This document shows, one piece after another, positions 1-64,000 of a DNA stretch of 64,000 nucleotides. The DNA is taken from positions 64,001-128,000 of the IMG/VR virus record IMGVR_UViG_3300027804_000045. One strand, 5' to 3'. The notes under the pieces were generated by a model. It did no database searches and had not been told where the DNA came from. It saw nothing but the letters and a program-made list of their open reading frames with translations. The stretch comes from a virus. A program made the translations under genes and the position numbers. Position 1 is the stretch's first letter, and the number at the start of each line of letters is the position of its first letter.

Positions 1-95
1 TTATCAGCATCTGGATCTTCTGGCTTATCCACAACATCGTCAAGATCATCTGATCTTGCAAGTTTCTTTGCTTCGATAACTTCAAAAATCTTCAT
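1..95 (-). CDS. Partial gene (N-terminus only, MKIFEVIEAKKLARSDDLDD...), putative head-packaged protein
   Basis: ATG at 95, GAGGA RBS and CATAAATA upstream; frame runs open off the window start. Confidence 0.7.
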   Translation of the reverse strand, partial: MKIFEVIEAKKLARSDDLDDVVDKPEDPDAD

Positions 96-123
96 AAAAA
101 TGTTCCTCAATCTATGTATATAT

Positions 124-858
124 TTATGCCCAAGGATCGGTAATGACTAATGTGCCATCACTACGTCTCATTACGTTTTCAGTATGAGGATCCCAACCAT
201 ACCCTTTGCTATTTCCTACTTTATGTAATTTACGCAAGGTGTTGTAGAATATCTCATATTCTTTCAACTTGCTAGTATTTTGGGCAACAAACTCTTTCTG
301 TAGTTTTTTAGCATTTGGGTACATGCCCTCGCCCGAATCTTTACTTATTATGTCTACGACTTTCGCCCAATCTAATTGCTTTGCTGAAAGATCGGCTAAC
401 ATCCAAACTACGTATTCGTCTAATGAGCCCTTTTCTAATGGGTATAATTGTTCCATACCATACTGAACAAACGGTTGATCATTTATAGTGAAGTTATAAA
501 CTTCACGACCATCTACTTGTTTGAATTGTGGCAAATTAGGTGCATTTAGTTTTTTGCTCAATTGATAAAACATTCTGAATGTTTCATGGGCAGTATTATC
601 TTCTTTAGGCATGAGTATCTTGACTACAGTACCTTCATCTTTCATCCATACTTGCGCATCATAGCCGCTGCCTATAAACTTATACCCTGCTGCTTTCAAT
701 TTGTTTTTTACAAATTTACTTAGATCCTCATCTTCATTTGTTTTCTTCTTACGACCTTGACAATGGGCGCGTTGACTAAAGCCTTTAGGATTATTACAAT
801 TGATACTGCGCTTATATTTTTGTGACCACTTTTCTGATATGAATTCTTTACTGCGCAT
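124..858 (-). CDS. Protein-kinase-fold protein with an N-terminal small Cys/basic module
   Basis: Gly loop FIGSGYDAQVW, VVK lysine, catalytic loop WDPHTENVM, ITDP metal-binding Asp. Confidence 0.75.
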   Translation of the reverse strand: MRSKEFISEKWSQKYKRSINCNNPKGFSQRAHCQGRKKKTNEDEDLSKFVKNKLKAAGYKFIGSGYDAQVWMKDEGTVVKILMPKEDNTAHETFRMFYQLSKKLNAPNLPQFKQVDGREVYNFTINDQPFVQYGMEQLYPLEKGSLDEYVVWMLADLSAKQLDWAKVVDIISKDSGEGMYPNAKKLQKEFVAQNTSKLKEYEIFYNTLRKLHKVGNSKGYGWDPHTENVMRRSDGTLVITDPWA

Positions 859-1430
859 TATTTTCTACCGATCTTCATATAGCGAGTATAATCAGTTTCC
901 GGATCTTGTAATTCTTTTTTACCTAGATAATTTACAACAGTCATAGGAAACATATCGTCAAACTGTTTCATATCAGCAACTTTAGTTTTGCTCCCGCTCA
1001 CGCTATCACGACCCTGTACTACAACAGGCATACCTTCTGGTACAACATCATACCAATCTGTACTCATGTCATTAATGCTTGTGTTGATTACAATGCCTGG
1101 CTTATCGTATATTACATCTTTAGCATCGGTATGTAAAAATATTAATTGACCGTCGTTGAATAATGGTCTTAATAAACGTTCGCTTGTTTTTAATACACTA
1201 TCGTTAATATCTATCAATACGATATGATCAAAGACGATGCCGGCTTTCTGTAGGATATATGCTAGATTGCCATACCAGCTACCTAATACATAGATAGTTC
1301 TCGCGCATTTATTACCTAGACCTTCCTTAACTTTATTTGCCAGCCATTGTTTGCTAGTCACTAGATCGTCAGTTAAACTACCTTCTAGTGTATTTGGGCT
1401 GGCCTCGTTAGTAAGATCACGTATGCGCAT
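858..1430 (-). CDS. Class I SAM-dependent methyltransferase-like protein
   Basis: Motif I-like YVLGSWYG, acidic LIDIND after strand 2, then DA and INTS. Confidence 0.6.
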   Translation of the reverse strand: MRIRDLTNEASPNTLEGSLTDDLVTSKQWLANKVKEGLGNKCARTIYVLGSWYGNLAYILQKAGIVFDHIVLIDINDSVLKTSERLLRPLFNDGQLIFLHTDAKDVIYDKPGIVINTSINDMSTDWYDVVPEGMPVVVQGRDSVSGSKTKVADMKQFDDMFPMTVVNYLGKKELQDPETDYTRYMKIGRK

Positions 1431-1434
1431 TTCA

Positions 1435-1875
1435 TTATTGTCTATCTTTCTTAAGAACGCTCTTGATCATCCAATTATGTTTTGCATGTGCGTCTAATCT
1501 TTCAGCAAGATAATTCTCAATGCCTCTTTGATTTTCTTTGCCTGCTACAACAAAGCATTCTTGTAATAGACCTAATAATAATTCATTATCGCTCTGTAAT
1601 TCAGCGAACATGAGTTCGGCGCGTGGTACCATAGTTTGATCAGGAAGTATTGATAATTCTTTATAACGCTCAAAACTGCCGGGTGTATAACTATCTAATG
1701 TGCGGATGTACTCTGCTGTCTTATCTAAGCTAGCATATACTTCAGCGTATAGATCGCCGAAAAATTCATGGTATTGGGGAAAGTTTGGTCCTTCAACATT
1801 CCAATGAAAATACTGTGCCTTGATGACGAAGGCATATGAACTTGCTAATAATACTTTTAATTTATCTGCTAACAT
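1435..1875 (-). CDS. dps: Dps/ferritin-like DNA-protection protein
   Basis: HWNVEGPNFPQYHEFF, D..AE.IR, KHNWM signature. Confidence 0.92.
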   Translation of the reverse strand: MLADKLKVLLASSYAFVIKAQYFHWNVEGPNFPQYHEFFGDLYAEVYASLDKTAEYIRTLDSYTPGSFERYKELSILPDQTMVPRAELMFAELQSDNELLLGLLQECFVVAGKENQRGIENYLAERLDAHAKHNWMIKSVLKKDRQ

Positions 1876-1876
1876 A

Positions 1877-1996
1877 TTAATTCGCCTGTATGAAATCTTC
1901 TAGCAACTTTCTTGCTTCACGAAAATTCTGTGCTGTGCATTCAAATACTTTGACTTGACCGCTTTTGCATAAAACTTCAAACTTATAATTTTTCAT
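1877..1996 (-). CDS. Small hypothetical protein, 39 aa (MKNYKFEVLCKSGQVKVFECTAQNFREARKLLEDFIQAN)
   Basis: Not in ORF track; GAGGA RBS, fills the gap, stop lies just before the dps start. Confidence 0.65.
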   Translation of the reverse strand: MKNYKFEVLCKSGQVKVFECTAQNFREARKLLEDFIQAN

Positions 1997-2007
1997 TTTT
2001 TATTCCT

Positions 2008-2190
2008 CTACAGACCATTAATTAAATATTTTTTAAAATGATCCTCATCCTTTTTTTTACAAATTTCATCGCTCACTTTTGTTTTCCAAATTTCTGGAAA
2101 TATTCCATGTACTAATAATATCAATGCCCAACGCCATGCTCTAATCAAATGTTTAAAGTAACCTATATTATTGTCACTTAGATGTGTCAA
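2008..2190 (-). CDS. Small hypothetical protein
   Basis: ORF tiles with neighbours; HL...Y..H...A....LLVHG.FP pattern. Confidence 0.6.
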   Translation of the reverse strand: MTHLSDNNIGYFKHLIRAWRWALILLVHGIFPEIWKTKVSDEICKKKDEDHFKKYLINGL

Positions 2191-2192
2191 GA

Positions 2193-5100
2193 TTAGCGTC
2201 CTTTAATTCCTTTTAATATTGAACTTTCTTTTGTTTTTTGTGGCTGAAGTTGTTGCATTCTCTTTTGTACTTCCGCATCAAGTTTAGGACGATCACGTTC
2301 TAAATAATGTCCCGGAACTTCTACTGGTTCTTCAGGCTGACTGATATCATAGGGTGCTGATTTAGGCGCCCCCGGCTTTTTATATACAGCATTCGGGTTT
2401 GGTACAGGTTTATCCTGTTTGTTCTTATCAGCATTCCTATCTAAAAATTTTTGTAATATTTCCATCTCATTCACCTGTGCTATTATATTATTTGTAGGAA
2501 CATCCGGGAAGTAATGTTTCATACCTTCTTTACCGTGTTCTTGTCTTACCATCAATCTTTGAATACTATCTAAATCTTTTGCACTGATTTTGCTGTCAGG
2601 ATCTAGTCCTAACTCACCAAAAGTATTTTTAATATATGTGTTTGTATCGTTGTTGTCTACTGGCGGGGCATACTTGTGAATCAACTGTCTGCCTGTCAAT
2701 CCTCTCTTTAATGCATCCAATGCTAACTGTCTGCGCATTGCTTCTTTGCCATCTTCGGGATTAGCAAATATAGCGAAACCATTTTTATCAAAGCCTACTG
2801 CTTTATCTAATACGTATCCTGGTCTACGTAGTGCGTCTGTACCGCGCAAATTGCCAGGATTATTTCTTGGATCTACAAAAGTACTGCCTGAGCTTCTACC
2901 ACTATCTGGATATCTGTTGCTAATTTTAGGTTCTACTTTTGGTATAGAAGCGACTGGTGCAACAGGCGCAATAATTGGTTCAGACTGTGTTGGTCTATTA
3001 TATATTATATCACTTAGCGTATCACCTTTTTGTACAACATAAGTATCGCCGGAAGGTAGTCTGATCTTTTGTCCTATATAAATTAAGTTAGGATCTTTAA
3101 TTTTATTTGCTGCTGCTATTTGTTTTATCAAATTTGCGTCATATTCTTTGACCGGCACTTTAGGTTCTATGGCTTTTACTTTAGCATAGTGATCCATTGC
3201 TGTGCCAGGTTTAGCAACTTTTCCAGCAGCAACTTTCCAACCCGGAGGTGCTGTTTGCTTAGTGATTGGATTTATTTTTGCAGGTTCTGGTCTGCCGCCT
3301 CTTACTGCTGCTGATGCCTTATCTAAAAATGCATTGATAGTTTTAGGACTTAATTCATTAACCTTCTCTGCTTTACCTTTTTTAGCATCCTGTTTAAATT
3401 GCAATCTAGTTGCGCGATTTATTCCGCTAAAACGCTTGTTGCCTTTTTGAAAGTCGCCTTCTTTATCAGCAGCACTTGCTTCTGTACCTGCCTTCTTTTT
3501 ATAACTTGCTAGAGTTTCAGGACTCAATTCATTTATCATCTCATCTTCAGGAGTCATAAGTGTAGTCTTAGATGTTTTTGCAGGTTGAGATGGTCTTTGA
3601 ATCTGATATTGGTTTTTAGGATCCGCGAACCAGGCACGTTGAATACTACTATCGGTTGGATCTTTGGCAGTTTCATCCCCTGCAAAATATTTACGCATAG
3701 TAGCGATACGTTTTGTTCCGCCTTTAATTGCGCTAGAAATACCTTCATCCATCTCATCTGGTTTAAGTTTAATCTTGCGATATGCTTGACCCATGCCACC
3801 TGGTGTATTGATTGTTTCTTCTATTTCAGGGGGCATCCATTTTTGATATTGTCCTGCTTTAGGCATATCGTCAAATGATGGAAGTGTTTGATCCCATGTT
3901 TTGTATTGGCCTGGCTTCATATCAGGACTCGCGGCTTGTCTAGATGTTTGAGCAGCAGGTTTTTTAACACCTATATCTTTATAATCAATATTATATTTGC
4001 GCATCAATGCGTTCATCTGTCTCTGTTGTATATCCATATCAACAGGATCTCCGCCGCGCATAATTGATTTAAACAATTGTGCTACTGTGTTTACCGCGCC
4101 TAGACGGCCGCCTGCTTCATCAAGTTCTTCGCCTAATCCAAAGCCGCCAACTGCACCTGCGCTATAACCTTCTTTGATACCTCGACCTATTGAACTTGTT
4201 GGTTTATAATTTTTAAAGTAATCTTTTACTGCTTGAGGATTGTCATAGGCAGCAAGTGCTGCTTCCGCACCTAATGACGCTGCTTGTGCTCCGAAATGGG
4301 GTACAAGGCCGGTAGTAGTAGCGACACCTCTTAATGCTGCACCAGCGTAATCTTTATTGCCTAAACGTTTTTGAAAATCTTTATAATCATCCTGTACAGT
4401 TAATAAAGTTGCTGCAGGTAAAACTCCCTTACCTATTGTTTTTGCTGCTTTCTTAATTGCGCCTGATGAAGGTTGAGGAACAGCAACAGCATCAGTATTT
4501 TCAAATGGCATTTCAGGTTGTGAATATTCAATCTTTCTTGGTCTTTGAGGTATTGCTACGTCAGTTGATCTGTTTCTATCGATAGGACCATTTGGTTCTG
4601 ACGTATCAGCACCTGGTGCACCTAATATATCAGAATCTTGCTCATCAGGTACAGCGACCGGAGGAGGAGTCATGATTGATGTGTCGCTAGATGGAGGTGC
4701 TGTTGTTATATCTACTGTATCTTTATCAGGCGAAGGCGGCGGAGGATTGTTGCTTGCGCTTGATGTAGGACCGCCACCGGATGGTGGAGGGGGAGGGGGA
4801 GGTGGAGCGGATGATGTCTGTGCGGGAGCAGTTGTTTTATCTCTTGGATCTGTACCTTTGACTAGCCCTGCCGCAGCGCCGCCGACAACACCTAATGCTG
4901 CTAATGCTGCTTTAACCTTTTTCGGTACAAGTGGAGATTTTGCGACATCATCAGCCCATTTACTGTTATCAGGAAGATTTTTCCACCAGCGCATGTCTGG
5001 TTCATAACCCTTTTTACCTATCTGTGCTCCTAAACTTTGTGGAGGTGCTGCAGGTGCCGCAGCAACAGATGGTGTCCTTGTAGTTTTAGGTTTTGTCGTT

Positions 5101-5750
5101 TTAGGTGTATCCGTACGTACAGGTTCCAATGCACCTGTCTGTGGATTTACTCTTGCTCTTGGTTTATCTGTAACAGGTTTATCTGTTGCTTGTGCAGCTT
5201 TTGCTGCTGCTCTTTGTTCGCGCTTACGTATAGCGTCAGGAGTTTGACTTAACTGACGACCTGACGTTTTTTCAGGTTGTGCTGCTTGTTGAGCTGGTTG
5301 ATTAGTGCCTTTTAATTTATCAATACCAAACGCTTGATCAACCTTTTGTCTAAATTCTGGATCATCAATATATTTTTGTATTTGATCACCTAAAATTGCG
5401 CCTAATGGTCCGCCGGCAAGTCCTCCAGCAATTTTACCTTTCCAACGCGCTTCTTCTAATTGTCCTTGCATTGCTAGGAAATCTTCATACATTTTAGTAG
5501 CTAGATTAACAAGATCGCTTGTATCAATTTCGGGATAGTTTGTTTTGATATTATTTTGATTTGCAGCTAACCATTTTGTTGCCTGACCTATCCATTCTTC
5601 AGCAGACAAATCAAAGTCTTGAACCATTGGTGTCATGATATAACGCTTTAATAGCATTTTTTCAGCAGCACTACCTTTTGGATTTTGACGTACAATATTT
5701 TGTATTTGGCGTGACGCTGCTTTATCTAAACCTTCAAAAATTTTACTCAT
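2193..5750 (-). CDS. Large modular virion (internal head/ejection) protein with C-terminal permuted LysM and NNPGN lysozyme-like domain
   Basis: 1185 aa; ANKIKDPNLIYIGQKIRLP + YVVQKGDTLSDI; RNNPGNLR...FAIF...KYAPPVDNNDT; many L/I/V-x-E sites. Confidence 0.7.
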   Translation of the reverse strand: MSKIFEGLDKAASRQIQNIVRQNPKGSAAEKMLLKRYIMTPMVQDFDLSAEEWIGQATKWLAANQNNIKTNYPEIDTSDLVNLATKMYEDFLAMQGQLEEARWKGKIAGGLAGGPLGAILGDQIQKYIDDPEFRQKVDQAFGIDKLKGTNQPAQQAAQPEKTSGRQLSQTPDAIRKREQRAAAKAAQATDKPVTDKPRARVNPQTGALEPVRTDTPKTTKPKTTRTPSVAAAPAAPPQSLGAQIGKKGYEPDMRWWKNLPDNSKWADDVAKSPLVPKKVKAALAALGVVGGAAAGLVKGTDPRDKTTAPAQTSSAPPPPPPPPSGGGPTSSASNNPPPPSPDKDTVDITTAPPSSDTSIMTPPPVAVPDEQDSDILGAPGADTSEPNGPIDRNRSTDVAIPQRPRKIEYSQPEMPFENTDAVAVPQPSSGAIKKAAKTIGKGVLPAATLLTVQDDYKDFQKRLGNKDYAGAALRGVATTTGLVPHFGAQAASLGAEAALAAYDNPQAVKDYFKNYKPTSSIGRGIKEGYSAGAVGGFGLGEELDEAGGRLGAVNTVAQLFKSIMRGGDPVDMDIQQRQMNALMRKYNIDYKDIGVKKPAAQTSRQAASPDMKPGQYKTWDQTLPSFDDMPKAGQYQKWMPPEIEETINTPGGMGQAYRKIKLKPDEMDEGISSAIKGGTKRIATMRKYFAGDETAKDPTDSSIQRAWFADPKNQYQIQRPSQPAKTSKTTLMTPEDEMINELSPETLASYKKKAGTEASAADKEGDFQKGNKRFSGINRATRLQFKQDAKKGKAEKVNELSPKTINAFLDKASAAVRGGRPEPAKINPITKQTAPPGWKVAAGKVAKPGTAMDHYAKVKAIEPKVPVKEYDANLIKQIAAANKIKDPNLIYIGQKIRLPSGDTYVVQKGDTLSDIIYNRPTQSEPIIAPVAPVASIPKVEPKISNRYPDSGRSSGSTFVDPRNNPGNLRGTDALRRPGYVLDKAVGFDKNGFAIFANPEDGKEAMRRQLALDALKRGLTGRQLIHKYAPPVDNNDTNTYIKNTFGELGLDPDSKISAKDLDSIQRLMVRQEHGKEGMKHYFPDVPTNNIIAQVNEMEILQKFLDRNADKNKQDKPVPNPNAVYKKPGAPKSAPYDISQPEEPVEVPGHYLERDRPKLDAEVQKRMQQLQPQKTKESSILKGIKGR

Positions 5751-6112
5751 TTGCTATCTCTCTTACTTTTTGTAGCAACATTCTTTGCTTTGCCACTACG
5801 TTCTGGATTAGGATCTTCTCTGCGCTTACGTGCTGCTGCGCTGGCGCGACCTTTTTTTCCTAGACTATGTGCTTTGCTCTGTGGTAAGCACTTAGGCTTA
5901 CCCTCGCTATTACTACCTCTAGCACATGCTCCGCGAATCTTTCCATCTGGTCCAAAACGAACCCACTTCTCTTTGAACCACTTGCGTAAATCTTCTTCTA
6001 ATTCTTGTTCAGATACTTTAACACAATTTGGAACCATACGACCACCTTTAGGCTTCATGCCTTTCTGTGTGTATCCTTTCCAACATGCTTCTAGTATCTG
6101 GCGATATCTCAT
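5747..6112 (-). CDS. Small basic Cys-containing putative head protein (two modules)
   Basis: CWKGY..KG.K....VPNCV module, then LEE, then LRKWFKEKWV...PKCLP module. Confidence 0.7.
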   Translation of the reverse strand: MRYRQILEACWKGYTQKGMKPKGGRMVPNCVKVSEQELEEDLRKWFKEKWVRFGPDGKIRGACARGSNSEGKPKCLPQSKAHSLGKKGRASAAARKRREDPNPERSGKAKNVATKSKRDSK

Positions 6113-7515
6113 TTTTTGCTCTTGTTGCCCCAGTTCTTTGCGCCTTTCTTACGGCATTTAACTAACGCACCGCTAGCATATGCTGATGGCCATACTTTGT
6201 AGCGGCTCTTGACTTTATGATAGCAAGCATCTTTGGCTTCAGCGATACTTTCTTCACTGTAAGAAGGTCCGCCGCACTCGACACATCTTTCTTCCTTAAC
6301 ATCTATATTATCAGTTGGACTACGTGAATAACTAAATTCTTTGCCCTTATTCCAATCTTTTTGCCTCATAGTGCTGACAGCTTTTTCTGCTGCTTGTAGA
6401 GTATTAAATGTGTATGGTTCTTTGTTTTTATCTTTTACAATTTTTCCATTTATGCGAACATACCAAGGACCTTGATTATATTTTCTTGCGCGTTCCTCTT
6501 CACCGGCTAATTCTGCATCCATTTCTCTTCTTTTGAAATCTCTTCTTTCTTGATCCATCGCCGATTGTTCACGGCGTTCATAGTCAAGTGGATTATAAGG
6601 TCTTGATTCTTCAAAATTGCTCATGCCACCTGCCAACACTCCAGCACTTTCTTTTTGTATTTTGTCTGATGCCGCTTTACCTGCCGCACCAGCTCCGGCT
6701 GCTGCACCTACTTTTGTTGCTGTCTTGATATTCTTGACGTTTTGATTAGTTTGATTTGCTATAGCGCGTTGTACTTCTACTGTTTTAGGTAAATCTCCTA
6801 TTTGTTTTTTTGCCGCTGCATGTGCTAGTTTACCTACAACATTTGCTAAACCTTCCGCAGCGTAATCATGTTCTAAACTATCGGCTACGCTGTTTAGATA
6901 GTCAGAAGCTAATGTGATGTATGATTGCTGCCAGCCCATCAAGCCTTCATCTTCTGTGCGGTTTTCTATCATCTTATAGATACGCATAGCGTCTTTAGCA
7001 GCAGCATATAAATCACTACGCGCCATCTCTACTTCATGGTCACGGCGATCTGCCTTATGCGGAATGAAACTTGTATCTTTCATACGGCGCATGCCTGGGA
7101 CTACGATTAAATCATCTTCCTTTAATTCATCTTCCTTAATAGGCTCGTCTAATTGTTTAGCAGCATTTTTATCTGTGTACCCAGTATCGTGCCATGCTTT
7201 AGAACCTGTTTTAGTGCTAGGTGCTGGTTTAGGTGCAGATGTTGGTTTGGGCGCAGCCGCTGTATTTGATTTAGTAAAAAATTCTTTAGTTTTATTATAT
7301 ACTTTTTGAAATTCGTCAGCATCCATATGCTTAAGGTTATAGGCAAGTGCCTTCATAGCACCTTCGCTGATTTGATTAGCGAACTTCTTTTTATTCTTTT
7401 TAACAGGCGGACTTTTAGGTGGTTTTTCAACCCTTGTTTCAATTTCACCTAGTGGTTTCGCTACTGTTGCGATAGAACCTGCGACAGTACTTTCAAAAAT
7501 ATCATTAACTTTCAT
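6109..7515 (-). CDS. Modular putative head protein
   Basis: Start reassigned to MKVNDIFES at 7515 (downstream of the late promoter); C-terminal DACYHKVKSRYKVWPSAYASGALVKCRK module. Confidence 0.7.
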   Translation of the reverse strand: MKVNDIFESTVAGSIATVAKPLGEIETRVEKPPKSPPVKKNKKKFANQISEGAMKALAYNLKHMDADEFQKVYNKTKEFFTKSNTAAAPKPTSAPKPAPSTKTGSKAWHDTGYTDKNAAKQLDEPIKEDELKEDDLIVVPGMRRMKDTSFIPHKADRRDHEVEMARSDLYAAAKDAMRIYKMIENRTEDEGLMGWQQSYITLASDYLNSVADSLEHDYAAEGLANVVGKLAHAAAKKQIGDLPKTVEVQRAIANQTNQNVKNIKTATKVGAAAGAGAAGKAASDKIQKESAGVLAGGMSNFEESRPYNPLDYERREQSAMDQERRDFKRREMDAELAGEEERARKYNQGPWYVRINGKIVKDKNKEPYTFNTLQAAEKAVSTMRQKDWNKGKEFSYSRSPTDNIDVKEERCVECGGPSYSEESIAEAKDACYHKVKSRYKVWPSAYASGALVKCRKKGAKNWGNKSKK

Positions 7516-7538
7516 ATAGATAATCCGCAATAATATAG

Positions 7539-7546
7539 TATTTATC
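7539..7546 (-). promoter_or_regulatory. T4-like late promoter GATAAATA
   Basis: Just downstream of the terminator and upstream of the head-protein cluster. Confidence 0.7.
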
Positions 7547-7569
7547 TATAATTCGGATATATGTTGCAC

Positions 7570-7594
7570 AAAAGAAAAAGCCCCTTTCGGGGCT
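7570..7594 (-). terminator. Rho-independent terminator
   Basis: AGCCCC-GAAA-GGGGCT followed by TTTTCTTTT. Confidence 0.85.
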
Positions 7595-7601
7595 CTCTCT
7601 G

Positions 7602-8471
7602 TTACTTGCCCTCTTGGGCTTTCTTTGCTTCTTGATCCTTGACGTACATCGGGCCGATGTTATCAAGTAGATACTGCTGATTCTCCATGCAAAATACATA
7701 AGAACCGCTATGACGCAATAGAACTCGCTTGTCAACCCAGATACGGCCACCAAGATCGCGCCAGTTCTCACAGAAAGTCCAATCTTCAGAATAGTAACGA
7801 TTCTGACGAACGGCTGTGTCGAAATAAGTCTTGAGGTACTTGTCGTACTTAGGATCAAGACCGATATCGTTCTTGTACTGCTTGACAGCAGGGTGATTAT
7901 TCATCTTTTCAAATACATGCTTCTTCATCAATAAGAAGCCTGTGCCTGCCTTGCTAACTTCTTGTAGACCGTCTGGGCCTTCTTCTGCACCATCAAATCC
8001 ATTGACTACCCACTTGATGGGCATAGTCTTCATGGGGTACAGACCACCAATCACATCTACATTTCTATTCAATAAAACTAGCAAGTGCCATGGTTCCCAG
8101 CCAATGTCAGCATCGACAAAGAACAGGTGAGTAGCGTCTGGCATATCAAGGAACTTAGCAGTAAGTGTATTACGTGCGCGGCTAATAAGTGACTCATTAA
8201 CCATAGTTTCTAGCGTCCAGTCGATACCCAACTGACGGGCGGTATTCGCCCACTTGATGAAACTCATAAATGTTGATTCAGTCAACATACCACCATAGCA
8301 GGGCATAGCAATATGTACTCTAGTAGTACGTAGGAAATCTACGTTTACTTGTACTTGATTCTGTCCTGGTACAGTTGGTTCTTGATTTTGAGCAGCTTGC
8401 TGCTCAACAATCTCTTGTACCTTTTCTACAGGTACTGTCTTCTCTTCGTTCTTTTGTTTTTTAGTGGCCAT
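7602..8471 (-). CDS. GT-A fold glycosyltransferase-like protein
   Basis: AMPCYGG, SLISRARN, FFVDADI (DxD), GTGFLL, SEDWTFC; start MATKK after GAGAGG RBS. Confidence 0.75.
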   Translation of the reverse strand: MATKKQKNEEKTVPVEKVQEIVEQQAAQNQEPTVPGQNQVQVNVDFLRTTRVHIAMPCYGGMLTESTFMSFIKWANTARQLGIDWTLETMVNESLISRARNTLTAKFLDMPDATHLFFVDADIGWEPWHLLVLLNRNVDVIGGLYPMKTMPIKWVVNGFDGAEEGPDGLQEVSKAGTGFLLMKKHVFEKMNNHPAVKQYKNDIGLDPKYDKYLKTYFDTAVRQNRYYSEDWTFCENWRDLGGRIWVDKRVLLRHSGSYVFCMENQQYLLDNIGPMYVKDQEAKKAQEGK

Positions 8472-8520
8472 ATATCCTCTCAAAATGTATGAATATTTAC
8501 ATCATGAGAGGGGTGTGAAA

Positions 8521-9216
8521 TTATTTTTCTGGTAGATAATCTAGGCTTTCTGTTTTAGGCTTTTTACCAGCTTTTTTCATATTGATTGCTGTAGCAGCTT
8601 GTTGCGCTGGATTTGCCGCCTCATCAACTGTTTCTGTGCCCATGCCTGCGTCCAGTAATTTTACAACGTTAGTTGCTAATTTAGGATTACTCTGAGTAGC
8701 AGGATACAAACTCATAACCATTGCTGTTTTTTGTCGCATATTTAAAGTAGGCCAGTTGTCTCTAATTTCTGTCGCACTTTTAATTCCTGGACCAAAAGTT
8801 ATGGTTGGTAAATATGTGATATATGCTTGTTTTCCGTAAGGTTTTACATTTTTTCCAGTATAAGGTTGAAAGTAACTAGGTGTGCCATCTTTTTTTGTTC
8901 CACCTGGTTTAGGTTCTTCTAACCTATCTTTTTCGCTGCGCACAAAAATAAGTACATCTTCATTAGGATTGAAATGATCAGTGATTTCTTTTGGTCTAAA
9001 AGGACTTTTTACCTGTATAAAATGACTAGGATCTACACCGGCAACTCTTGCCAGTTTCTCTTTAATATTAAATGGAAACGGTCTTTCTTTTTGATCGTTA
9101 GTCGCAGCTACAAACACTTCAGCATCTGGAAATTGTTCTTTTGCGGCCTGGTAAAGGCTGTAATGCCCTGCATGAAAAGGATGAAAACCACCTGGCATTA
9201 CAACAATCTGTTTCAT
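8521..9216 (-). CDS. Cytidyltransferase-like (HxGH) nucleotidyltransferase
   Basis: PGGFHPFHAGH and SATEIR motifs. Confidence 0.8.
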   Translation of the reverse strand: MKQIVVMPGGFHPFHAGHYSLYQAAKEQFPDAEVFVAATNDQKERPFPFNIKEKLARVAGVDPSHFIQVKSPFRPKEITDHFNPNEDVLIFVRSEKDRLEEPKPGGTKKDGTPSYFQPYTGKNVKPYGKQAYITYLPTITFGPGIKSATEIRDNWPTLNMRQKTAMVMSLYPATQSNPKLATNVVKLLDAGMGTETVDEAANPAQQAATAINMKKAGKKPKTESLDYLPEK

Positions 9217-9217
9217 A

Positions 9218-9604
9218 TCAATAACTCAATTTCACAAAGCTTACAACGCCGCCGGCAAAATCAACGATCTTGGCGCGTAGATAGACGAAATTACCTTCTA
9301 CATTAGTATAGATGCTTGCATTGCTGCTATCGTATGGTTCAGTACCTGAGCCGGCGTTAGCATTTGCTACCAACTCATATACTTTAAACCATTCAGCATT
9401 TGAACTATTACTATTTAAACTTGCCTCGATAACAATATTACCGGTGCAATTTGCTAATTTGATGTTAACTGTTTGTAAATCCTGATTACCTAGGTAATAT
9501 GCGGCAGCAGGTTGAGCATTACCAGTCACAGTATAGACGTTTGCTGTACCGCCACCATTATAGGTAGTTTGCGGTAATAATTCTAGTATAGTAACCTGAC
9601 TCAT
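9218..9604 (-). CDS. Hypothetical beta-rich protein, probably virion
   Basis: ORF; C-terminal GNFVYLRA similar to GFHPFVRM in 60416..61216. Confidence 0.6.
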   Translation of the reverse strand: MSQVTILELLPQTTYNGGGTANVYTVTGNAQPAAAYYLGNQDLQTVNIKLANCTGNIVIEASLNSNSSNAEWFKVYELVANANAGSGTEPYDSSNASIYTNVEGNFVYLRAKIVDFAGGVVSFVKLSY

Positions 9605-9771
9605 TAGGCTTTCATCGCCTCAACGACGATGCCCTCACCCGCAAGTTCTTGAGCGACTTGTTCTAGGGCCGCTAATGTTTCTTGATTTGCTATAGTTGCG
9701 CTTTCTTTTTCGTTGTCTTTTACGATTTTACTGAACTTGATGACAACGACATCCTCTACAATTTTAGCCAT
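9604..9771 (-). CDS. Small hypothetical protein, 55 aa (MAKIVEDVVVIKFSKIVKD...)
   Basis: Not in ORF track; GGAG RBS, late promoter, TAATG overlap with the next gene. Confidence 0.8.
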   Translation of the reverse strand: MAKIVEDVVVIKFSKIVKDNEKESATIANQETLAALEQVAQELAGEGIVVEAMKA

Positions 9772-9793
9772 AAATACTCCATAATTACTAGAG

Positions 9794-9801
9794 TATTTAT
9801 C
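9794..9801 (-). promoter_or_regulatory. Late promoter GATAAATA within an RBS-masking inverted repeat
   Basis: ATAAATACTC 9770-9779 / GAGTATTTAT 9791-9800. Confidence 0.7.
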
Positions 9802-9805
9802 TGTT

Positions 9806-10495
9806 TTACGGGCGTTTAGCTAAACTATATGTTTTACCGATCATGTTTGGGAAAAGCATATGTAAAATAGTTACCATGCTTTCATCGTTGTAATCTATAT
9901 AATAACTGCTGTGCAAATATATAAATCTTGTGTAATTTTTCCTACGATTATGGGCTAAAGATTGCAATCCGCGACTTACATTTGCTTTGGGATATCTACT
10001 ACAAAACTCAATCACATTAGTAAAAAAATCGTCAGGACAACGTTTTCCCTTAAAAAAAGTCCTAAATTTGTACTTAGGTTCTTTGCTAAAATAGATAGTA
10101 TCCGATGCCAACACTTTAGCCTCAAAAAATCTAACATTGGTATCAATACATTGTAGGGTTTGTAAAAGGTCTAAACTATTACTGAAAAAACTTACTGTAT
10201 CACCCTGTATACGTAACATGCATTTTTCTTTATCGACTGTATTACGCCAAACAAGAAATTGACTGATTTGGTTTACATTGACTTCTTCCCAATATTCTGT
10301 CCAGTCATTATCTAAAACTCTTACTCCATACTTGTTATTTCTTGCATCGCGCAATTTTTCCATACGTGCTATAAAAGTTTCTAAATCAGGTGTATAATAA
10401 GTATAGGCAGCCCCTTGTATAAAGCAAGTAGCTTTATATTGAAATTTATTGAAGTAAAGTCTATTTTTAATCTCTATAGCAGGAATCGTAGTCAT
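9806..10495 (-). CDS. Hypothetical protein (internally duplicated Y/F..K.KY/FK domain)
   Basis: RLYFNKFQYKA vs TIYFSKEPKYKFR. Confidence 0.7.
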   Translation of the reverse strand: MTTIPAIEIKNRLYFNKFQYKATCFIQGAAYTYYTPDLETFIARMEKLRDARNNKYGVRVLDNDWTEYWEEVNVNQISQFLVWRNTVDKEKCMLRIQGDTVSFFSNSLDLLQTLQCIDTNVRFFEAKVLASDTIYFSKEPKYKFRTFFKGKRCPDDFFTNVIEFCSRYPKANVSRGLQSLAHNRRKNYTRFIYLHSSYYIDYNDESMVTILHMLFPNMIGKTYSLAKRP

Positions 10496-10503
10496 TTTAT
10501 TTG

Positions 10504-12765
10504 TCAGCCTTCTACTTGTATGATTCCGTCGTCGCCCACTTTGGCTGTAACTTTATTTGAAACCACAAACTCAATCTTATTATCAACAAGATTTGCCATG
10601 ATATTTGCATTTTTGATTTGTTCAAACAATACCTTTTTACTCAATGGTACGCGAATCAATTCATCAATCTTACGTGCTAGAGGACGTGCGCCCATCTTGT
10701 TATCATAACCTTTCTCAGCAAGATATTCAACAACAGGCTCAGCTAAGTTTAGCGTGATGTTATGTTTTTCAAGCAAGAGTTTCTTGACATCTTCTGTAAA
10801 CTTGACAACAATCTTCTTAATCGAAAGCATGTCCAACTTCTTGAACTTGCAAATTTTATCAAGACGATTTCTGAATTCAGGCTTGAAGAAATCCTTCAAT
10901 GCCTTATCATCTTCACCGGTCTTAGCCAACTCACCGAAACCGATATTATTACGTTCACCATCAGCACTACCAAGATTGCTAGTGAGAATAATGATTGAAT
11001 TCTTACAAGACACTTCCTTACCATTGCTACCGGTCACTCGACCTTCATCAAGTATCTGCAAGAAGATGTTGAAGATATCTGGATGTGCCTTTTCGACTTC
11101 ATCGAACAACATCACGCTATGTGGGTTCTTACTCAAATCACTGATCAAGCGACCACCTTGCACTTGGCTGTCGCCGAAACCAACATAACCGGGAGGGGGA
11201 CCGATCAATGAACTTACAGAGTGCTTCTCGCTATATTCACTCATGTCATACTTGAGCAAAGGCATTTCAAGATTTTTACTCAATAACTTTGCTAGTTCGG
11301 TCTTGCCAGTACCCGTTGGACCAAGGAACAAAAAGCTCGCAATGGGTTTTGTTTCATTGTTGATTCCGGCGAAACTGACATAAACTCTATCTAGTACTTC
11401 GCTGACTGCCTCATCTTGTCCATACAATTTATCTTTGACGTTACTTTCAAGATTATTAATCTTGTCGAAATTGTCGCCGTTAAGCTTATCAGCAGGCACT
11501 CCAGTATATTTTTCAACCTGTTCGTAAATTAATTCCTTTGTGATTTCAGCATTTTTGTTTTCTAATACACGTTGCTTGGCACAGGCTGCATCAAGCAGGT
11601 CGATGCTCTTGTCAGGATTTTTACGATCATGTATATAGCGGTCAGCATTTTCTACCGAGGCTTTAATGGCTTCATCAGTAATTTTTACGCTATGGAAATC
11701 ATTGAGTCTATCTCGCAAACCATTAAGGATGCGAATCGTTGTGTCGTGGCTTGGTTCATCAACCGCTACTCTAAAGAATCGTCGCATCAATGCGCGATCC
11801 TTTTCGAAACTCTCATAGAATTCTTCCCAAGTAGTTGAAGCAATTACCTTGAGCGTACCCTTAGTGATTGCGGGTTTTATCATATTTGCAAAATCTATGC
11901 TACCATTGTTGCTGCTACCAGCACCGCTCATAGTATGTGCTTCGTCTATGAAAAGAATTGCCTTCTTCTTTGTGTTGAGTGCTTCGATAACCTGCTTTAC
12001 CTTTTCTTCAAAGTCACCGCGATATCTACTACCCGCTAAGAGGCTTCCAATCTCAAGGCTATATAATGCATGATCCTGTAAAAATTCTGGAACTTCTTCA
12101 TTAACGATGGCTCTTGCTATACCTTCAGCGATAGCAGTCTTACCAACGCCGGGATCACCTACCATCAATACGTTGCTCTTGAAACGCTTGGCAAGCACAT
12201 TGATGATGTCATCAATCTCTTTATGACGACCGATAACAGGTTCTAACTTATCCTGTCTAGCAAGGTCTGTAAGATTAGTAGTAAACTGTTCAAGAATTTC
12301 TTCTGCTTGTGTATCAGTTAAATTACTGAATTCGCCGCCCTTATAATGACGCTGCCAATAAGCCAAAAATTCTTGTTTATTCACACCATACTTTAACAAG
12401 AAATAATGTGCATGTGTATTACCTTCGCTGATAATACTTAAGTAGAGATCGACCGTAGTCACTTGTCTACGACCAGTAAATAATACCTGTGTGACACTAC
12501 GATTCATCACACGTTCAAGGGCGTTAGTTTTTCTAGGAGTCTCATTATCAGAGCGTTCAATACTTGTTAAACTCTGTAGGTAGGCACGAATCTCGTCAAT
12601 CATCAAATCTGTCTCACATCCAAAACCATTCAAGCATTTCTTGAATGGGGCAAATGTGATAAGACCAAGCAATAAATGCTCAATGGTCACATACTCATGC
12701 TTAAATTCCTTAGCATAAGAAATAGATTGTTCGATGATGTTTTCGATTTCGGGTGAATTATTCAT
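10504..12765 (-). CDS. clpA: ClpA-like AAA+ chaperone/unfoldase
   Basis: Clp N domain (HEYVTIEHLLL), two Walker A motifs (GDPGVGKT, GPTGTGKT), DMSEY, PPGYVG, GARPL; no long coiled-coil middle domain. Confidence 0.92.
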   Translation of the reverse strand: MNNSPEIENIIEQSISYAKEFKHEYVTIEHLLLGLITFAPFKKCLNGFGCETDLMIDEIRAYLQSLTSIERSDNETPRKTNALERVMNRSVTQVLFTGRRQVTTVDLYLSIISEGNTHAHYFLLKYGVNKQEFLAYWQRHYKGGEFSNLTDTQAEEILEQFTTNLTDLARQDKLEPVIGRHKEIDDIINVLAKRFKSNVLMVGDPGVGKTAIAEGIARAIVNEEVPEFLQDHALYSLEIGSLLAGSRYRGDFEEKVKQVIEALNTKKKAILFIDEAHTMSGAGSSNNGSIDFANMIKPAITKGTLKVIASTTWEEFYESFEKDRALMRRFFRVAVDEPSHDTTIRILNGLRDRLNDFHSVKITDEAIKASVENADRYIHDRKNPDKSIDLLDAACAKQRVLENKNAEITKELIYEQVEKYTGVPADKLNGDNFDKINNLESNVKDKLYGQDEAVSEVLDRVYVSFAGINNETKPIASFLFLGPTGTGKTELAKLLSKNLEMPLLKYDMSEYSEKHSVSSLIGPPPGYVGFGDSQVQGGRLISDLSKNPHSVMLFDEVEKAHPDIFNIFLQILDEGRVTGSNGKEVSCKNSIIILTSNLGSADGERNNIGFGELAKTGEDDKALKDFFKPEFRNRLDKICKFKKLDMLSIKKIVVKFTEDVKKLLLEKHNITLNLAEPVVEYLAEKGYDNKMGARPLARKIDELIRVPLSKKVLFEQIKNANIMANLVDNKIEFVVSNKVTAKVGDDGIIQVEG

Positions 12766-12782
12766 AAGCCTCTTTAAAATAT

Positions 12783-13565
12783 TTATTGTATGCGATTTCG
12801 CAATATAGTATCAACAATTTCACTATTAATGTTATCAGGAATAAAGGGTTTTAGCAAGATATATTGGTCTCCAAACATATTACTATTAGGTATCGGCATG
12901 CCTTGTCCTGCTAATTTTACTTGCATGTAAGGTTGAGTTTTTGGTTTAATTGTTACAGCTAATTTTTTACCCGATATTGTCGTAAATTCTAAGTTAGTAC
13001 CTACGATCAAATCGAATACGTCTATACTGTGATTACAAAATAAATCCTGGCCCCTTCGCTCAAATCTTAAATCGGGCATGACATTAAATTCAATCATAAG
13101 GGACGCACTATCTAATACATTGTCATAACGCAATTGATCTCCCGAATTTACGCCTTTAGGGACTTTGATATCAATTATCTTTTTTTCACTATTAGTATTC
13201 AATTCTAGAATTTTATTTGTCCCGTTATATGCTTCTAGTAATGAGACAATCACTTGTGTACGGTATACTTGTCTTTGCGGGCGTTGTCCAAAATTTTGAT
13301 TAAACATCTGCCCAAATATATCATTGATATCTAACCCATTGACATTCATCCTGAATCCACCAGGAAAGCCTTGAGGCTGAGGGTTATCATACATTGATCT
13401 TTTTTGTGGGTCGCTCAATGTATCGTATGCAGTTTGGATTTCTTGGAATTTATTGGTATCGCCGCCCTTGTCAGGGTGATGCTGACTGGCTAATTTGCGG
13501 TAGGCTTTCTTTATCTCATCAGATGTAGCGTTTTTTGCAACACCCAACGTTGCGTAATGGTCCAT
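12783..13565 (-). CDS. dnaJ: DnaJ/CbpA-class co-chaperone
   Basis: J domain with HPD and a C-terminal domain; no Zn finger. Confidence 0.9.
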   Translation of the reverse strand: MDHYATLGVAKNATSDEIKKAYRKLASQHHPDKGGDTNKFQEIQTAYDTLSDPQKRSMYDNPQPQGFPGGFRMNVNGLDINDIFGQMFNQNFGQRPQRQVYRTQVIVSLLEAYNGTNKILELNTNSEKKIIDIKVPKGVNSGDQLRYDNVLDSASLMIEFNVMPDLRFERRGQDLFCNHSIDVFDLIVGTNLEFTTISGKKLAVTIKPKTQPYMQVKLAGQGMPIPNSNMFGDQYILLKPFIPDNINSEIVDTILRNRIQ

Positions 13566-13570
13566 GCTTT

Positions 13571-13599
13571 ATTATAACAGAATTACTTCTTAGGTGCAA
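13571..13599 (-). promoter_or_regulatory. Sigma70-type promoter (TTGCAC-17-TATAAT, extended -10 TG), leaderless dnaJ
   Basis: -10 ends 5 nt before ATG 13565. Confidence 0.65.
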
Positions 13600-13819
13600 A
13601 TTTTTCCAAACCAGTAAAGCCCAAACCTGCAACTACGATCCACATCATTGCATCAAATAAATTTGCACTAACATTATAATTGGAAAAAAGATCAACAAAA
13701 AATGCTACTACGCAACAAATGAATGCTAAAAATGCTACGACTCTTTTACTTGATAGACATTCAGCATCATGGCTATCGGCTAGCATACCTTTCAAATTTT
13801 TAACAATAGTTTCAAGCAT
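13583..13819 (-). CDS. Small two-TM membrane protein (holin-like)
   Basis: SSKR followed by two hydrophobic helices and a basic tail. Confidence 0.55.
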   Translation of the reverse strand: MLETIVKNLKGMLADSHDAECLSSKRVVAFLAFICCVVAFFVDLFSNYNVSANLFDAMMWIVVAGLGFTGLEKFAPKK

Positions 13820-13820
13820 T

Positions 13821-14363
13821 TTATAAACCTGCATTAGTTATAAATTTTCTTATTTCATCATCAATTTCGTGTACTTTTTTGTTATGTAATCCTGCGATCT
13901 GTCTCATTTCATTTAATTCTTCTTCACTACCTTTTTCTATTTTATATTGGCTAGGATTAGTAATAATCACTTGCTTTAAAATATCTAAATTAGCGTCATG
14001 CGTGTGATCGTCTACTTTAACTTCCCAATCTTTCAAATCTAAATCTGTTAATGTTTCTAAATCTTTTAGAATTTCTATGATTTTATTTGGTACATTTGAT
14101 CTGCGCTTCATCTCAACAAATACTAACCACTTGCCCGGTTCTAGTTCGCCTTCACTAACGCTAGCATCTAAAATGAAATCATAACCTAATTCTAACCAAC
14201 TTACTAAATCGTCAGCAGCTAAATGGCTTGATACAATAAAACTTAGTGTGACGACATCACTATCATCACCCATTCTTGCAGCGTACTCGTCTACTGATAT
14301 TAAAGGATCTATCATATTTTTCATATCATGATAATCCAATCCTTCATTTAATTGCTGATTCAT
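13821..14363 (-). CDS. Conserved phage hypothetical protein
   Basis: Start at MNQQLNEG after AAAGG; acidic 180 aa ORF. Confidence 0.7.
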   Translation of the reverse strand: MNQQLNEGLDYHDMKNMIDPLISVDEYAARMGDDSDVVTLSFIVSSHLAADDLVSWLELGYDFILDASVSEGELEPGKWLVFVEMKRRSNVPNKIIEILKDLETLTDLDLKDWEVKVDDHTHDANLDILKQVIITNPSQYKIEKGSEEELNEMRQIAGLHNKKVHEIDDEIRKFITNAGL

Positions 14364-14373
14364 TTTTATACCT

Positions 14374-14961
14374 TTATTGGACTGGCGCACCCATTGGTTG
14401 TGCGGGTTGCTGATCAAGTTGTTGATTGTCGTCTTTTTCAGTACCTTCTTTATCTAGGTCTTCGTCATAAGCATCATCTAATTCTTCTAAATCTACAGTG
14501 GAACCTGCTAGGTCCACAGAACCTTCTTTGATATCATCCATTACTTCTAATGGAATGGTGATTTGCACCAACCAAACCTTACGTTTTGCGCTTTTAGGAT
14601 AATTTGTACCCTGGATGAAATCGTCAGGATTCGTCACTTTCACAGGTACTTCAATTTCTGTTTTGTCCCATTTTACATCACAACCCATTTTAAGCAAACG
14701 TTTTACTGCTCTAGGGTCAGGCATTAATTTGTATGGCCACATGAAAACACATGAAACATTATAACGTCCGGTGTCGGGGCCTTGAACTAATTCGCCATTA
14801 ATCCAATTTTTAAATGCGTATAGATCACACTGATCTAATACCCTCTCAAAATCAAGTAAAACAGACATAGTGCCGTCACTAGTCATGACACCCTTGATAG
14901 TGTCTACTATACTAACGAAATCTATTCCGTCAAACCATTTATCCGCAATTTTAGTGGTCAT
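14374..14961 (-). CDS. Conserved phage hypothetical protein
   Basis: ORF with GATAAATA 4 nt upstream. Confidence 0.75.
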   Translation of the reverse strand: MTTKIADKWFDGIDFVSIVDTIKGVMTSDGTMSVLLDFERVLDQCDLYAFKNWINGELVQGPDTGRYNVSCVFMWPYKLMPDPRAVKRLLKMGCDVKWDKTEIEVPVKVTNPDDFIQGTNYPKSAKRKVWLVQITIPLEVMDDIKEGSVDLAGSTVDLEELDDAYDEDLDKEGTEKDDNQQLDQQPAQPMGAPVQ

Positions 14962-15123
14962 AGAGTATTTATCAGAAAACAGGGATATTATAAAGGAAGA
15001 TATTGGACAACAGTGTTATATTTATGCATTAAATCTTGCCAAATACTATGTCATTATTGCGAAGGTTAACTCTTTAAATATTTAAGAGATGACAATTTAT
15101 CTCATTCACAAAGGAGACATCAC

Positions 15124-15891
15124 TTGAGCAAAAGAAAGACGGGCGCTTTAAGAAAAGAACAACAAAATCATCAAATGAAAAATTATCAGAAAAACCCCAT
15201 CTACGTTACAGAAACGATAGACTTTAATCAAGAAAATTATAAACGACAACGAAAACCAATAGAACTGCTACCGCAGTCAGTCAATCAGGAAAAATACATC
15301 CTATCACTCATCGACAGAGACTTAGACATCGTAGTTGTATCCGGTCCAGCTGGCACCGGTAAGACTTACTTAGCGATGCTAGCCGCGATCAAGTCCCTAA
15401 GAAACGGAGACTGCGATAAGATCATATTGACTAGACCTGCGGTAGCGGTCGATGATGAGAAGCATGGATTTTTACCTGGTGATCTGAACAGCAAGATGGA
15501 GCCTTGGGTACGTCCATTGTTAGATGTATTGAAAGAATACTATAGCATGAAAGAATTAGTCCACATGTTAAATGAACAAATCATTGAGATAACTCCGCTA
15601 GCATTCTGCCGCGGTAGAAACTTTAAGAACAGTTGGATAATACTTGACGAGGCACAAAATGCTACGCCAAGTCAAATTAAAATGCTACTGACACGTATTG
15701 CTCAAGGTAGCAAAATCGTTGTGACGGGTGACATCGAACAAACCGACAGACGAACCGCTGACAATGGTCTATTAGATTTAACTAGTAGATTACAAGAGAA
15801 TCCTGTATACGGTATCGGTGTATGTGAATTTGAGACAAGAGATATAAGACGACATAGAATGATCGAACACGTTCTAGACTTATATCGTTAA
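15124..15891 (+). CDS. phoH: PhoH-family ATPase
   Basis: GPAGTGKT, GFLPG, RGR, LDEAQN, GD..Q; AAGGAG RBS, TTG start. Confidence 0.93.
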   Translation: MSKRKTGALRKEQQNHQMKNYQKNPIYVTETIDFNQENYKRQRKPIELLPQSVNQEKYILSLIDRDLDIVVVSGPAGTGKTYLAMLAAIKSLRNGDCDKIILTRPAVAVDDEKHGFLPGDLNSKMEPWVRPLLDVLKEYYSMKELVHMLNEQIIEITPLAFCRGRNFKNSWIILDEAQNATPSQIKMLLTRIAQGSKIVVTGDIEQTDRRTADNGLLDLTSRLQENPVYGIGVCEFETRDIRRHRMIEHVLDLYR

Positions 15892-15892
15892 T

Positions 15893-15923
15893 AAAAAACG
15901 GGGAATTTATTTCCCCGTTTCTT
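15893..15923. terminator. Bidirectional intrinsic terminator between convergent genes
   Basis: AAACGGGGAA-TTTAT-TTCCCCGTTT. Confidence 0.8.
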
Positions 15924-16185
15924 TACGCTTCGCTAATTCAGGTCCTTCTTTTTCAAGTTGATTGACCATTTGCGGATAGATTTTTTTATAATAGTCGTTT
16001 AATTCATCAAAAGACTTGTTTAACTTATTTCCTTCTACTACACATTTTTCAATCTTGCGTAGTCCATAATCCATTATAATATTGCTCATGGATACATCAC
16101 TGTTACGTACACGTTTAACAAAACGTGCTTGTTCATCAATCTGACCGCCCGGTTTTCTATAAAAAGTTATAAGTAAATATCTCAT
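15907..16185 (-). CDS. Hypothetical protein
   Basis: ORF downstream of the clamp loader. Confidence 0.7.
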   Translation of the reverse strand: MRYLLITFYRKPGGQIDEQARFVKRVRNSDVSMSNIIMDYGLRKIEKCVVEGNKLNKSFDELNDYYKKIYPQMVNQLEKEGPELAKRKETGK

Positions 16186-16193
16186 AGGTTTAT

Positions 16194-17117
16194 TTATGAC
16201 GTAAGTTCAATCATAGTTGCTGCGATAGCAATCTCAGGAATACCCACTAATGTTAGATTTGCTAGACCATTTCGTATAGTAATGATAGCATTATCTTTAC
16301 TTTGATTATCCTTACCCCATAAATCTAGATTATCATACATCCAAGTGTATATATCCTCAGCCCTTGTAGGGTATGTTTTGATATATTCTTGTAGTGTTTG
16401 TCTGCCATCAACAATATTACCAGATTTAAAATATTCTGTTGCTTTTACCAATAAAGCATCTTCGCTAAACGTAGCGTTATCCGGAGCAAGTAGTGTTCCT
16501 GTTTGACTGTTAACTTGTAATTGATTTAAGCACTTACGCAAGTCTGGATAAGTAGCACGTACATAAGTATCAAGTACATCTAGATCGAACACTACGTTTT
16601 CACTTACGAGTACTGTGGCGGCTCTTGCTGTGAATTCTGTGATATCAGTATTAGCGATATGCATCTCATGACAGCGACTCTTTAGTGCAGGAATGATCTT
16701 GTACCCATAGTTACAAGTCAGGATATAGCGTACTGTCATGTGATACGCTTCCATATCATTTCTCAAGGCGGCTTGCGCCGGAGGTGTTAAGTAGTCCGCT
16801 TCGTCTAACAGCACTACCTTGAACTTGCCGAACGGCATAGTCTGCACGAAACTGTTTATTTGGTCACGTATTACGTCAATGCCTCTTGTGCGTGATGCGT
16901 TGACTTCGAATACGTCGAAATCTTCAATACCTAATTCTTGAATCAAGACCCTTGCTAACGTTGTCTTGCCTGTGCCGGGATCTCCGCTCAATAACAAATG
17001 AGGGAAACTCTCGTCCTTGATCCAGTTTGTTACCATATCTTTTTGCTTTTGATCAACAAAAACATATTCGGCAACAGTTTTAGGTCTGTATGCTTCTACC
17101 CAGAGATTATTTTTCAT
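16194..17117 (-). CDS. Clamp loader AAA+ subunit (T4 gp44/RFC-like)
   Basis: WVEAYRP, GDPGTGKTT, NAS, LDEAD, SRC. Confidence 0.93.
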   Translation of the reverse strand: MKNNLWVEAYRPKTVAEYVFVDQKQKDMVTNWIKDESFPHLLLSGDPGTGKTTLARVLIQELGIEDFDVFEVNASRTRGIDVIRDQINSFVQTMPFGKFKVVLLDEADYLTPPAQAALRNDMEAYHMTVRYILTCNYGYKIIPALKSRCHEMHIANTDITEFTARAATVLVSENVVFDLDVLDTYVRATYPDLRKCLNQLQVNSQTGTLLAPDNATFSEDALLVKATEYFKSGNIVDGRQTLQEYIKTYPTRAEDIYTWMYDNLDLWGKDNQSKDNAIITIRNGLANLTLVGIPEIAIAATMIELTS

Positions 17118-17123
17118 GCGAAC

Positions 17124-17152
17124 AGTTTATTATAACGATTGAACAATGTCAA
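17124..17152 (-). promoter_or_regulatory. Sigma70-type promoter TTGACA-17-TAAACT, leaderless clamp loader
   Basis: -10 ends 6 nt before ATG 17117. Confidence 0.65.
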
Positions 17153-17156
17153 CAGT

Positions 17157-17513
17157 TTAGATTTCCTTATCACTAATCGTAGCATCGTTAACGGGCTCAT
17201 CGCTTACGAGTAGAATGTCTTTTGGGTCAACCTTGCGAATGGTCTGTTCTCCATTCTCATCTTCAATTTTGACTCCGCGCGTCCAACGGCCATGACTTAC
17301 GCAAATATATTGTCCAACACTCACACCCTTTGCTTCGGGTCCTACAGCATATACCTTACCCCAACGAGGTCTGATACCTGCGCTCTTAGTGTCATCATTG
17401 CGTAGAATAATACCACCCGCGCTGATTCGTTCACTAAATTCCATTTCAGATACAATGATTGTATCTCCTAATGCTTTAAGTTTCCCTACTTTGTATGGAT
17501 TAATATTTGCCAT
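17157..17513 (-). CDS. groES: GroES-like co-chaperonin
   Basis: AL.D.I.V, S.GGIIL, G.V.AVGP, V.VG, DIL. Confidence 0.8.
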   Translation of the reverse strand: MANINPYKVGKLKALGDTIIVSEMEFSERISAGGIILRNDDTKSAGIRPRWGKVYAVGPEAKGVSVGQYICVSHGRWTRGVKIEDENGEQTIRKVDPKDILLVSDEPVNDATISDKEI

Positions 17514-17516
17514 AAA

Positions 17517-17834
17517 TTACTTTTTATTCTCCTTAGCCTTTATTTGTTCGATTTCTTTGTTTAACTCATCGAATTCTTCTAACTCAATTTCTTCTTTGGA
17601 CAAGTTAGTTTTAGGTAATTTGGACTTTTTCGCTTGCGCGTTTCTATTCCCGACTGTCGCTTCATATGCAGCGCCCACTTTTTGCGTGACTGGGACTATA
17701 ACTTTGCCCTGGCTATCAATCGTATCGCCTCTAGCATTAACTTTCATGTTGCCAACAGCCCTTACTTTTTCATTTTTTGCTATCAATGCATTCATGTCAA
17801 TTACTTTGCCTTGCGCTGATCTATATTGTGCCAT
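17517..17834 (-). CDS. Conserved phage hypothetical protein
   Basis: AVGNMKVNARGD motif; ORF. Confidence 0.7.
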   Translation of the reverse strand: MAQYRSAQGKVIDMNALIAKNEKVRAVGNMKVNARGDTIDSQGKVIVPVTQKVGAAYEATVGNRNAQAKKSKLPKTNLSKEEIELEEFDELNKEIEQIKAKENKK

Positions 17835-17844
17835 AAATTTTGCC

Positions 17845-18351
17845 TCACTTTAAAAATTCGTCAATCGACAAATCATAATACAAACTATTTATTTTATGAA
17901 TACCTATAAGATACAAAACAAAACTACTTACACTACTACCTCTACCCACTCCCCAAACTATCTTGTTCTGTCGCATAGTGTCGACCAAATATGTAAGATA
18001 TTTTAGAAGTTCAAACATGTTACGTTCTTGAAATAACAGTAGTTCTTCACCTGCTCTCTGTAACTCGGCTTCACTGTTGCATTTATCTAGCACGAATTGT
18101 GCAACGTCTAAATTTTTATAGAACTCAGGCATATACCAATTGTTTTGGTTAATCTTATCAAACTCTTCAACAGAAAGATTGATATCAAAACTTTTCTTAA
18201 GTATTGGAATATTTTCAAGTTCCAATATAGAAGGAATAGAAATATCGCTATCTGTTATTATAGTTTTGAAATGTCGTGTAGGATCGTTTAGATAAAGATT
18301 GCAAATGTCATCTTCACTTAAGATGATTTGCCCATATTTGTCTGTGTGCAT
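17845..18351 (-). CDS. dnaE: Family-C DNA polymerase (DnaE-like) N-terminal palm fragment
   Basis: R..EEL...Y...VD......WGVGRGSSVSSFVLYLIGI..I......L...EFL matches the DnaE GPGRGS region. Confidence 0.85.
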   Translation of the reverse strand: MHTDKYGQIILSEDDICNLYLNDPTRHFKTIITDSDISIPSILELENIPILKKSFDINLSVEEFDKINQNNWYMPEFYKNLDVAQFVLDKCNSEAELQRAGEELLLFQERNMFELLKYLTYLVDTMRQNKIVWGVGRGSSVSSFVLYLIGIHKINSLYYDLSIDEFLK

Positions 18352-18365
18352 TCAAATATTTTAAA

Positions 18366-18902
18366 TTATTTCTGCTTCCAAGTCAATTCTAGTTCTGCCC
18401 AATTATTTTTATCAAAAAGGGTCACGATTTTTTCTTTTTTATTTTTATCTGCTAATGCTAGAGTGTTTTTATTATACCAAGAATCTTCCGGGTATTCAAG
18501 TTTAGCGATCTCGCCTTGTATGTTAAATTTTATCAAATTACTCAATTTACTTCCAAAAGTAATATCAGTGATTACTATCCTACCTTCCATGATAGCATTA
18601 CATTTGTTTACAAGTAACATCCCTATTATCTGATCGTAAGGTTCTTCTGGTACTATGCAAACTTTTATACCAGCGTTTGTGTAATTTTGTATAGCTTCTT
18701 TTTCAGTGTTTTGTACAAATATGACATCTTCGATTTGGCCTGTAAGAAAGTAATTCATACGTTCAATGGCGATGTTTTGTTCGCGCACATCTTCAGTACA
18801 AACTTCCATTTTTGCATTCATCTCATATAGATTTACCATATACTTTGATTCAAAGTGAATGGCAGTCATAAATGTAAAATCTTTTTCTATTTGTATGTTC
18901 AT
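18366..18902 (-). CDS. Conserved phage hypothetical protein
   Basis: ORF. Confidence 0.7.
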   Translation of the reverse strand: MNIQIEKDFTFMTAIHFESKYMVNLYEMNAKMEVCTEDVREQNIAIERMNYFLTGQIEDVIFVQNTEKEAIQNYTNAGIKVCIVPEEPYDQIIGMLLVNKCNAIMEGRIVITDITFGSKLSNLIKFNIQGEIAKLEYPEDSWYNKNTLALADKNKKEKIVTLFDKNNWAELELTWKQK

Positions 18903-19135
18903 TTGGATTTCTTGTCGATAACAACTTGAGTAGTGATGTTTTGCTTTTTAATTAAATCATCCATCTTTTTAGTATAAGCATTACGGTAACTTTCTAAAGC
19001 CATTTGTATTTGGTTTATAAGTTGCCTGTGATTCGCTCTATACGCAAAGTTTAGTTTAGCCGACAAATTACTTATGTCAGTTTGTAGTTCTTCTAAACTT
19101 TTATTGGATAAATCGTTTACGAAAGGATGTTCCAT
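18899..19135 (-). CDS. Small helical hypothetical protein
   Basis: ORF, ATGA overlap. Confidence 0.65.
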   Translation of the reverse strand: MEHPFVNDLSNKSLEELQTDISNLSAKLNFAYRANHRQLINQIQMALESYRNAYTKKMDDLIKKQNITTQVVIDKKSK

Positions 19136-19138
19136 AAA

Positions 19139-20431
19139 TTAGAACGGCTGTAGTGGAATCCTGCGAAAGATGTCCGGACCATCATAGACAGTATAATCAA
19201 AGTCTACGTTACCTGACGTTACTGAGGTAATACCTTGGTACTCAGGACCTGCTACACCATTATTTCTAGTTGTGCTGATCGTTATATTAGGACCGCTAAC
19301 GCTCTTAATATAATAAGGATATCCGATCTCAACACCTGCTAAGTTTCCTGTAGGGTCATCCGTCATGAAAATAATCGGATAATTCACAACTAAATTCGCT
19401 GTGCTACCTGATACAGTAATTATATTTGGACCAGTAGTGCTAGTTATGCTTCTATTAATAGCATTAGCACTATAATCATCAACAGCAACGTATATGTAGC
19501 TTATAGGATTTAAATACATGTTACCTGATGAAGTCGATAGAGTTACGTTTGCTGTTAATGTCGTCGTATCTGATACTGTAAATGTTGTACCTGATACTAG
19601 GTTTCTCACATAATATGTGTTTGATGTTGAAATACCACCGAATACCGAACCAGTAAACTGTAAGGGCATACCTGTATATAAGGTTGCTGTATTGGCAGTA
19701 GTGAATATATCAGAACCGGTCGTTGTGTTTGTTACTTTAAGTTGGCTCACGCTATCGGGAACATATATCGTGCCATTAGTATCACCCAATCTGCCTGTGC
19801 TTGGAGGCACACCATATTGTATTGATGTACTCTTAAATGGTCTGTTGCTTGGAGTTATATCGACTGTATTTCCGCAATCTGTTGTTGTGAGCAATAAGTT
19901 AATTTTTGTGCTACCATAAGGGAAAGTCAATGCAGGAGTGTTATTTGCTAGCACATAATTTTCTAACAATTCAATACTTCTAAATGGTGTGTCGCTTGGG
20001 AAAAATATATAAACATCAACATTAGCATTAGCTCTTGCTAAATTTAATTCTACATGTCCTTCTGTATTTGTAGGCGCCCAGCTACCGAAATTTAATGTGA
20101 TATTACCTGCCAATGTACCGTACTGTACGTCTCCTAAAGTACAATCAATCAACACATTACCTACAAGGGCATTGCCTAAATTGTATGTAGTAGCGCGAAA
20201 CTGAAGCGTAGACGCATTGGCAATTAGAGTATTTGCCATGTCATTGTTTATGACTGTGTTGGCTAATGCTGATTTTAACACTGCCTTATTTTGTAAATCG
20301 CTTATTTCACTGCCTGCAATGTCAAGATTTTGTTTGATATTAACAAAATTGTTACGAAATCCCTGTGTACTATTGTTTTGTCCAGGAATCGGGTAATTGA
20401 CATCTAGGCTGTTTGTGTTAATGCTACTCAT
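19139..20431 (-). CDS. Tail/baseplate structural protein
   Basis: YPIPGQNNSTQGFRNNF N-terminus, N/T/G-rich beta repeats, TATAAATA upstream. Confidence 0.65.
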   Translation of the reverse strand: MSSINTNSLDVNYPIPGQNNSTQGFRNNFVNIKQNLDIAGSEISDLQNKAVLKSALANTVINNDMANTLIANASTLQFRATTYNLGNALVGNVLIDCTLGDVQYGTLAGNITLNFGSWAPTNTEGHVELNLARANANVDVYIFFPSDTPFRSIELLENYVLANNTPALTFPYGSTKINLLLTTTDCGNTVDITPSNRPFKSTSIQYGVPPSTGRLGDTNGTIYVPDSVSQLKVTNTTTGSDIFTTANTATLYTGMPLQFTGSVFGGISTSNTYYVRNLVSGTTFTVSDTTTLTANVTLSTSSGNMYLNPISYIYVAVDDYSANAINRSITSTTGPNIITVSGSTANLVVNYPIIFMTDDPTGNLAGVEIGYPYYIKSVSGPNITISTTRNNGVAGPEYQGITSVTSGNVDFDYTVYDGPDIFRRIPLQPF

Positions 20432-20470
20432 GTGTTAAATTCCATAATGTATTTATATATGCTATACCTA

Positions 20471-23392
20471 CTATAAATTATATTGGCTAGATTTTGGTAA
20501 AATAGTCTTGTTCGGGAATATCACATAAAAATCACTTGAATCGGCTGGATCAGGTGGTGGTGTAGCACTAGGATATTCTGACCAAGTTGGTGTAGCAAGC
20601 AATGTATCATAATTATATGTGATTTGCTTATTGACAGAGAATCTATCTATCTCAAAATCAATCTCATTAAGCGTGAATGGCCATTCAGTTTGAATGCGTT
20701 CTTGTATGATCTCAGCATAACTAATTGGATCAAACACTCCAGACATATTCCCGGTCTCTGTGACCAATTTATAAGTAATGCCATTTTTAGAAGTACTTAA
20801 AATAATAGCGTTTGGATATCCCGGAGCTCCTATCTGTTTGATATAATAAGTTGCTCCGCTGACGATATTTCCAAAAGTATTACCTGAGAACACGATTGGT
20901 TTGCCTACGACTAGGTTAGAAACATCATCTACTATAACCGCATATATTTGTAATGTGTCATTTCCTATCGTTTGAACTGATGTCACATTAACTGATTCAG
21001 CAGGTCTAGTATAGGCTATCACCCAAGCAGGAGTAAAGCCTAATGTATTGCCGTCACGCTGTTGACTAGTCATCCATAATGGTAATAATCTAAAATTACT
21101 ATTTGACCCCAACTCTTGCTCTACACGTAAACGCATATTATCTAAACTATTAGGATATAATATTCTAGCATATCCTGGGGTCAAACTAGTATAGAATGTA
21201 GGTATGCCGCCATTTAGTAATAATGGTATGCCGTCTTGAGTCAACAAAGAATACTCACGGAAATTAGTAATTATTTCAGCTTCTTGATTAAATATAAAGC
21301 TTGTGTAGATTTCTGTGCTTGTAGTATACCAAGGTCCTAAATTTAAATCGATGAATCTTGGCCAAAATATTTCTTCTGGTATGCTAGTACTGTATCTATA
21401 ATCAATGCCGAATTCAGGATCATATACAGCTAGATTATCTACGATATTGCTGTATACGACTTCGTAAATAATATTATTGTTTTCATCTCTAGCGACGGCA
21501 GTGCTTAACTGTCCTAATGTCACATCTCTCCAATAATGATTTTTCTTGACTGCTTCTAGATACTCAGCAAGATTGCTAGAGTTGATGCCATATGCATGTG
21601 CATAGGTCACGTTCTTAGCTTTACCAAAATTTGGATCTATTGGTCTATACAAATATTCTTCTGGTATTAGTTCCGGATCAGTTAATAATGAACTTATGAT
21701 GTCTCTATCTTTAGCAGTAGGAGTGCATTTAATATATAAGTTGTCTGTAGGTTCGCTATATTCTTGATATACAGTTATCGTGAATGTTTTTGTGCTAGTT
21801 ATAAAAGATGATAGAGTCGGATCAATTGCTTTTGCCGTGACACTAAAAGTAAACGTTGCTGAATCATTCTGTAGTTGGTAATTGTCACTAGGTTGATATG
21901 CTACTATGCCTATTATTTCACCGTCATCAAGTAAAGTCAAATTAGGCGGCAATGAACCTGATTCTAATACATATTCTAAATCTACATCAGATGTTGCTTT
22001 AACTTTAAAGTAACTTAAAGATGCATTATATATTTGTCCTAAATCACTGTCTGTTATCCATTTGACAGTGCCTGAAATTCCATTACTAACTTTAAAACTA
22101 AAATTAAAGTCAACACTATTATATGTGCTAAGTCCTACAGTTTTAAATGTTCTAGCTAAAAAAGTATATTCTTCAATTGAGTTAGGCGCGGTGATAGGAT
22201 TACCGTATAACCATCCTGTAGTACCATCATAGTTCAACCAAGGAGGCTGTCCGTCAATGATATAATTCAGTTGTTCACCATCAAAATCATAACCTAATAA
22301 ATGAAAACTAAAAAAATTGTCGCTTTGAAATTCGCCTATGTATGCATTTTGAGTAGGATTATAAGTAATGCCGGGGGGATTGACAGAGCCTGCAGGTGGT
22401 AATACATAATAACCATAATCTATTTCATTGGATTCAATATCATAAGTCGATGGTCTTGTATTTAAAATTGTAGGTATTCTTGTGCCTACTGCTTTACCAG
22501 GACCGCCCTGGCTGGGACTCAAATTTTGATTTACAACTGTTATAGCATATGATGCCCTGTCGTTGCCTTTTTCACTCAAAAGATCAAGAGTAAAGTTATA
22601 CTGACGTTTAGTCGGGTTGCCTATTGATGTCGCGGGCAAAGTCACATCCATGAACCCTGCTGCTGTATCTACTATAAAAGTATCAGCTCCTGGCGCTATA
22701 GAAATTGTAATTTGTGTAGCGTTGATAATACTTTTAATATAATATACGTCTCCTGAAACTATCCCGCCAAAAGTTGTTCCTGTAAAAACTATAGGTCTAT
22801 TGATGACAAAATCATTAGTGCTTAACACTGTTATAGAATTATTTGTGTTGTCGGAAGCAAATGCTGATGTATCAACTTCCGGCAAGTTAACTTGAGACGT
22901 AGGCGGAGTCGGATAACCGCGAATAAGTCCAAATTCATTTATTTCTAATCCTGGAGGCAATTGACCTTGCAATACACGTATCAATACTTCGTTCGTAGAT
23001 ATAGGATTAGAGTATTCGATAGGAAACTCAATCCATGTGCTATCTTCCGTAGTAAACAACAGTCCCTCAGGAGTTGTAAATAGTGGAGTTGCCTCTCCTG
23101 TTATTGTTATACTGAATGTTCTATCTTTAAATGCTGTGTTTGTTCCATCACTAGCGGTTACACGAACAACAAATTCGCTACTTATGTCATTAGTAATGAC
23201 TTGAGGAGTTCCAGAAATTTTACCGTCTTTTCGAAAAGAAAGTCCTTCTGGCAAACTACCGCTTATTATTTCAAATTTAGTAATAGTATAGGGTAGTTCT
23301 GCTATCGCAGCAAGACGATAGACCATAGCAACTTCAGCAGGGTATACACCGATGATACCTGATGCTGTAACCCATGTGATTGGATTACTCAT
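20471..23392 (-). CDS. Baseplate/tail protein with Ig-like (He_PIG-type) repeats
   Basis: Repeated G.LP.GL......G.I.G.P. Confidence 0.7.
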   Translation of the reverse strand: MSNPITWVTASGIIGVYPAEVAMVYRLAAIAELPYTITKFEIISGSLPEGLSFRKDGKISGTPQVITNDISSEFVVRVTASDGTNTAFKDRTFSITITGEATPLFTTPEGLLFTTEDSTWIEFPIEYSNPISTNEVLIRVLQGQLPPGLEINEFGLIRGYPTPPTSQVNLPEVDTSAFASDNTNNSITVLSTNDFVINRPIVFTGTTFGGIVSGDVYYIKSIINATQITISIAPGADTFIVDTAAGFMDVTLPATSIGNPTKRQYNFTLDLLSEKGNDRASYAITVVNQNLSPSQGGPGKAVGTRIPTILNTRPSTYDIESNEIDYGYYVLPPAGSVNPPGITYNPTQNAYIGEFQSDNFFSFHLLGYDFDGEQLNYIIDGQPPWLNYDGTTGWLYGNPITAPNSIEEYTFLARTFKTVGLSTYNSVDFNFSFKVSNGISGTVKWITDSDLGQIYNASLSYFKVKATSDVDLEYVLESGSLPPNLTLLDDGEIIGIVAYQPSDNYQLQNDSATFTFSVTAKAIDPTLSSFITSTKTFTITVYQEYSEPTDNLYIKCTPTAKDRDIISSLLTDPELIPEEYLYRPIDPNFGKAKNVTYAHAYGINSSNLAEYLEAVKKNHYWRDVTLGQLSTAVARDENNNIIYEVVYSNIVDNLAVYDPEFGIDYRYSTSIPEEIFWPRFIDLNLGPWYTTSTEIYTSFIFNQEAEIITNFREYSLLTQDGIPLLLNGGIPTFYTSLTPGYARILYPNSLDNMRLRVEQELGSNSNFRLLPLWMTSQQRDGNTLGFTPAWVIAYTRPAESVNVTSVQTIGNDTLQIYAVIVDDVSNLVVGKPIVFSGNTFGNIVSGATYYIKQIGAPGYPNAIILSTSKNGITYKLVTETGNMSGVFDPISYAEIIQERIQTEWPFTLNEIDFEIDRFSVNKQITYNYDTLLATPTWSEYPSATPPPDPADSSDFYVIFPNKTILPKSSQYNL

Positions 23393-23401
23393 TTTTTATC
23401 C

Positions 23402-25453
23402 TCAAGCATAAGTTGCGCCAACTGTATACCATTGCGTAGTAGTTGGGGCAACATACTGAATTGTAGAACCTGCTGGTTGTGTGAATCCAGCATTAGTAGA
23501 CAGTGTATTAATTATACCACCACTAGCAGGATATACTAATAAACTATTAGCACTTGTATTCGTTATAGTAATTACCATACCTGCAACTGCTGTAGGTAGT
23601 ACTACACCTTGACCAGTTGACACTGTTGAGACAACATCTATTTCTTTTGTAAGTGCTGTGGCTGTACCCTGTGTTGATCCTGCGGCACTTATACCGGTAG
23701 CCACGCTGCGTATATGATAAGATGTTACAGTTACATTTGCTCCGCTTATATTACCTGATGTAGTGAGTGAAGTCAACGTACCTACCGAAGTGATGTTTGG
23801 TTGTGCCGCTGTTGTTACCGTACCTGCTGTAGTTGCGCTTCCTACAGTGCCTGTCACATTCGCGCCCGCAATATTTGTAAGGCCTGCACCATTGCCATAA
23901 TATGCGCCTGTATTGACAATTACGTTACCGGTAACAGTTACATTGCTGTTTGTCTTATTAAACGTAAAGTTAGCATTACCGTTGCCAACACCATTGTCAT
24001 TAAATTGAACTTCAGTATTTGCACCGCCTATTGCACCAGCTGGGCCAGTCGCTCCTGTAGGTCCCACGATACCAGTAGAGCCTTGTACACCTGTTGCACC
24101 TGTAGGTCCTAGATCTCCTGTAGCACCTTGAATACCTGTCGCTCCTGTCAGACCTGTAGCACCGACTGGACCTTGAATGTTTCCTACGTCACTCCATACT
24201 CCGCCGGCTTTCACCCACAAGTCTCCAGTATCTTCAGCAATGACACCATTGCCATCAACTGCGCTAGGGAATGCCGCGTTTAGAGTTGCTTGAGGAGTAC
24301 CACCTACTGTAGGAACGCTTCCTATGATTGTTACACTAGTACCTGCTGGGCCAGTAGCGCCTGTAGGGCCTGCGACACCAGTCGCACCTGTCGGGCCAGT
24401 CGCACCTACTCCAGTAGCACCAGTTGGACCCGTTAAACCTGTACTACCTGTTGGGCCTGTTATGCCAGTAGCACCAGTAGAACCTTGCGGTCCTGTAGCA
24501 CCAGTCGCACCTGTTGGGCCACCGCTTGGGCCAGTAGAACCAGTAAGTCCCGTCGCCCCAGTAGCACCAATACCGGTCGCCCCGGTTTGGCCACCTGCTG
24601 ATATAGCGGCATAACCTGTCACTGAACTTGTGAATGTCAATGTAAGCGTATTAGCCGTATTGAATGTGATTGTAGGATAGTCATATCTACCTACAAAACT
24701 ATTACCAGTGCTATCAACTGGTTCAACGTTCACATATAAACTGTTGAGATTGTGAGTTACGTTCCACGTTGTCGATGACGAACTTTGTGTGTGGATGTAT
24801 GCGCCGCCAGCTGCACCTGTAGCGCCTTGTGGACCAGTAGCGCCGGTTGCACCAGTTAAACCAGTAGCACCCATTGGTGTAAATATATTGACTGTCCAAG
24901 GCGTATAAGGACCAGTACCACTACCCTGTCCACCTGTCACATTTACAACTAATGCACCTGTCGCTATATTATATGACTGAACTACACCAGTCATATATTT
25001 GTCTGTCTCACCGTCAGCAATGAAAATAATATTTTGAAAGGCAACGTAGGGTAAACCGGTATCTACTGTGCAAGAAATAGTCGACGGAATCTCTAGATTG
25101 ATTGATGCTGTTGTGCTTGTTTGATAATCAAGCATAGGTCCAGTAGCACCCATGCCACCATAACTTATCGCGGCATATCCTGTTTGCGGTGACGCAAAAG
25201 TAATAGTAAGTGTATTAGAATTTAAAAAGCTTATAGTAGGATAAGTAAGAGGGCTTACATTTTGATTTGCACTATCAATTACTTCAACGTTAAGATATCG
25301 CTCTCCCAAATTATGATTTACAGTCCAAACTGATGCTGCCACTAATTGTTCGTGGGTGTAGGTACCACCTGTTGGGCCAGTAGCGCCTTGAACACCGGCT
25401 ATAGCCGGTAACCATGTTGATGTCAAACTATCGTAATATTTTAATACACCCAT
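23402..25453 (-). CDS. Collagen-repeat tail fibre/whisker protein
   Basis: (G-A-T)/(G-P-T) triplet runs; two H.Q...S..W.V.HNL domains. Confidence 0.8.
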
Positions 25454-25481
25454 AATATTCTACTATTTATTGACCTATATG

Positions 25482-27878
25482 TTATGCGTAACTTGCTCCG
25501 ACTGTATACCACTGTGTCGCGCTTACAGCAAAGTACTGTAAACTTGCACCGGCTACATGAGTATAAGCTGTGTTGGTCGACAACGTATTAATCGTTGCGC
25601 CTGTTGCTGGATATACGTTTAAACTTGTCGCGCTTGTATTATTAACTATGATTACCATACCTGCAATTGCTGTAGGTAATACAATACCTTGCCCTGCACT
25701 TACTGTGCTTACAATGTTTATATCTTTTGTTATTGCTGTCGCTGTGCCTTGTGTTGATCCGGCAGCACTAATACCAGTCGCTACACTTCTTAAGTAATTA
25801 CCACTTAAAGATATATTTTCTGTCGTCAGAGTATTAGTATCTGTGCGATATGTTAGATCAACATCTCCACGCAAAATCTGATTAGTTGTTCTGTTCTCAA
25901 CAAATGTAGGATAATATGTTGTTGTTAACCCATTTGTATTTGTTATATCGATAGTAGTAGCATTAGACAATGCAGGACCAGTAGCACCTGTTGCTCCTTG
26001 CGGACCTGTTGGGCCTCCTGCAGGACCAGCTGGGCCAGTCGCACCTGTCGCACCTATACCCTCAATACCTGGCGTGCTAGTATCATACCATAATACAGTT
26101 GTATCTACGGGTTGAGTAGGTCCTTCAACTAAACCTGCTACACCAGTAGCGCCAGTCGCTCCTGTGCTACCAGGTATACCTGCCGCTCCAGCTAGATTTA
26201 CCTGCCAACTACTGTACACATTACCTAATGTGCCTACTACACTAGATACGCTAACTATCATCACTCCTGTTGCACTGTTATATGCGGCAACAGTAGCAAA
26301 CATACGTTGCGCTAAACTATGCGCAATAGAAATTTCTTGACCGGTAGCGTATGCTAAACCTATACCTACTGTCAATGTTGCTGGTCCGGTAGCGATAGTA
26401 AGTGATGTATTACTTGTTGTGAAATATCTATCGCCAGTAGCACCAGGAACACCTGTCGCTCCAGAAACACCAGTAGCACCAGTAGCACCGAGACCTGTAG
26501 CGCCTTGTGGACCAGTAGCGCCGGTAGCGCCTATACCTGTAGCGCCTTGTGGACCAGTAGCGCCGGTAGCGCCTATGCCACCTATACCCCAAGTTAGATT
26601 TCCGGTGCCGTCTGTGGTTAATACTTGTCCTGATGCGCCACCAAATATTTGAACTTTATTAGCATAACCTAAGTTTGCTATGCCACCAGTCACATGTAAA
26701 TTAGGTGTTGTTAGTTCAACATTTAAATAAATTTCATCTATATATCCAACATGACCATTTGCGAGAATATCTGTATCAAACGTTGTTTGTAATTGTCCAA
26801 ATTGTACTACATTTGGTTGTGCGTTTACTGAAATAGTAACGTTACTATTGGGGTATACGCGAATATTTGATGAACCGTTTTCAATTTCGGTAATATTACC
26901 GATAGATAGATTTGATAATCCGCCACCGTCGCCAACAAAATATGTTGCGTTAACATTACCGATCACATTTAAATTACTATTAGCAGCATTAAAAATTAAA
27001 TTAGGACTTGCTGCAAAATTATTGCTACCATCATTATATTGAATTTGACCTGCGCCGCCAGCTGGATATTGTAAATCCCAAGGTAGGCCATTTGCATATA
27101 ATAAGTTATCAGTGCGTACATTGCCTGCGCTGACTGATGATGCATTGACAAAATTTGCTTGAGCAAGATTGCCTAAATTTGCGTTACCGGATATTATGTT
27201 TCCTGCTGTTAATAATCCAGTGACATTTGCTGTAGCAATATTGGCTGTATTCGTAACAGTTAAATTTGAAGTGCTTACAACATTTGAAGCATTAATATTT
27301 GCCGCGTTAACAGTATTAGAAATATTAGCAATATTAGCTGTGATAACATTACCCACAGCAAGATTAGCGTTGCTAGTTATGTTATTTGCTAATATGTTAC
27401 CTGTAACGTTAAGAGTAGTTAGGTTTCCTACATTACCGAAAAAGTTTGTTGCTGTGATGTTGTTTGTCGCTACAACATTGCCGTTAGCGATTGTGACATT
27501 AGGATTGCCCGGACTTATATTGCCTATAATCAGTGATTCGTTGATAACTGTATTGTCAAGCAAATCAATCCATAGATTTGACAACCCTGAATCGATAATG
27601 ATTTGATCTAATTCAGATCCTGGAGTTAATCCTACGCCTAAACTTTGTGTTTTTACTTTTAGTTGATAAAAGTCGTTACTGATGATAACATTACCAAAAG
27701 TGGGATTTACGGTTAAGCCCTTCTCTTTTTTGGCACGATTGATGGATAAGACGCCGCTAGATGTCTGTAATTGATATAATTCATTAAAGTTTTCTTGTGC
27801 TTTTTGAAACCCAGTGCGTATCGCATCTGCATCTGGATCATCGGGAAAACTACCGAAATCTATATTCTGCTGTGCCAT
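25482..27878 (-). CDS. Collagen-repeat tail fibre protein with T4 gp9/gp10-like N-terminal attachment motif
   Basis: I..G..PDD...D.IR..F.K...NF.ELY, ANI-type repeats, GAT collagen. Confidence 0.8.
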   Translation of the reverse strand: MAQQNIDFGSFPDDPDADAIRTGFQKAQENFNELYQLQTSSGVLSINRAKKEKGLTVNPTFGNVIISNDFYQLKVKTQSLGVGLTPGSELDQIIIDSGLSNLWIDLLDNTVINESLIIGNISPGNPNVTIANGNVVATNNITATNFFGNVGNLTTLNVTGNILANNITSNANLAVGNVITANIANISNTVNAANINASNVVSTSNLTVTNTANIATANVTGLLTAGNIISGNANLGNLAQANFVNASSVSAGNVRTDNLLYANGLPWDLQYPAGGAGQIQYNDGSNNFAASPNLIFNAANSNLNVIGNVNATYFVGDGGGLSNLSIGNITEIENGSSNIRVYPNSNVTISVNAQPNVVQFGQLQTTFDTDILANGHVGYIDEIYLNVELTTPNLHVTGGIANLGYANKVQIFGGASGQVLTTDGTGNLTWGIGGIGATGATGPQGATGIGATGATGPQGATGLGATGATGVSGATGVPGATGDRYFTTSNTSLTIATGPATLTVGIGLAYATGQEISIAHSLAQRMFATVAAYNSATGVMIVSVSSVVGTLGNVYSSWQVNLAGAAGIPGSTGATGATGVAGLVEGPTQPVDTTVLWYDTSTPGIEGIGATGATGPAGPAGGPTGPQGATGATGPALSNATTIDITNTNGLTTTYYPTFVENRTTNQILRGDVDLTYRTDTNTLTTENISLSGNYLRSVATGISAAGSTQGTATAITKDINIVSTVSAGQGIVLPTAIAGMVIIVNNTSATSLNVYPATGATINTLSTNTAYTHVAGASLQYFAVSATQWYTVGASYA
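26493..26576. repeat. Perfect 42 bp tandem duplication in the collagen region
   Basis: acctgtagcgccttgtggaccagtagcgccggtagcgcctat x2. Confidence 0.9.
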
Positions 27879-27932
27879 CTATCCAGTATCCTTTAATATA
27901 GTATTTATCGTTTTTATAGCAAAGCAATTGCC

Positions 27933-27965
27933 AAAAAAATACCCGGTGATTAGCCGGGTATTTTT
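27933..27965. terminator. Intrinsic terminator
   Basis: AAAAATACCCGG...CCGGGTATTTTT. Confidence 0.85.
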
Positions 27966-27983
27966 AACTATATTAACGACAAA

Positions 27984-30900
27984 TTACTTTGCTAGACCTG
28001 CTAGTTTCTTCCAGGCTTTAACATCTTCGTCGCCTTCTCTTGCTTCTTGACCAGCAATAACAGGTATTGTAGTTTGACCTGTTGATTTAGGCTTGTTCAA
28101 TCCACCGCTGATAGTCTGAGTCATAAAATCAGTATCGCGTGTGAATGCTGCATCTGTGCCTTTTTGACCTGCATCATTTGCCCATTCATCAAGTTTTGTC
28201 TGTTGCATGACACTCTTTAATAATTCATCACTATCGCCTTCCATTCCAGGCATACCCTTTAACATTGCGTCAAGTTGTGCCTTTAAACTATCCATATCAG
28301 TAGTATTTAGGGCGTCCTTTTCACTTGGTTCACCAACTCTTTTTCCAGTAACTTTTACTGGTTGCAACATATCATCAGTTGGTGGAATAGTTCTTGTAGC
28401 ATCTTTATCCCCTGTTGGGACTCTACGACCAGTGACCTTAACTGGTTGCAAATCATCAATGCTAGGTTTTTTTAATCCTCTACTCTTTAACCATGCTGCT
28501 AATTCATCATATGTATTTGCACCTGATAGATTTAACAAATCACCTAGTTGTCTGTCTCCTGGCAATTCTTGATCTTTAGGTGTTGCTCTCTTTGATGTTA
28601 CATCTACAGGAGGTAGAACATACTTATCAAAGTCTGCCATATTCACTTTTGATCCACCAGGAAGTGTGATGTATTTTTCATCTTCCTGGCCCATGTTACC
28701 TATTCCGTATCTTCGTAATGTTCCGCCTAGATTTTTTGAAATGGCTGCAAACTTGTCCTGCATATTTTTGAATATATCATCAAAATTTGTCTGCATATTT
28801 GACATAGCAGGAGTGTTGCCTGCCATGTTTGGCATTGATGGCATTGTTGGCATCTTGAAATTCTTCATAGCATTATCATATTCTGCTTTTGAAGCTGGTT
28901 TGCCATCTACTTCATATGATGAAGTATTGCTTGATTGATTTTTTACATCAAATTCTGGCATGCCATCAGCACCTTTGCCTAGATTTTCTGCACCAGGTAA
29001 TGAAACTACTTCGGCTTCAGGACTATCAGGCTTGTCAATGTTATCTAATTTTGACATGATGTCTTTCATAGAACTATTGACATCACCCGCATCTTCATTA
29101 GTTGCACCACCTTTTGATGCACCACTCAATGCTAATGCGCTGTCAATCTTGCCTGCATCAGCTTGGCTTTGTTCGTAACCTTCACCATCATCTTCAGCGA
29201 CCATGAATTCGCGCTGATCTAATGTTTCGGTTTCACCTACTTCTTCTTTGTCTTTTTTGAATGCGCTTGCTGCACGTTTTGCTAGCATAGCAGTTTTAAC
29301 AGGATTTGCTAATGCAGCACGACCTGCAAGACCTGCTAATCTACCTAATGCTGCTAATGCTGGTGCAGCTTCATCAAGTTGATCTGACTTTATTTGCGCT
29401 TCAATTGTAGTTTCTAAAACTTCTTCAGTTTTTTTTTCACAACCGCATGAACTTTCCATCATACCGCATTCATTGCAAGTATGCTCTTCTTCATGTCCAT
29501 GATCATGTCCGTGACCATGATCATCGTGCGATTCTAAACCAGTTAATTTTGATAATAAGTCATCCATGCTTGGCATGTCATGACCATTAAATTTAGGTGC
29601 GCCATAATCACTTGCTGTTGCAATAACTGTTGGTTCAGCAGGTGTCAATACTGATTCTTTATCACCGAAACCACCTAAACCTACTTGCTTGATAAATGCT
29701 AATAGTTTTTCACTATCGCCATCTGTAGCTGTAACGCTTACGCTGTTTGGGCTACCTTCTTGACCAGTTGACATTGATACTGAAAGACCTTCATTAACGA
29801 CTTTGCTTTCTGTTAATAGTGCATTAAGTTGATTTTCTAAATCTTCAAATGCGTATGTTTCTGAAACATCTTTATCTTTGAATGTTTGACCAAATGCTTT
29901 AAATGTGTCACCTGGTGTAGTTTTTGCTTTGTGCTTCAACCAATCACCTTTGTCCATTTCATCTAAATCATCTTCTTGCATTTGTTGTGCTGCTTGCTGA
30001 CCGATATTGCTTAAGTTTGCACGGCTTTGCATTACAGCGCCCATGTTTGATGAGCCATCTTGTTTAGTTGCAGCAACGCCACCTACATTCATTTGTGGTT
30101 GTTGCGGCATAGCAGTAGCAACTGGCTTCACAGGTACATTTGCTTGCGGAGCAGGATTAGTTGCTGAAGTATTTACCTGTTGTGCTTGTGGCTTTTGAAC
30201 TGGTACTGCTGCCATTTGATTTGTATTTTCATCGACAGCGCCAAAACTTGCCATGTCGTCTACGACATCTTGTGATGTTTCTTCATCAACATAACCACGA
30301 CCTGGAACAAGTCCATAGCATTCTTCTAGGCCACACTTGTAACCTTCAAAGTAATGCTTTGCTTCTTCCATATCTTCGTAGTGTTTTACGCGGCATGGTT
30401 GCTCACGTAGACCGTGTACATAGCCTTCGCTATATGCTGCTTTTAATAGATTGCTCATAGATTCATTTACCTTCTTTTTCTTTTTGTCAGCTGCTGCCTT
30501 CTTCATTGATTCTTTTTTATTACCGTCATTGTCAAGATCAATGAAATCTGGCTTTGCCTCCAATACGTTATCGCTGCGACCAGCGCCTAGTCCTGCACCA
30601 TAATCTGGGCCTGACTTTGGAATTTCTGCTTCTTTTACTTTCTTGGGCAGTTTACTTACTTTCTGACCATGACTCTTTTTAATAAATTCTTTTGCTACAT
30701 CTTGACTTACGCCTGTTTTCTTGGCAACACTCTTGTCACCTGCTACGGCGTGCATCAATTTTGCTTGTTGTTGACTTGCGAATTTCTCGTCAACCTTTTC
30801 TTCTTTCATTGCTGCACCTTCACCTTTCTTCCAGCCACCTTTCGCTCTTAAAGCAAAATTGATTTGACGCATTTTCTTTGCTTGTGGACTATTTTCATCG

Positions 30901-33014
30901 TGCGGTCCAGACTTCTTTAGTTTAGCAAGCATGGATTTCAATTCTTCAACAGACTTGTCTTTGTACTCGCCTGTCGGTTTTACAACATCAGCAGGTTTAT
31001 CTTTTTTGAAAGCATTATATATGACTCCGCCTCCTCGCTTGTCCATTTGAACCTTTAGTTTTTCAGCTTCATCTAGCATTTCTTCTGCAGGTTCTTTTTC
31101 TGGAGCATTGTCTTTACCGCGTTTTTTACCCATATAGTATCCCTGATCGTCTTTTCCGATGTTGAAAAGTTTTCTAAATAAACTCTTTCCATCACCCTTA
31201 ACGTCAGGTTCTTTTTCTTTTGGTCCTAATTGTGCTCCTAATCTTGTATTAAGATCACCTACTGCGCCTGCATTTTGACTTGCTATTTGTGACCATCTTT
31301 CTGGGTTATCTTTATAAGTTACTGTTTCAATTTCCCCACTAGGATTTCTTACCTTGAATGCATAATCAAGAGGCACATTAGCATCTATTTGATTTCTTCC
31401 AACCATGCTGTCATATTTTTCTTTTGATACAGGTCTAGTTCTACCAGTATTTGGATCTCTGATTTGATAACTTGTTTTTACATCTGCCTTTGCAGGTTCT
31501 TCTGCTGGCTCTGATGGTTGTTCAACATCACCTGCTGCGTCTACTGGCTCTTGATTTACAGTATCAACATCTTTTTGTAATTGATCTAATGTATCGTCTT
31601 TAGGTGCTGCTGGTTGAGCAGGAGCCTGTGTGCTACCGGTTTTTAAATAATTGTTTAATTCATCATATGTATTAGCACCGGCAAGATTTAATAGGCGGCC
31701 TAATTCTGCATCGCCTGGTTTATCTTGATCTTTAGGTTGTGTTCTCTTGCCTGTTACTGTTACTGGTTCTAATTCGTCTGCTGCATCTGATGGTTGTTCT
31801 GGTTTCTCATCAGCTTTAGCATCTGCCGGCTTCTCATCAGCTTTAGCATCTGCTGGCTTCTCATCGGCTTTAGCATCTGCTGGCTTTTGATCATCTGCAG
31901 GTGCGGTGCTATCTCCTGCTTTTTGCGCTCTTAACTTGTTTAATAAATCTATATTACCTTGATAATCTCTTGGTCTATTTTTATAGGCTTCAGGATCTAA
32001 TCTACGAATCTCTGCTCCTACTTTACCATAGCGTTCTTCATCACTCATTCCTGCCAATTGTTGAATTCTATCAATTTCATCAGGTTTTTCGGCTGATGGG
32101 GGAGGAGTTGCGCTAACATCCGCTACAGATGAGATAGTAAGATAGTTTGGTGCTTTTGGTGCATCTGGTGCTACAGGAGCGACTGGCTGTGCAGATGCCG
32201 CAGGAGCCACTGGCTGTGCTGGAGCAGCAGGAGCTACCGCTGCTGGTTTATTGTCTGCTGCGGTTGCTGGTTTATTATCTGCAGCAGGTTTATCGTCACC
32301 CGCTAATGCAGCCATGCCTGCTGCGCCGGCGCCTGCTCCTATTGCAGGACCGCCTCTTGATGTTGCTGCACCTGCTTTTGATGCTAATGATTGATTTGGT
32401 AAATTAATTGCACTTTGAGGATTTTTAAATCCGCTAGCAAAATTCTTAAACGGTTTACTGAAATCGTCGCCGTATTTTGCACCTAATTTTAATATATCGT
32501 CGATGCCTTCTTCTATGCTATCTTCAGCAACTTGCTTGCCTGATGTTTGCACTGATGCTCTTTTAGCAGCAGCTAGTGCTGCTTGTTGTTGCTGTTGTTG
32601 AATTCTATTTGGTGGAAGTATGATGCTCAAACCTCTTGCACCTAATCTACGTAGCATATCATTGACAGCTACCCCTGCTTGTCCAGGAACATTCACGTTT
32701 AAAAATCCTGCTTGTCCTGGTACTGGTTTATTATCTGGACCAACTACAGGAATAGGAAACTGACCTTCGTTTAATATTTCTTGTTCAGTTTCTTCAAAAT
32801 ATTCTTTTAATGATTTCTTTTTCTTATCATCATATCTGATATCAGCAGCAACTTTCTTGCCTGCTTTTTCGGCGCGTTCATCGTCACTACCCTTATGATC
32901 TTCATCATATTCAATATCCTTAGTGACTTCTTCGCCTGCCTTTTTGGCCTTGTCATCTTTTTCGGCTGTTGATTCAGCCTCATTTACTATTTGTAGAAAT
33001 TTCTTAAATTCCAT
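27984..33014 (-). CDS. Very large low-complexity modular protein, putative internal head/core polyprotein
   Basis: 1676 aa, acidic, Ala/Pro/Lys-rich; many hydrophobic-x-E sites; DxDxDG and His/Cys modules. Confidence 0.65.
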   Translation of the reverse strand: MEFKKFLQIVNEAESTAEKDDKAKKAGEEVTKDIEYDEDHKGSDDERAEKAGKKVAADIRYDDKKKKSLKEYFEETEQEILNEGQFPIPVVGPDNKPVPGQAGFLNVNVPGQAGVAVNDMLRRLGARGLSIILPPNRIQQQQQQAALAAAKRASVQTSGKQVAEDSIEEGIDDILKLGAKYGDDFSKPFKNFASGFKNPQSAINLPNQSLASKAGAATSRGGPAIGAGAGAAGMAALAGDDKPAADNKPATAADNKPAAVAPAAPAQPVAPAASAQPVAPVAPDAPKAPNYLTISSVADVSATPPPSAEKPDEIDRIQQLAGMSDEERYGKVGAEIRRLDPEAYKNRPRDYQGNIDLLNKLRAQKAGDSTAPADDQKPADAKADEKPADAKADEKPADAKADEKPEQPSDAADELEPVTVTGKRTQPKDQDKPGDAELGRLLNLAGANTYDELNNYLKTGSTQAPAQPAAPKDDTLDQLQKDVDTVNQEPVDAAGDVEQPSEPAEEPAKADVKTSYQIRDPNTGRTRPVSKEKYDSMVGRNQIDANVPLDYAFKVRNPSGEIETVTYKDNPERWSQIASQNAGAVGDLNTRLGAQLGPKEKEPDVKGDGKSLFRKLFNIGKDDQGYYMGKKRGKDNAPEKEPAEEMLDEAEKLKVQMDKRGGGVIYNAFKKDKPADVVKPTGEYKDKSVEELKSMLAKLKKSGPHDENSPQAKKMRQINFALRAKGGWKKGEGAAMKEEKVDEKFASQQQAKLMHAVAGDKSVAKKTGVSQDVAKEFIKKSHGQKVSKLPKKVKEAEIPKSGPDYGAGLGAGRSDNVLEAKPDFIDLDNDGNKKESMKKAAADKKKKKVNESMSNLLKAAYSEGYVHGLREQPCRVKHYEDMEEAKHYFEGYKCGLEECYGLVPGRGYVDEETSQDVVDDMASFGAVDENTNQMAAVPVQKPQAQQVNTSATNPAPQANVPVKPVATAMPQQPQMNVGGVAATKQDGSSNMGAVMQSRANLSNIGQQAAQQMQEDDLDEMDKGDWLKHKAKTTPGDTFKAFGQTFKDKDVSETYAFEDLENQLNALLTESKVVNEGLSVSMSTGQEGSPNSVSVTATDGDSEKLLAFIKQVGLGGFGDKESVLTPAEPTVIATASDYGAPKFNGHDMPSMDDLLSKLTGLESHDDHGHGHDHGHEEEHTCNECGMMESSCGCEKKTEEVLETTIEAQIKSDQLDEAAPALAALGRLAGLAGRAALANPVKTAMLAKRAASAFKKDKEEVGETETLDQREFMVAEDDGEGYEQSQADAGKIDSALALSGASKGGATNEDAGDVNSSMKDIMSKLDNIDKPDSPEAEVVSLPGAENLGKGADGMPEFDVKNQSSNTSSYEVDGKPASKAEYDNAMKNFKMPTMPSMPNMAGNTPAMSNMQTNFDDIFKNMQDKFAAISKNLGGTLRRYGIGNMGQEDEKYITLPGGSKVNMADFDKYVLPPVDVTSKRATPKDQELPGDRQLGDLLNLSGANTYDELAAWLKSRGLKKPSIDDLQPVKVTGRRVPTGDKDATRTIPPTDDMLQPVKVTGKRVGEPSEKDALNTTDMDSLKAQLDAMLKGMPGMEGDSDELLKSVMQQTKLDEWANDAGQKGTDAAFTRDTDFMTQTISGGLNKPKSTGQTTIPVIAGQEAREGDEDVKAWKKLAGLAK
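31804..31887. repeat. 27 bp coding tandem repeat x3 (KPADAKADE)
   Basis: Near-identical ttctcatcagctttagcatctgc units. Confidence 0.85.
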
Positions 33015-33025
33015 GATAAAACCTC

Positions 33026-33658
33026 TTACGCCATCGCGCCTGTTTTTGGTTTAGCAGGGCGTGTGATGTTTGTCATTGGGCTCTTGTTGCCCTTTGATTT
33101 ATCATCTAGGTATGGCTTGAATGGATCGAAACTGTCTGGAGTGCGCTTTGCATCATAAGGAATATCTTTGCCTTGGAAACCATCCTTGCTTTGTGCTTTG
33201 ATGCTATCTAGATATGAATTACCATAATCTTTATTTGCTTTTTTAGCTGCATCGCCCGCATCTTCCATCTCTTCATGTGTCAATACAGGACTATGTTCCA
33301 TCTGATTAGCATACTGTTCGCTTTCACTATTGATGCTGTCGTCATATTTGCTATCAACTAAACGTACATAATTTACATTATAACCTAATAGTTGTGCCAA
33401 CTGTTGCACCATTGGTTCTGTAGCAGGATAACGGAACTTGCAACGTAGTAGTGTTACTGGTTCGTTGCTTAAGCCTGGAAAACCATAAGCATCTTTAGCG
33501 ATAGGAAGTGTCTTAGGTGTGATTGGAGTTGCTGGATCAAACTTCTTTAGATTGTGAATGAACAAATCTATGAAATTTTTATCAATTTCTCCAGCAATTT
33601 TAATTGTTACATCATATAAATGTACACTTTCAGCAATGTATTGTTTTAGGCTTTTCAT
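33026..33658 (-). CDS. Conserved putative head/prohead protein
   Basis: MKSLKQYIAES N-terminus, late promoter 33678-33685. Confidence 0.65.
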   Translation of the reverse strand: MKSLKQYIAESVHLYDVTIKIAGEIDKNFIDLFIHNLKKFDPATPITPKTLPIAKDAYGFPGLSNEPVTLLRCKFRYPATEPMVQQLAQLLGYNVNYVRLVDSKYDDSINSESEQYANQMEHSPVLTHEEMEDAGDAAKKANKDYGNSYLDSIKAQSKDGFQGKDIPYDAKRTPDSFDPFKPYLDDKSKGNKSPMTNITRPAKPKTGAMA

Positions 33659-33692
33659 ACGTATATCCTGTATCTAATATTTATCACTAATT

Positions 33693-34166
33693 TCAGTTTT
33701 TACTTATCAAGGACTTAAGTAATTCATTACGGTCAAGTACTTTCCCTTCACCTAACGGGGTAGCCTCGATCTTTTCTTCCTTACTTGCAAGTTTCTGATC
33801 AAGACCTGCTTTTTTAAGTTGTAACTCAATCATCTTTAATTTTTTCTGTACTTTTGCTGTTTTTGCTGTGATGGCATGTCCTAACATAGTACCTGCGACA
33901 TTAAAGATTTCGCTACTGTAGCGACTATCGACCTGCATACCTAGATCCATCAAATCTTTATAACTGTTTTTAGCTAGGTCAGCAAGATCGTCCATCTCAT
34001 GGTCCGCTACTTCTAACCCACGCACCTGAGGTAATGCGTTCTCAATCTTTTCTAGATTGTTAAGTGCTGTTTCTGTAACTTCTTGTGTTTCAGGGGGCAA
34101 TTCTATGTCTTTGCTTTCTTCAGTACCACTTGCAAGTTCAAACAACTCTTCTAACTTTTTGGTCAT
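33693..34166 (-). CDS. Conserved helical protein (possibly terminase small subunit-like)
   Basis: Helical/coiled-coil late gene in the head region; function is a guess. Confidence 0.4.
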   Translation of the reverse strand: MTKKLEELFELASGTEESKDIELPPETQEVTETALNNLEKIENALPQVRGLEVADHEMDDLADLAKNSYKDLMDLGMQVDSRYSSEIFNVAGTMLGHAITAKTAKVQKKLKMIELQLKKAGLDQKLASKEEKIEATPLGEGKVLDRNELLKSLISKN

Positions 34167-34178
34167 GAAGTATTTATT

Positions 34179-34616
34179 TTAACTTTTGCCCTTCTTATAG
34201 AAAAGATCGTCCTCTGTAATGACTCTGAATGTCAATCCTGCCTTCTTACAATAGGCAGTTGCTGCTGCCCATTTTGCATGGTTTACTGCTACAGCTGCTC
34301 TATCTCTAGCACTTGCTGTTCTACTTTCTATAAGGCTTTGCTTTTTGGGCTTTATTTCAACAAGTTCAGCCCTCTGTCTTCCATGCTTATCTTGATATTG
34401 CACAAAAAAATCCGGCACATAAATCGTGGATTTGCCGGTCAGTGGATTTCTATAGGGTATCTGTATAGATTCGCTGGCCCAAGATATCACGCTATCATGA
34501 TTGTCACAAAACATCATAAATGTTAATTCCCAACCACTGCGATATCTAGGTACATGAGTGCCTATATACTTACCTTTGTTTTTGCACTGATATTTGCCTT
34601 GAGCAAAATTTGCCAT
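34179..34616 (-). CDS. Head completion nuclease (T4 gp4/TnsA-like)
   Basis: YRSGWE, W.SE...IPY, Y.PDF, EIKP, KW.AA, ITE. Confidence 0.88.
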   Translation of the reverse strand: MANFAQGKYQCKNKGKYIGTHVPRYRSGWELTFMMFCDNHDSVISWASESIQIPYRNPLTGKSTIYVPDFFVQYQDKHGRQRAELVEIKPKKQSLIESRTASARDRAAVAVNHAKWAAATAYCKKAGLTFRVITEDDLFYKKGKS

Positions 34617-34617
34617 A

Positions 34618-34980
34618 TTATAATACAACGTTTCTTGCTACTGCCTGATTAGGAGTAGGAACTACTGCTAATCCATATAAGCTAGTCTTTGATTTGAAAC
34701 TGTTAAAGTAATAAGCCATTATTTGACTTAAATCAACTTTTGTTTTTGCTCTACCTTGTAATTCTTCAAGCAAAACCATAGCATCTATACCGTTCGCTTC
34801 TGCCATTCTAAAAAATACAGCAGTAAAATTTGCTGCTATTTGTTTTGTGTCACATACGCTATCAAAATAACTTTTAACGTAGTCATATTGATTTGTGGGA
34901 ATAACTGTATTTTGTTTGTAAAAGGCATCAAAAATTTTTACTGTTTGTTCTTGTGTTTGTCTTTGTATATCGTACAACAT
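34618..34980 (-). CDS. Hypothetical protein
   Basis: ORF in the tail operon. Confidence 0.7.
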   Translation of the reverse strand: MLYDIQRQTQEQTVKIFDAFYKQNTVIPTNQYDYVKSYFDSVCDTKQIAANFTAVFFRMAEANGIDAMVLLEELQGRAKTKVDLSQIMAYYFNSFKSKTSLYGLAVVPTPNQAVARNVVL

Positions 34981-36218
34981 TAGATTGGTCCTCTTACTCT
35001 AGGTTGGCGCGGTGAAGTGGTAGAAGGTACTTGAGAACCTGCTGTTGGATCTCCTCCTACTACGCCCGGTTGTGAACCATTAGATATTGTAGGTGAACCT
35101 GCACCATTGTTTGTAGGTGTCTCTTGTTTTACAGGAGTTTGTGTTTGTTGATTACGTATTGTAGGTCCTACTTTTAACTGACCTAAGGCGCCTAATAGTA
35201 AATTTTCAGCTTCTTGTTTAAGCGCGGTTTTTGCATTATATGATTTATAATTGTTATAAGTGGCACCTGCTATCTTTATGGCACCTAAAATATTTTTATC
35301 GCCTAATGCATTTACAAATCCACCTATACCGTCTACGAACCCACCCTGACCTAATATCTTGCCATTAGCTCCGGGAACAGTGATAGGACTTAATTCTCTA
35401 TCATAATTTGCTGCATCAGCAAAGTTACCTGTCTCGATATTAGGTAATGTTTCACCATTGAATGCACCTTCGTAATATTGCACTGTTTCGTATTCGATAG
35501 TCATACGATTTTGCATCACTCCGTTACCTTGATCGTAATCATAAGAATCGTGAGCAAAATTTGCAATCATTGGATTTATTAATTGATAAGCAATATATTG
35601 GTGTTGATTAAATCCATACACAGTTATATTATTAAAAAAAGGTTTTTTAGTATTTGCGCCGGATGCATTTGTGCTTATCTCGCCTACATATCCCCAGTCA
35701 AAACTACCTTGCGCATCATCACTATAAGTATTTCTTGTATTAAAATCTGCTTGTGTGCTTTGAGTTGTGTTACTACCTGGATTTTTTGATAGTTTAGCAG
35801 CATCTTTATAATAATATGTATAATATGCATACCACAACTTGTTTATAACGTTACTATTATCATCATGAAAAGTAATTTCTACTGGATCGTAATTGATCTT
35901 AGTCTGAACAATTCTTTTGCGATTATATTGATTTAGTGTATGTGTCGCAAAACGATAGCTAGGTAATCTTATATCTTTGACTAATAATCCATAATTACTA
36001 AAATTTGCTGTCATCGTTGAATCAAGAGCAGCTGGATTAATATTAAAATATGTGTGAAAAAGAAACTTGAATTTAGGAGCAAGAGCATAACTGTCGCTTA
36101 CGAAAGTTTTGCTAGCGTGAGTGAAGTCTCTTAAGTAGGCCCCGCTAGGAGCCCCCGGTGTTCCTAAGAAAGCACCGAGGGCATTTTGTAATTGCTCACC
36201 CCAATAACCTTTAGCCAT
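34980..36218 (-). CDS. Tail-tube-like baseplate protein (gp48/gp54-like)
   Basis: LP......NQYN......I.YDP..ITFHDD; follows the tube gene. Confidence 0.7.
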   Translation of the reverse strand: MAKGYWGEQLQNALGAFLGTPGAPSGAYLRDFTHASKTFVSDSYALAPKFKFLFHTYFNINPAALDSTMTANFSNYGLLVKDIRLPSYRFATHTLNQYNRKRIVQTKINYDPVEITFHDDNSNVINKLWYAYYTYYYKDAAKLSKNPGSNTTQSTQADFNTRNTYSDDAQGSFDWGYVGEISTNASGANTKKPFFNNITVYGFNQHQYIAYQLINPMIANFAHDSYDYDQGNGVMQNRMTIEYETVQYYEGAFNGETLPNIETGNFADAANYDRELSPITVPGANGKILGQGGFVDGIGGFVNALGDKNILGAIKIAGATYNNYKSYNAKTALKQEAENLLLGALGQLKVGPTIRNQQTQTPVKQETPTNNGAGSPTISNGSQPGVVGGDPTAGSQVPSTTSPRQPRVRGPI

Positions 36219-36233
36219 TTAGGTTACCTGGTA

Positions 36234-36869
36234 TCAGGTTACTGTGCCGACTCCGCTAGCCAAACTACCTGATAGTAATCTGCCGATTGGTGCGCCTACG
36301 CCACTTGCTAGTGGTGTCTGCAATGCATTATCATAGCAAATTGTTAACTGAATAGTTACAGCATCACTTTGGCCATAGTTTAACTGTTGGTAGTTAGCTG
36401 TACGTAACCAGCAACCATATAGTTCCCAAGTTTCTAGTACTACTGGTGCTGAAGTGCCGTTACCACCATCTAATATTTCAATATTAGTTTGGAACTTGTA
36501 ATCTTGACCTGCTGCTGCTGAAGCCTGTTCCATGAAGTCTAATTGCTTTTGTAACTGCTGGCCAACTGCCTTAGAAACTTCACCTGTAGCTTCATCACGA
36601 ATCGTGCATGTGATGTCTGTCCACTGATGCTTACCAGCTAGTTTTACTGTGCTGTTGTAAACAGGTAGTGTTACCTGATCAAACTGTACAGTTGGTCTTG
36701 CTACGTCAACGATTTGTCTAGTAAGACTTAAACCTGCTAATGTGTCTACGCCAAAGTTTAGAAACTTAACTCTAAAGCGATATTGTAGTTTAGGCATTAA
36801 TAAGCCTTGGTTACCAGAACCTCCGTCACTACCAGCAACTGACATTCTGTTTAATGATATTGCAGCCAT
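36234..36869 (-). CDS. Tail tube protein (gp19-like)
   Basis: PKLQYRFRV, AGK..W, W.L.GC, L.Y, YDNA; downstream of the sheath gene. Confidence 0.88.
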   Translation of the reverse strand: MAAISLNRMSVAGSDGGSGNQGLLMPKLQYRFRVKFLNFGVDTLAGLSLTRQIVDVARPTVQFDQVTLPVYNSTVKLAGKHQWTDITCTIRDEATGEVSKAVGQQLQKQLDFMEQASAAAGQDYKFQTNIEILDGGNGTSAPVVLETWELYGCWLRTANYQQLNYGQSDAVTIQLTICYDNALQTPLASGVGAPIGRLLSGSLASGVGTVT

Positions 36870-36890
36870 TTTAGTATTTCTCCATAATTC

Positions 36891-36898
36891 TATTTATA
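36891..36898 (-). promoter_or_regulatory. T4 consensus late promoter TATAAATA
   Basis: Upstream of the tube gene GGAG RBS. Confidence 0.75.
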
Positions 36899-36905
36899 AC
36901 TCTAA

Positions 36906-39900
36906 TTATCCCTGATTTCCAATCTCACCGGTGTTCAATATACGTACTGGGATGTAGATGAATTCAGCAGCCTTCACTGGCTCAATTGCTACGTCGATCC
37001 ACAACTCATTACGATCTATTCTTGCTGGTGTGTTGTTTGACTCATCGCAAACAACCAAGTAATCATAGATACCTCTCTTCGCAATTAGATCAATCATCAA
37101 TGATTCAACTACGCCAGAAATTTCTTGGCGTGTTGTTGTGTCATTTGGTTCAAATACGAATGGTCTTGCTGCGATAGTCAATTGACGACGGATATAAGCA
37201 ACGAGTCTTGCTACGTTAGTTCTATCCAATGCGCTCTGGCTATTGAATGATGTCTTGTTACCATAGTTCAACAAGCCGTTACCAGTGAAGAACACTAGTG
37301 GGTTGATGAAGTTTTCATACAATGTATCACGAATACCCAGTCTTGTCTTAGTAGTGATAAACTCGCCAGTCGTGCTGTCAAGATAACCGATGCTTAACGC
37401 ATTATCGATGATACCACGACGAACACCTGCTGCTGCGAACCAAGGATAAGCGATTGTATCGTTGCGCAAGAATGTGCGTAGCATCATGTGGCTTGCTGGA
37501 ACCGCTACTTCGTTACCACTTAAGTCTGTTGCTAGACCACTTGGATAGAACAAGCCCATATAAGTATTGCGTGTCACTAATCCTGCTTCACCTGTGCTTG
37601 TCGCACCTGCTGCGTTAGTTGCCCATGCTTGAATTGCTGTTGCACTTTCTGGTAGACGCATTGGAGTGTCACCTAAAATGTAGCAAGTCTCGCCGCGGGC
37701 ACCGTTGACTTCAATCATATTTGGCTGACATTCAGGATAATTTGGTGTAGCCATTAGATTAAAGAAGTTATCTTCATCACGTATCGCTGTATTAGTTGCT
37801 AATACGCTGCGTAGTGATTCAACTACCATTGCACGTTGTGCCTTGCGACCCATGTAAGGACTGCCATTTGATTGTAATCCACTTACACTTACCCAAGTGC
37901 TGCGAATTGTTGGCAATGTTTCGTCTGGGAATGAAACAGCATTGAAGTAGTTGCTTCTATATTGTTTTACGTTATTACCGCTACGACGAGTATTGAACAA
38001 CAAACATCCTACTGGATATAAATTTGCTGCTGGGGCATCCAAATCAGTATTATTGCTTGTTAGCAATGATTTGATAGTTGGAATTGGATCGTTTGCTGGG
38101 TTGATAGTATCTTGATTGCTTGACCAACGAGCGTCAGCAAATACGATACCAGTTGAACTTGTTTGATCGCTATTATCGATCAATACCCATTTATCTTCGC
38201 CGTCAACATTCTGCCAGCGGCTGATTACTGGATAATTTTCAAGTGCTTCAGCACTGGTATCTACCCACAAATCACCATATGCTAATGCTGTACCGTCTGA
38301 TTGTGTAGTTGGTATACTTGCGCTTACAAGCGGACCGTTTGGATCAGTTGTGTTTGTACCTGATGGTAGTGGGAAACCGCTACTATCAAAGTTTACGTTA
38401 CGATAACCTTTCCAACCTGTTGAAGTTTTAACCATGACATCAACTTCATCTGTCACACTATAATACCAATTAGTATTATTTGCTGGAGTTTCAGTTGGGG
38501 CACCTTCATTTGCTGTATAGCTGAATTCTACCCAATTACTTAGTTGAACTTCGTAATGATAATCAGGAACGTTTGGTTCGCCGCTTGAGAATACATAGCC
38601 AAGCACAGCGCCGCCGGCGCCTACATTATTAATTACGATTTCTAGATCGTTAGCTGATGTACCGCCCAAGTCAGTACCTGCAAAAGTTACTGTATCTCCT
38701 ACAACATAACCAGTACCACCTGCGTTGATTGTACCCCCTAGATATTGGTCATTAACTGCGATAGCCACTGAGATTTGTAGCCCTGCACCTGCACCTGACG
38801 TGCTGCTTTGCGCGACATCAAAACTAGTGAATTCGATAAAGCCTGGTTTGCAACCATCTGTTGATCCAGCTACAAATCCTGCTTCAGCCATCAATCCATT
38901 TGAAGTACCTGTCGTATCGTCAATGTCGTTGATTCTAATTGATCCACCCAATGTATGAGTGATTTGAATTGCACCGTCTGTAGTCACTTCAGCCGTTGTG
39001 TAAGGAACGCTTGCTAACTGCCAGGCTTCTACGAAATCTTCAGCAAAAGTATTATCTGCCAAAGTCATTGTATAAGGACCTGACCAAGCTGTGCTGTTTG
39101 GAGTAGTGATAAAGATTGATGCTGTATATGGACCTGCATCGAAACTTGGGCTAGTGTTAGTGCCAGTCACTACAGTTGGGCCTGTTGCTAGACGCTTCCA
39201 GAAATATATTGGTCCTGGATGAGCTGGAGCAAAAGTAAAATTATATGAATACTGTGCATAAATCGTGCCAGCTGGAATTGCTTGACCACCTGTCGCATCT
39301 AGCGCGTCGATAGCCGCTGCGTCTCCATCAGCCAAAGTGATAGTTTTTGCGATCCAGGCATCTACTGTACCGTCATACTCTGACATTACAGGATTGAAAC
39401 CGTTACCTGCTGCGCCTATCTTTATCCATACAGAACCGCTAGGACGTGGTTGTGATTGACCTGTCTGCCATAGTGGTTGTTGTGATGCTGTACCTAAGAA
39501 AAAGCTTGGTGAGAAATATGCACCTGCGGTAATACCTAGGTCAGTCAATACTGTACCAGTACCTGCAGCAATATCTACTCTTTTCTTTGTATAAATTAAC
39601 AAACGTCCAGCTGAATTGACTCCTGCTGATAGATTTGACCAACCCAAATCATTGATAGCACCAGCAACGCCTGTTACATTATTTGATCCAAGTCCAGGAA
39701 CAGTGATTGTTGCTGTTTGTGGATTTAAGTTTTGATCAGTAATTGTGACGTTAAAAGTTTGTCCTGCTGTTAATGCTGGATTTGAATTAGCACCAGTAAT
39801 TGAAGGTACTGTATCATGCCATTCGTTACTGTCCAATGCTACCCATTCATTAAATGAATTCTTATAGAAAAATTGCTGAGCCGTTGTCGCTGTTGGGACC

Positions 39901-40481
39901 GCTGTAGTTTGCAATGCGATCACAGCGTATGATCCTACAGAACCTAAATACCCTGCTGGAAGACCACCGACTACGTTATCTGCATCTGTTATAACTAAAG
40001 GATCTTGAAGTGTGAACTGACCTGTAGTTGCATTAAATTCATAGATACCCCAATTAGTCAAAGTTGTATCTAACCAATATGCGCCATCATCTGGAGCGCC
40101 TACTGGACGTCCTGTTTGACCTACTAAACTTGCCAAATCAATATCGGCGCGTAGTGCATACACGCGATTTGTCACACCTAGTGCAGAATATGCAGCTAGT
40201 AATCCATATTCGTTTAATTCGTAACCTTGAATTGGAGCACCGTTTGTTGTTGTGTAAAAGAATGGGTTACCGTATAAAGATACTAGATCACGCTGACTAG
40301 TTACTAGATATAACTTTCCTGCATTCGCAGCTGTTGTACCTAATGCTACGCCTGTATCTGTAGGGTTCGCTTTATTTGCCGCTGTTGCAAAGACAACCAA
40401 CGGAACTGATCCTGTTTGGGCTGGAAGATATTGACTTTGGTCAATGATTGTAACTTCTACGCCAGGTGATGTTAATGCCAT
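36906..40481 (-). CDS. Contractile tail sheath (gp18-like) with large insertions
   Basis: SPGVEV N-terminus; PWFAAAG.RRG, INP, R.NV.RL, FEPND, CDESNN, P.KA.EFI. Confidence 0.95.
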   Translation of the reverse strand: MALTSPGVEVTIIDQSQYLPAQTGSVPLVVFATAANKANPTDTGVALGTTAANAGKLYLVTSQRDLVSLYGNPFFYTTTNGAPIQGYELNEYGLLAAYSALGVTNRVYALRADIDLASLVGQTGRPVGAPDDGAYWLDTTLTNWGIYEFNATTGQFTLQDPLVITDADNVVGGLPAGYLGSVGSYAVIALQTTAVPTATTAQQFFYKNSFNEWVALDSNEWHDTVPSITGANSNPALTAGQTFNVTITDQNLNPQTATITVPGLGSNNVTGVAGAINDLGWSNLSAGVNSAGRLLIYTKKRVDIAAGTGTVLTDLGITAGAYFSPSFFLGTASQQPLWQTGQSQPRPSGSVWIKIGAAGNGFNPVMSEYDGTVDAWIAKTITLADGDAAAIDALDATGGQAIPAGTIYAQYSYNFTFAPAHPGPIYFWKRLATGPTVVTGTNTSPSFDAGPYTASIFITTPNSTAWSGPYTMTLADNTFAEDFVEAWQLASVPYTTAEVTTDGAIQITHTLGGSIRINDIDDTTGTSNGLMAEAGFVAGSTDGCKPGFIEFTSFDVAQSSTSGAGAGLQISVAIAVNDQYLGGTINAGGTGYVVGDTVTFAGTDLGGTSANDLEIVINNVGAGGAVLGYVFSSGEPNVPDYHYEVQLSNWVEFSYTANEGAPTETPANNTNWYYSVTDEVDVMVKTSTGWKGYRNVNFDSSGFPLPSGTNTTDPNGPLVSASIPTTQSDGTALAYGDLWVDTSAEALENYPVISRWQNVDGEDKWVLIDNSDQTSSTGIVFADARWSSNQDTINPANDPIPTIKSLLTSNNTDLDAPAANLYPVGCLLFNTRRSGNNVKQYRSNYFNAVSFPDETLPTIRSTWVSVSGLQSNGSPYMGRKAQRAMVVESLRSVLATNTAIRDEDNFFNLMATPNYPECQPNMIEVNGARGETCYILGDTPMRLPESATAIQAWATNAAGATSTGEAGLVTRNTYMGLFYPSGLATDLSGNEVAVPASHMMLRTFLRNDTIAYPWFAAAGVRRGIIDNALSIGYLDSTTGEFITTKTRLGIRDTLYENFINPLVFFTGNGLLNYGNKTSFNSQSALDRTNVARLVAYIRRQLTIAARPFVFEPNDTTTRQEISGVVESLMIDLIAKRGIYDYLVVCDESNNTPARIDRNELWIDVAIEPVKAAEFIYIPVRILNTGEIGNQG

Positions 40482-40536
40482 GTTCGTTTTTCCTATATGT
40501 TATATTTTGAGGGTAACAACCCTAAATGCTTAATAT

Positions 40537-40544
40537 TATTTATA
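40537..40544 (-). promoter_or_regulatory. Late promoter TATAAATA for the sheath gene
   Basis: Consensus match; followed by a short AGGGT/ACCCT hairpin. Confidence 0.75.
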
Positions 40545-40603
40545 ACAAATATGAAAAAAACGTCTATTAGCAAACCTTCGAAGGTTATTTACTAAATATC
40601 TTT

Positions 40604-40957
40604 ATGCCTATCACTAGACCAATGTGTAAAGAGTGTAACAAGCATTATAGGGCTATAAACTATATACGTGAGGGGGTTACACATTATAGAAGTTTATGTG
40701 ACCAATGCGGTAAAAAGAAACCCAAACTTAAGTCCAAACAGTTTTCTTGGGAAAAGTCAGGTTATAAAAAGAAAAACTATTGCGATATATGCGGATTTAA
40801 AAGCATATATCCTACACAAATGACTGTGTTCTATATAGACGGGGACTTAAAAAATAACAAATTATCTAACTTAAGAACTATATGTTTGAATTGCGTAGAA
40901 GTGGTTAAACGCAAAGAAGTGACTTGGAAGCGCGGTGACTTACAAGTTGATTATTGA
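40604..40957 (+). CDS. Zn-finger/HNH-like protein (degenerate)
   Basis: Four CxxC pairs; IDG...NN...NL...C.NC. Confidence 0.7.
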   Translation: MPITRPMCKECNKHYRAINYIREGVTHYRSLCDQCGKKKPKLKSKQFSWEKSGYKKKNYCDICGFKSIYPTQMTVFYIDGDLKNNKLSNLRTICLNCVEVVKRKEVTWKRGDLQVDY

Positions 40958-41557
40958 GTCGACCTTACGATGTAATTCGTCTACTGTGCCGCTGTTATCA
41001 ACATAGTAATCATAATTAAGACCAACACTGCTGTATTCACTAGCATGGATGTTATACTCCTCTAATATAGACTTAGCGTGTTTGTTACCGCGATTATATT
41101 GAAGTGCGGCATCATACCATTCGGGGTTGGGACCTCTATTGACCCTAATAGTAATGCCCCCGGCGTTTTTGATGCTACGCAATTCATTAGGAAAACGACA
41201 GTCACTTATAACAATATTATCTTTAATCGTGCGTAGTTTATTCTCTACGCTAGCGATCCAAATATCATCATGAAACGCCCTGCGTCCTACTTCTGTACCC
41301 CATTGCTGCAATACGAAACGTGGCGTCAAATGTTGTATATTTAAACGTTCAGCCCACCAAGTATCAACCGTATCGCGCCACTCTCTGCTATAGTGAGTAG
41401 TACCTTCAAGTAATTCACGATCCCAATTGAAGATAGCAGCTACTGCATCCTTGAGCGGACCAGCATAACTCATACGTTTAAAACCCTTAAACGTGATTAG
41501 ATAATCGGCAATAGTATCTTTGCCGCTTCCAATAAAACCAGCAATACCTACAATCAT
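40940..41557 (-). CDS. Deoxynucleoside monophosphate kinase (T4 gp1-like)
   Basis: GFIGSGKDT, LQ..GTE..R, SDCRFPNE, HASE. Confidence 0.9.
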   Translation of the reverse strand: MIVGIAGFIGSGKDTIADYLITFKGFKRMSYAGPLKDAVAAIFNWDRELLEGTTHYSREWRDTVDTWWAERLNIQHLTPRFVLQQWGTEVGRRAFHDDIWIASVENKLRTIKDNIVISDCRFPNELRSIKNAGGITIRVNRGPNPEWYDAALQYNRGNKHAKSILEEYNIHASEYSSVGLNYDYYVDNSGTVDELHRKVDSIINL

Positions 41558-41563
41558 GTATAC

Positions 41564-41592
41564 AGTATAATAAAATTTTAAGGGGATGTCAA
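41564..41592 (-). promoter_or_regulatory. Sigma70-type promoter TTGACA-17-TATACT, leaderless dNMP kinase
   Basis: -10 ends 6 nt before ATG 41557. Confidence 0.75.
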
Positions 41593-42374
41593 CCTTGAAT
41601 CCAAGTTAATGGTTGACTGTAATCTTGATATCTGCGTAAATCTTCAAGCAATCTTTCTTGGTCTGCCTTGCCTTCTGCCTTCATGTTACCGCCATTGAGG
41701 GTAGTACCACCGCCCGGTCCAGCAATAGTTCCAAACTTCTCGCGGGCTTCACCGATAATAATTTTTAATTGTGCTAATATGAAATCAGCGATCCAAACAC
41801 CTGCACCCGGATCTTGTAATAATTCTGTTTCTGGTCTGATCATATCAGCCCAGATCAATACACGCTCGCCGGTACCCTTAAAGTCACGCACAACACGCAA
41901 TACTTTTGTTACAGGGTTGAATGTATATGTCACATAACCACCGAACATACGGGCTGCCAACTCGACATAGCCCGCATAGAAATCATATGTAGCCATGCCA
42001 CCTGTATAGTTATAATTCAAGAGATAGGTGTTTAATATCGCGCTACTAAATGGATCAAATGATGTCGAACTTGGACCAGTTTCTAGACCTACTGTTCTAC
42101 GAAAAATGGCGCGAACGTTGATGTACTCAGAGGGAAGAGTATATGTATCAACATTCTTTATGATAGTCATCAACGTGTAACTTTCAATAGTAGCATTTTG
42201 AGCGCGTTGACGATAAATTTTAATAGCATAATCGTAAGCGGCTTCATAGTGCTGTGGGTCCAACTCTAAATCAATGATGTCACCACCTAAGCGTAATCTT
42301 AGGTTGTTAAACATCGTTTCTTTTAGTTGCTGTAAATTAGCGTTTGTTGGTACTGAAAGTGGGTCCGCTGACAT
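41589..42374 (-). CDS. Neck protein (gp13-like)
   Basis: LRLG.....EL, K...G....KF....PGG..LNG. Confidence 0.8.
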   Translation of the reverse strand: MSADPLSVPTNANLQQLKETMFNNLRLRLGGDIIDLELDPQHYEAAYDYAIKIYRQRAQNATIESYTLMTIIKNVDTYTLPSEYINVRAIFRRTVGLETGPSSTSFDPFSSAILNTYLLNYNYTGGMATYDFYAGYVELAARMFGGYVTYTFNPVTKVLRVVRDFKGTGERVLIWADMIRPETELLQDPGAGVWIADFILAQLKIIIGEAREKFGTIAGPGGGTTLNGGNMKAEGKADQERLLEDLRRYQDYSQPLTWIQG

Positions 42375-42399
42375 GATTTATTTCCCGATACTATCTTAT

Positions 42400-43164
42400 T
42401 TATACGGGACTCTCGTAGAGGTCAGCTATGCTCTTTATGGGGCTAGGAACTAATTTTTGACTTAATAAGTAAGGAAGAACGAATTCGGTCGCTATCTTTA
42501 TATGATTTTTTGTATCGTGATGACCTGCTGTCATTCCGTTAGATATAGGTTTAAGATCATTGTGACTGACGAATTCTTCAACAAAAGAAGGCACTATATT
42601 AAAATTATCTACTAATTTTTGATATCCGTGCTTTTGTAGATGCTTTGTGATGTCAAGTGTCCATGCAAAAAATACTAAAGGTATTTTATATATTTTTGCT
42701 AAATTATCCATCGCTAGCATAGTAGATACTATCTTATGATCTAAATTATACTCACTTGTAATAACATTATCTTTAATAAACTGATCAAGATCATTATGAA
42801 ATTTTTTTCCTACCATGCGCTGTAAATTTTGTATGTTTTCAGTATGATTGAATGTATAAAAGTTAACTAATTTATGATTAAAGGGTCCTGTTAAATCTTC
42901 ATAAGGAAAACTTTCATGTGATGACAGGTAATCTAATCCGACAGTAAATCGGTTAGAGTCTGTTAATTGCACTACCAAAAGATTTGGATTATAGCGATCC
43001 AACAATTCATGAATTTTTAAAGTGTTGATTTCATTTCCTGCACCGGCACTATATGCCATATGTAGTTCAGCATCAATAATTTGTGACAATGGTACAGGCC
43101 AAGGAAGTCCTGCATAGTAACTGCTATGAGAGCAACCTATTGTCGCTAGCCGAAACTTACTCAT
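42400..43164 (-). CDS. SGNH-hydrolase-like hypothetical protein
   Basis: GCS.S, GAGN, VVQ.T, late H....H. Confidence 0.45.
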   Translation of the reverse strand: MSKFRLATIGCSHSSYYAGLPWPVPLSQIIDAELHMAYSAGAGNEINTLKIHELLDRYNPNLLVVQLTDSNRFTVGLDYLSSHESFPYEDLTGPFNHKLVNFYTFNHTENIQNLQRMVGKKFHNDLDQFIKDNVITSEYNLDHKIVSTMLAMDNLAKIYKIPLVFFAWTLDITKHLQKHGYQKLVDNFNIVPSFVEEFVSHNDLKPISNGMTAGHHDTKNHIKIATEFVLPYLLSQKLVPSPIKSIADLYESPV

Positions 43165-43172
43165 AGTTGAAT

Positions 43173-43622
43173 TTAAAGATCGTTTGCTCTACGATTCTCG
43201 CTATGGTAAACGTCAAACTTGCCGCCCGGATAACGCGCTTCAAGTTTCTTTACGTTCTCTGCTATAACATCATTTGGATTGAGACCCAATGAGCGGCAAG
43301 CATTGATCCAATACCACATGATATCACCTAGTTCACGCTTCATATGAAAGTGTGCTTCTTCATTAAGGGGCTTGCCCTGAAACACGATCTTCTTTACGAT
43401 TTCTTGAAACTCACCTGTCTCGCTACCAAGACCAATAGCACCACAAAGCAATAATGGTACATTGATATCTGGACCATGAACATACTCACCGTTCGGACCA
43501 TATGACTCATAATTAGCGTCGATGCGATCAAGACGATTCATAAACTCAGTTAGGTCTTGACTAGGCTTGCTAGTGACTGCCTCTACGAAATCCTTATATT
43601 TGTTTAGATCAACTTGGCTCAT
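43173..43622 (-). CDS. mazG: MazG-like NTP pyrophosphohydrolase
   Basis: GL.SE.GE..E..KK, ELGD..WY, N..KL..RY. Confidence 0.88.
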   Translation of the reverse strand: MSQVDLNKYKDFVEAVTSKPSQDLTEFMNRLDRIDANYESYGPNGEYVHGPDINVPLLLCGAIGLGSETGEFQEIVKKIVFQGKPLNEEAHFHMKRELGDIMWYWINACRSLGLNPNDVIAENVKKLEARYPGGKFDVYHSENRRANDL

Positions 43623-43816
43623 ACTAAATCCTTAAACATCTGTCGTCGTCCATTCTCACCTAACGTAGCATCAAAGATTTCTCTTGTGCGTTGCATCATA
43701 GCACATGCCAACATCAATTGATCATTACGATCATTCGTTGACAAGATAGCGGTATCAATTACCGTCATCAATGTTCGCATACGTTCTTCGATTGGATCAA
43801 ACTCATATTTACTCAT
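43619..43816 (-). CDS. Small hypothetical protein
   Basis: ORF with overlapping start/stop. Confidence 0.65.
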   Translation of the reverse strand: MSKYEFDPIEERMRTLMTVIDTAILSTNDRNDQLMLACAMMQRTREIFDATLGENGRRQMFKDLV

Positions 43817-43817
43817 A

Positions 43818-44948
43818 TTAAAATGCCCTCAAGATAATCATATTCGCATTGAAGCGACCGTTCGGCTTTGCCGATACCGCCTTGATGTTATCAAAGAATT
43901 TACGTGCAGCAGGCTTGCTACCCATAATCTCTTTGATTTGCTGTTCGGGCTTACGTAGAGTTTTGATTTCTGATTCCTTAGTACAGAAACCAACTACAGT
44001 ATTGCCCTTGACGCTAATGCTCTTAGTGTACTCGTCAGCAACATAGTGATGAAGTTTGCGCTTCTTAGTGTCGTAGACCCAAGCCTCGCTACAGTTATGT
44101 AGTTTAGTCGGGCTTACACTCTCAAGTTCAAGTTTCTCCAACTTGAAGTTCTTGAGATACTTGAGACGCTTGACAACCTTTTCTACCGGTACAGGCTTCT
44201 TAGCGCGGGGCTTCTTGCCTGCCTTCTTGAGATTGATGTACGCATTGAGATCGGCGATGACAGTCTGAATAGTATTGATAATGTTCTTCAACTGAACCTT
44301 ACCAAAACGCTCATAGGCTTCATTCAACTGTTCGTCCTTACCTGCAAGGACCTCTTCATACTCATAGAGTTTGCCTTCCCACGCACTGACCAACATAGGT
44401 ACATGTTGCGGGAGAATGTTGCGCTGAGACAACAAGTCCATTGCCTTGATGCCTTCCTTACCAGCACCAGACTTCAGATAATCATCCCACAGACCCTCAA
44501 GTTCACCACCAACTTGCTGAGTGCGCTCACGCATAATCTCCTGCACGTTGGGGCGATTACTTACAGGGGCTTCCTCGTCAGAGGTATCGACCGTTGTGAA
44601 CGATACCAGACGATCTACCTCACTCTGAAGTTTAGCCAACGTGTCGTTTGACACTACACTTCCCCTCAGGATACAACGCGCTAGCCAACCATAAGTGGTC
44701 TTGACATGCCTATCGTTGACACGGCGTATGCTTTTAGCAACTTGTTGTTTGCCCGCAACATCTAGATATTGGGCGATGAATTCTTTAGCGTCCTTGTTAT
44801 CGTAAAAGTGATTATACCAATTGAACGCCTTAGCGAGTTCCCATTCAGTCACGACCAGATCAGCATTGAAACTGGGTTCGGGACCAATGTGCTTCAAGTC
44901 AAAGTCCTTAGGCTTCAACTCTCTGATTTCTACTTTGTGCTTTACCAT
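43818..44948 (-). CDS. Conserved large-phage early hypothetical protein
   Basis: GGAG RBS, sigma70 promoter, C-terminal KTLRKP...NGRFN. Confidence 0.75.
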   Translation of the reverse strand: MVKHKVEIRELKPKDFDLKHIGPEPSFNADLVVTEWELAKAFNWYNHFYDNKDAKEFIAQYLDVAGKQQVAKSIRRVNDRHVKTTYGWLARCILRGSVVSNDTLAKLQSEVDRLVSFTTVDTSDEEAPVSNRPNVQEIMRERTQQVGGELEGLWDDYLKSGAGKEGIKAMDLLSQRNILPQHVPMLVSAWEGKLYEYEEVLAGKDEQLNEAYERFGKVQLKNIINTIQTVIADLNAYINLKKAGKKPRAKKPVPVEKVVKRLKYLKNFKLEKLELESVSPTKLHNCSEAWVYDTKKRKLHHYVADEYTKSISVKGNTVVGFCTKESEIKTLRKPEQQIKEIMGSKPAARKFFDNIKAVSAKPNGRFNANMIILRAF

Positions 44949-44977
44949 GACAACTCCGTTGTTTCACTAATTTATAT

Positions 44978-45006
44978 ATTTTACGCTAAAACAGGGCTAA
45001 AGTCAA
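44978..45006 (-). promoter_or_regulatory. Sigma70-type early promoter TTGACT-17-TAAAAT
   Basis: Exact 17 nt spacing upstream of 44948. Confidence 0.75.
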
Positions 45007-45045
45007 TACCTTTGTAAGTCATTGATTTTTATACTAAATACTACT

Positions 45046-46770
45046 ATGCCCAAACTGTCGCTGTATCATCCAACAAAATCTAATGATTACAAGTACTTTG
45101 ATAAGGTAATTTCAGAGCAATTCACTGTTGGTGGCACGGATTTATATATTCACAAATACATAGGTCCAGTCGCTCAGACCCCCAGCGTAGACTATACACA
45201 ACCCCAGTATATAAGTCCAGATCCATTACAGATACAGGACTTACTGTTTTTAGAAAATCGTGATAGGAAGTACGACACGAACATTTACAGATTGCGTGGT
45301 CATTATAATGTTCAGAACCTTGATTTCGATCTAAGCCAATTTGGCTTATTCTTGAATAATGACATAATTTTCATAACCGTTCACTACAACGACATGATCG
45401 ATATCGTTGGTAGAAAACTTATGGTGGGCGACGTTCTTGAACTACCGCACTTGCTTGATTATAATCCTCTTAATGAAACGATACCGGTTGCGCTAAAACG
45501 TTTCTATCAGATTACAGACGCAAACTTCGCAAGTGAAGGATTTAGTCAAACTTGGTATCCACATCTATGGCGCATTAAGTGTGAGCCATTAGTTGATAGC
45601 CAAGAATTTAGCAACATACTCAAAGAGCCAATCAATCAAGACAACTATCTTGGAGATTGGGACAAGAATAAAGTTTATCCGCCTGGATATATTATCAGTT
45701 ACGGCGACAAGAATTATGAATCAATAAAAGAAGTTCCTGCCGGCATAGCACCGCCTAATGAGGAATATTGGAAATTAAGTACAGAACAAAATCTAAAAGA
45801 CATTTTATCAACTTACAATAAAAATTTACAAGTCAACGATGCTCAACTACAAGAAGCAAAGCGTATTGTACCTAAAGCAGGATACAACAATAATGATCTA
45901 TATGTTGTTCCTACATATGGTATATACCAAAGTAATGGTGTGTTATCTGATAAATTAGATCAGCCAGCTCCACCTGTTAATGTAGTTACTTATAGCGGCG
46001 GCGCGCCACAAACTGGAAGTTACGCGACGGTAGTTTATATGCGTAACCCCAAGTTTAAAAATCCTAGTGTCGGTTTAAGAATCAGCAAAGACGTTATCAA
46101 CAGTATTTGGGATATGACTGCTGACAGCGATTTGTCAGATAAGTTTGATAAATTTATTCAGGCTAATTTAGAAGTAAGTGAAACTAAACCGCATGTGTTA
46201 AAAGAAGGTTCAGGTACAAGAGCATTGCAAGGTGACAAGTATCTAACAGTACAATCAATGGGCCCAGTTACTGGGCCATACGGTACAGCGGATAATACTT
46301 ATGCTACTGCTGATGCTGATCCTACACAGCCAGGATTTACTGGAACGATTAGCACACAGATGGACTGGCGTGCTGACTGTGATCCTGCATTCCAATATAT
46401 CACTCGCGCAAGTCCTCGTAGTTTTGGATACAGCGCAGGTTATCTGACAGGTGATGCGATTCCTCCAAACGGCTTACCGAGCGGCGCCGGTATCGCTTTC
46501 CCACAAAACCCTCAAGTGGGAGATTACTTTTTACGTATAGATTATTTTCCGCAAATATTATACCGTTGGGATGGACAAATTTGGGTAAGAATCTCAACTA
46601 ATGTTAGAACAGAGACAGGATTCACAAATACAGATCAATCACAAATTTCGGGATTCATCAACAATCAATCAGATATATACTTTAATAATTCTGAAAAGGT
46701 GATTCCATCGGCGCAACCATTATCAAGTATTTTGGACATCGCTCCTGACAATATACCACCAATAGAGTAA
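45046..46770 (+). CDS. Neck protein (gp14-like) with insertions
   Basis: DLLFLENRDRKY, LSQFGL, GDVLELPH; start MPKLS 5 nt after CTAAATA. Confidence 0.7.
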   Translation: MPKLSLYHPTKSNDYKYFDKVISEQFTVGGTDLYIHKYIGPVAQTPSVDYTQPQYISPDPLQIQDLLFLENRDRKYDTNIYRLRGHYNVQNLDFDLSQFGLFLNNDIIFITVHYNDMIDIVGRKLMVGDVLELPHLLDYNPLNETIPVALKRFYQITDANFASEGFSQTWYPHLWRIKCEPLVDSQEFSNILKEPINQDNYLGDWDKNKVYPPGYIISYGDKNYESIKEVPAGIAPPNEEYWKLSTEQNLKDILSTYNKNLQVNDAQLQEAKRIVPKAGYNNNDLYVVPTYGIYQSNGVLSDKLDQPAPPVNVVTYSGGAPQTGSYATVVYMRNPKFKNPSVGLRISKDVINSIWDMTADSDLSDKFDKFIQANLEVSETKPHVLKEGSGTRALQGDKYLTVQSMGPVTGPYGTADNTYATADADPTQPGFTGTISTQMDWRADCDPAFQYITRASPRSFGYSAGYLTGDAIPPNGLPSGAGIAFPQNPQVGDYFLRIDYFPQILYRWDGQIWVRISTNVRTETGFTNTDQSQISGFINNQSDIYFNNSEKVIPSAQPLSSILDIAPDNIPPIE

Positions 46771-46773
46771 TTC

Positions 46774-48150
46774 ATGGCACAATTTTTTTACGACAATCAG
46801 ATACGCAGATTCTTATTACAGTTTGCGAAAATCTTTAGTAACTGGTATGTGACTAAAGGCAAAGATCCCAACGGCAATGATATTCTTGTTCGTGTACCTG
46901 TGATGTATGGTGATCAAAGTAGACAGGTTCAGACGATTATACAAAATAATAGTCCAAGTTCTTTGCCTAGCGCACCGATGATAACTTATTTTATCACAGG
47001 TTTAGAGTACGATCAGAAACGTACACAAGAACCTTTCTTCGTTGAAAAGCTACAAGTAAGACAGCGCGCCTACAATAATGAAACTGAATCATACGAAAAT
47101 ACACAAGGTCAGGCATTTACAATCGAACGTCTTATGCCTGTTCCTTATACGCTTAGACTACAAGTAGATTTTTGGACAACAAACTATAATCAAAAATTAG
47201 AATTAATCGAACAATTAGGAACGATTTTCAATCCTAGTTTAGAAATACAAAGCACAGATAACTTTGTTGACTGGACATCATTGACAGTAGTTTATCAAGA
47301 CGGATTAACTTTTAGTTCACGCACTATTCCTATAGGCACAGGAAATCCAATAGATGTTTTAAGCTGGAAGTTTTATATTCCTATATGGATCAGTACTAGC
47401 AGCAAGCTCAAGAAAATGGGCGTCATACATAAAATTATCGCTAGCATTTACAAAGGTACAGCACTACAAGACATACAAGATGAAGATTTATTATTAGGAA
47501 CACGACAGAAAATAAGTCCTTTTGGTTACAAAGTATTATTGATAGGAAACAAATTACAATTATTACCTGCCAATGAAGCATTCTACCCACCTAACACAGA
47601 TTTAAATGACCCTTCACCTCCCAACACTGATTTGTATTGGACTAGTTTACTGAATGCTTATGGGGCGTGGAAGCCAGGTATTAGTCAAATTTGGTTACAG
47701 AATCCATATATGGAAAATGATATTGTTGGAACTATAGTGCCTGATCCTGTCGATGATAGATTACTAATCTATAATATAGATCCTGACACGCTACCTCAAA
47801 ACACACTCAATCCGGTAGATAGCGTCATTAATCCTCAATTAACTGGTCCAAACGCAGGACTTCCAGGCCCTATTAACGGTAGAAGATATCTAATCGTTGA
47901 AGATATAGGTAGTGAAGGTAATAGTACAGTAGCATGGGGCGATTTAGTTGCTGAAGCAAATGACATAATACAGTTTGACAGTTCTACGATGTCATGGTTT
48001 GTTTCATTTGATGCAAGCGAATGTACCACTGTAGAATATGTGACTAACCTTACTACAAATTTACAATACCGTTATGTCGATCAAGAAGGACAATGGATGA
48101 AGAGTTACGAAGGTTGGTATGGAGAGGGCGATTACAGTATTGTAATTTAA
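46774..48150 (+). CDS. Tail terminator/sheath stabiliser (gp15-like)
   Basis: FYD.QIRR....F...F, VP..YG, PVPY.L, EQ....FNP. Confidence 0.82.
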   Translation: MAQFFYDNQIRRFLLQFAKIFSNWYVTKGKDPNGNDILVRVPVMYGDQSRQVQTIIQNNSPSSLPSAPMITYFITGLEYDQKRTQEPFFVEKLQVRQRAYNNETESYENTQGQAFTIERLMPVPYTLRLQVDFWTTNYNQKLELIEQLGTIFNPSLEIQSTDNFVDWTSLTVVYQDGLTFSSRTIPIGTGNPIDVLSWKFYIPIWISTSSKLKKMGVIHKIIASIYKGTALQDIQDEDLLLGTRQKISPFGYKVLLIGNKLQLLPANEAFYPPNTDLNDPSPPNTDLYWTSLLNAYGAWKPGISQIWLQNPYMENDIVGTIVPDPVDDRLLIYNIDPDTLPQNTLNPVDSVINPQLTGPNAGLPGPINGRRYLIVEDIGSEGNSTVAWGDLVAEANDIIQFDSSTMSWFVSFDASECTTVEYVTNLTTNLQYRYVDQEGQWMKSYEGWYGEGDYSIVI

Positions 48151-48173
48151 TAGAATACTGATAAACTATATCT

Positions 48174-48575
48174 ATGCAAAACACTTCAGCAGGATTATTC
48201 TTTTACAGTAAAAATACCGGAAGATTTTTGTATTTGCTACGTAGCGACAATAATTGTAGTTGGGGTGTGCCCGGAGGAAAAATAGAAAAAGATGAAACCT
48301 TGTTAGAAGGTATAGAAAGAGAATGCATGGAAGAGATAGGATATTTTCCTAATGATGCAAAATTAGTTCCTATCCAAAAATTTGTTAATAATACTTTTAC
48401 GTATCATACATTCTTTTGTGCCGTCGACGATGAGTTTGTACCTATTTTAAACAACGAACACATAGGTTATGCATGGGTAGGCATGAATCAGCACCCGAAA
48501 CCAATGCATCCAGGATTATTCAGCACAGTAAACATTGATATAGTTAGAGAAAAGTTAGAAACACTCACAAAATAA
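48174..48575 (+). CDS. NUDIX hydrolase
   Basis: GGKIEKDETLLEGIERECMEEIG Nudix box. Confidence 0.9.
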   Translation: MQNTSAGLFFYSKNTGRFLYLLRSDNNCSWGVPGGKIEKDETLLEGIERECMEEIGYFPNDAKLVPIQKFVNNTFTYHTFFCAVDDEFVPILNNEHIGYAWVGMNQHPKPMHPGLFSTVNIDIVREKLETLTK

Positions 48576-48599
48576 AAACGGGGCTTTCGCCCCGTTTTT
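48574..48599. terminator. Bidirectional intrinsic terminator
   Basis: AAAAACGGGGC-TTTC-GCCCCGTTTTT. Confidence 0.9.
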
Positions 48600-48618
48600 A
48601 CTAGTCATTTGACTATTT

Positions 48619-48936
48619 TCACTGCGATAAAAACATTTGAACTGCTTCGACCCCAGTAGCACCTAACAGTGCTGCTGCCCCCATGAGCATCCATTTTATT
48701 TTCTCAAAGCCGGATACTTTTTCTGAGAGTTCTTCATGTTGTTTCACTGAGATGTCATTATACTCTTTTAGTAGTAGCTTAGTCTCAGTCATATTTCTAT
48801 CTAAACATTCATGAAGGTCTTTAACATCAGTTTTGAGTTCATCAACTTTTTCATGTAGGTTTTCGACCTCAAGTTGTAGAACCGCAACTTCTGTAACTGT
48901 TTGCTCAAATTTAATTTTTCTAGCAATAGTAGCCAT
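48619..48936 (-). CDS. Coiled-coil protein with C-terminal hydrophobic helix (XhlA/holin-like)
   Basis: Heptad pattern, then WMLMGAAALLG. Confidence 0.5.
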   Translation of the reverse strand: MATIARKIKFEQTVTEVAVLQLEVENLHEKVDELKTDVKDLHECLDRNMTETKLLLKEYNDISVKQHEELSEKVSGFEKIKWMLMGAAALLGATGVEAVQMFLSQ

Positions 48937-48948
48937 TACAATACCCTA

Positions 48949-50070
48949 TTAAGCGTTTGTAATAGTGACTACAGGTGGTAGTGATGCATTTGCGTTCGCA
49001 GCGATTGCTGAGTTGAACGATGCGATAACATCAGGATTGACATCTGCCAATACCGCTGTACCTGTACCTGAACCTGCACCAGTAGCAACGAATGTGATAC
49101 CAGTCATGTTGGCGAATGCGCCAACAGCAGTCCAATCAGTATTACCTGCATTATAAATGGTATATACTGTACCCTGTACTAGTGATGAGGCTGCAACCTG
49201 TGCCGGGAACACCTCTGAATTATAATCATTCAATGATGAAACCTTGCTTGTTGCTGTGTTAGCATAAGTTGCTGTAATAGTCATTGTGTTTGGTGACAAT
49301 GCTGTGTTAGCAACATTTGCTGTATAGCAAGCCTGAGTTAAGCCTGAAGTAGTACCAGTTACTAGATATTTTGTCTTACCTTTCTGACGAACGATAAAAC
49401 CTGCTTCTGGTGTACCATATATATAAGCACCGCCTGAAACGTTTGCTGTAGCGTTTGCTGCGAATGTAGCAAATACAGCATTTGCGTTTGCGATGTCATC
49501 AATAGTACCAAGTAGGTTACCATCTACGTCATAAACGATTGTTCCATCAACAAATGTGTTTGCAAAGTCTGTACCCACACCGTCAATGTTTGGACTATCA
49601 TCAGCTACAGTAATTGTGCCAGTACCTGATATACCCATGCATACACCAACCAATACTTGTGAACCGTAGATTGCTGTATTGCCACCAACTACGCCATATG
49701 TATTTGCGTTAGTTGCTGGATAGCCTGCACCACCGATTGGATTGTTGAAATATGCATCAACAACGCCTACTGTTGCAGCTACAGTGCCTGAATCTGTGGC
49801 TAATGCAAATTCAGTGTATGTTGGATTTGCTGAAAGTTGTGTTTCTGAAACAGTGAATTCACTGTTTGGACCAGCATTGACAACTGATAGAATCCAATAT
49901 GTAGTACCTGCAACTAAGTTGCCGATATTGCTTGCTGGGATGAATGGCATACCAGCAATGATACCTAAATTAGTAAAATTAGCGTTTGTAGTTACTAAAT
50001 TTGTACCTGTAGTTGTATCTGTAATTGTTACAACTGCCTGTGCTTTTGCGATTTTAAGTGGACGACCCAT
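48949..50070 (-). CDS. Virion structural protein (MGRPLK..., RQKG motif)
   Basis: T/A/G/N-rich, strong AGGAG RBS, late promoter 50157-50164. Confidence 0.65.
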   Translation of the reverse strand: MGRPLKIAKAQAVVTITDTTTGTNLVTTNANFTNLGIIAGMPFIPASNIGNLVAGTTYWILSVVNAGPNSEFTVSETQLSANPTYTEFALATDSGTVAATVGVVDAYFNNPIGGAGYPATNANTYGVVGGNTAIYGSQVLVGVCMGISGTGTITVADDSPNIDGVGTDFANTFVDGTIVYDVDGNLLGTIDDIANANAVFATFAANATANVSGGAYIYGTPEAGFIVRQKGKTKYLVTGTTSGLTQACYTANVANTALSPNTMTITATYANTATSKVSSLNDYNSEVFPAQVAASSLVQGTVYTIYNAGNTDWTAVGAFANMTGITFVATGAGSGTGTAVLADVNPDVIASFNSAIAANANASLPPVVTITNA

Positions 50071-50084
50071 TGTTTTGTTCTCCT

Positions 50085-50150
50085 ATAATGCCGGGTTCTA
50101 GCCGTTACGCGGCGGGGACCGCATAAGTCCATAACAACAACGTCATGAAC
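50085..50150 (-). promoter_or_regulatory. Structured GC-rich 5' UTR (candidate cis-regulatory RNA)
   Basis: Stems CAUGAC/GUUAUG and UUAUGCGG/CCGCGUAA between the late promoter and RBS. Confidence 0.5.
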
Positions 50151-50191
50151 ATACTATATTTATCAAAAAATACTATTTTATTGCGTGATTA

Positions 50192-50749
50192 TTATGTGGT
50201 TGGTCCACCAGCTGCTGGAGTTGCTAGAACGCCAGTCGTGCCAGTGTTAGGATGAGGCATACCTAATTCAGTAATGCTAAATTCTTCTGCGCTGCCACCA
50301 CCGACATCTAAGAAAGATACAACATTTCCTTGACCCACGATGATACTATTTTGAACAGTATTTGCAGGAATGATTGTTGAGTTAGCATCTGCTACAGTAT
50401 ATGGAACACCATATGGATTATATCGTGCAGTACCACCTGATATTGCTACTGCGGCGTTAGCAGTCAATGTTAGACTTGTATTGTTAGCAATAGATTTTAC
50501 AATTCCTACTGTACTACCTGCTGTGTTTCCTATCCAAGCACCTATATTTAATTGTGACAAAAATGCTGTACCTGATCCAGTAACAGTGTCACTAGTTGTA
50601 GCGCAAGTTACAGTACCAGTTAGTGCAACATTAGGAAAACTGGTAGTATATTGAATTGGTGAGGCTGTAGTAGCAATTCTAACTTTGTCGGTTGCTATAT
50701 TTGCTGATGCTGTGGCTGAACCACTTGCTGTATATACGTATGATGCCAT
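50192..50749 (-). CDS. Virion structural protein
   Basis: VTGSGTAF...L..G beta repeat; late promoter 50768-50775. Confidence 0.6.
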   Translation of the reverse strand: MASYVYTASGSATASANIATDKVRIATTASPIQYTTSFPNVALTGTVTCATTSDTVTGSGTAFLSQLNIGAWIGNTAGSTVGIVKSIANNTSLTLTANAAVAISGGTARYNPYGVPYTVADANSTIIPANTVQNSIIVGQGNVVSFLDVGGGSAEEFSITELGMPHPNTGTTGVLATPAAGGPTT

Positions 50750-50776
50750 TGTTTTAATCCTGTGTTGTATTTATTC

Positions 50777-52171
50777 TTAAATTCTTCCAACCAATACTTC
50801 AACTACACCTTCATCATCTGTCAATTTATTTGTTATTGCTTTACCTATAACAGTACCGACCTTAGGCATAGTTATTGCAGCTTTAGCTAATCCATTACCG
50901 GCGCTGATTAGCATATCTCCCTTGCTTATCTTACCTATAACTCTAACTGGAACACGACCAATTAGTGCGATCATGACTGGGTGCTCTGTATGTAAGCTTC
51001 CATTCATAACGTATGCAGGTTCGCTAGATACTACACCTGCAATTTTATTACTTTCTGATCCTGCTACTGTTACCTCTTGCTCACCACCAAATTCTAACAC
51101 CGTGCCTGGAATGTAGTTTTTATCCGCGGCATAATATTCAGCAAGGTCAGCATAAGTCGCTTCTAATCTTGATCCTGATGTTAACGTCCAGTTGCCAGTG
51201 ATAGTACCTGGTGTTGCAGCGGCACCTGTTGTTATAGATGTTAGTACTAACGGATTTGAACCTGTAATGGTTAAATTTGTAAAACTTGCATTTCCTGCTG
51301 TAACGTTTGCAAGATTTGCTGTACCACCGACTGTTAGATTTCCATTCGCTGTGATGTTGTTACCGACTATAATATTGCCGGGGCTTACTGTTAAATTGTT
51401 AGTTGTTTTATTAAATGTAAAATTAGCACTTGCATCTAACAAGTTGTTTGTATTAAATTGAACGCTTGTAGTCACGCCTGCGGCATTTGCTGAACCTTCG
51501 CTCCCGGTCGGTGCACAAGTTAAAATACCGCCTGATACATATGTGCCAAAACCTGTTGTATTGACAGGCGCTGTCAAAGTAATATCTGAATATAAAGCAA
51601 ATGAATTATTAGTTAAGTTTCCAATGAAATAAGAATTTCCATTTACTTGTGTCATTCCTGTTACGCCTGTAATCGTAACTTCTGACCCATTTGTCAAATA
51701 AATATTTTCCGCGGTAGTGACAATGCCCGTGATAGCTTTACTAATATTAGCGATGTTTGCTGTCACAAATACTTTAGGAGTCCAGCTTAAATTTCCTGTG
51801 CCGTCAGTAGTAAGCACATAATTAATACCGCCGCCTTGGATTGCGACATTGCTTACATCTCCTAAATTTACATATCCACCTGCGTCGCCGCCCCTGTTTA
51901 CCCAATTGTCACCATCATATACTAATACTTGGCCATTAGCTAAATTTAAATCGTTTATGTTTAAATTAGAGTTGCCGGCGCCATCTAATTGACTAAATGA
52001 GATATCAGAGTATGCAGTTAGAACTTCGACGTTTTCTGTGTTACCTGTAGTTTTACCAATAAAAAGACGATTAACGTCTGCCGCAAAACCAAATTCTGCT
52101 TGATCTAATTGCGGCAAATCAACTAATTCACCGTAACGTTGTTGAATTTTAGAAATCTGTATAATTGACAT
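50777..52171 (-). CDS. Tail fibre/spike with Mtd-like N-terminus and C-terminal ADLAEYY intramolecular-chaperone-like domain
   Basis: IQQR.G....LPQL...E.G...D..RLFIG; YADLAEYY...GVVS..PAY.MN...GRVPV...KGD. Confidence 0.75.
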   Translation of the reverse strand: MSIIQISKIQQRYGELVDLPQLDQAEFGFAADVNRLFIGKTTGNTENVEVLTAYSDISFSQLDGAGNSNLNINDLNLANGQVLVYDGDNWVNRGGDAGGYVNLGDVSNVAIQGGGINYVLTTDGTGNLSWTPKVFVTANIANISKAITGIVTTAENIYLTNGSEVTITGVTGMTQVNGNSYFIGNLTNNSFALYSDITLTAPVNTTGFGTYVSGGILTCAPTGSEGSANAAGVTTSVQFNTNNLLDASANFTFNKTTNNLTVSPGNIIVGNNITANGNLTVGGTANLANVTAGNASFTNLTITGSNPLVLTSITTGAAATPGTITGNWTLTSGSRLEATYADLAEYYAADKNYIPGTVLEFGGEQEVTVAGSESNKIAGVVSSEPAYVMNGSLHTEHPVMIALIGRVPVRVIGKISKGDMLISAGNGLAKAAITMPKVGTVIGKAITNKLTDDEGVVEVLVGRI

Positions 52172-52213
52172 AGTTGTACTTACACCGGTAGTACAACTAT
52201 TTATGCTTTTATA

Positions 52214-52903
52214 TTACAGGAATTGAGTGTAATATTCTTCTATTCTGTGAAACCATTTGTCTGTGTATGTGTCGAATTCCTTACCTTCAACTATAAATTC
52301 CTGATATTTATTATCAGCACTACACATAAAGACTACACCCTTACGTATGTTAGTTCCATACACTTCATTATGTGCTGTAGCATAAGCGGATAATTGAAGA
52401 AAATAGTCATCGATCCATTCGCGCTTTTTAGGCTTGTTAGTTTGCTTATGGTCCATGATGGCCTCTGAACCCTCATGTATCCCAACAAGGTCTGTAGTTC
52501 CCGCATATACTTCAGGGAAGTAAAGACTGACTTCTGTTCCCCAAAATTCCTGACACTTACTTAACCCTTTGTCAATGATAGTCTGAGCCATCAGATGACT
52601 TTGTATACTGTAAGGATTGGTACCGGGCTTTCCTGTATCTCCGGTTTTCACATGATTTTCTAAAAACTTGTGCATACGAGTCCCACGACCCGCTGCCTCT
52701 GTAGTTATTTCTTTTGCCTTCTGCTCGCCTACCCGCTTACGCCATTCACGTAGTGCTTGCTTTGCTTCTTCGGGTTTAGTTGCATCCAGTATCGTGGTGA
52801 CACTGGGAACAGCATATCCATCTGGGGTCATATATTTCCTTGACCCATTAATGGTTTCGCGCTTCAGTTCTTTGTAGGGAAATTTATTAGGTAAGTATAT
52901 CAA
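52214..52903 (-). CDS. PD-(D/E)xK exonuclease
   Basis: PSVTTIL, RGT.MH, E..L, AGT.D, D.K, QL.AY; probable TTG start overlapping the iscA stop. Confidence 0.85.
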   Translation of the reverse strand: MIYLPNKFPYKELKRETINGSRKYMTPDGYAVPSVTTILDATKPEEAKQALREWRKRVGEQKAKEITTEAAGRGTRMHKFLENHVKTGDTGKPGTNPYSIQSHLMAQTIIDKGLSKCQEFWGTEVSLYFPEVYAGTTDLVGIHEGSEAIMDHKQTNKPKKREWIDDYFLQLSAYATAHNEVYGTNIRKGVVFMCSADNKYQEFIVEGKEFDTYTDKWFHRIEEYYTQFL

Positions 52904-53220
52904 ACAGTAAAACTCTCGCCGCAACCGCAGCGTCCTGCTTCGTTAGGATTTAGAAATTCAAATCTTTCATTCAATCCTTGCTTGATATAATCAATCGTGA
53001 TGCCATCCAATAACCTTTCAGCTAATGGATCTACGAACAAAGTAAAATTATCGTAATGTTGATGGAATCCTGTTACAGGAGTATCGGCAAACTCAAGGGT
53101 GTATGCGTAACCAGAACAGCCTGTTTTCTTCACGCCTACAAGTATCCCTATACCTTTGCCGCGCTGTTCTAGTTGTTCTATAAATCTTTGTTCAGCTTTA
53201 TCTGTTATTGTTATAAGCAT
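52900..53220 (-). CDS. iscA: A-type Fe-S cluster carrier (IscA/HesB)
   Basis: TGCSG.Y and NPN....CGCGESF. Confidence 0.92.
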   Translation of the reverse strand: MLITITDKAEQRFIEQLEQRGKGIGILVGVKKTGCSGYAYTLEFADTPVTGFHQHYDNFTLFVDPLAERLLDGITIDYIKQGLNERFEFLNPNEAGRCGCGESFTV

Positions 53221-53260
53221 TTCAATACATTATAGTGCAATTGTTGTATAAAAACAACTT

Positions 53261-53596
53261 TTATTTGCCCAATGCTTTTTTAGCCATCTTTGCTACTACT
53301 TCTTTGCTTTGTTCTGGAGATGGCATTTCTGGTGTTTTAGGTTGCTGTGGTAGACCTTTGAAAACAACTTCTTGACCCTTTACGTCAGATATTACTGACT
53401 TAAGTGGATCGACTTTTATCATGTTGTAAATGTCTTTGTTAGACAATACAACATCAAAACTGTCAAAATATTCAAGCAACTGATCTAACGTCCAGTTACT
53501 GGTAATCTCGCCCTTTTTGATAGCCTGCTTTAATTGGTCACTTGCTGATATGATATTTACCAGCAACTCCTGATCTGAAAATTCAAAGAGGTACAT
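53261..53596 (-). CDS. Hypothetical protein
   Basis: ORF. Confidence 0.7.
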   Translation of the reverse strand: MYLFEFSDQELLVNIISASDQLKQAIKKGEITSNWTLDQLLEYFDSFDVVLSNKDIYNMIKVDPLKSVISDVKGQEVVFKGLPQQPKTPEMPSPEQSKEVVAKMAKKALGK

Positions 53597-53599
53597 TAC

Positions 53600-54295
53600 T
53601 TACCTCTTTTCGCGACCAACTCCACCTACTGGTGCTGCTTCTGGCTCTTCGGCTGGAACTTCGGCAGCTACTTCAGCTCCGATCAATTCACCGTCTGGTT
53701 CTTGTTTTGCTGCGATATCTGTCACAGCAACTTCTTCACCGCCGCTTGGTGCACCTAATGCTGACATGTCGCCTTGACCTGTCATAGCATTCATAGCACC
53801 TTGTAGCATTTGCTTGCTTTGGCTTAAGCACTGGTTTAAAGCGGTTAGTGCTTCGCTGGCAGCCTGGTTGAATGTTTGTGATTCATTAGCACCAATCTCG
53901 CTTTGTATGCTATCAGTCAATGCAGGTAATTCTTTAACTAACATATTGTTAGTTTCTTCAAGCATTTTCTGAAGTTGATCTACCATATCTTGGGCTGCTA
54001 GAATAACTTGTGATTTTTCTACTTCCGCATTTTCTACAAGAATTCTTGATGGTTTCAATGTCTTAAAATGTTCTAATAATGCTTGGCTCATGAATACTAA
54101 TTTCATGTAACTAGGATCATTTTGTGCTGCATAATAATTAGGCATCATACGTGCTTCTTTGATAAGACCATTAATTCTAGTCATCATGGATAATGTCTGG
54201 CCATATGACAAATTTGAAGGGTCAAAGTTGTAATCAAAATTAGCTCTTAATGCTTTGACAGCGACATTTTTAGATGTTAAATCATTCATTTTCAT
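53600..54295 (-). CDS. Putative prohead core/scaffold-like helical protein
   Basis: Acidic helical; late promoter 54322-54329; LVE site. Confidence 0.5.
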   Translation of the reverse strand: MKMNDLTSKNVAVKALRANFDYNFDPSNLSYGQTLSMMTRINGLIKEARMMPNYYAAQNDPSYMKLVFMSQALLEHFKTLKPSRILVENAEVEKSQVILAAQDMVDQLQKMLEETNNMLVKELPALTDSIQSEIGANESQTFNQAASEALTALNQCLSQSKQMLQGAMNAMTGQGDMSALGAPSGGEEVAVTDIAAKQEPDGELIGAEVAAEVPAEEPEAAPVGGVGREKR

Positions 54296-54341
54296 AAAAT
54301 AAATCCCGAGTTATAATAATATATTTATCACAATTCCTAGA

Positions 54342-54779
54342 TTATAAATCCTGATTGTCCTTATATTTTCTGCTTTGAATATGCTTGCTTAAAGCTGTAT
54401 AAGTATTGATTTCTTCTAGGATCTTACGTTTTTTAAGTTTTGCTTCTTGCAGTTTAGCACTGTAAATTGATGAATTTTCACATTTTTTATCTACCAATCT
54501 GGTGTGATTTTGTATAGCAGCATCCAAACTTACTAGTTCATTATCTAATTCTAACACCCTTCTGACATCTTTATAGTTCTTATTATTATTTAAAACACAC
54601 CAAGTTACAGCATGTTTTAAAAAATAGAAAACATAAAAAGTATCTTCTCCTCTCTCCTGAAGTAGATACTCTCCATCTTTATTTTCTATTAAGTAACGAC
54701 CAAACAGGTTATAGGATCCGTCATCCTCACGGACTATAAAAAGATCCTTGATCTTAGTTTTTATATCTGTTTTTGTCAC
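54342..54779 (-). CDS. Hypothetical protein
   Basis: Probable GTG start immediately after the upstream stop. Confidence 0.65.
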   Translation of the reverse strand: MTKTDIKTKIKDLFIVREDDGSYNLFGRYLIENKDGEYLLQERGEDTFYVFYFLKHAVTWCVLNNNKNYKDVRRVLELDNELVSLDAAIQNHTRLVDKKCENSSIYSAKLQEAKLKKRKILEEINTYTALSKHIQSRKYKDNQDL

Positions 54780-54780
54780 T

Positions 54781-55224
54781 CTAGTATTTAACAAAGTATA
54801 TGTTTCTTTTCGCATTTGTTATATCCAAGTTACTATCAATGTTCGGCCATTGGGTGTCACATTTGACCATAGGAACTTCTTGGCAATCTTTATACAAATA
54901 TCCTAATTCTTCTATCCCATCCTCAAATACTGAGGCGTGTTGCACTTCAAAATCAAAAGTCCATACGGGAATCTTATTGTCCGTATAATATATACCAAAC
55001 TTATGATTTGAAATATCAGATAAGCACAATCGCTTAGGATCAGAACTAATATCCGGCTGTGATCTTAAAGAAATCACTTGTAAAATAGTATCAAAATTGC
55101 ATTGCGTGTTTCTTTTACGAACCCATTGAGCAACATCATCTATATCATCTCCCGGCTTTGCTCTATTAAGAGTACCGGTCCTTGTGATATCAAATAATGT
55201 GTAGCAAGCAATTCTATGAGACAT
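54781..55224 (-). CDS. Conserved hypothetical protein
   Basis: TLFDIT.TG, RN.Q.N..T..Q..SLR; GTAAATA 4 nt upstream. Confidence 0.7.
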   Translation of the reverse strand: MSHRIACYTLFDITRTGTLNRAKPGDDIDDVAQWVRKRNTQCNFDTILQVISLRSQPDISSDPKRLCLSDISNHKFGIYYTDNKIPVWTFDFEVQHASVFEDGIEELGYLYKDCQEVPMVKCDTQWPNIDSNLDITNAKRNIYFVKY

Positions 55225-55241
55225 GCCGTATTTACAGCAAT

Positions 55242-55271
55242 AAAAAAGCCCGAGAATTTTACTTCTCGGGC
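55242..55271 (-). terminator. Intrinsic terminator
   Basis: GCCCGAGAA...TTCTCGGGC followed by TTTTTT. Confidence 0.85.
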
Positions 55272-55298
55272 CTCATTCGTCTCAACTAAAACTAACTA

Positions 55299-55688
55299 TT
55301 AGTTAGTGAAAGTTGCTGATGCTGCTGTAGTTACAGCATAGCCTAGAGCTGCTGTTAGTGCAACGTCTAAACTACCGCCGTTAGCAAAGTCCCATGCGCC
55401 TACTGGATATACTGCAACTGCTAGTGTATCAGTGTTTGCACCTACTTCAGTATATTCATATAGATATACTGTTGCTAATTGCTGAATAGTTTGGAAAGCA
55501 ATTGCTAGGTCTGCACCACTTGGTGATGCTGCGCCTGTGAATGTAACTGTACCGAAGTCCAACTTTGGACCTTGTGGCTGAACTGTCTTACCTGAATTTA
55601 CAGCATTTAGACCAGCGTTTGTATATTCTGGTGCGTCTAAGTGTAATACCTGTTGAAAGTCGCCATTGACTTTTGTAAATTGTGCCAT
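55299..55688 (-). CDS. Small, probably abundant virion protein (decoration-like)
   Basis: Own late promoter (55736-55743), 5' hairpin TGAACC/GGTTCA, GGAG RBS and terminator. Confidence 0.55.
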   Translation of the reverse strand: MAQFTKVNGDFQQVLHLDAPEYTNAGLNAVNSGKTVQPQGPKLDFGTVTFTGAASPSGADLAIAFQTIQQLATVYLYEYTEVGANTDTLAVAVYPVGAWDFANGGSLDVALTAALGYAVTTAASATFTN

Positions 55689-55770
55689 TTTCTAAATCTC
55701 CATATTAGTTTGAACCCCTGTGAGGTTCATACTATTATTTATGCCTGGCTTTAAAAAATATGGTTTTGGG

Positions 55771-56913
55771 CTATTGTTTTGCGGCTAAATTTTGACGGCT
55801 GAAACCCAATCTATCTACATATTTTAGCCCCTGACAGACAAATCCTTCTTGGCTTTGCTGACCTGACTGTAGATAGCCCTTGACCGGGCTTTGTTCCGCA
55901 GCTTGATTTAATTGTTCGACAAGATTCATTTTAAGTTGATAGATTGCAGCCCAAATTGTAAACAGCCCTACTATGCCTTGTTTGTTATTATTAATATGGT
56001 CAGCTAGTTTTTTCTTCATACTGTCTGTCATAGGTCTTTCTTCAAAATAAGTTAAAAAGTCATCACTTAAATTTGAAAGATTGTTAGCAATAATTTTCTT
56101 GTTTACATATGTTGTGAATAGTTGACTAAAACTATTTCTGGCTTGCGGTGCTGTATTAAGCAATTGCTCTACAGCCCTGCCATATTTAGAAATTTTCTTT
56201 TTAGCATCGGTAATTAACGATTTATCTAATGTTATTGTAGGAACTATAGGCATCGCGCTAGGAAGTATTGCTACATCACTATTATTGATCAAGCCTCCTA
56301 ACGTACCATCTAGACTTTGAGCATCATTCGTACTTATAGCATCGGGTGCTATATATTGGTGTACCGCAACTCCTGCTATCTTGTTGCTTAAAAGTTTACC
56401 TACATCGCTATCAACATCGACTGTATAAGTTATACCGTTAGGATTCGCTTTAAATTTATAAAAACCCTTTTGGTTTTTGAGCGGCTGGTTGAAGAGTAAG
56501 TCGCTCCAGTAATAGCCTTTTGTTCCTTTGCTTGCTTTTTGCAAACCGGGCCAGATATTCCTAATGAGATTCGTAAGTTCTGCACGATCAACACCTCTTT
56601 GTTTATCATATTCAGCAAATGCTTCTGGACTATAAATTTTACGTCCCATGCCATCTACACGGTTAAACATATGTTTATCCATGATGCTAAATTTGTTATT
56701 TGTACCCCTGCCGAAAATCAAGGCAGGATAACCGTCCCATTTAATTGTGATTGCTTGTGGATTTTGTGAACACGCTATGATAGAATTTACCGCTCTATCA
56801 GCGCCATTTACACCCTGTAGTATGACCAAATCTTCTGGATGGTCAAGATGGCCTTTCGCTTCAGTTAAAAGATCTTTTAAAATATTTCTTGTCTTAATGA
56901 AAAAGTCTAACAT
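55771..56913 (-). CDS. DUF6267-like conserved T4-type protein
   Basis: HLDHPED, KWDGYPA, EGFV, K.VDR..FS..N. Confidence 0.65.
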   Translation of the reverse strand: MLDFFIKTRNILKDLLTEAKGHLDHPEDLVILQGVNGADRAVNSIIACSQNPQAITIKWDGYPALIFGRGTNNKFSIMDKHMFNRVDGMGRKIYSPEAFAEYDKQRGVDRAELTNLIRNIWPGLQKASKGTKGYYWSDLLFNQPLKNQKGFYKFKANPNGITYTVDVDSDVGKLLSNKIAGVAVHQYIAPDAISTNDAQSLDGTLGGLINNSDVAILPSAMPIVPTITLDKSLITDAKKKISKYGRAVEQLLNTAPQARNSFSQLFTTYVNKKIIANNLSNLSDDFLTYFEERPMTDSMKKKLADHINNNKQGIVGLFTIWAAIYQLKMNLVEQLNQAAEQSPVKGYLQSGQQSQEGFVCQGLKYVDRLGFSRQNLAAKQ

Positions 56914-57743
56914 TAATAGGTGCCTGGTGACGTTCGTGCTTGGTTAGCCATCTCAATAGCCCAGGCTATATCAGCAATTTTAGCTAGGTCATCTTTCAAC
57001 GTGTTGTTTGCATAACTGTTAGGTAAGTTTTGAAGTATTGTGTTTATTTGTTCTACGCCTGAAGATAAGTCAATGCCTTTTAGGTATGGAGCAATAAAAT
57101 GATCTCTTGTCCATTGTGATATGCTCTTGACTTCTTCGTTAATAAGGCTTTCATACAACCTTTGCATTTTAATATATTGAATGGCTTCGGATAAAGATTG
57201 TGCTAAAAGTTTATCTAATAATACCTGGTAGTCAGGATTTGCTAATTGATTTTTGTCGTTTATCCAACCCTGCTTAGTTTTCGTATAATTAATACCATCT
57301 AATGGTACAACGATCGGTTTCCATTGTCCGGTTTCTTTATCCTGTCTCATTGTAGGCTTCAAACCAGGCTGTGCTTGTTGTTTTCTTGGTTGTCTTTGCT
57401 GTGTTGGTTGTCTTGGTTGTCTTTGCTGTCTTGATCCGGATTGCTGTGTTTGCTGTTGTGATACCGAAGGTTCATCGCGTAGTGTTGGAAAATTCCCTGA
57501 CAATACATTTGACTGTGGGTCTAACAAACCTGCTTTTATAGCGGTGTTGATTGCATTTGCGCCGTTATTAACAAAGTTCTTAACAAAATTGTCGTATGCT
57601 AATTGCTGTTCTTTCGATAATCCGCTTTTGCGTCTGGCTTGCCAATTTTTAAAGGCACTAAAACCTGCAGGGGTATCTTTATTACCTTTAACACCCTTAT
57701 AAAGATTCTCTATATTATCGAGCCAGCCTTCACTTATCTTCAT
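56913..57743 (-). CDS. Hypothetical putative head protein with a Q/R/P-rich linker
   Basis: MKISEG N-terminus; QQRQPR repeats. Confidence 0.6.
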   Translation of the reverse strand: MKISEGWLDNIENLYKGVKGNKDTPAGFSAFKNWQARRKSGLSKEQQLAYDNFVKNFVNNGANAINTAIKAGLLDPQSNVLSGNFPTLRDEPSVSQQQTQQSGSRQQRQPRQPTQQRQPRKQQAQPGLKPTMRQDKETGQWKPIVVPLDGINYTKTKQGWINDKNQLANPDYQVLLDKLLAQSLSEAIQYIKMQRLYESLINEEVKSISQWTRDHFIAPYLKGIDLSSGVEQINTILQNLPNSYANNTLKDDLAKIADIAWAIEMANQARTSPGTY

Positions 57744-57978
57744 TTTTCTTTCTCAACGATTTAGCAAAGCGCGTTGGTTCTTTACTTTTAATAGCGGAAA
57801 GAAGTTTCTTTTCTAAAAGTTCAGCTTTTTCTGGACTGTAATTTCTATAAATCAATTCTACTAAATTAATAGCACTAGTAATCACGTTATTTGCTCTATT
57901 TTCAATTACGTGATTCATGTCTCTATTACTGCCTATAGACTCAAGTTCTTCCAGCAGACTACGTGTGCGCTTTTGCAT
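57730..57978 (-). CDS. Conserved small hypothetical protein
   Basis: MQKRTRSLLEEL; GATAAATA 7 nt upstream. Confidence 0.75.
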   Translation of the reverse strand: MQKRTRSLLEELESIGSNRDMNHVIENRANNVITSAINLVELIYRNYSPEKAELLEKKLLSAIKSKEPTRFAKSLRKKNEDK

Positions 57979-58008
57979 AATGTAGTATTTATCAACAAAC
58001 GGGTCGTT

Positions 58009-59412
58009 TTAATTCTTTAAATTGTTCAATAAACTACGTAGTTTTGCGCTCTGTACGTTAGCCTTTATATTCTTGTTTTCTTCTTCCATAGGGGCAATCT
58101 CGGTGTTTGTGCTGGATCCTATAGAACTAGTAGCCTTGATTTGGCTTAGTAGTTGACTTCCTGAAGGCTGGGGTTTAGGGGCACTCTCTCCATCATCTGT
58201 GATACGCAACGTCTCGACATCGAATTTGAGTTCGATTTTCTGACCTACCCCCGAACTACTACGTGTTTTCATCAACTGTATCTGATACAATCCACGCTCA
58301 CGCATACTACGACTTGTAAAGATACCAAATACGTTGTCTGCTGTATTGATCTTACTGATACCACCACTGATGTGACTATGATCAAACTCAATCTCTTCGA
58401 CCGCGCTACGATTCAACTGACTTGCTGTGACGAACAATACGTTCAATTCCTTAGCAAGGTTACGCAATTCTTCTGAAACATACTTGTCCTTGACGAACAA
58501 ATCGCTTGGGCTGACCTTTGCGCTTACGGGCATGATCAAGTCCAGATAGTCGATGCATAAAAAGTCACATCTCATACCTGTTTGTACTTGTAGTTCTTTT
58601 ACATATGCTCTGATATCGTTGACGTTGCTTTGTGCTGGCATATACTTGATGCGTAACTGACCAGCCTTCTTTGCGACCATCTTGACCTTCATTTCAACAT
58701 TGTCTAGATCCTTAAAGATTTCTCTTGTGCTAGTATCAGTCATCATACTATCCAATCGCATACTACACAAGCCCTCACTCAACTCAAGCGTGATGTATAC
58801 ACCATTCAGTCCATTCTGTACCCAGTTGACTGCAAGATTTTGCATGATCAAACTCTTACCAGAACCAGAACCACCTGCAAAGATTTGTAGTTCGCCGCGA
58901 TTGAAACCACCATATAGTTTCTGATCAAGTGTAGGCCAGCCTGTGCTGTTCTGTCCATTGTTTGATTTCAATGCCATCAAACGACCACGGGGATCAGCAA
59001 AGTAATCTGTACCCATGTCCTTCTGTAGAGAAATCTGAACAGCATCTTTGATCAGTTTCTCTACAGGTCCATACTCGCCCTTCTCAAGATGATCAGCACT
59101 CTTAAGAATAGCCCTCTCAAGTTCTTGTCGTTTAGTAAATGCCTCAAATTCTTCTAGAAACCAGTCATAGTGTCCTTCATCAAGTTCTTCTAGTCTGTCG
59201 ATACTGATATCTGTAGTTGCCTTGATTTGTACTGGCTCAGGCATGACATTATATTTTTTACTATGGTCGATAATAAATGATGCTACTGGACGCAATCTAC
59301 GATCAAAATTTTCAGCGTTCATGATATTCATGACACGAGTATATAATTCTGCGTTTGTGACCATCATACGCAAGAATAATGTTTGTACATCAATGTTGTA
59401 GTCGTTTATCAA
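58009..59412 (-). CDS. Replicative DnaB/gp41-like helicase
   Basis: GGSGSGKS, LE, IDYLD, TASQLNR, K.R. Confidence 0.93.
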   Translation of the reverse strand: MINDYNIDVQTLFLRMMVTNAELYTRVMNIMNAENFDRRLRPVASFIIDHSKKYNVMPEPVQIKATTDISIDRLEELDEGHYDWFLEEFEAFTKRQELERAILKSADHLEKGEYGPVEKLIKDAVQISLQKDMGTDYFADPRGRLMALKSNNGQNSTGWPTLDQKLYGGFNRGELQIFAGGSGSGKSLIMQNLAVNWVQNGLNGVYITLELSEGLCSMRLDSMMTDTSTREIFKDLDNVEMKVKMVAKKAGQLRIKYMPAQSNVNDIRAYVKELQVQTGMRCDFLCIDYLDLIMPVSAKVSPSDLFVKDKYVSEELRNLAKELNVLFVTASQLNRSAVEEIEFDHSHISGGISKINTADNVFGIFTSRSMRERGLYQIQLMKTRSSSGVGQKIELKFDVETLRITDDGESAPKPQPSGSQLLSQIKATSSIGSSTNTEIAPMEEENKNIKANVQSAKLRSLLNNLKN

Positions 59413-60367
59413 GTTGCTTCCTCTTTACTTCTACTTTGATCTTACTGTTTGTTGCTGATTGTAAGATACTTAGTAATGTAGCGACTTTTCCATATTTTAT
59501 TACGGCGTCGTTAACATCCTTTATATCATCTTCCCAATTTGGGATGCTGACATAGAACCCTAAATCTAATGCTCTATCGCAAATCTGTATTCCTGTTTTA
59601 TCTTGATCAGGTACTACGATCACTTTCTTGTTTAGATTCTTTATAATTTCTGCTTGCTGTTCGCTAATCGTATTGTGTGCCAATGCGCAACCATTAATAC
59701 TTAATGCGTCAAATATACCTTCTACAACGATACAGACGTTATATTCTGGTTTTTGTAAGTCAATGCCGAACACAAAACCCTGCTGCTGTTCGTTGATGAA
59801 CTTTGGCGTGCGATCATCTAAGTACCTACTAGTGTGACCCACTATTTTGTTTTCATATGTGTAGGGTATGATTACACGATTTGCCTGACGACCTTCACTA
59901 TCAGGTGTACACATGAAAGGATAATCGTTGATATTTATTTTTCTATTAGTCAAATAGTCAACATAAATTTTGTGTGTTGGATTATTAACATCAATTAATT
60001 CTGCTTCGGGCAAACTCATTTCTTTAAATTTAATTTTCGCTTTTTCACGTTTGACCTTTACAAAATCTAACAAATCTTTGTGTTGTAAACTTTCCAAACT
60101 ATATTTGTTGATATCATCTTTATCTAAACCACAATAAGATAATAATGTGCGTGTGTTTTTACTAATGCTACGACCTAACACAAAATTACATTTAAAGCCA
60201 CAATTAAAACAATGATAACTCCAGTTTTCACCATCAAACTTTATGCCACCTCTACTACGGCGATCGGCTTTATGTCCGCGATAATGGCAACAGACAGCAT
60301 TGAAACTTTGCCATCCGCTCTGCGTAACTTTTTTCTTGCCTGGAATCAGTTGAAGAATATCAAACAC
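59390..60367 (-). CDS. DNA primase (gp61-like)
   Basis: Zn finger (CC...HCFNC), EGIFDA, PDQD TOPRIM, KDVND. Confidence 0.9.
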   Translation of the reverse strand: MFDILQLIPGKKKVTQSGWQSFNAVCCHYRGHKADRRSRGGIKFDGENWSYHCFNCGFKCNFVLGRSISKNTRTLLSYCGLDKDDINKYSLESLQHKDLLDFVKVKREKAKIKFKEMSLPEAELIDVNNPTHKIYVDYLTNRKININDYPFMCTPDSEGRQANRVIIPYTYENKIVGHTSRYLDDRTPKFINEQQQGFVFGIDLQKPEYNVCIVVEGIFDALSINGCALAHNTISEQQAEIIKNLNKKVIVVPDQDKTGIQICDRALDLGFYVSIPNWEDDIKDVNDAVIKYGKVATLLSILQSATNSKIKVEVKRKQLDKRLQH

Positions 60368-60373
60368 TCAGTA

Positions 60374-60401
60374 ATTATAACAGAGTGTTGCGAAAAAACA
60401 A
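60374..60401 (-). promoter_or_regulatory. Extended -10 promoter (TGtTATAAT), leaderless primase
   Basis: -10 ends 6 nt before GTG 60367; TTGTTT 16 nt upstream. Confidence 0.55.
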
Positions 60402-60415
60402 ATACTATTGGTAAC

Positions 60416-61216
60416 TTATCTTGCCAAAATATTTGATACAGCACCAGTATTACTTGTGAATACCATTCTTACGAAAGGATGAAAACCCTTTATAGTATAT
60501 CCAACTGTTTCTGTTGTCTCTAAATAGGAATTGCCTGTGATAGGATACCAATCAGTGAGAGTGCTACTAAATGTTCCTTCGATCCCTACATCACCGTTGA
60601 ATTCATATAGATGTGCTTGTATAGTAAGTATAGGATTATCGTTAGTATTGATTACTGAACTATAATAAGTATTAGCGTTTGGTAATACGTTGTCGATACT
60701 ATTATTGCTATCAAGATTAGGGAAAGGTTGTCCTGTAGGAATCGTGACCATCTCGCTAGGTACGAAACTTGGAAGTACGCTATCTACGATGTTGATCTGA
60801 CCTCGGGCGCCGGCTGCAGGATCTACAAAAACGGGATATCCAAATTCCCCGACAGGAATCTCAAGGCTATAATGACACATCTGAGCTGGTATATCTTCTA
60901 ATTCAGCAGCATTAAGTTGAAGATAAGCTATACCAGTCAATGGTAATTCTAAAGTAAGGCCCTTACGTATCAATACTTCGGTACCATCATAGTTAATAAT
61001 ACGGCAAACGATGTTTTTGCCTGTAATATCGACTGGTTTCTGCTCTTGATTCAAGAACTGAAACTGTAGTTTATTGTCTACCCCTTTGTGTAGCATCATT
61101 GTTTTAGCATATACTGGCATAAAGGCCCTCGGACTGTTTCCTGATAATAGGATGACAATCTGACGCTGTGTAAAAATAAATGCTGCTGTTGAATATCCTA
61201 CGTTTGTTACAGTCAC
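60416..61216 (-). CDS. Virion structural protein (BppU-like N domain)
   Basis: KG.DN...F...N..QKPVDI; late promoter 61236-61243. Confidence 0.55.
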   Translation of the reverse strand: MTVTNVGYSTAAFIFTQRQIVILLSGNSPRAFMPVYAKTMMLHKGVDNKLQFQFLNQEQKPVDITGKNIVCRIINYDGTEVLIRKGLTLELPLTGIAYLQLNAAELEDIPAQMCHYSLEIPVGEFGYPVFVDPAAGARGQINIVDSVLPSFVPSEMVTIPTGQPFPNLDSNNSIDNVLPNANTYYSSVINTNDNPILTIQAHLYEFNGDVGIEGTFSSTLTDWYPITGNSYLETTETVGYTIKGFHPFVRMVFTSNTGAVSNILAR

Positions 61217-61293
61217 AGATTATCACTCCTAACTGTATTTATGAGTATAAAAATAAAATATTTTTATGGAAACCCAATTATAAATAATAATCA

Positions 61294-61677
61294 ATGACGA
61301 TTGCTAAAGATTTCTTTAAAAAATTGAGTGACAACCATCCATTCATCACGATTTTGTCATTCGCTGGCCAGGATTATGTAGGTATAGTTCAGAACCGCGA
61401 TGACCAATGCACCAGCATTTATGATTACGGATCTATCGTAGATTCTAAGTCTAAAGAGTTATTTCTAGAATTAGGTGAAGTTTGGTGGTGGGAAAGTAAT
61501 CGTCAAATTCCTATAAACATATTTCTGAAGCAAGAATGGGTTCTTTTTAAGCCCTATTTAAAAACTTTTAATAATAAAAACCTCGAAATACTACATGGTC
61601 CTATCGTTTGTTTAAGTGAGCTTAACAAACGTAGAACGAAAAGAAAAAGTATCACACTAGTAAAGAGATTTCCTTAA
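61294..61677 (+). CDS. Conserved hypothetical protein
   Basis: WWWESNRQIPINIFL; TATAAATA 7 nt upstream. Confidence 0.75.
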   Translation: MTIAKDFFKKLSDNHPFITILSFAGQDYVGIVQNRDDQCTSIYDYGSIVDSKSKELFLELGEVWWWESNRQIPINIFLKQEWVLFKPYLKTFNNKNLEILHGPIVCLSELNKRRTKRKSITLVKRFP

Positions 61678-62154
61678 TTTCTTCTTACGCCTGTTTTTGG
61701 CCATTTCTAAACTTAATTTTCCAACTCTTGTGTCAAAACACACACCGTCTAGATGATCTCTCTCATGTTGAAAAACTCTACCTATAATACCCTCAAACTC
61801 AGATATAATTTCTTCCCCTAAAGCATTATAATATTTTACTTTTACTTTTTCATAACGTTTTACGTTAAGCCATAGATTAGGGAAACTTAGACATCCTTCT
61901 TGGTCCATATACTCGCCTGTACCTTCTAATATTTCAGGATTAATGCAGGCGAATAATTTTTGTTCGTTACCCATGACAAATATTCTTTTAAGTATACCGA
62001 CTTGGGGACCGGCTAAACCAATACCGTTATTCTCCATCATTGCTTTTGCCATGTCTCTGATAAGCTCTGTAGGATCTCCGTCTGAATTGAAGTCCCAAGG
62101 TGTTGCTTGCTGTCTTAATACTTCATCGTTTTCTTTGACTAGTTTAATTTCCAT
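61657..62154 (-). CDS. def: Peptide deformylase
   Basis: GIGLAGPQ, EGCLS, QHERDH. Confidence 0.95.
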   Translation of the reverse strand: MEIKLVKENDEVLRQQATPWDFNSDGDPTELIRDMAKAMMENNGIGLAGPQVGILKRIFVMGNEQKLFACINPEILEGTGEYMDQEGCLSFPNLWLNVKRYEKVKVKYYNALGEEIISEFEGIIGRVFQHERDHLDGVCFDTRVGKLSLEMAKNRRKKKLRKSLY

Positions 62155-62722
62155 TTTCCACCAATAGATTCATGTGTACTACAACTAGATGTGCGTATGC
62201 GATACTATGTGATTTTTTAAATACATATCCGCCTACATCTTTTTCCCAGACTGTTTGTGCAATTTCTTTCCAGCTTTTGCCTATCAAATGTTTTTTACCA
62301 GGACGAATGATCGCAAGAAACATCGCTAATCTTGGAATGCTGTTTATAGGTTCAGGCATAGTTTGCATTTGATTAAAGTGATTGCCTAAATGTATTAATT
62401 GCTCGACAAAATTTTTATCGTTTAGTTTATTCCAATCTGGTTCGCGCATCAAAGAAATTAGATGATCTTCGTCTCGTACCATATTGTATACATGAACGTT
62501 GAGTAAATCTAATTTGATATATCCCCTATCTTCGGCTTCTTCGTAGTCCAATGATGACATATCATTTATAGGATCATAGGGAATATCAGTCACATAAATT
62601 CCTGTGTTATGCTTACGTGTATCCTGTTTACGTATGCTTGCTTTGATATTAGGTATGATAGATAAGATTTTATCTCTATCACCCAAGTCAATATCGATGT
62701 CGCTATTAAATTTCATTGCCAT
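62144..62722 (-). CDS. dnaE: Family-C DNA polymerase (DnaE-like) catalytic C-terminal fragment
   Basis: DIDID, KH..G, GYIKLDLL, IRPG, GYVFKKSH..AY. Confidence 0.88.
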   Translation of the reverse strand: MAMKFNSDIDIDLGDRDKILSIIPNIKASIRKQDTRKHNTGIYVTDIPYDPINDMSSLDYEEAEDRGYIKLDLLNVHVYNMVRDEDHLISLMREPDWNKLNDKNFVEQLIHLGNHFNQMQTMPEPINSIPRLAMFLAIIRPGKKHLIGKSWKEIAQTVWEKDVGGYVFKKSHSIAYAHLVVVHMNLLVENGN

Positions 62723-62979
62723 GCCAATAAAAATAGTATTTCTTTCTCTTCATCTTTGATTTCAATTAAACATTTCGCCGGCTGGCCTACTATCCTAAAT
62801 ATCCAACTTTCACGGTCTTTGCTACGCCATTCTATAAATTGACCTACGGTACTCATACTAAATCTACGGCCATCTTCATAATAATTTTCTTGTATATTGT
62901 TGCACAGCCATTCTAACATTTCTTTATGTTTACTATATGGTAACGTATGTCTCCGAGATGCTTTCACAATCTTTTTCAC
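62713..62979 (-). CDS. Hypothetical protein
   Basis: ORF ending F.L.W, typical of small proteins of these phages. Confidence 0.6.
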   Translation of the reverse strand: MKKIVKASRRHTLPYSKHKEMLEWLCNNIQENYYEDGRRFSMSTVGQFIEWRSKDRESWIFRIVGQPAKCLIEIKDEEKEILFLLAWQ

Positions 62980-63524
62980 CTAGTAAGTCCGAGTTTTTTA
63001 TAAGCCTGTTGCACAACAATAGCCTGACGTTCCGCGTCATCTACTGCTCTGTGGCTCGTAACATGTCCCCCGTCTTTTAATTTAACACCGGCGAGTTCGT
63101 AAAGAGTGCGCGTATCTCGTACAGTATAGAATGGCCATGGTATAGGATTAGGCCTATCAGTAAAAACTTGTCTGAACGCTGTCTCAGCCACAACAACGTC
63201 GAATGCCGCACCGTTACTCCATACAGCCCTGCGATTCCATCCGAACTTGTAAAGTTGCTCTAGGCAATCAACAAAACTGATTCTATCACGATCACCCATG
63301 GCTTCTTCTTGAGCCTCAGTACTTTGTTCGCTCCACCAACGTATCGTATCATCGTTAATCACGCGATTATATTTTTCTGTTTGTTCTTCGATAGTAGGCC
63401 GCAACTCTAATCGTTCAACAACACCGCTACCATACGGATCAAATCGTACACAGCCAATAGTAAGGATAACACAATAAGGACTTGTGTCTAATGTCTCCAT
63501 ATCTATCATTATGTCATTTGCCAT
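62976..63524 (-). CDS. DEDDh 3'-5' exonuclease
   Basis: MIDMET, NG..FD, RD.RT, HRAVDD. Confidence 0.88.
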   Translation of the reverse strand: MANDIMIDMETLDTSPYCVILTIGCVRFDPYGSGVVERLELRPTIEEQTEKYNRVINDDTIRWWSEQSTEAQEEAMGDRDRISFVDCLEQLYKFGWNRRAVWSNGAAFDVVVAETAFRQVFTDRPNPIPWPFYTVRDTRTLYELAGVKLKDGGHVTSHRAVDDAERQAIVVQQAYKKLGLTR

Positions 63525-63789
63525 ACTTAAGAATATACACTAAAAATTTCTTCTCGTCAACTACTTTGTAGTCGTCGCTCAACATACCTTCAATATTTTC
63601 AGTAGGTCTGAAACCATATTTGTTTTCTAACCATTTCATGTATTCTCTATGATCTCTACTACCCGTTTCGCTCCTAAATTCTAATTTAAGGTCTTTGAGA
63701 TTTTGCCAATACTTCCAGCGTGCCTTCCGTTTTTCAATATCAGCGTCATCATCATCGTAGTCTTGAAAATCTTTAGGGACGTTTACCAT
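63514..63789 (-). CDS. Hypothetical protein
   Basis: ORF ending VVDEKK...Y.LKY. Confidence 0.65.
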   Translation of the reverse strand: MVNVPKDFQDYDDDDADIEKRKARWKYWQNLKDLKLEFRSETGSRDHREYMKWLENKYGFRPTENIEGMLSDDYKVVDEKKFLVYILKYGK

Positions 63790-64000
63790 TGCTACTCCAA
63801 ACGTTATCTACTTCTTTAACTTCACTAAGAATACTTTTATGTAAGTAGTTTAATAACAACGCCGATCTGGGTTTGTCAGAATTGTTAGGCATGCTGCTGT
63901 GTAAAACTCTACAATTATAAACGAGTAATGTACCTTTAGGCATATCGTGCTGCTTAACATTTTCCATAAACCAGCGATCAAAGGTTCCTTTATAACATTT
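63773..64000 (-). CDS. PhyH-like 2OG-Fe(II) dioxygenase, C-terminal part (5' end outside window)
   Basis: G..L.YN...LHSS.PN.S...R. Confidence 0.7.
   Translation of the reverse strand, partial: KCYKGTFDRWFMENVKQHDMPKGTLLVYNCRVLHSSMPNNSDKPRSALLLNYLHKSILSEVKEVDNVWSSNGKRP

Follow-up and report, generated by a model that had tools for sequence, protein, structure and literature searches.

Two open reading frames lying far apart in a viral DNA stretch of 64,000 nucleotides (the window) each resemble part of the family-C DNA polymerase DnaE, which raises the question of whether their products, here called pieces A and B, make up a single minimal polymerase. Both frames, together with the motifs quoted for them in the first-pass annotation, were found on the minus strand (Table 1), with 43.8 kb between them; the record that holds the window measures 151 kb and is 43% complete. 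The predicted folds and invariant residues, the purifying selection on both genes, their co-occurrence and a naturally fused homologue, all described below, agree with the proposal of that annotation, a miniaturised two-piece family-C polymerase. Taken as a whole, A and B are very probably the subunits of the group 2.2 split minimal Pol III alpha.

Table 1. Coordinates in the window of pieces A and B, their domains and motifs, and the adjoining gene blocks.
Feature	Position	Strand	Description or basis
Piece A	17845..18351	-	ORF, 168 aa; probable N-terminal (NTP-binding) half of split minimal Pol III alpha
A residues 1-68	18148..18351	-	Small beta-alpha-beta-beta N-terminal domain; model pLDDT 80-91
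A residues 69-168	17848..18147	-	First part of DnaE palm; structure alignment
GVGRGSS loop, A 134-140	17932..17952	-	Triphosphate-binding GS motif of Pol-beta-like nucleotidyltransferases
Block downstream of A	16194..17834	-	105-aa ORF, GroES/gp31-like gene, gp44-like clamp loader; PHROGs
Piece B	62144..62722	-	ORF, 192 aa; probable C-terminal (metal- and template-binding) half
DIDID, B 8-12	62687..62701	-	E. coli D401, D403, D405; first strand of model
KLD, B 70-72	62507..62515	-	E. coli K553-F-D555; third catalytic Asp
RPGK, B 140-143	62294..62305	-	E. coli FRPG motif 638-641; alignment
KKSH, B 169-172	62207..62218	-	E. coli N757-K758-S759-H760; alignment
Block downstream of B	58009..61677	.	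tblastn and PHROG match
phrog_11637 ORF, B block	61294-61677	+	Antisense; PHROG match
266-aa ORF, B block			Listed between phrog_11637 ORF and primase
Primase, B block	59390-60367	-	
DnaB-like helicase, B block	58009-59412	-	

Piece A matched the Pfam family PF07733 (DNA_pol3_alpha) at 8e-10 over profile positions 19-94 and PHROG 11127 at 9e-42, and its AlphaFold model reached a pLDDT of 87.5. In VIA-align superpositions, residues 69-168 of the model followed E. coli DnaE 278-393 (Z 8.5-8.8), Mtb DnaE1 307-413 (Z 10.3) and PolC 823-964 (Z 10); the alignments were confined to C-family polymerases, with the best unrelated fold at only Z 3.1. The GVGRGSS loop aligned with GPGRGSG of E. coli, and its residues G134, G136, R137, G138, S139 and S140 were invariant among 36-37 homologues, while the stop codon fell at the same ...EF[LI]K position in all orthologues. 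Fold comparison of the N-terminal domain, whose 68 residues are all that precedes the palm, yielded nothing convincing and nothing PHP-like, only partial CheY-like matches (Z 2.4-2.8). This domain is kept across the environmental clade and in a fused relative (P0290, below), and is divergent in cultured phages.

Searched as a single sequence, piece B had no match in Pfam and none among PDB sequences, and its assignment to family C needed a profile and a fold model. It matched PHROG 11778 (‘DNA polymerase’) at 4e-60, and a profile of 84 B homologues matched E. coli DnaE 539-641 and 739-769 with an E-value of 9e-6. The AlphaFold model (pLDDT 95.4) superposed on E. coli DnaE 395/397-780 with 182-189 of its 192 residues (Z 8.7) and on Taq 457-837 (Z 9.6), again with alignments confined to C-family polymerases (best unrelated fold Z 3.7), indicating that B comprises the remainder of the palm and a cut-down fingers core. 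Among the 84 diverse homologues, D8, D10, K70, D72, R140 and P141 were invariant, K143 was almost so, and D12, K169 and H172 were each conserved in at least 90%. The profile alignment set the KLD motif against KFDFLG of E. coli, and the conserved D8, D10 and D72 correspond to the catalytic residues of E. coli DnaE, so that B does hold all three catalytic Asp, as had been claimed. H172 occupies the position of E. coli H760, the steric-gate His (PMC8485763). B may be translated from its third codon, within an ATGA that overlaps the stop codon of the preceding ORF.

Superposition on four reference structures placed the end of A one to three residues before the start of B (E. coli 393 and 395-397, respectively), supporting the earlier statement that A stops where B begins. 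Shared with DnaE (E. coli 2HNH/5FKW, Taq 3E0D, Mtb 7PU7) and PolC (3F2B) are a Pol-beta-like palm with fingers, built of colinear elements, the GS loop, the D401/D403/D555 triad, the RPG motif and the KSH steric-gate helix. Unlike DnaE, which has about 1160 aa, A and B together have about 360 aa in two polypeptides and are without the PHP domain, the thumb (E. coli about 432-510), about 100 finger residues (about 642-738), the (HhH)2 domain, the clamp-binding motif, the OB domain and the tau-binding domain. These losses, most of which had been read from the sequence beforehand, were corroborated by domain searches and by the C-terminal limit of B: the record gave no PF02811 (PHP) match, with the control detected in 14 of 14 genomes, and no HHH_6 match; the finger-domain family PF17657 was matched only in a different gene of the record; and the 192 residues of B cover E. 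coli 397-780 and reach no further, leaving no clamp-binding or OB region.

Both genes are under strong purifying selection, with dN/dS of 0.052 for A and 0.038-0.050 for B (dS 0.5-1.1). Metagenomic clusters numbered at least 8,000 for A and at least 4,400 for B, lengths being fixed at about 168 and 190 aa, respectively, and both pieces are conserved between enterobacterial and rhizobial jumbo phages. Their best cultured matches were in Atu_ph07, PA5oct-like and Rak2-like phages (38-49% identity to the Atu_ph07, PA5oct and RaK2 proteins). Cultured jumbo phages of the Rak2/121Q/PA5oct/Atu_ph07 type yielded 92 records with A and 96 with B, a pairing judged from matching genus counts, and here the two genes were always 30-224 kb apart and never adjacent. 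A similar distance (43 kb) was seen in a 93-kb relative. In IMG/VR, 11 of the 16 A-bearing records also carried B, including both 100%-complete genomes, and an 80%-complete relative (G012) had A with B undetected; complete relatives have genomes of 353-360 kb. The expectation that A and B occur together across related phages was thus borne out by the IMG/VR records and by the similar cultured totals.

The two pieces also occur as one chain. A word-indexed search for longer proteins missed fusions owing to its limited sensitivity, and an exhaustive representative search gave P0290, a metagenomic protein of 375 aa in which A (residues 8-180) and B (190-374) are naturally fused, represented by one 2.4-kb contig only. 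P0290 keeps its colinearity with DnaE through the joint, and its gene is located at the B locus. In a poorly resolved B-family tree, it grouped weakly with stand-alone B proteins (SH-aLRT 83).

These data bear on three alternatives in which A and B would not form a two-subunit enzyme. That the genes are decaying remnants of a former full-length dnaE would fit the loss of about 800 residues relative to DnaE, but omega values of 0.04-0.05, invariant catalytic residues, lengths and a stop position that are fixed in thousands of clusters, and conservation from enterobacterial to rhizobial jumbo phages refute this pseudogene reading. Splicing of the halves after translation by a split intein has a precedent in cyanobacteria, where the split DnaE of Synechocystis and Nostoc is full-length and covalently rejoined in this way, and with A and B, too, a family-C polymerase comes from two genes far apart. 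However, the split site is another one, no intein halves were found at it, and both termini align along their full length to contiguous residues of DnaE, so that neither an IntN (about 100 aa) nor an IntC (about 35 aa) could be accommodated at the junction between E. coli 393 and 395-397; a Cys/Ser/Thr +1 context is missing as well. The chance of intein splicing is therefore practically nil, as the intein-free description had it, and the association would be non-covalent. Finally, B might be a stand-alone nucleotidyltransferase and A might serve an unrelated role, for instance as a chaperone or clamp-loader partner. The genes do lie 30-224 kb apart, never adjacent and in different modules, and one large relative has A without B, yet the near-perfect co-occurrence, the natural fusion, a junction exactly colinear with DnaE, and the distribution of GS loop and Asp triad over the two pieces, with a full active site in neither, make such independence very unlikely.

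The preferred reading, a split minimal Pol III alpha, has been described before. Iyer et al. 2021 (Viruses 13:63, PMC7824862) reported such a system from group 2.2 jumbo phages, where it occurs beside a family-B polymerase. A and B are a further example, and the system is not new. As in that description, the NTP-binding unit stands alone at the N-terminal side (A, with PF07733, PHROG 11127, the GRGS loop and the fold of DnaE 278-393), and the Mg- and template-binding unit is separate and comes from a distant gene (B, with PHROG 11778 and D8/D10/D72). No other Pol III domains occur on A or B, and the genome encodes both a T4-like replisome and a family-B polymerase, although the record is less than half complete and has an unrelated unsplit DnaE in addition. 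The genome is also kin to the Rak2/Atu_ph07 jumbo phages. Unlike the cultured members, the present genes belong to a large uncultured clade in which the N-terminal domain of A is well conserved, their genome has the unsplit DnaE besides, and there is a fused relative, which goes unmentioned in the 2021 paper. New here are the fused form, the exact junction, the synteny of A with the clamp loader and of B with primase and helicase, and the unsplit DnaE, which is found in this genome only. Literature searches turned up no later biochemical work on the system described in 2021.

The gene neighbourhoods agreed with those first noted, a clamp loader near A and, near B, primase, helicase and a DEDDh exonuclease. 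The block downstream of A has the same order in Atu_ph07, Paride (PA5oct-like), 121Q and the 93-kb relative, and tblastn showed the block downstream of B to be conserved at the B loci of Atu_ph07, Paride and RaK2. The DEDDh exonuclease, two genes upstream of B here, was considered as a proofreading partner and rejected, as it is not beside B in Atu_ph07, Paride and RaK2. A check for a family-B polymerase in the genome found one of 904 aa, 13 kb upstream of the window, with counterparts in 14 of 16 relatives. The additional unsplit DnaE, absent from the 16 relatives, is a single chain of 559 aa with full Pfam palm and finger domains and a C-terminal extension. Like A and B, it is a C-family palm with fingers and has no PHP domain, but it shares only about 22-24% local identity with them and is picked up weakly by the B profile (3.8e-7). 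A homologue of this protein is LR756508.1.

How might A and B work? The cut would pass through the Pol-beta-like nucleotidyltransferase core, with A contributing the helical part and the triphosphate-binding GRGS loop, and B the beta-sheet with three metal-binding Asp, a short RPG fingers core and the KSH steric gate. With the GRGS loop on one piece and the Asp triad on the other, each half lacks a complete active site, and A and B would have to associate non-covalently, without an intein, to form one catalytic centre. Conservation of the steric-gate His points to the use of dNTPs, i.e. to DNA synthesis, and this makes the priming role put forward in the first-pass annotation unlikely. Without a thumb and without PHP, HhH/clamp-binding or OB domains, the enzyme should be distributive and without proofreading. 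The missing thumb and the roughly 100 missing finger residues might also mean that templated synthesis is abolished, a point that counts against the polymerase reading.

A related alternative is that A and B do assemble, as a Pol-beta-fold nucleotidyltransferase that is not a templated DNA polymerase but, for example, a terminal or tailing transferase, an end-modifying enzyme, or one that makes a nucleotide signal or a counter-defence molecule. The Pol-beta superfamily holds many transferases other than polymerases, weak MenT/TENT matches were seen, and the thumb and all domains that bind the DNA duplex or the clamp are missing. Against this, the C-family-specific fingers core, RPG motif and KSH steric gate have been kept, the strong structural matches are all replicative Pol III or PolC, and both genes lie within replication-gene blocks, which renders a non-polymerase function quite unlikely.

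The split Pol III would then work beside the T4-type family-B replicase of the phage. Since the B block includes primase and helicase and that of A the clamp loader, it would most likely serve as an accessory replisome polymerase that synthesises short patches, for instance to fill gaps or to extend primers ahead of hand-off, although we propose this only tentatively, as a speculation. A narrower version appears doubtful, in which T4-type jumbo phages use it as a dedicated second polymerase of the replisome that is coupled to primase-helicase and adds a short DNA stretch to primers before handing over to the family-B enzyme. Bacillus subtilis DnaE reportedly works with PolC in a two-polymerase replisome. 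By analogy, a C-family polymerase without proofreading would likewise stand beside a main replicase and might extend primers next to primase, but the main replicase here is of family B and the likeness is in function only.

To our knowledge, no natural family-C polymerase core is smaller than the split minimal Pol III, which has been conserved throughout a very large clade of jumbo phages, most of them uncultured. The exact junction, the residue map and the single-chain P0290 could guide work on cultured relatives such as PA5oct, RaK2, 121Q and Atu_ph07. They also bear on how C-family polymerases gained their accessory domains, and P0290, as a natural single chain, may offer a tractable minimal C-family polymerase. 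If the split enzyme does prove to be a second replisome polymerase, it would represent a division of labour like that of Pol alpha or of B. subtilis DnaE, achieved with the smallest known C-family core.

The first-pass annotation had proposed that a two-piece, intein-free, miniaturised family-C DNA polymerase is encoded in the window, as an N-terminal half (piece A) and a C-terminal half (piece B), and both ORFs proved intact where it had placed them, with the motifs that it quoted exactly present. The source IMG/VR viral contig measures 150,743 bp (bases 64001-128000 constituting the window) and is 43% complete according to CheckV; because its complete relatives measure 353-360 kb, the source phage is a jumbo phage. 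Piece A matched Pfam DNA_pol3_alpha above threshold (8e-10, profile positions 19-94) as well as PHROG 11127, and piece B, for which Pfam gave no match, belonged to PHROG 11778 (annotated 'DNA polymerase'; 4e-60). A promoter-like TTGACT-17-TAAAAT element precedes piece A, with the ATG 6 nt beyond and no Shine-Dalgarno sequence ahead of it, so that the mRNA of piece A may be leaderless. The third codon of piece B is an ATG that overlaps the TGA of the upstream ORF as ATGA, which suggests translational coupling to that ORF; a close homologue begins at this very ATG.

Positions of the two pieces, of nearby features and of the superpositions on family-C references (window coordinates unless a record or reference protein is named)
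Feature	Position	Strand	Observation
Piece A	17845-18351	minus	168 aa, ORF intact
Piece B	62144-62722	minus	192 aa, ORF intact
Promoter-like element ahead of A	18352-18386	minus	
A residues 1-68	18148-18351	minus	small beta-alpha-beta-beta domain
ATGA overlap at B	62713-62722	minus	
Peptide deformylase gene	61657-62154	minus	11-base overlap with B stop
phrog_11637 ORF	61294-61677	plus	127 aa, antisense
Unsplit DnaE gene	G000:C1:54889-56568 (source record); L001:1444-3123 (its locus)	plus	559 aa, PHP-less
B on Taq Pol III alpha	457-837		Z 9.6
B on E. coli DnaE	395/397-780		Z 8.7
B on Mtb DnaE1	415-807		Z 9.1
B on PolC-type enzyme	966-1300		Z 7.8
A residues 69-168 on E. coli DnaE	278-393		Z 8.5-8.8
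A residues 69-168 on Mtb DnaE1	307-413		Z 10.3
A residues 69-168 on Taq Pol III alpha	296-455		Z 8.7
A residues 69-168 on PolC-type (9QRN/9QPC)	823-964		Z 10.0-10.3

A profile built from 84 diverse homologues of piece B matched residues 539-641 and 739-769 of E. coli DnaE (E 9e-6). Confident AlphaFold models of piece A (pLDDT 87.5) and piece B (pLDDT 95.4) were superposed with VIA-align, which placed 182-189 of the 192 B residues on family-C references; the best unrelated folds reached Z 3.7 for piece B and Z 3.1 for piece A, the latter even among 48,161 representative chains. As the annotation had it, piece A stops where piece B begins, with one to three residues between them in all four references. 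E. coli residues 397-780 are compressed into piece B, which lacks the thumb (~432-510) as well as ~100 residues of the fingers (~642-738) and terminates ahead of the HhH, clamp-binding and OB domains, and neither PHP nor HHH_6 was matched anywhere in the source record. The claimed miniaturisation is borne out, and the pair differs from canonical DnaE, which has PHP, thumb and HhH/OB. The domain of piece A ahead of its palm part (residues 1-68) is conserved across the environmental clade, and had no convincing structural match.

Within the B family, D8, D10, K70, D72, R140 and P141 are invariant, and D12, K143, K169 and H172 are conserved at 90% or more. In the profile alignment these conserved residues correspond to E. 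coli D401, D403, D405, K553, D555 and the RPG and KSH motifs, and piece B thus carries all three catalytic Asp (D8/D10/D72), D401/D403/D555 being the triad throughout the C family (PMC3919608). H760 has been put forward as the steric gate that excludes ribonucleotides (PMC8485763). The GVGRGSS loop does not vary within the A family. Hence piece A bears the nucleotide-binding loop, and piece B the metal ligands and sugar gate. As the split runs through the catalytic core, we infer that an active enzyme requires both chains. That the complex is instead a non-polymerase transferase appears rather unlikely to us.

Could the two pieces be decay products, or serve independent functions? Against close relatives, dN/dS was 0.052 for piece A (dS 0.53) and 0.038-0.050 for piece B (dS 0.63-1.15), all A orthologues share the ...EF[LI]K stop position, and metagenome clusters (at least 7,988 for A and at least 4,464 for B) are near-constant in length; decay is a negligible prospect. 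Among cultured phages, 96 records carry B and 92 carry A, the counts per genus agree, 30-224 kb separate the two genes, and all matches listed were Rak2-, 121Q-, PA5oct-, Atu_ph07- or SCTP-2-type jumbo phages. A 93-kb relative repeats the 43-kb spacing with identical neighbours. Eleven of 16 A-bearing IMG/VR records, both complete genomes included, also contain B, and four of the five others are fragments (25-35% complete). In the fifth, G012 (locus L086; 288,815 bp, 80% complete), A and a family-B polymerase (PolB) were present and B was not detected; the missing 20% may contain it, or the phage may be a rare case of A without B. An exhaustive representative search further yielded P0290, a single-chain protein of 375 aa from a 2.4-kb ENA contig. 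Its residues 8-180 belong to the A family (PHROG 11127, 5e-33; 31% identity along the whole of piece A, residues 1-68 being conserved), residues 190-374 belong to the B family (PHROG 11778, 4e-47), and a full-length DnaE profile alignment spans the joint uninterrupted. This fusion provides Rosetta-stone evidence that A and B constitute one enzyme, and independent functions seem very improbable. Joining by intein splicing, as in cyanobacterial split DnaE, can be dismissed with near certainty, because the termini of both pieces are wholly accounted for by the DnaE structure and leave no intein possible.

The blocks around A and B are both conserved from the source phage to Atu_ph07, PA5oct-like phages and RaK2/121Q, in agreement with the noted proximity of A to the clamp loader and of B to primase and helicase. 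Downstream of A follow an ORF of ~110 aa, a GroES/gp31-like gene and a gp44-like clamp loader; downstream of B follow the antisense phrog_11637 ORF, an ORF of ~266 aa, primase and a DnaB-like helicase. The phrog_11637 ORF adjoins B in the window, Atu_ph07, PA5oct-like phages and RaK2, also follows the P0290 gene, likewise in antisense, and is a conserved companion of the B locus. The peptide deformylase gene between B and this ORF recurs in the close 93-kb relative and is absent at that position in Atu_ph07, Paride (a PA5oct-like cultured phage) and RaK2, making it an insertion in the source phage's lineage. Conservation does not extend to the DEDDh exonuclease upstream of B.

The suggested check for a family-B polymerase revealed a PolB of 904 aa in the source record, and 14 of 16 relatives have one too. 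In relatives G002 and G005 (loci L018 and L044) it matches in two separate frames (560+417 aa and 577+421 aa), rather than in one frame of about 900 aa, which suggests a split gene, an intron or an intein. Such arrangements have precedent in some T4-like phages. A third polymerase gene, 7.4 kb ahead of the window start, encodes an unsplit DnaE in which the Pfam palm and finger domains are complete and none of the three catalytic Asp is lost; its local identity to the two pieces is only about 22-24%. This gene was missing from all 16 relatives searched, two complete genomes among them, and its sole close phage homologue (37.6% identity) lies in LR756508.1 (484 kb), which lacks A and B. The combination of PolB, split mini-Pol III and compact DnaE in one phage looks unusual.

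What the annotation described and its central reading hold up, but the A-B system is already published: the pair has every defining feature of the split Pol III family that Iyer et al. (PMC7824862) set beside a family-B enzyme, proposing strand-specific synthesis or repair, and annotation of piece A as Pol III alpha goes back to the earlier Atu_ph07 paper. We found no biochemical follow-up in the literature; the present work documents the homology and the junction, the conservation of catalytic residues, selection on both genes, their co-occurrence, the fusion and the synteny. A and B likely associate non-covalently into a heterodimer whose active site is composite, and this complex probably performs dNTP-dependent DNA synthesis. 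More tentatively, it might serve the T4-type replisome as a distributive accessory enzyme, for instance in extending primers or filling gaps.

Follow-up and report, generated by a model that had tools for sequence, protein, structure and literature searches.

TonB boxes, exemplified by those of BtuB, FhuA and FepA, are 11-residue segments of TonB-dependent outer-membrane transporters with the general form x-L-x-x-V-x-V-T-(A/G)-x-(R/K), situated in a flexible context and frequently downstream of acidic residues. The TonB motor is also hijacked by bacteriocins that bear a TonB box of their own. The group B colicins, S-type pyocins and pesticin, for example, are soluble, transporter-delivered toxins whose disordered translocation domain has a single N-terminal box, and which are pulled in by TonB-ExbBD. 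The C-terminal domains of TolA and TonB have a common fold, and both bind their partners through strand addition.

How phage proteins and DNA pass across the periplasm, and what powers this passage, is still poorly understood, and to our knowledge TonB is recognised as a phage requirement only via receptor gating, as for T1 and phi80. A described route for proteins into the phage head is that of IPI-III and Alt of T4, cargo that an N-terminal capsid-targeting sequence directs into the head and that gp21 cuts, cleavage by the T4-type protease occurring after (L/I)xE. No description of phage-borne TonB boxes emerged from full-text literature searches, which extended to a review from 2024 on TonB-dependent uptake (PMC11658791).

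The window analysed here is the whole 64,000-nucleotide stretch from position 64,001 to 128,000 of the virus record IMGVR_UViG_3300027804_000045, part of a 150,743-bp contig that is ~43% complete. It appears to derive from an uncultured jumbo myovirus with a sheath related to those of PA5oct and Atu_ph07; every cultured phage whose sheath is similar has a Gram-negative host. Four segments resembling TonB boxes are found within a single large predicted protein, P0001, the features of which are listed in Table 1.

Table 1. Features of the P0001 gene and its upstream neighbour; positions are those of the window, and a slash marks the end of an (L/V/I)xE-like site
Feature	Position	Strand	Residues (aa)	Remarks
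Upstream gene	33026..33658	(-)		210 aa; leader MKSLKQYIAE/S, T4 capsid-targeting-like; homologue of PA5oct gp282, E 2e-6
P0001 gene	27984..33014	(-)		1676 aa; acidic, modular, largely disordered; probably part of the virion
N-terminal leader of P0001	32979..33014	(-)		MEFKKFLQIVNE/A; T4 capsid-targeting-like, ends in a (V/L/I)xE site; a resemblance only
Unit 1	31638..31778	(-)		motif 1, then a PGD..LG.LLNL.GA.TYDEL mini-domain; predicted helix hairpin
Motif 1	31743..31772	(-)	415-424	LEPVTVTGKR; 22.1 bits as ELEPVTVTGKR
Helix hairpin	30312..30506	(-)	~837-901	conserved family-wide; pLDDT 86-95
Small alpha/beta module	29679..30014	(-)	~1001-1112	conserved family-wide
Unit 2	28482..28622	(-)		motif 2, then a mini-domain as in unit 1; 20/47 unit positions invariant
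Motif 2	28587..28616	(-)	1467-1476	LPPVDVTSKR; 19.5 bits; L, P, V, V, T invariant in 6 homologues
Motif 3	28422..28451	(-)	1522-1531	LQPVKVTGRR; 11.2 bits; D-L-x-P-V core invariant
Motif 4	28338..28367	(-)	1550-1559	LQPVKVTGKR; 14.2 bits; L-Q-P-V and K-R-V invariant in 6 homologues
C-terminal domain	27987..28190	(-)	1609-1676	conserved family-wide; ends ..WKKLAGLAK

P0001, its family and its neighbourhood

P0001 has at least 218 homologues, metagenome-derived in every case, and an identical protein is encoded on a 204-kb contig. Comparison with 50,697 cultured phage records, by tblastn of the protein and megablast of the region, gave zero matches, and zero relatives were present in the bacterial genome contigs searched. 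The gene order around P0001 is retained in relatives, among which the protein varies between 1303 and 1687 aa in length. Pfam searches with the whole protein and with six segments of it returned nothing significant, and a domain search found neither a Plug domain nor a barrel in P0001; likewise, TonB_C and Plug domains are not encoded in the contig, as far as its ~43% completeness extends. A fold search with the conserved core matched the helix hairpin weakly to ribosome modulation factor (E 0.03-0.6), which serves as a lead only. PHROG matches were limited to one family annotated as a virion structural protein and two whose function is unknown, with a DUF3008-like stretch at aa 747-797, and the ESM Atlas yielded a single, uninformative viral cluster (0.77). 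A role as the tail tape measure was considered and rejected, since the length of the protein varies among the relatives that retain this gene order, its models are mostly coil and no tape-measure family was among its PHROG or Pfam matches; the interleaving of neck genes in the cluster also disfavours it.

The sequence-only reading had described P0001 as a putative injected head protein, a suggestion that is plausible on the sequence features of the gene and its surroundings. The family consensus start, MMKDILxKLxxLE/A, and the leader of P0001 itself resemble the T4 capsid-targeting sequence, and both P0001 and the product of the gene upstream have leaders of the M-K-x-x-x-x-F-I-x-E type. Further (L/V/I)xE sites, such as VNE/A, LNE/G, VLE/A and LDE/W, are conserved along the protein. 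Like IPI-III and Alt, P0001 is acidic and dispensable-looking with variable modules, and the clade relatives PA5oct and Atu_ph07 encode an S77 protease of the T4 gp21 type. Unlike them, it is mostly disordered and far larger, and it has no sequence homology to them; a T4-type prohead protease gene was not found in the 150-kb, ~43% complete contig.

The position of the gene points in the same direction. P0001 occupies the slot of PA5oct gp281, which likewise follows genes for an adaptor, a dNMP kinase, the sheath, two tubes, a head closure protein and the gp282 homologue; both gp281 and gp282 are annotated as structural proteins with an ESI-MS/MS note (NC_071039.1 for gp281). Like P0001, gp281 (499 aa) is acidic, and it has a start of the M-x-N-I-N-D-I-L-R-L-A-G type, although the similarity between the two sequences is not significant and, on inspection, gp281 contains zero L-x-P-V-x-V motifs.

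Motifs indistinguishable by sequence from TonB boxes

All four motifs noticed in the sequence-only reading are present, to the residue, in the translated P0001 gene, and together define the 11-residue consensus (D/E)-L-x-P-V-x-V-T-(G/S)-(K/R)-R. In its strict form, P[VIL]x[VIL][TS][GAS][KR][KR], the pattern is matched four times in the P0001 ORF and zero times in any other ORF of 80 codons or more when all six frames of the whole contig are considered. Two of the motifs head a duplicated unit, first put at about 45 aa and measured here at 47, the copies of which have 30 residues in common yet only 92 of 141 bases, with differing codons at 10 of the 30 shared residues. This low identity at the DNA level and the differing codons indicate an old duplication kept at the protein level, rather than a recent DNA repeat, and the synonymous character of the codon differences shows protein-level selection.

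The acidic and probably disordered context ascribed to the motifs agrees with the composition of P0001 (pI 5.0 and GRAVY -0.8, with enrichment in A, K, D, G, E and P). In an AlphaFold2 model of aa 1330-1676, which has a mean pLDDT of 40, motifs 2-4 lie in coil with pLDDT below 50, although such values indicate disorder only weakly because the underlying alignment consists of six sequences; the mini-domain of unit 2 is modelled with two helices, which span residues 158-168 and 173-182 of the fragment. Among divergent homologues, the motif columns are 72% conserved, against 40% in the adjacent linker; however, of the at least 218 family members only ~6-9 close relatives have the motifs, which are therefore an accessory module, dispensable for the core role of the family. 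Even among carriers there is some drift, in that P0004-P0006 depart from the box consensus in motif 3, where T-G has become Q/N-S. Four windows scoring at least 12 bits in distant homologues were discarded as T/S-rich low-complexity stretches.

These scores come from a TonB-box matrix generated de novo: Gibbs sampling was applied to 41 bacterial TonB-dependent transporters, which had not been selected for the motif, and gave the consensus ALPTVVVTATR. The four highest-scoring windows of P0001 are the four motifs. When left out one at a time, the genuine TonB boxes score a median of 17.1 bits (interquartile range 8.9-20.9), albeit in transporters from five genomes that were each picked for one motif-bearing transporter, and the other boxes of which may thus be more motif-like than those of bacteria on average. 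By comparison, the maximum in the other ORFs of the contig is 10.6 bits over 43,188 windows, with zero at 12 or above, and the mean maximum of shuffled P0001 sequences (n=500) is 5.4 bits.

The string LxPVxVTGKR is itself used as a box by real transporters. Bacterial genomes were scanned for DNA encoding LxPVxVTGK(R/S), and 43 ORFs of at least 140 aa were recovered in the hits, the commonest Pfam family among them being the Plug/TonB-dependent receptor (n=5). In all five of these the motif stands 20-35 aa ahead of the Plug domain, where the TonB box is located. The P0001 motifs also agree with the TonB-box consensus of Xanthomonas, tLDXVXV (PMC1790865). [quoted passage not shown] The setting is nevertheless different, as P0001 is not a transporter, and its four copies are internal or near the C-terminus, whereas transporters and bacteriocins have theirs at an exposed N-terminus.

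Motif arrays in other phage proteins

The P0001-type 11-mer is also found in arrays of 8-10 copies, scoring 12-27 bits, in the phage proteins P0123, P0125, L138, L172 and L181. Overall similarity of these to P0001 was undetected, and the spacers between their motifs are quite different. Their genes lie inside, or adjoin, virion-gene clusters, and the features of the proteins are consistent with ejection or tape-measure-like roles. Such multi-copy arrays in unrelated phage proteins from virion clusters argue that the tag is in general use, and in multivalent form.

Searches by tblastn identified zero cultured relatives of the array proteins P0125, L138 and L162. The matches of P0123 were via its C-terminal tail only, to Caulobacter phage proteins annotated 'tape measure', the repeats of which (VDEIVVTP and VDPVVVNP) score low on the TonB-box matrix. 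The 47-aa unit was found zero times outside the P0001 family in a word-based search and matched eight proteins in an exhaustive profile search; of these eight, P0124, P0126 and P0127 look like chance hits to repeats.

Possible roles of the motifs

A tentative interpretation, to which we give somewhat less than an even chance, is that P0001 is a head-delivered virion protein whose TonB-box-like motifs engage the TonB of the host. This large, acidic, modular and mostly unstructured protein would probably be directed into the head via its T4-type leader and expelled through the tail during infection, whereupon the motifs on the ejected chain could act as a handle on the proton-motive-force-driven TonB-ExbBD motor, which would pull in, unfold or anchor the chain towards the inner membrane. 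By analogy, the group B colicins, S-type pyocins and pesticin are likewise foreign, envelope-crossing proteins with a box in an unstructured, charged region, and it is their mechanism that is proposed for P0001; in contrast to those toxins, P0001 is a putative phage virion protein with several boxes, and its delivery, if any, would be via a contractile tail. Alternatively, the motifs may soak up TonB, such that TonB-dependent uptake by rival phages and bacteriocins would be blocked. According to a work listed among the references of PMC7142613 (Tuckman and Osburne 1992), TonB-dependent processes are inhibited in vivo by a free TonB-box pentapeptide.

A broader version of this idea, which is possible but doubtful, is that several tailed-phage lineages with no detected similarity put one to ten TonB boxes on envelope-ejected proteins, with TonB-ExbBD either reeling in the unfolded chain hand over hand or TonB being titrated such that rivals are shut out. 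Jumbo myoviruses, podovirus-like phages with ejection proteins and tape-measure-like proteins are the groups embraced by this reading.

The motif might instead be an assembly tag within the virion, its strand docking P0001 and the podovirus-like array proteins on the portal, inner core or capsid wall, in which case the likeness to TonB boxes would be convergent. The array proteins, being encoded in or beside virion clusters and having ejection or tape-measure-like features that imply packing in capsids or tails, are consistent with such a role, as are the head-targeting-like leader of P0001 and the generic amphipathic nature of the strand. We nevertheless think it unlikely, in that dissimilar lineages, presumably with different portals and cores, share the 11-mer down to its L, P, V-x-V-T-G/A and K/R, the score of the motif equals that of genuine TonB boxes and the majority of family members, which do not have the motif, must assemble all the same.

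It is quite improbable that the motif binds some other strand-accepting envelope protein, such as TolA domain III, a TonB paralogue, a periplasmic chaperone or a POTRA domain. The matrix was learned from the TonB boxes of transporters, the exact motif was found at TonB-box positions, and we know of no likeness between the motif and the sequences of TolB or TolA boxes. In favour of a different partner are the fold and mode of binding common to TolA and TonB, the use of TolA by filamentous phages and group A colicins, and the blindness of a sequence matrix to differences between partners that prefer similar strands; an L-x-P ahead of a VTVTG strand is simple enough to suit another protein that binds by beta-augmentation.

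Conservation of the motif well above its flanks, the synonymous divergence of the copies and the recurrence of the motif in unrelated phage proteins make it very unlikely that the motifs are functionless leftovers of internal duplication in a low-complexity protein, although P0001 does contain further simple repeats, in the form of ADAKADEKP and DNKPA runs, and its modules shift position between relatives. Least probable of all is a function as proteolytic sites, whether dibasic K/R-R targets of an omptin-type or phage protease or the boundaries of a polyprotein, because, despite the two basic residues ending each P0001 copy, the appearance of P0001 as short modules strung together, in which (L/V/I)xE sites are conserved, and the S77 prohead protease encoded in relatives, the motif has no site of the type cut by the T4 protease, conservation resides in L-x-P-V-x-V and not in the dibasic pair alone, and array copies often end A-K-P, G-Q-Q or G-S-R.

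Should the broader version hold, phages would have an equivalent of the import of group B colicins, and the earliest steps of infection a source of energy that had gone unrecognised. Working TonB boxes on phage virion proteins would join the phage and bacteriocin fields, and would offer ejected proteins a docking point or a source of energy that can be put to the test. They may also represent a new form of superinfection exclusion through TonB titration, and the motif would then serve as a simple sequence marker of phage proteins delivered to the periplasm.

Motifs and repeat unit of P0001

The sequence-only reading placed four decapeptides resembling TonB boxes in a single protein, and all were found exactly where it had put them, within the minus-strand ORF encoding P0001 (Table). 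The strict pattern P[VIL]x[VIL][TS][GAS][KR][KR] matched this ORF four times and had no match outside it when six-frame ORFs of 80 codons or more were searched over the entire 150.7 kb contig. Two motifs were thought to head a duplicated unit of about 45 aa; the duplication is real, each copy being 47 aa in which the motif precedes PGD..LG.LLNL.GA.TYDEL, with 30 of 47 residues in common. As only 92 of 141 bases are identical, and different codons are used at 10 of the 30 shared residues, it must be old and kept at the protein level. The acidic context likewise held (pI 5.0, GRAVY -0.8, composition rich in A, K, D, G, E and P). In AlphaFold2 models, motifs 2-4 are predicted to lie in coil, while the LG.LLNL.GA/TYDEL segment following the motif is modelled as a helix hairpin.

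The motif is under constraint. Motifs and unit are present in the five nearest homologues (P0002-P0006, 45-86% identical to P0001) and three further IMG/VR relatives (L155, L167 and L179), and absent from all other family members examined. When conservation was checked in divergent homologues, motif columns were 72% identical against 40% for the surrounding linker, and folded or conserved parts 81-83%. The L-x-P-V core and basic pair are invariant within the motifs; the T-G of motif 3 has drifted to Q/N-S in P0004-P0006.

Features of P0001, its surroundings and related proteins. Bare coordinates are window positions; array copies are those scoring at least 12 bits on the TonB-box matrix.
Feature	Location	Strand	Details
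P0001	27984-33014	-	1676 aa
Motif 1, LEPVTVTGKR	31743-31772	-	aa 415
Motif 2, LPPVDVTSKR	28587-28616	-	aa 1467
Motif 3, LQPVKVTGRR	28422-28451	-	aa 1522
Motif 4, LQPVKVTGKR	28338-28367	-	aa 1550
Unit with motif 1	31638-31778	-	47 aa
Unit with motif 2	28482-28622	-	47 aa
Insert	30624-30776	-	aa 747-797
Conserved hairpin	30312-30506	-	aa ~837-901
His/Asp-rich run and cysteines	29400-29520	-	aa ~1165-1205
Collagen-repeat tail-fibre proteins	23402-25453; 25482-27878	-	directly downstream of P0001
Lysin-like protein	2193-5750	-	1185 aa
Array, P0125	L132:3143-4849		9-10 copies, ELPPVTVTAKR; EEEVAPTVTD spacers
Array, L181	L181:9197-11710	+	as P0125
Array, L172	L172:2075-4984	+	9 copies, ELPPVTVTGKK; D-x-CCC-IP spacers
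Array, L138	L138:2419-4308	-	8 copies, ELAPVTVTGK(K/R)
Arrays, L178 and L183			as L138
Array, P0123	L133:10001-13387		9 copies, ELAPVTVTGSR; 17-20-aa spacers
P0122	L136:3615-5306		563 aa
Caulobacter phage GB2A gp065c	L235:7510-9252		degenerate repeats

Likeness to TonB boxes

Three independent checks of likeness were made, based on natural occurrence, a scoring matrix and a published consensus. DNA encoding LxPVxVTGK(R/S) was sought in 596 Gb of bacterial genomes, giving at least 120 matches, which were sampled. Among the matches listed, most lay in spurious frames; in the 43 ORFs of 140 aa or more, Plug/TonB-dependent receptor led the Pfam families with five members, others having at most two each. 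These five transporters all carry the motif 20-35 residues ahead of the Plug domain, at the position of the TonB box in such proteins.

The matrix, an 11-mer with consensus ALPTVVVTATR, was learned with a Gibbs sampler from 41 N-terminal regions of other transporters in the same five genomes, leaving out the five motif-selected ones. When P0001 was scanned with this matrix, a check of the kind proposed by the sequence-only reading, the four motifs were its top four windows (22.1, 19.5, 14.2 and 11.2 bits), followed by one at 9.3 bits. For real boxes, left one out, the median score was 17.1 bits and the interquartile range 8.9-20.9, with the caveat that genomes reached via the motif may have boxes nearer to it than the bacterial average. 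The maximum in all other ORFs of the contig was 10.6 bits (43,188 windows), and 500 shuffled versions of P0001 had a mean maximum of 5.4 bits. The motif also agrees with the Xanthomonas consensus tLDXVXV (PMC1790865). By these sequence comparisons, the P0001 motif cannot be told from real TonB boxes. A domain search found no TonB_C or Plug domain encoded on the contig.

A modular protein among virion genes

The IMG/VR contig (150,743 bp, GC 37-41%, estimated completeness 43%) encodes, in order on the minus strand, a gp13-like adaptor, dNMP kinase, a 1191-aa sheath, two tube proteins, a 120-aa protein, head closure, proteins of 157 and 210 aa, P0001 and collagen-like fibres. The sheath shares 44-46% identity with its counterparts in the jumbo phages Phosso, PA5oct and Atu_ph07; cultured relatives have Gram-negative hosts in every case. 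PA5oct has the same order, gene for gene: its gp282 is a homologue of the 210-aa protein (E 2e-6), and gp281 (499 aa, acidic, annotated 'structural protein' with an ESI-MS/MS note) occupies the slot of P0001, with no detectable sequence similarity between the two. P0001 starts MEFKKFLQIVNE followed by A, and its 210-aa neighbour MKSLKQYIAE followed by S, which we take to resemble the capsid-targeting leader of T4, removed by gp21 through cutting after (L/I)xE. PA5oct and Atu_ph07 encode a gp21-type S77 protease; no such gene was found on this partial contig.

At least 218 homologues of P0001 (920-1720 aa) were found, all metagenomic and none among cultured phages. Only four blocks are common family-wide (aa 1-70, 830-920, 1020-1200 and 1600-1676), the remaining modules being gained, lost or relocated between relatives. 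Coil predominates in the AlphaFold2 models, with mean pLDDT values of 40 (aa 1330-1676) and 61 (aa 820-1210). We infer that P0001 is a virion protein of modular build, disordered for the most part, which is probably carried in the head and may be processed. A tape-measure role was rejected because length varies (1303-1687 aa) among relatives with the same gene order and the models are mostly coil.

Other modules were also observed. The best-conserved block of the family is modelled as a confident helix hairpin (pLDDT 86-95). By fold it matched only ribosome modulation factor proteins, and each of them weakly (E 0.03-0.6, TM-score at most 0.77 on the target); one of these is annotated in Caulobacter phage CcrBL9. 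Pfam RMF did not match the hairpin. Elsewhere, a His/Asp-rich run (HDDHGHGHDHGHEEEH) precedes CNECGMME-x-x-C-x-C, the near-invariance of whose cysteines across the family suggests a metal-binding knuckle. The insert, presumably DUF3008-like, occurs only in P0001 and P0002, with divergent sequence there in P0003. It matches PHROG 16759 as well as PHROG 25121, which bears the annotation 'virion structural protein'; PF11450 is present in one distant homologue, P0008. At the fibre genes, gene content differs between the otherwise syntenic relatives L004, L006 and L009. The lysin-like protein (start MSKIFE followed by G) has a lytic transglycosylase or endolysin-like domain (PHROGs 873, 2276 and 4602); a candidate role is that of a virion protein ejected to degrade the wall, and it may be the true tape measure or a hub-associated lysin.

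Motif arrays and possible engagement of TonB

An exhaustive profile search of 1.84 billion proteins with the unit gave only eight matches, and a scan of IMG/VR found the exact motif at 48 loci. Together, these searches identified phage proteins without detected overall similarity to P0001 that carry 8-10 tandem copies of this TonB-box-like 11-mer, scoring 12-27 bits. Their spacers are completely different from one protein to another, as would be expected if the 11-mer were a short linear motif used multivalently and not a structural repeat. Every spacer in L172 contains a CCC triplet. In most array proteins, P0123 excepted, the N-terminal or central region is hydrophobic and rich in Gly and Ala, and each of the proteins has a conserved C-terminal tail of one of two types (..NVWNEESLRLKDALGL or ..GDGxSDDIPAMLxDGEYVF..).

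The array genes lie within or beside virion-gene clusters: that of P0123 follows an SU10-type adaptor, tail fibre and virion structural protein, that of P0125 lies two genes upstream of one whose product has a lysin or tape-measure-like domain, and that of L181 follows virion structural and fibre genes. The P0123 tail matches Caulobacter phage proteins annotated 'tape measure' in a podovirus-like ejection-gene cluster. One protein so annotated, GB2A gp065c, stands in such a cluster (adaptor, fibre, small protein, three large proteins, lytic protein) and has four degenerate D-x-V-V-V-x-P repeats (VDEIVVTP, VDPVVVNP, VSPVTVSP and VDELVIKP) where metagenomic relatives have arrays; as GB2A is cultured, the TonB-box idea could be tested there. 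P0122, on an 8 kb metagenome contig also encoding a cytidyltransferase-domain protein, shares a larger module with P0001 aa ~320-460 (..EERYGKVGAEIRRLDP.., then SLEPVIVTGKR at 20.4 bits, then the hairpin), which shows the unit to be mobile among different virion-type proteins.

Group B colicins, pyocins and pesticin are foreign proteins known to be imported by means of a TonB box, and the known dependence of phages on TonB acts through their receptors. Full-text literature searches yielded no description of a phage virion protein bearing such a box, nor does a 2024 review of TonB-dependent uptake mention one. The canonical box stands at a transporter or bacteriocin N-terminus, a defining position that the P0001 motifs do not share; P0001 is therefore placed outside those families, as a protein putatively working in the manner of a TonB box.

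That the P0001 motifs mimic TonB boxes is our tentative reading, with a chance a little short of even. An assembly tag acting inside the virion is unlikely, and binding to another strand-accepting envelope partner, such as TolA, somewhat more so; functionless repeats are improbable, and processing sites slightly more improbable still. For TonB-box mimicry, the proposal that ejected fragments engage the host motor stands in part, through the box-like sequence, the constraint and the coil, whereas delivery of P0001 to the periplasm, its binding to TonB and a benefit to the phage are steps that we infer. Once ejected, the motifs would join the beta-sheet of the TonB C-terminal domain as additional strands. 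In vivo, a free pentapeptide with the TonB-box sequence is reported to inhibit processes that depend on TonB (Tuckman and Osburne 1992, as cited in PMC7142613), a report adduced for one of the possible benefits, titration of TonB; alternatively, the phage may gain energised pulling or anchoring of the chain.
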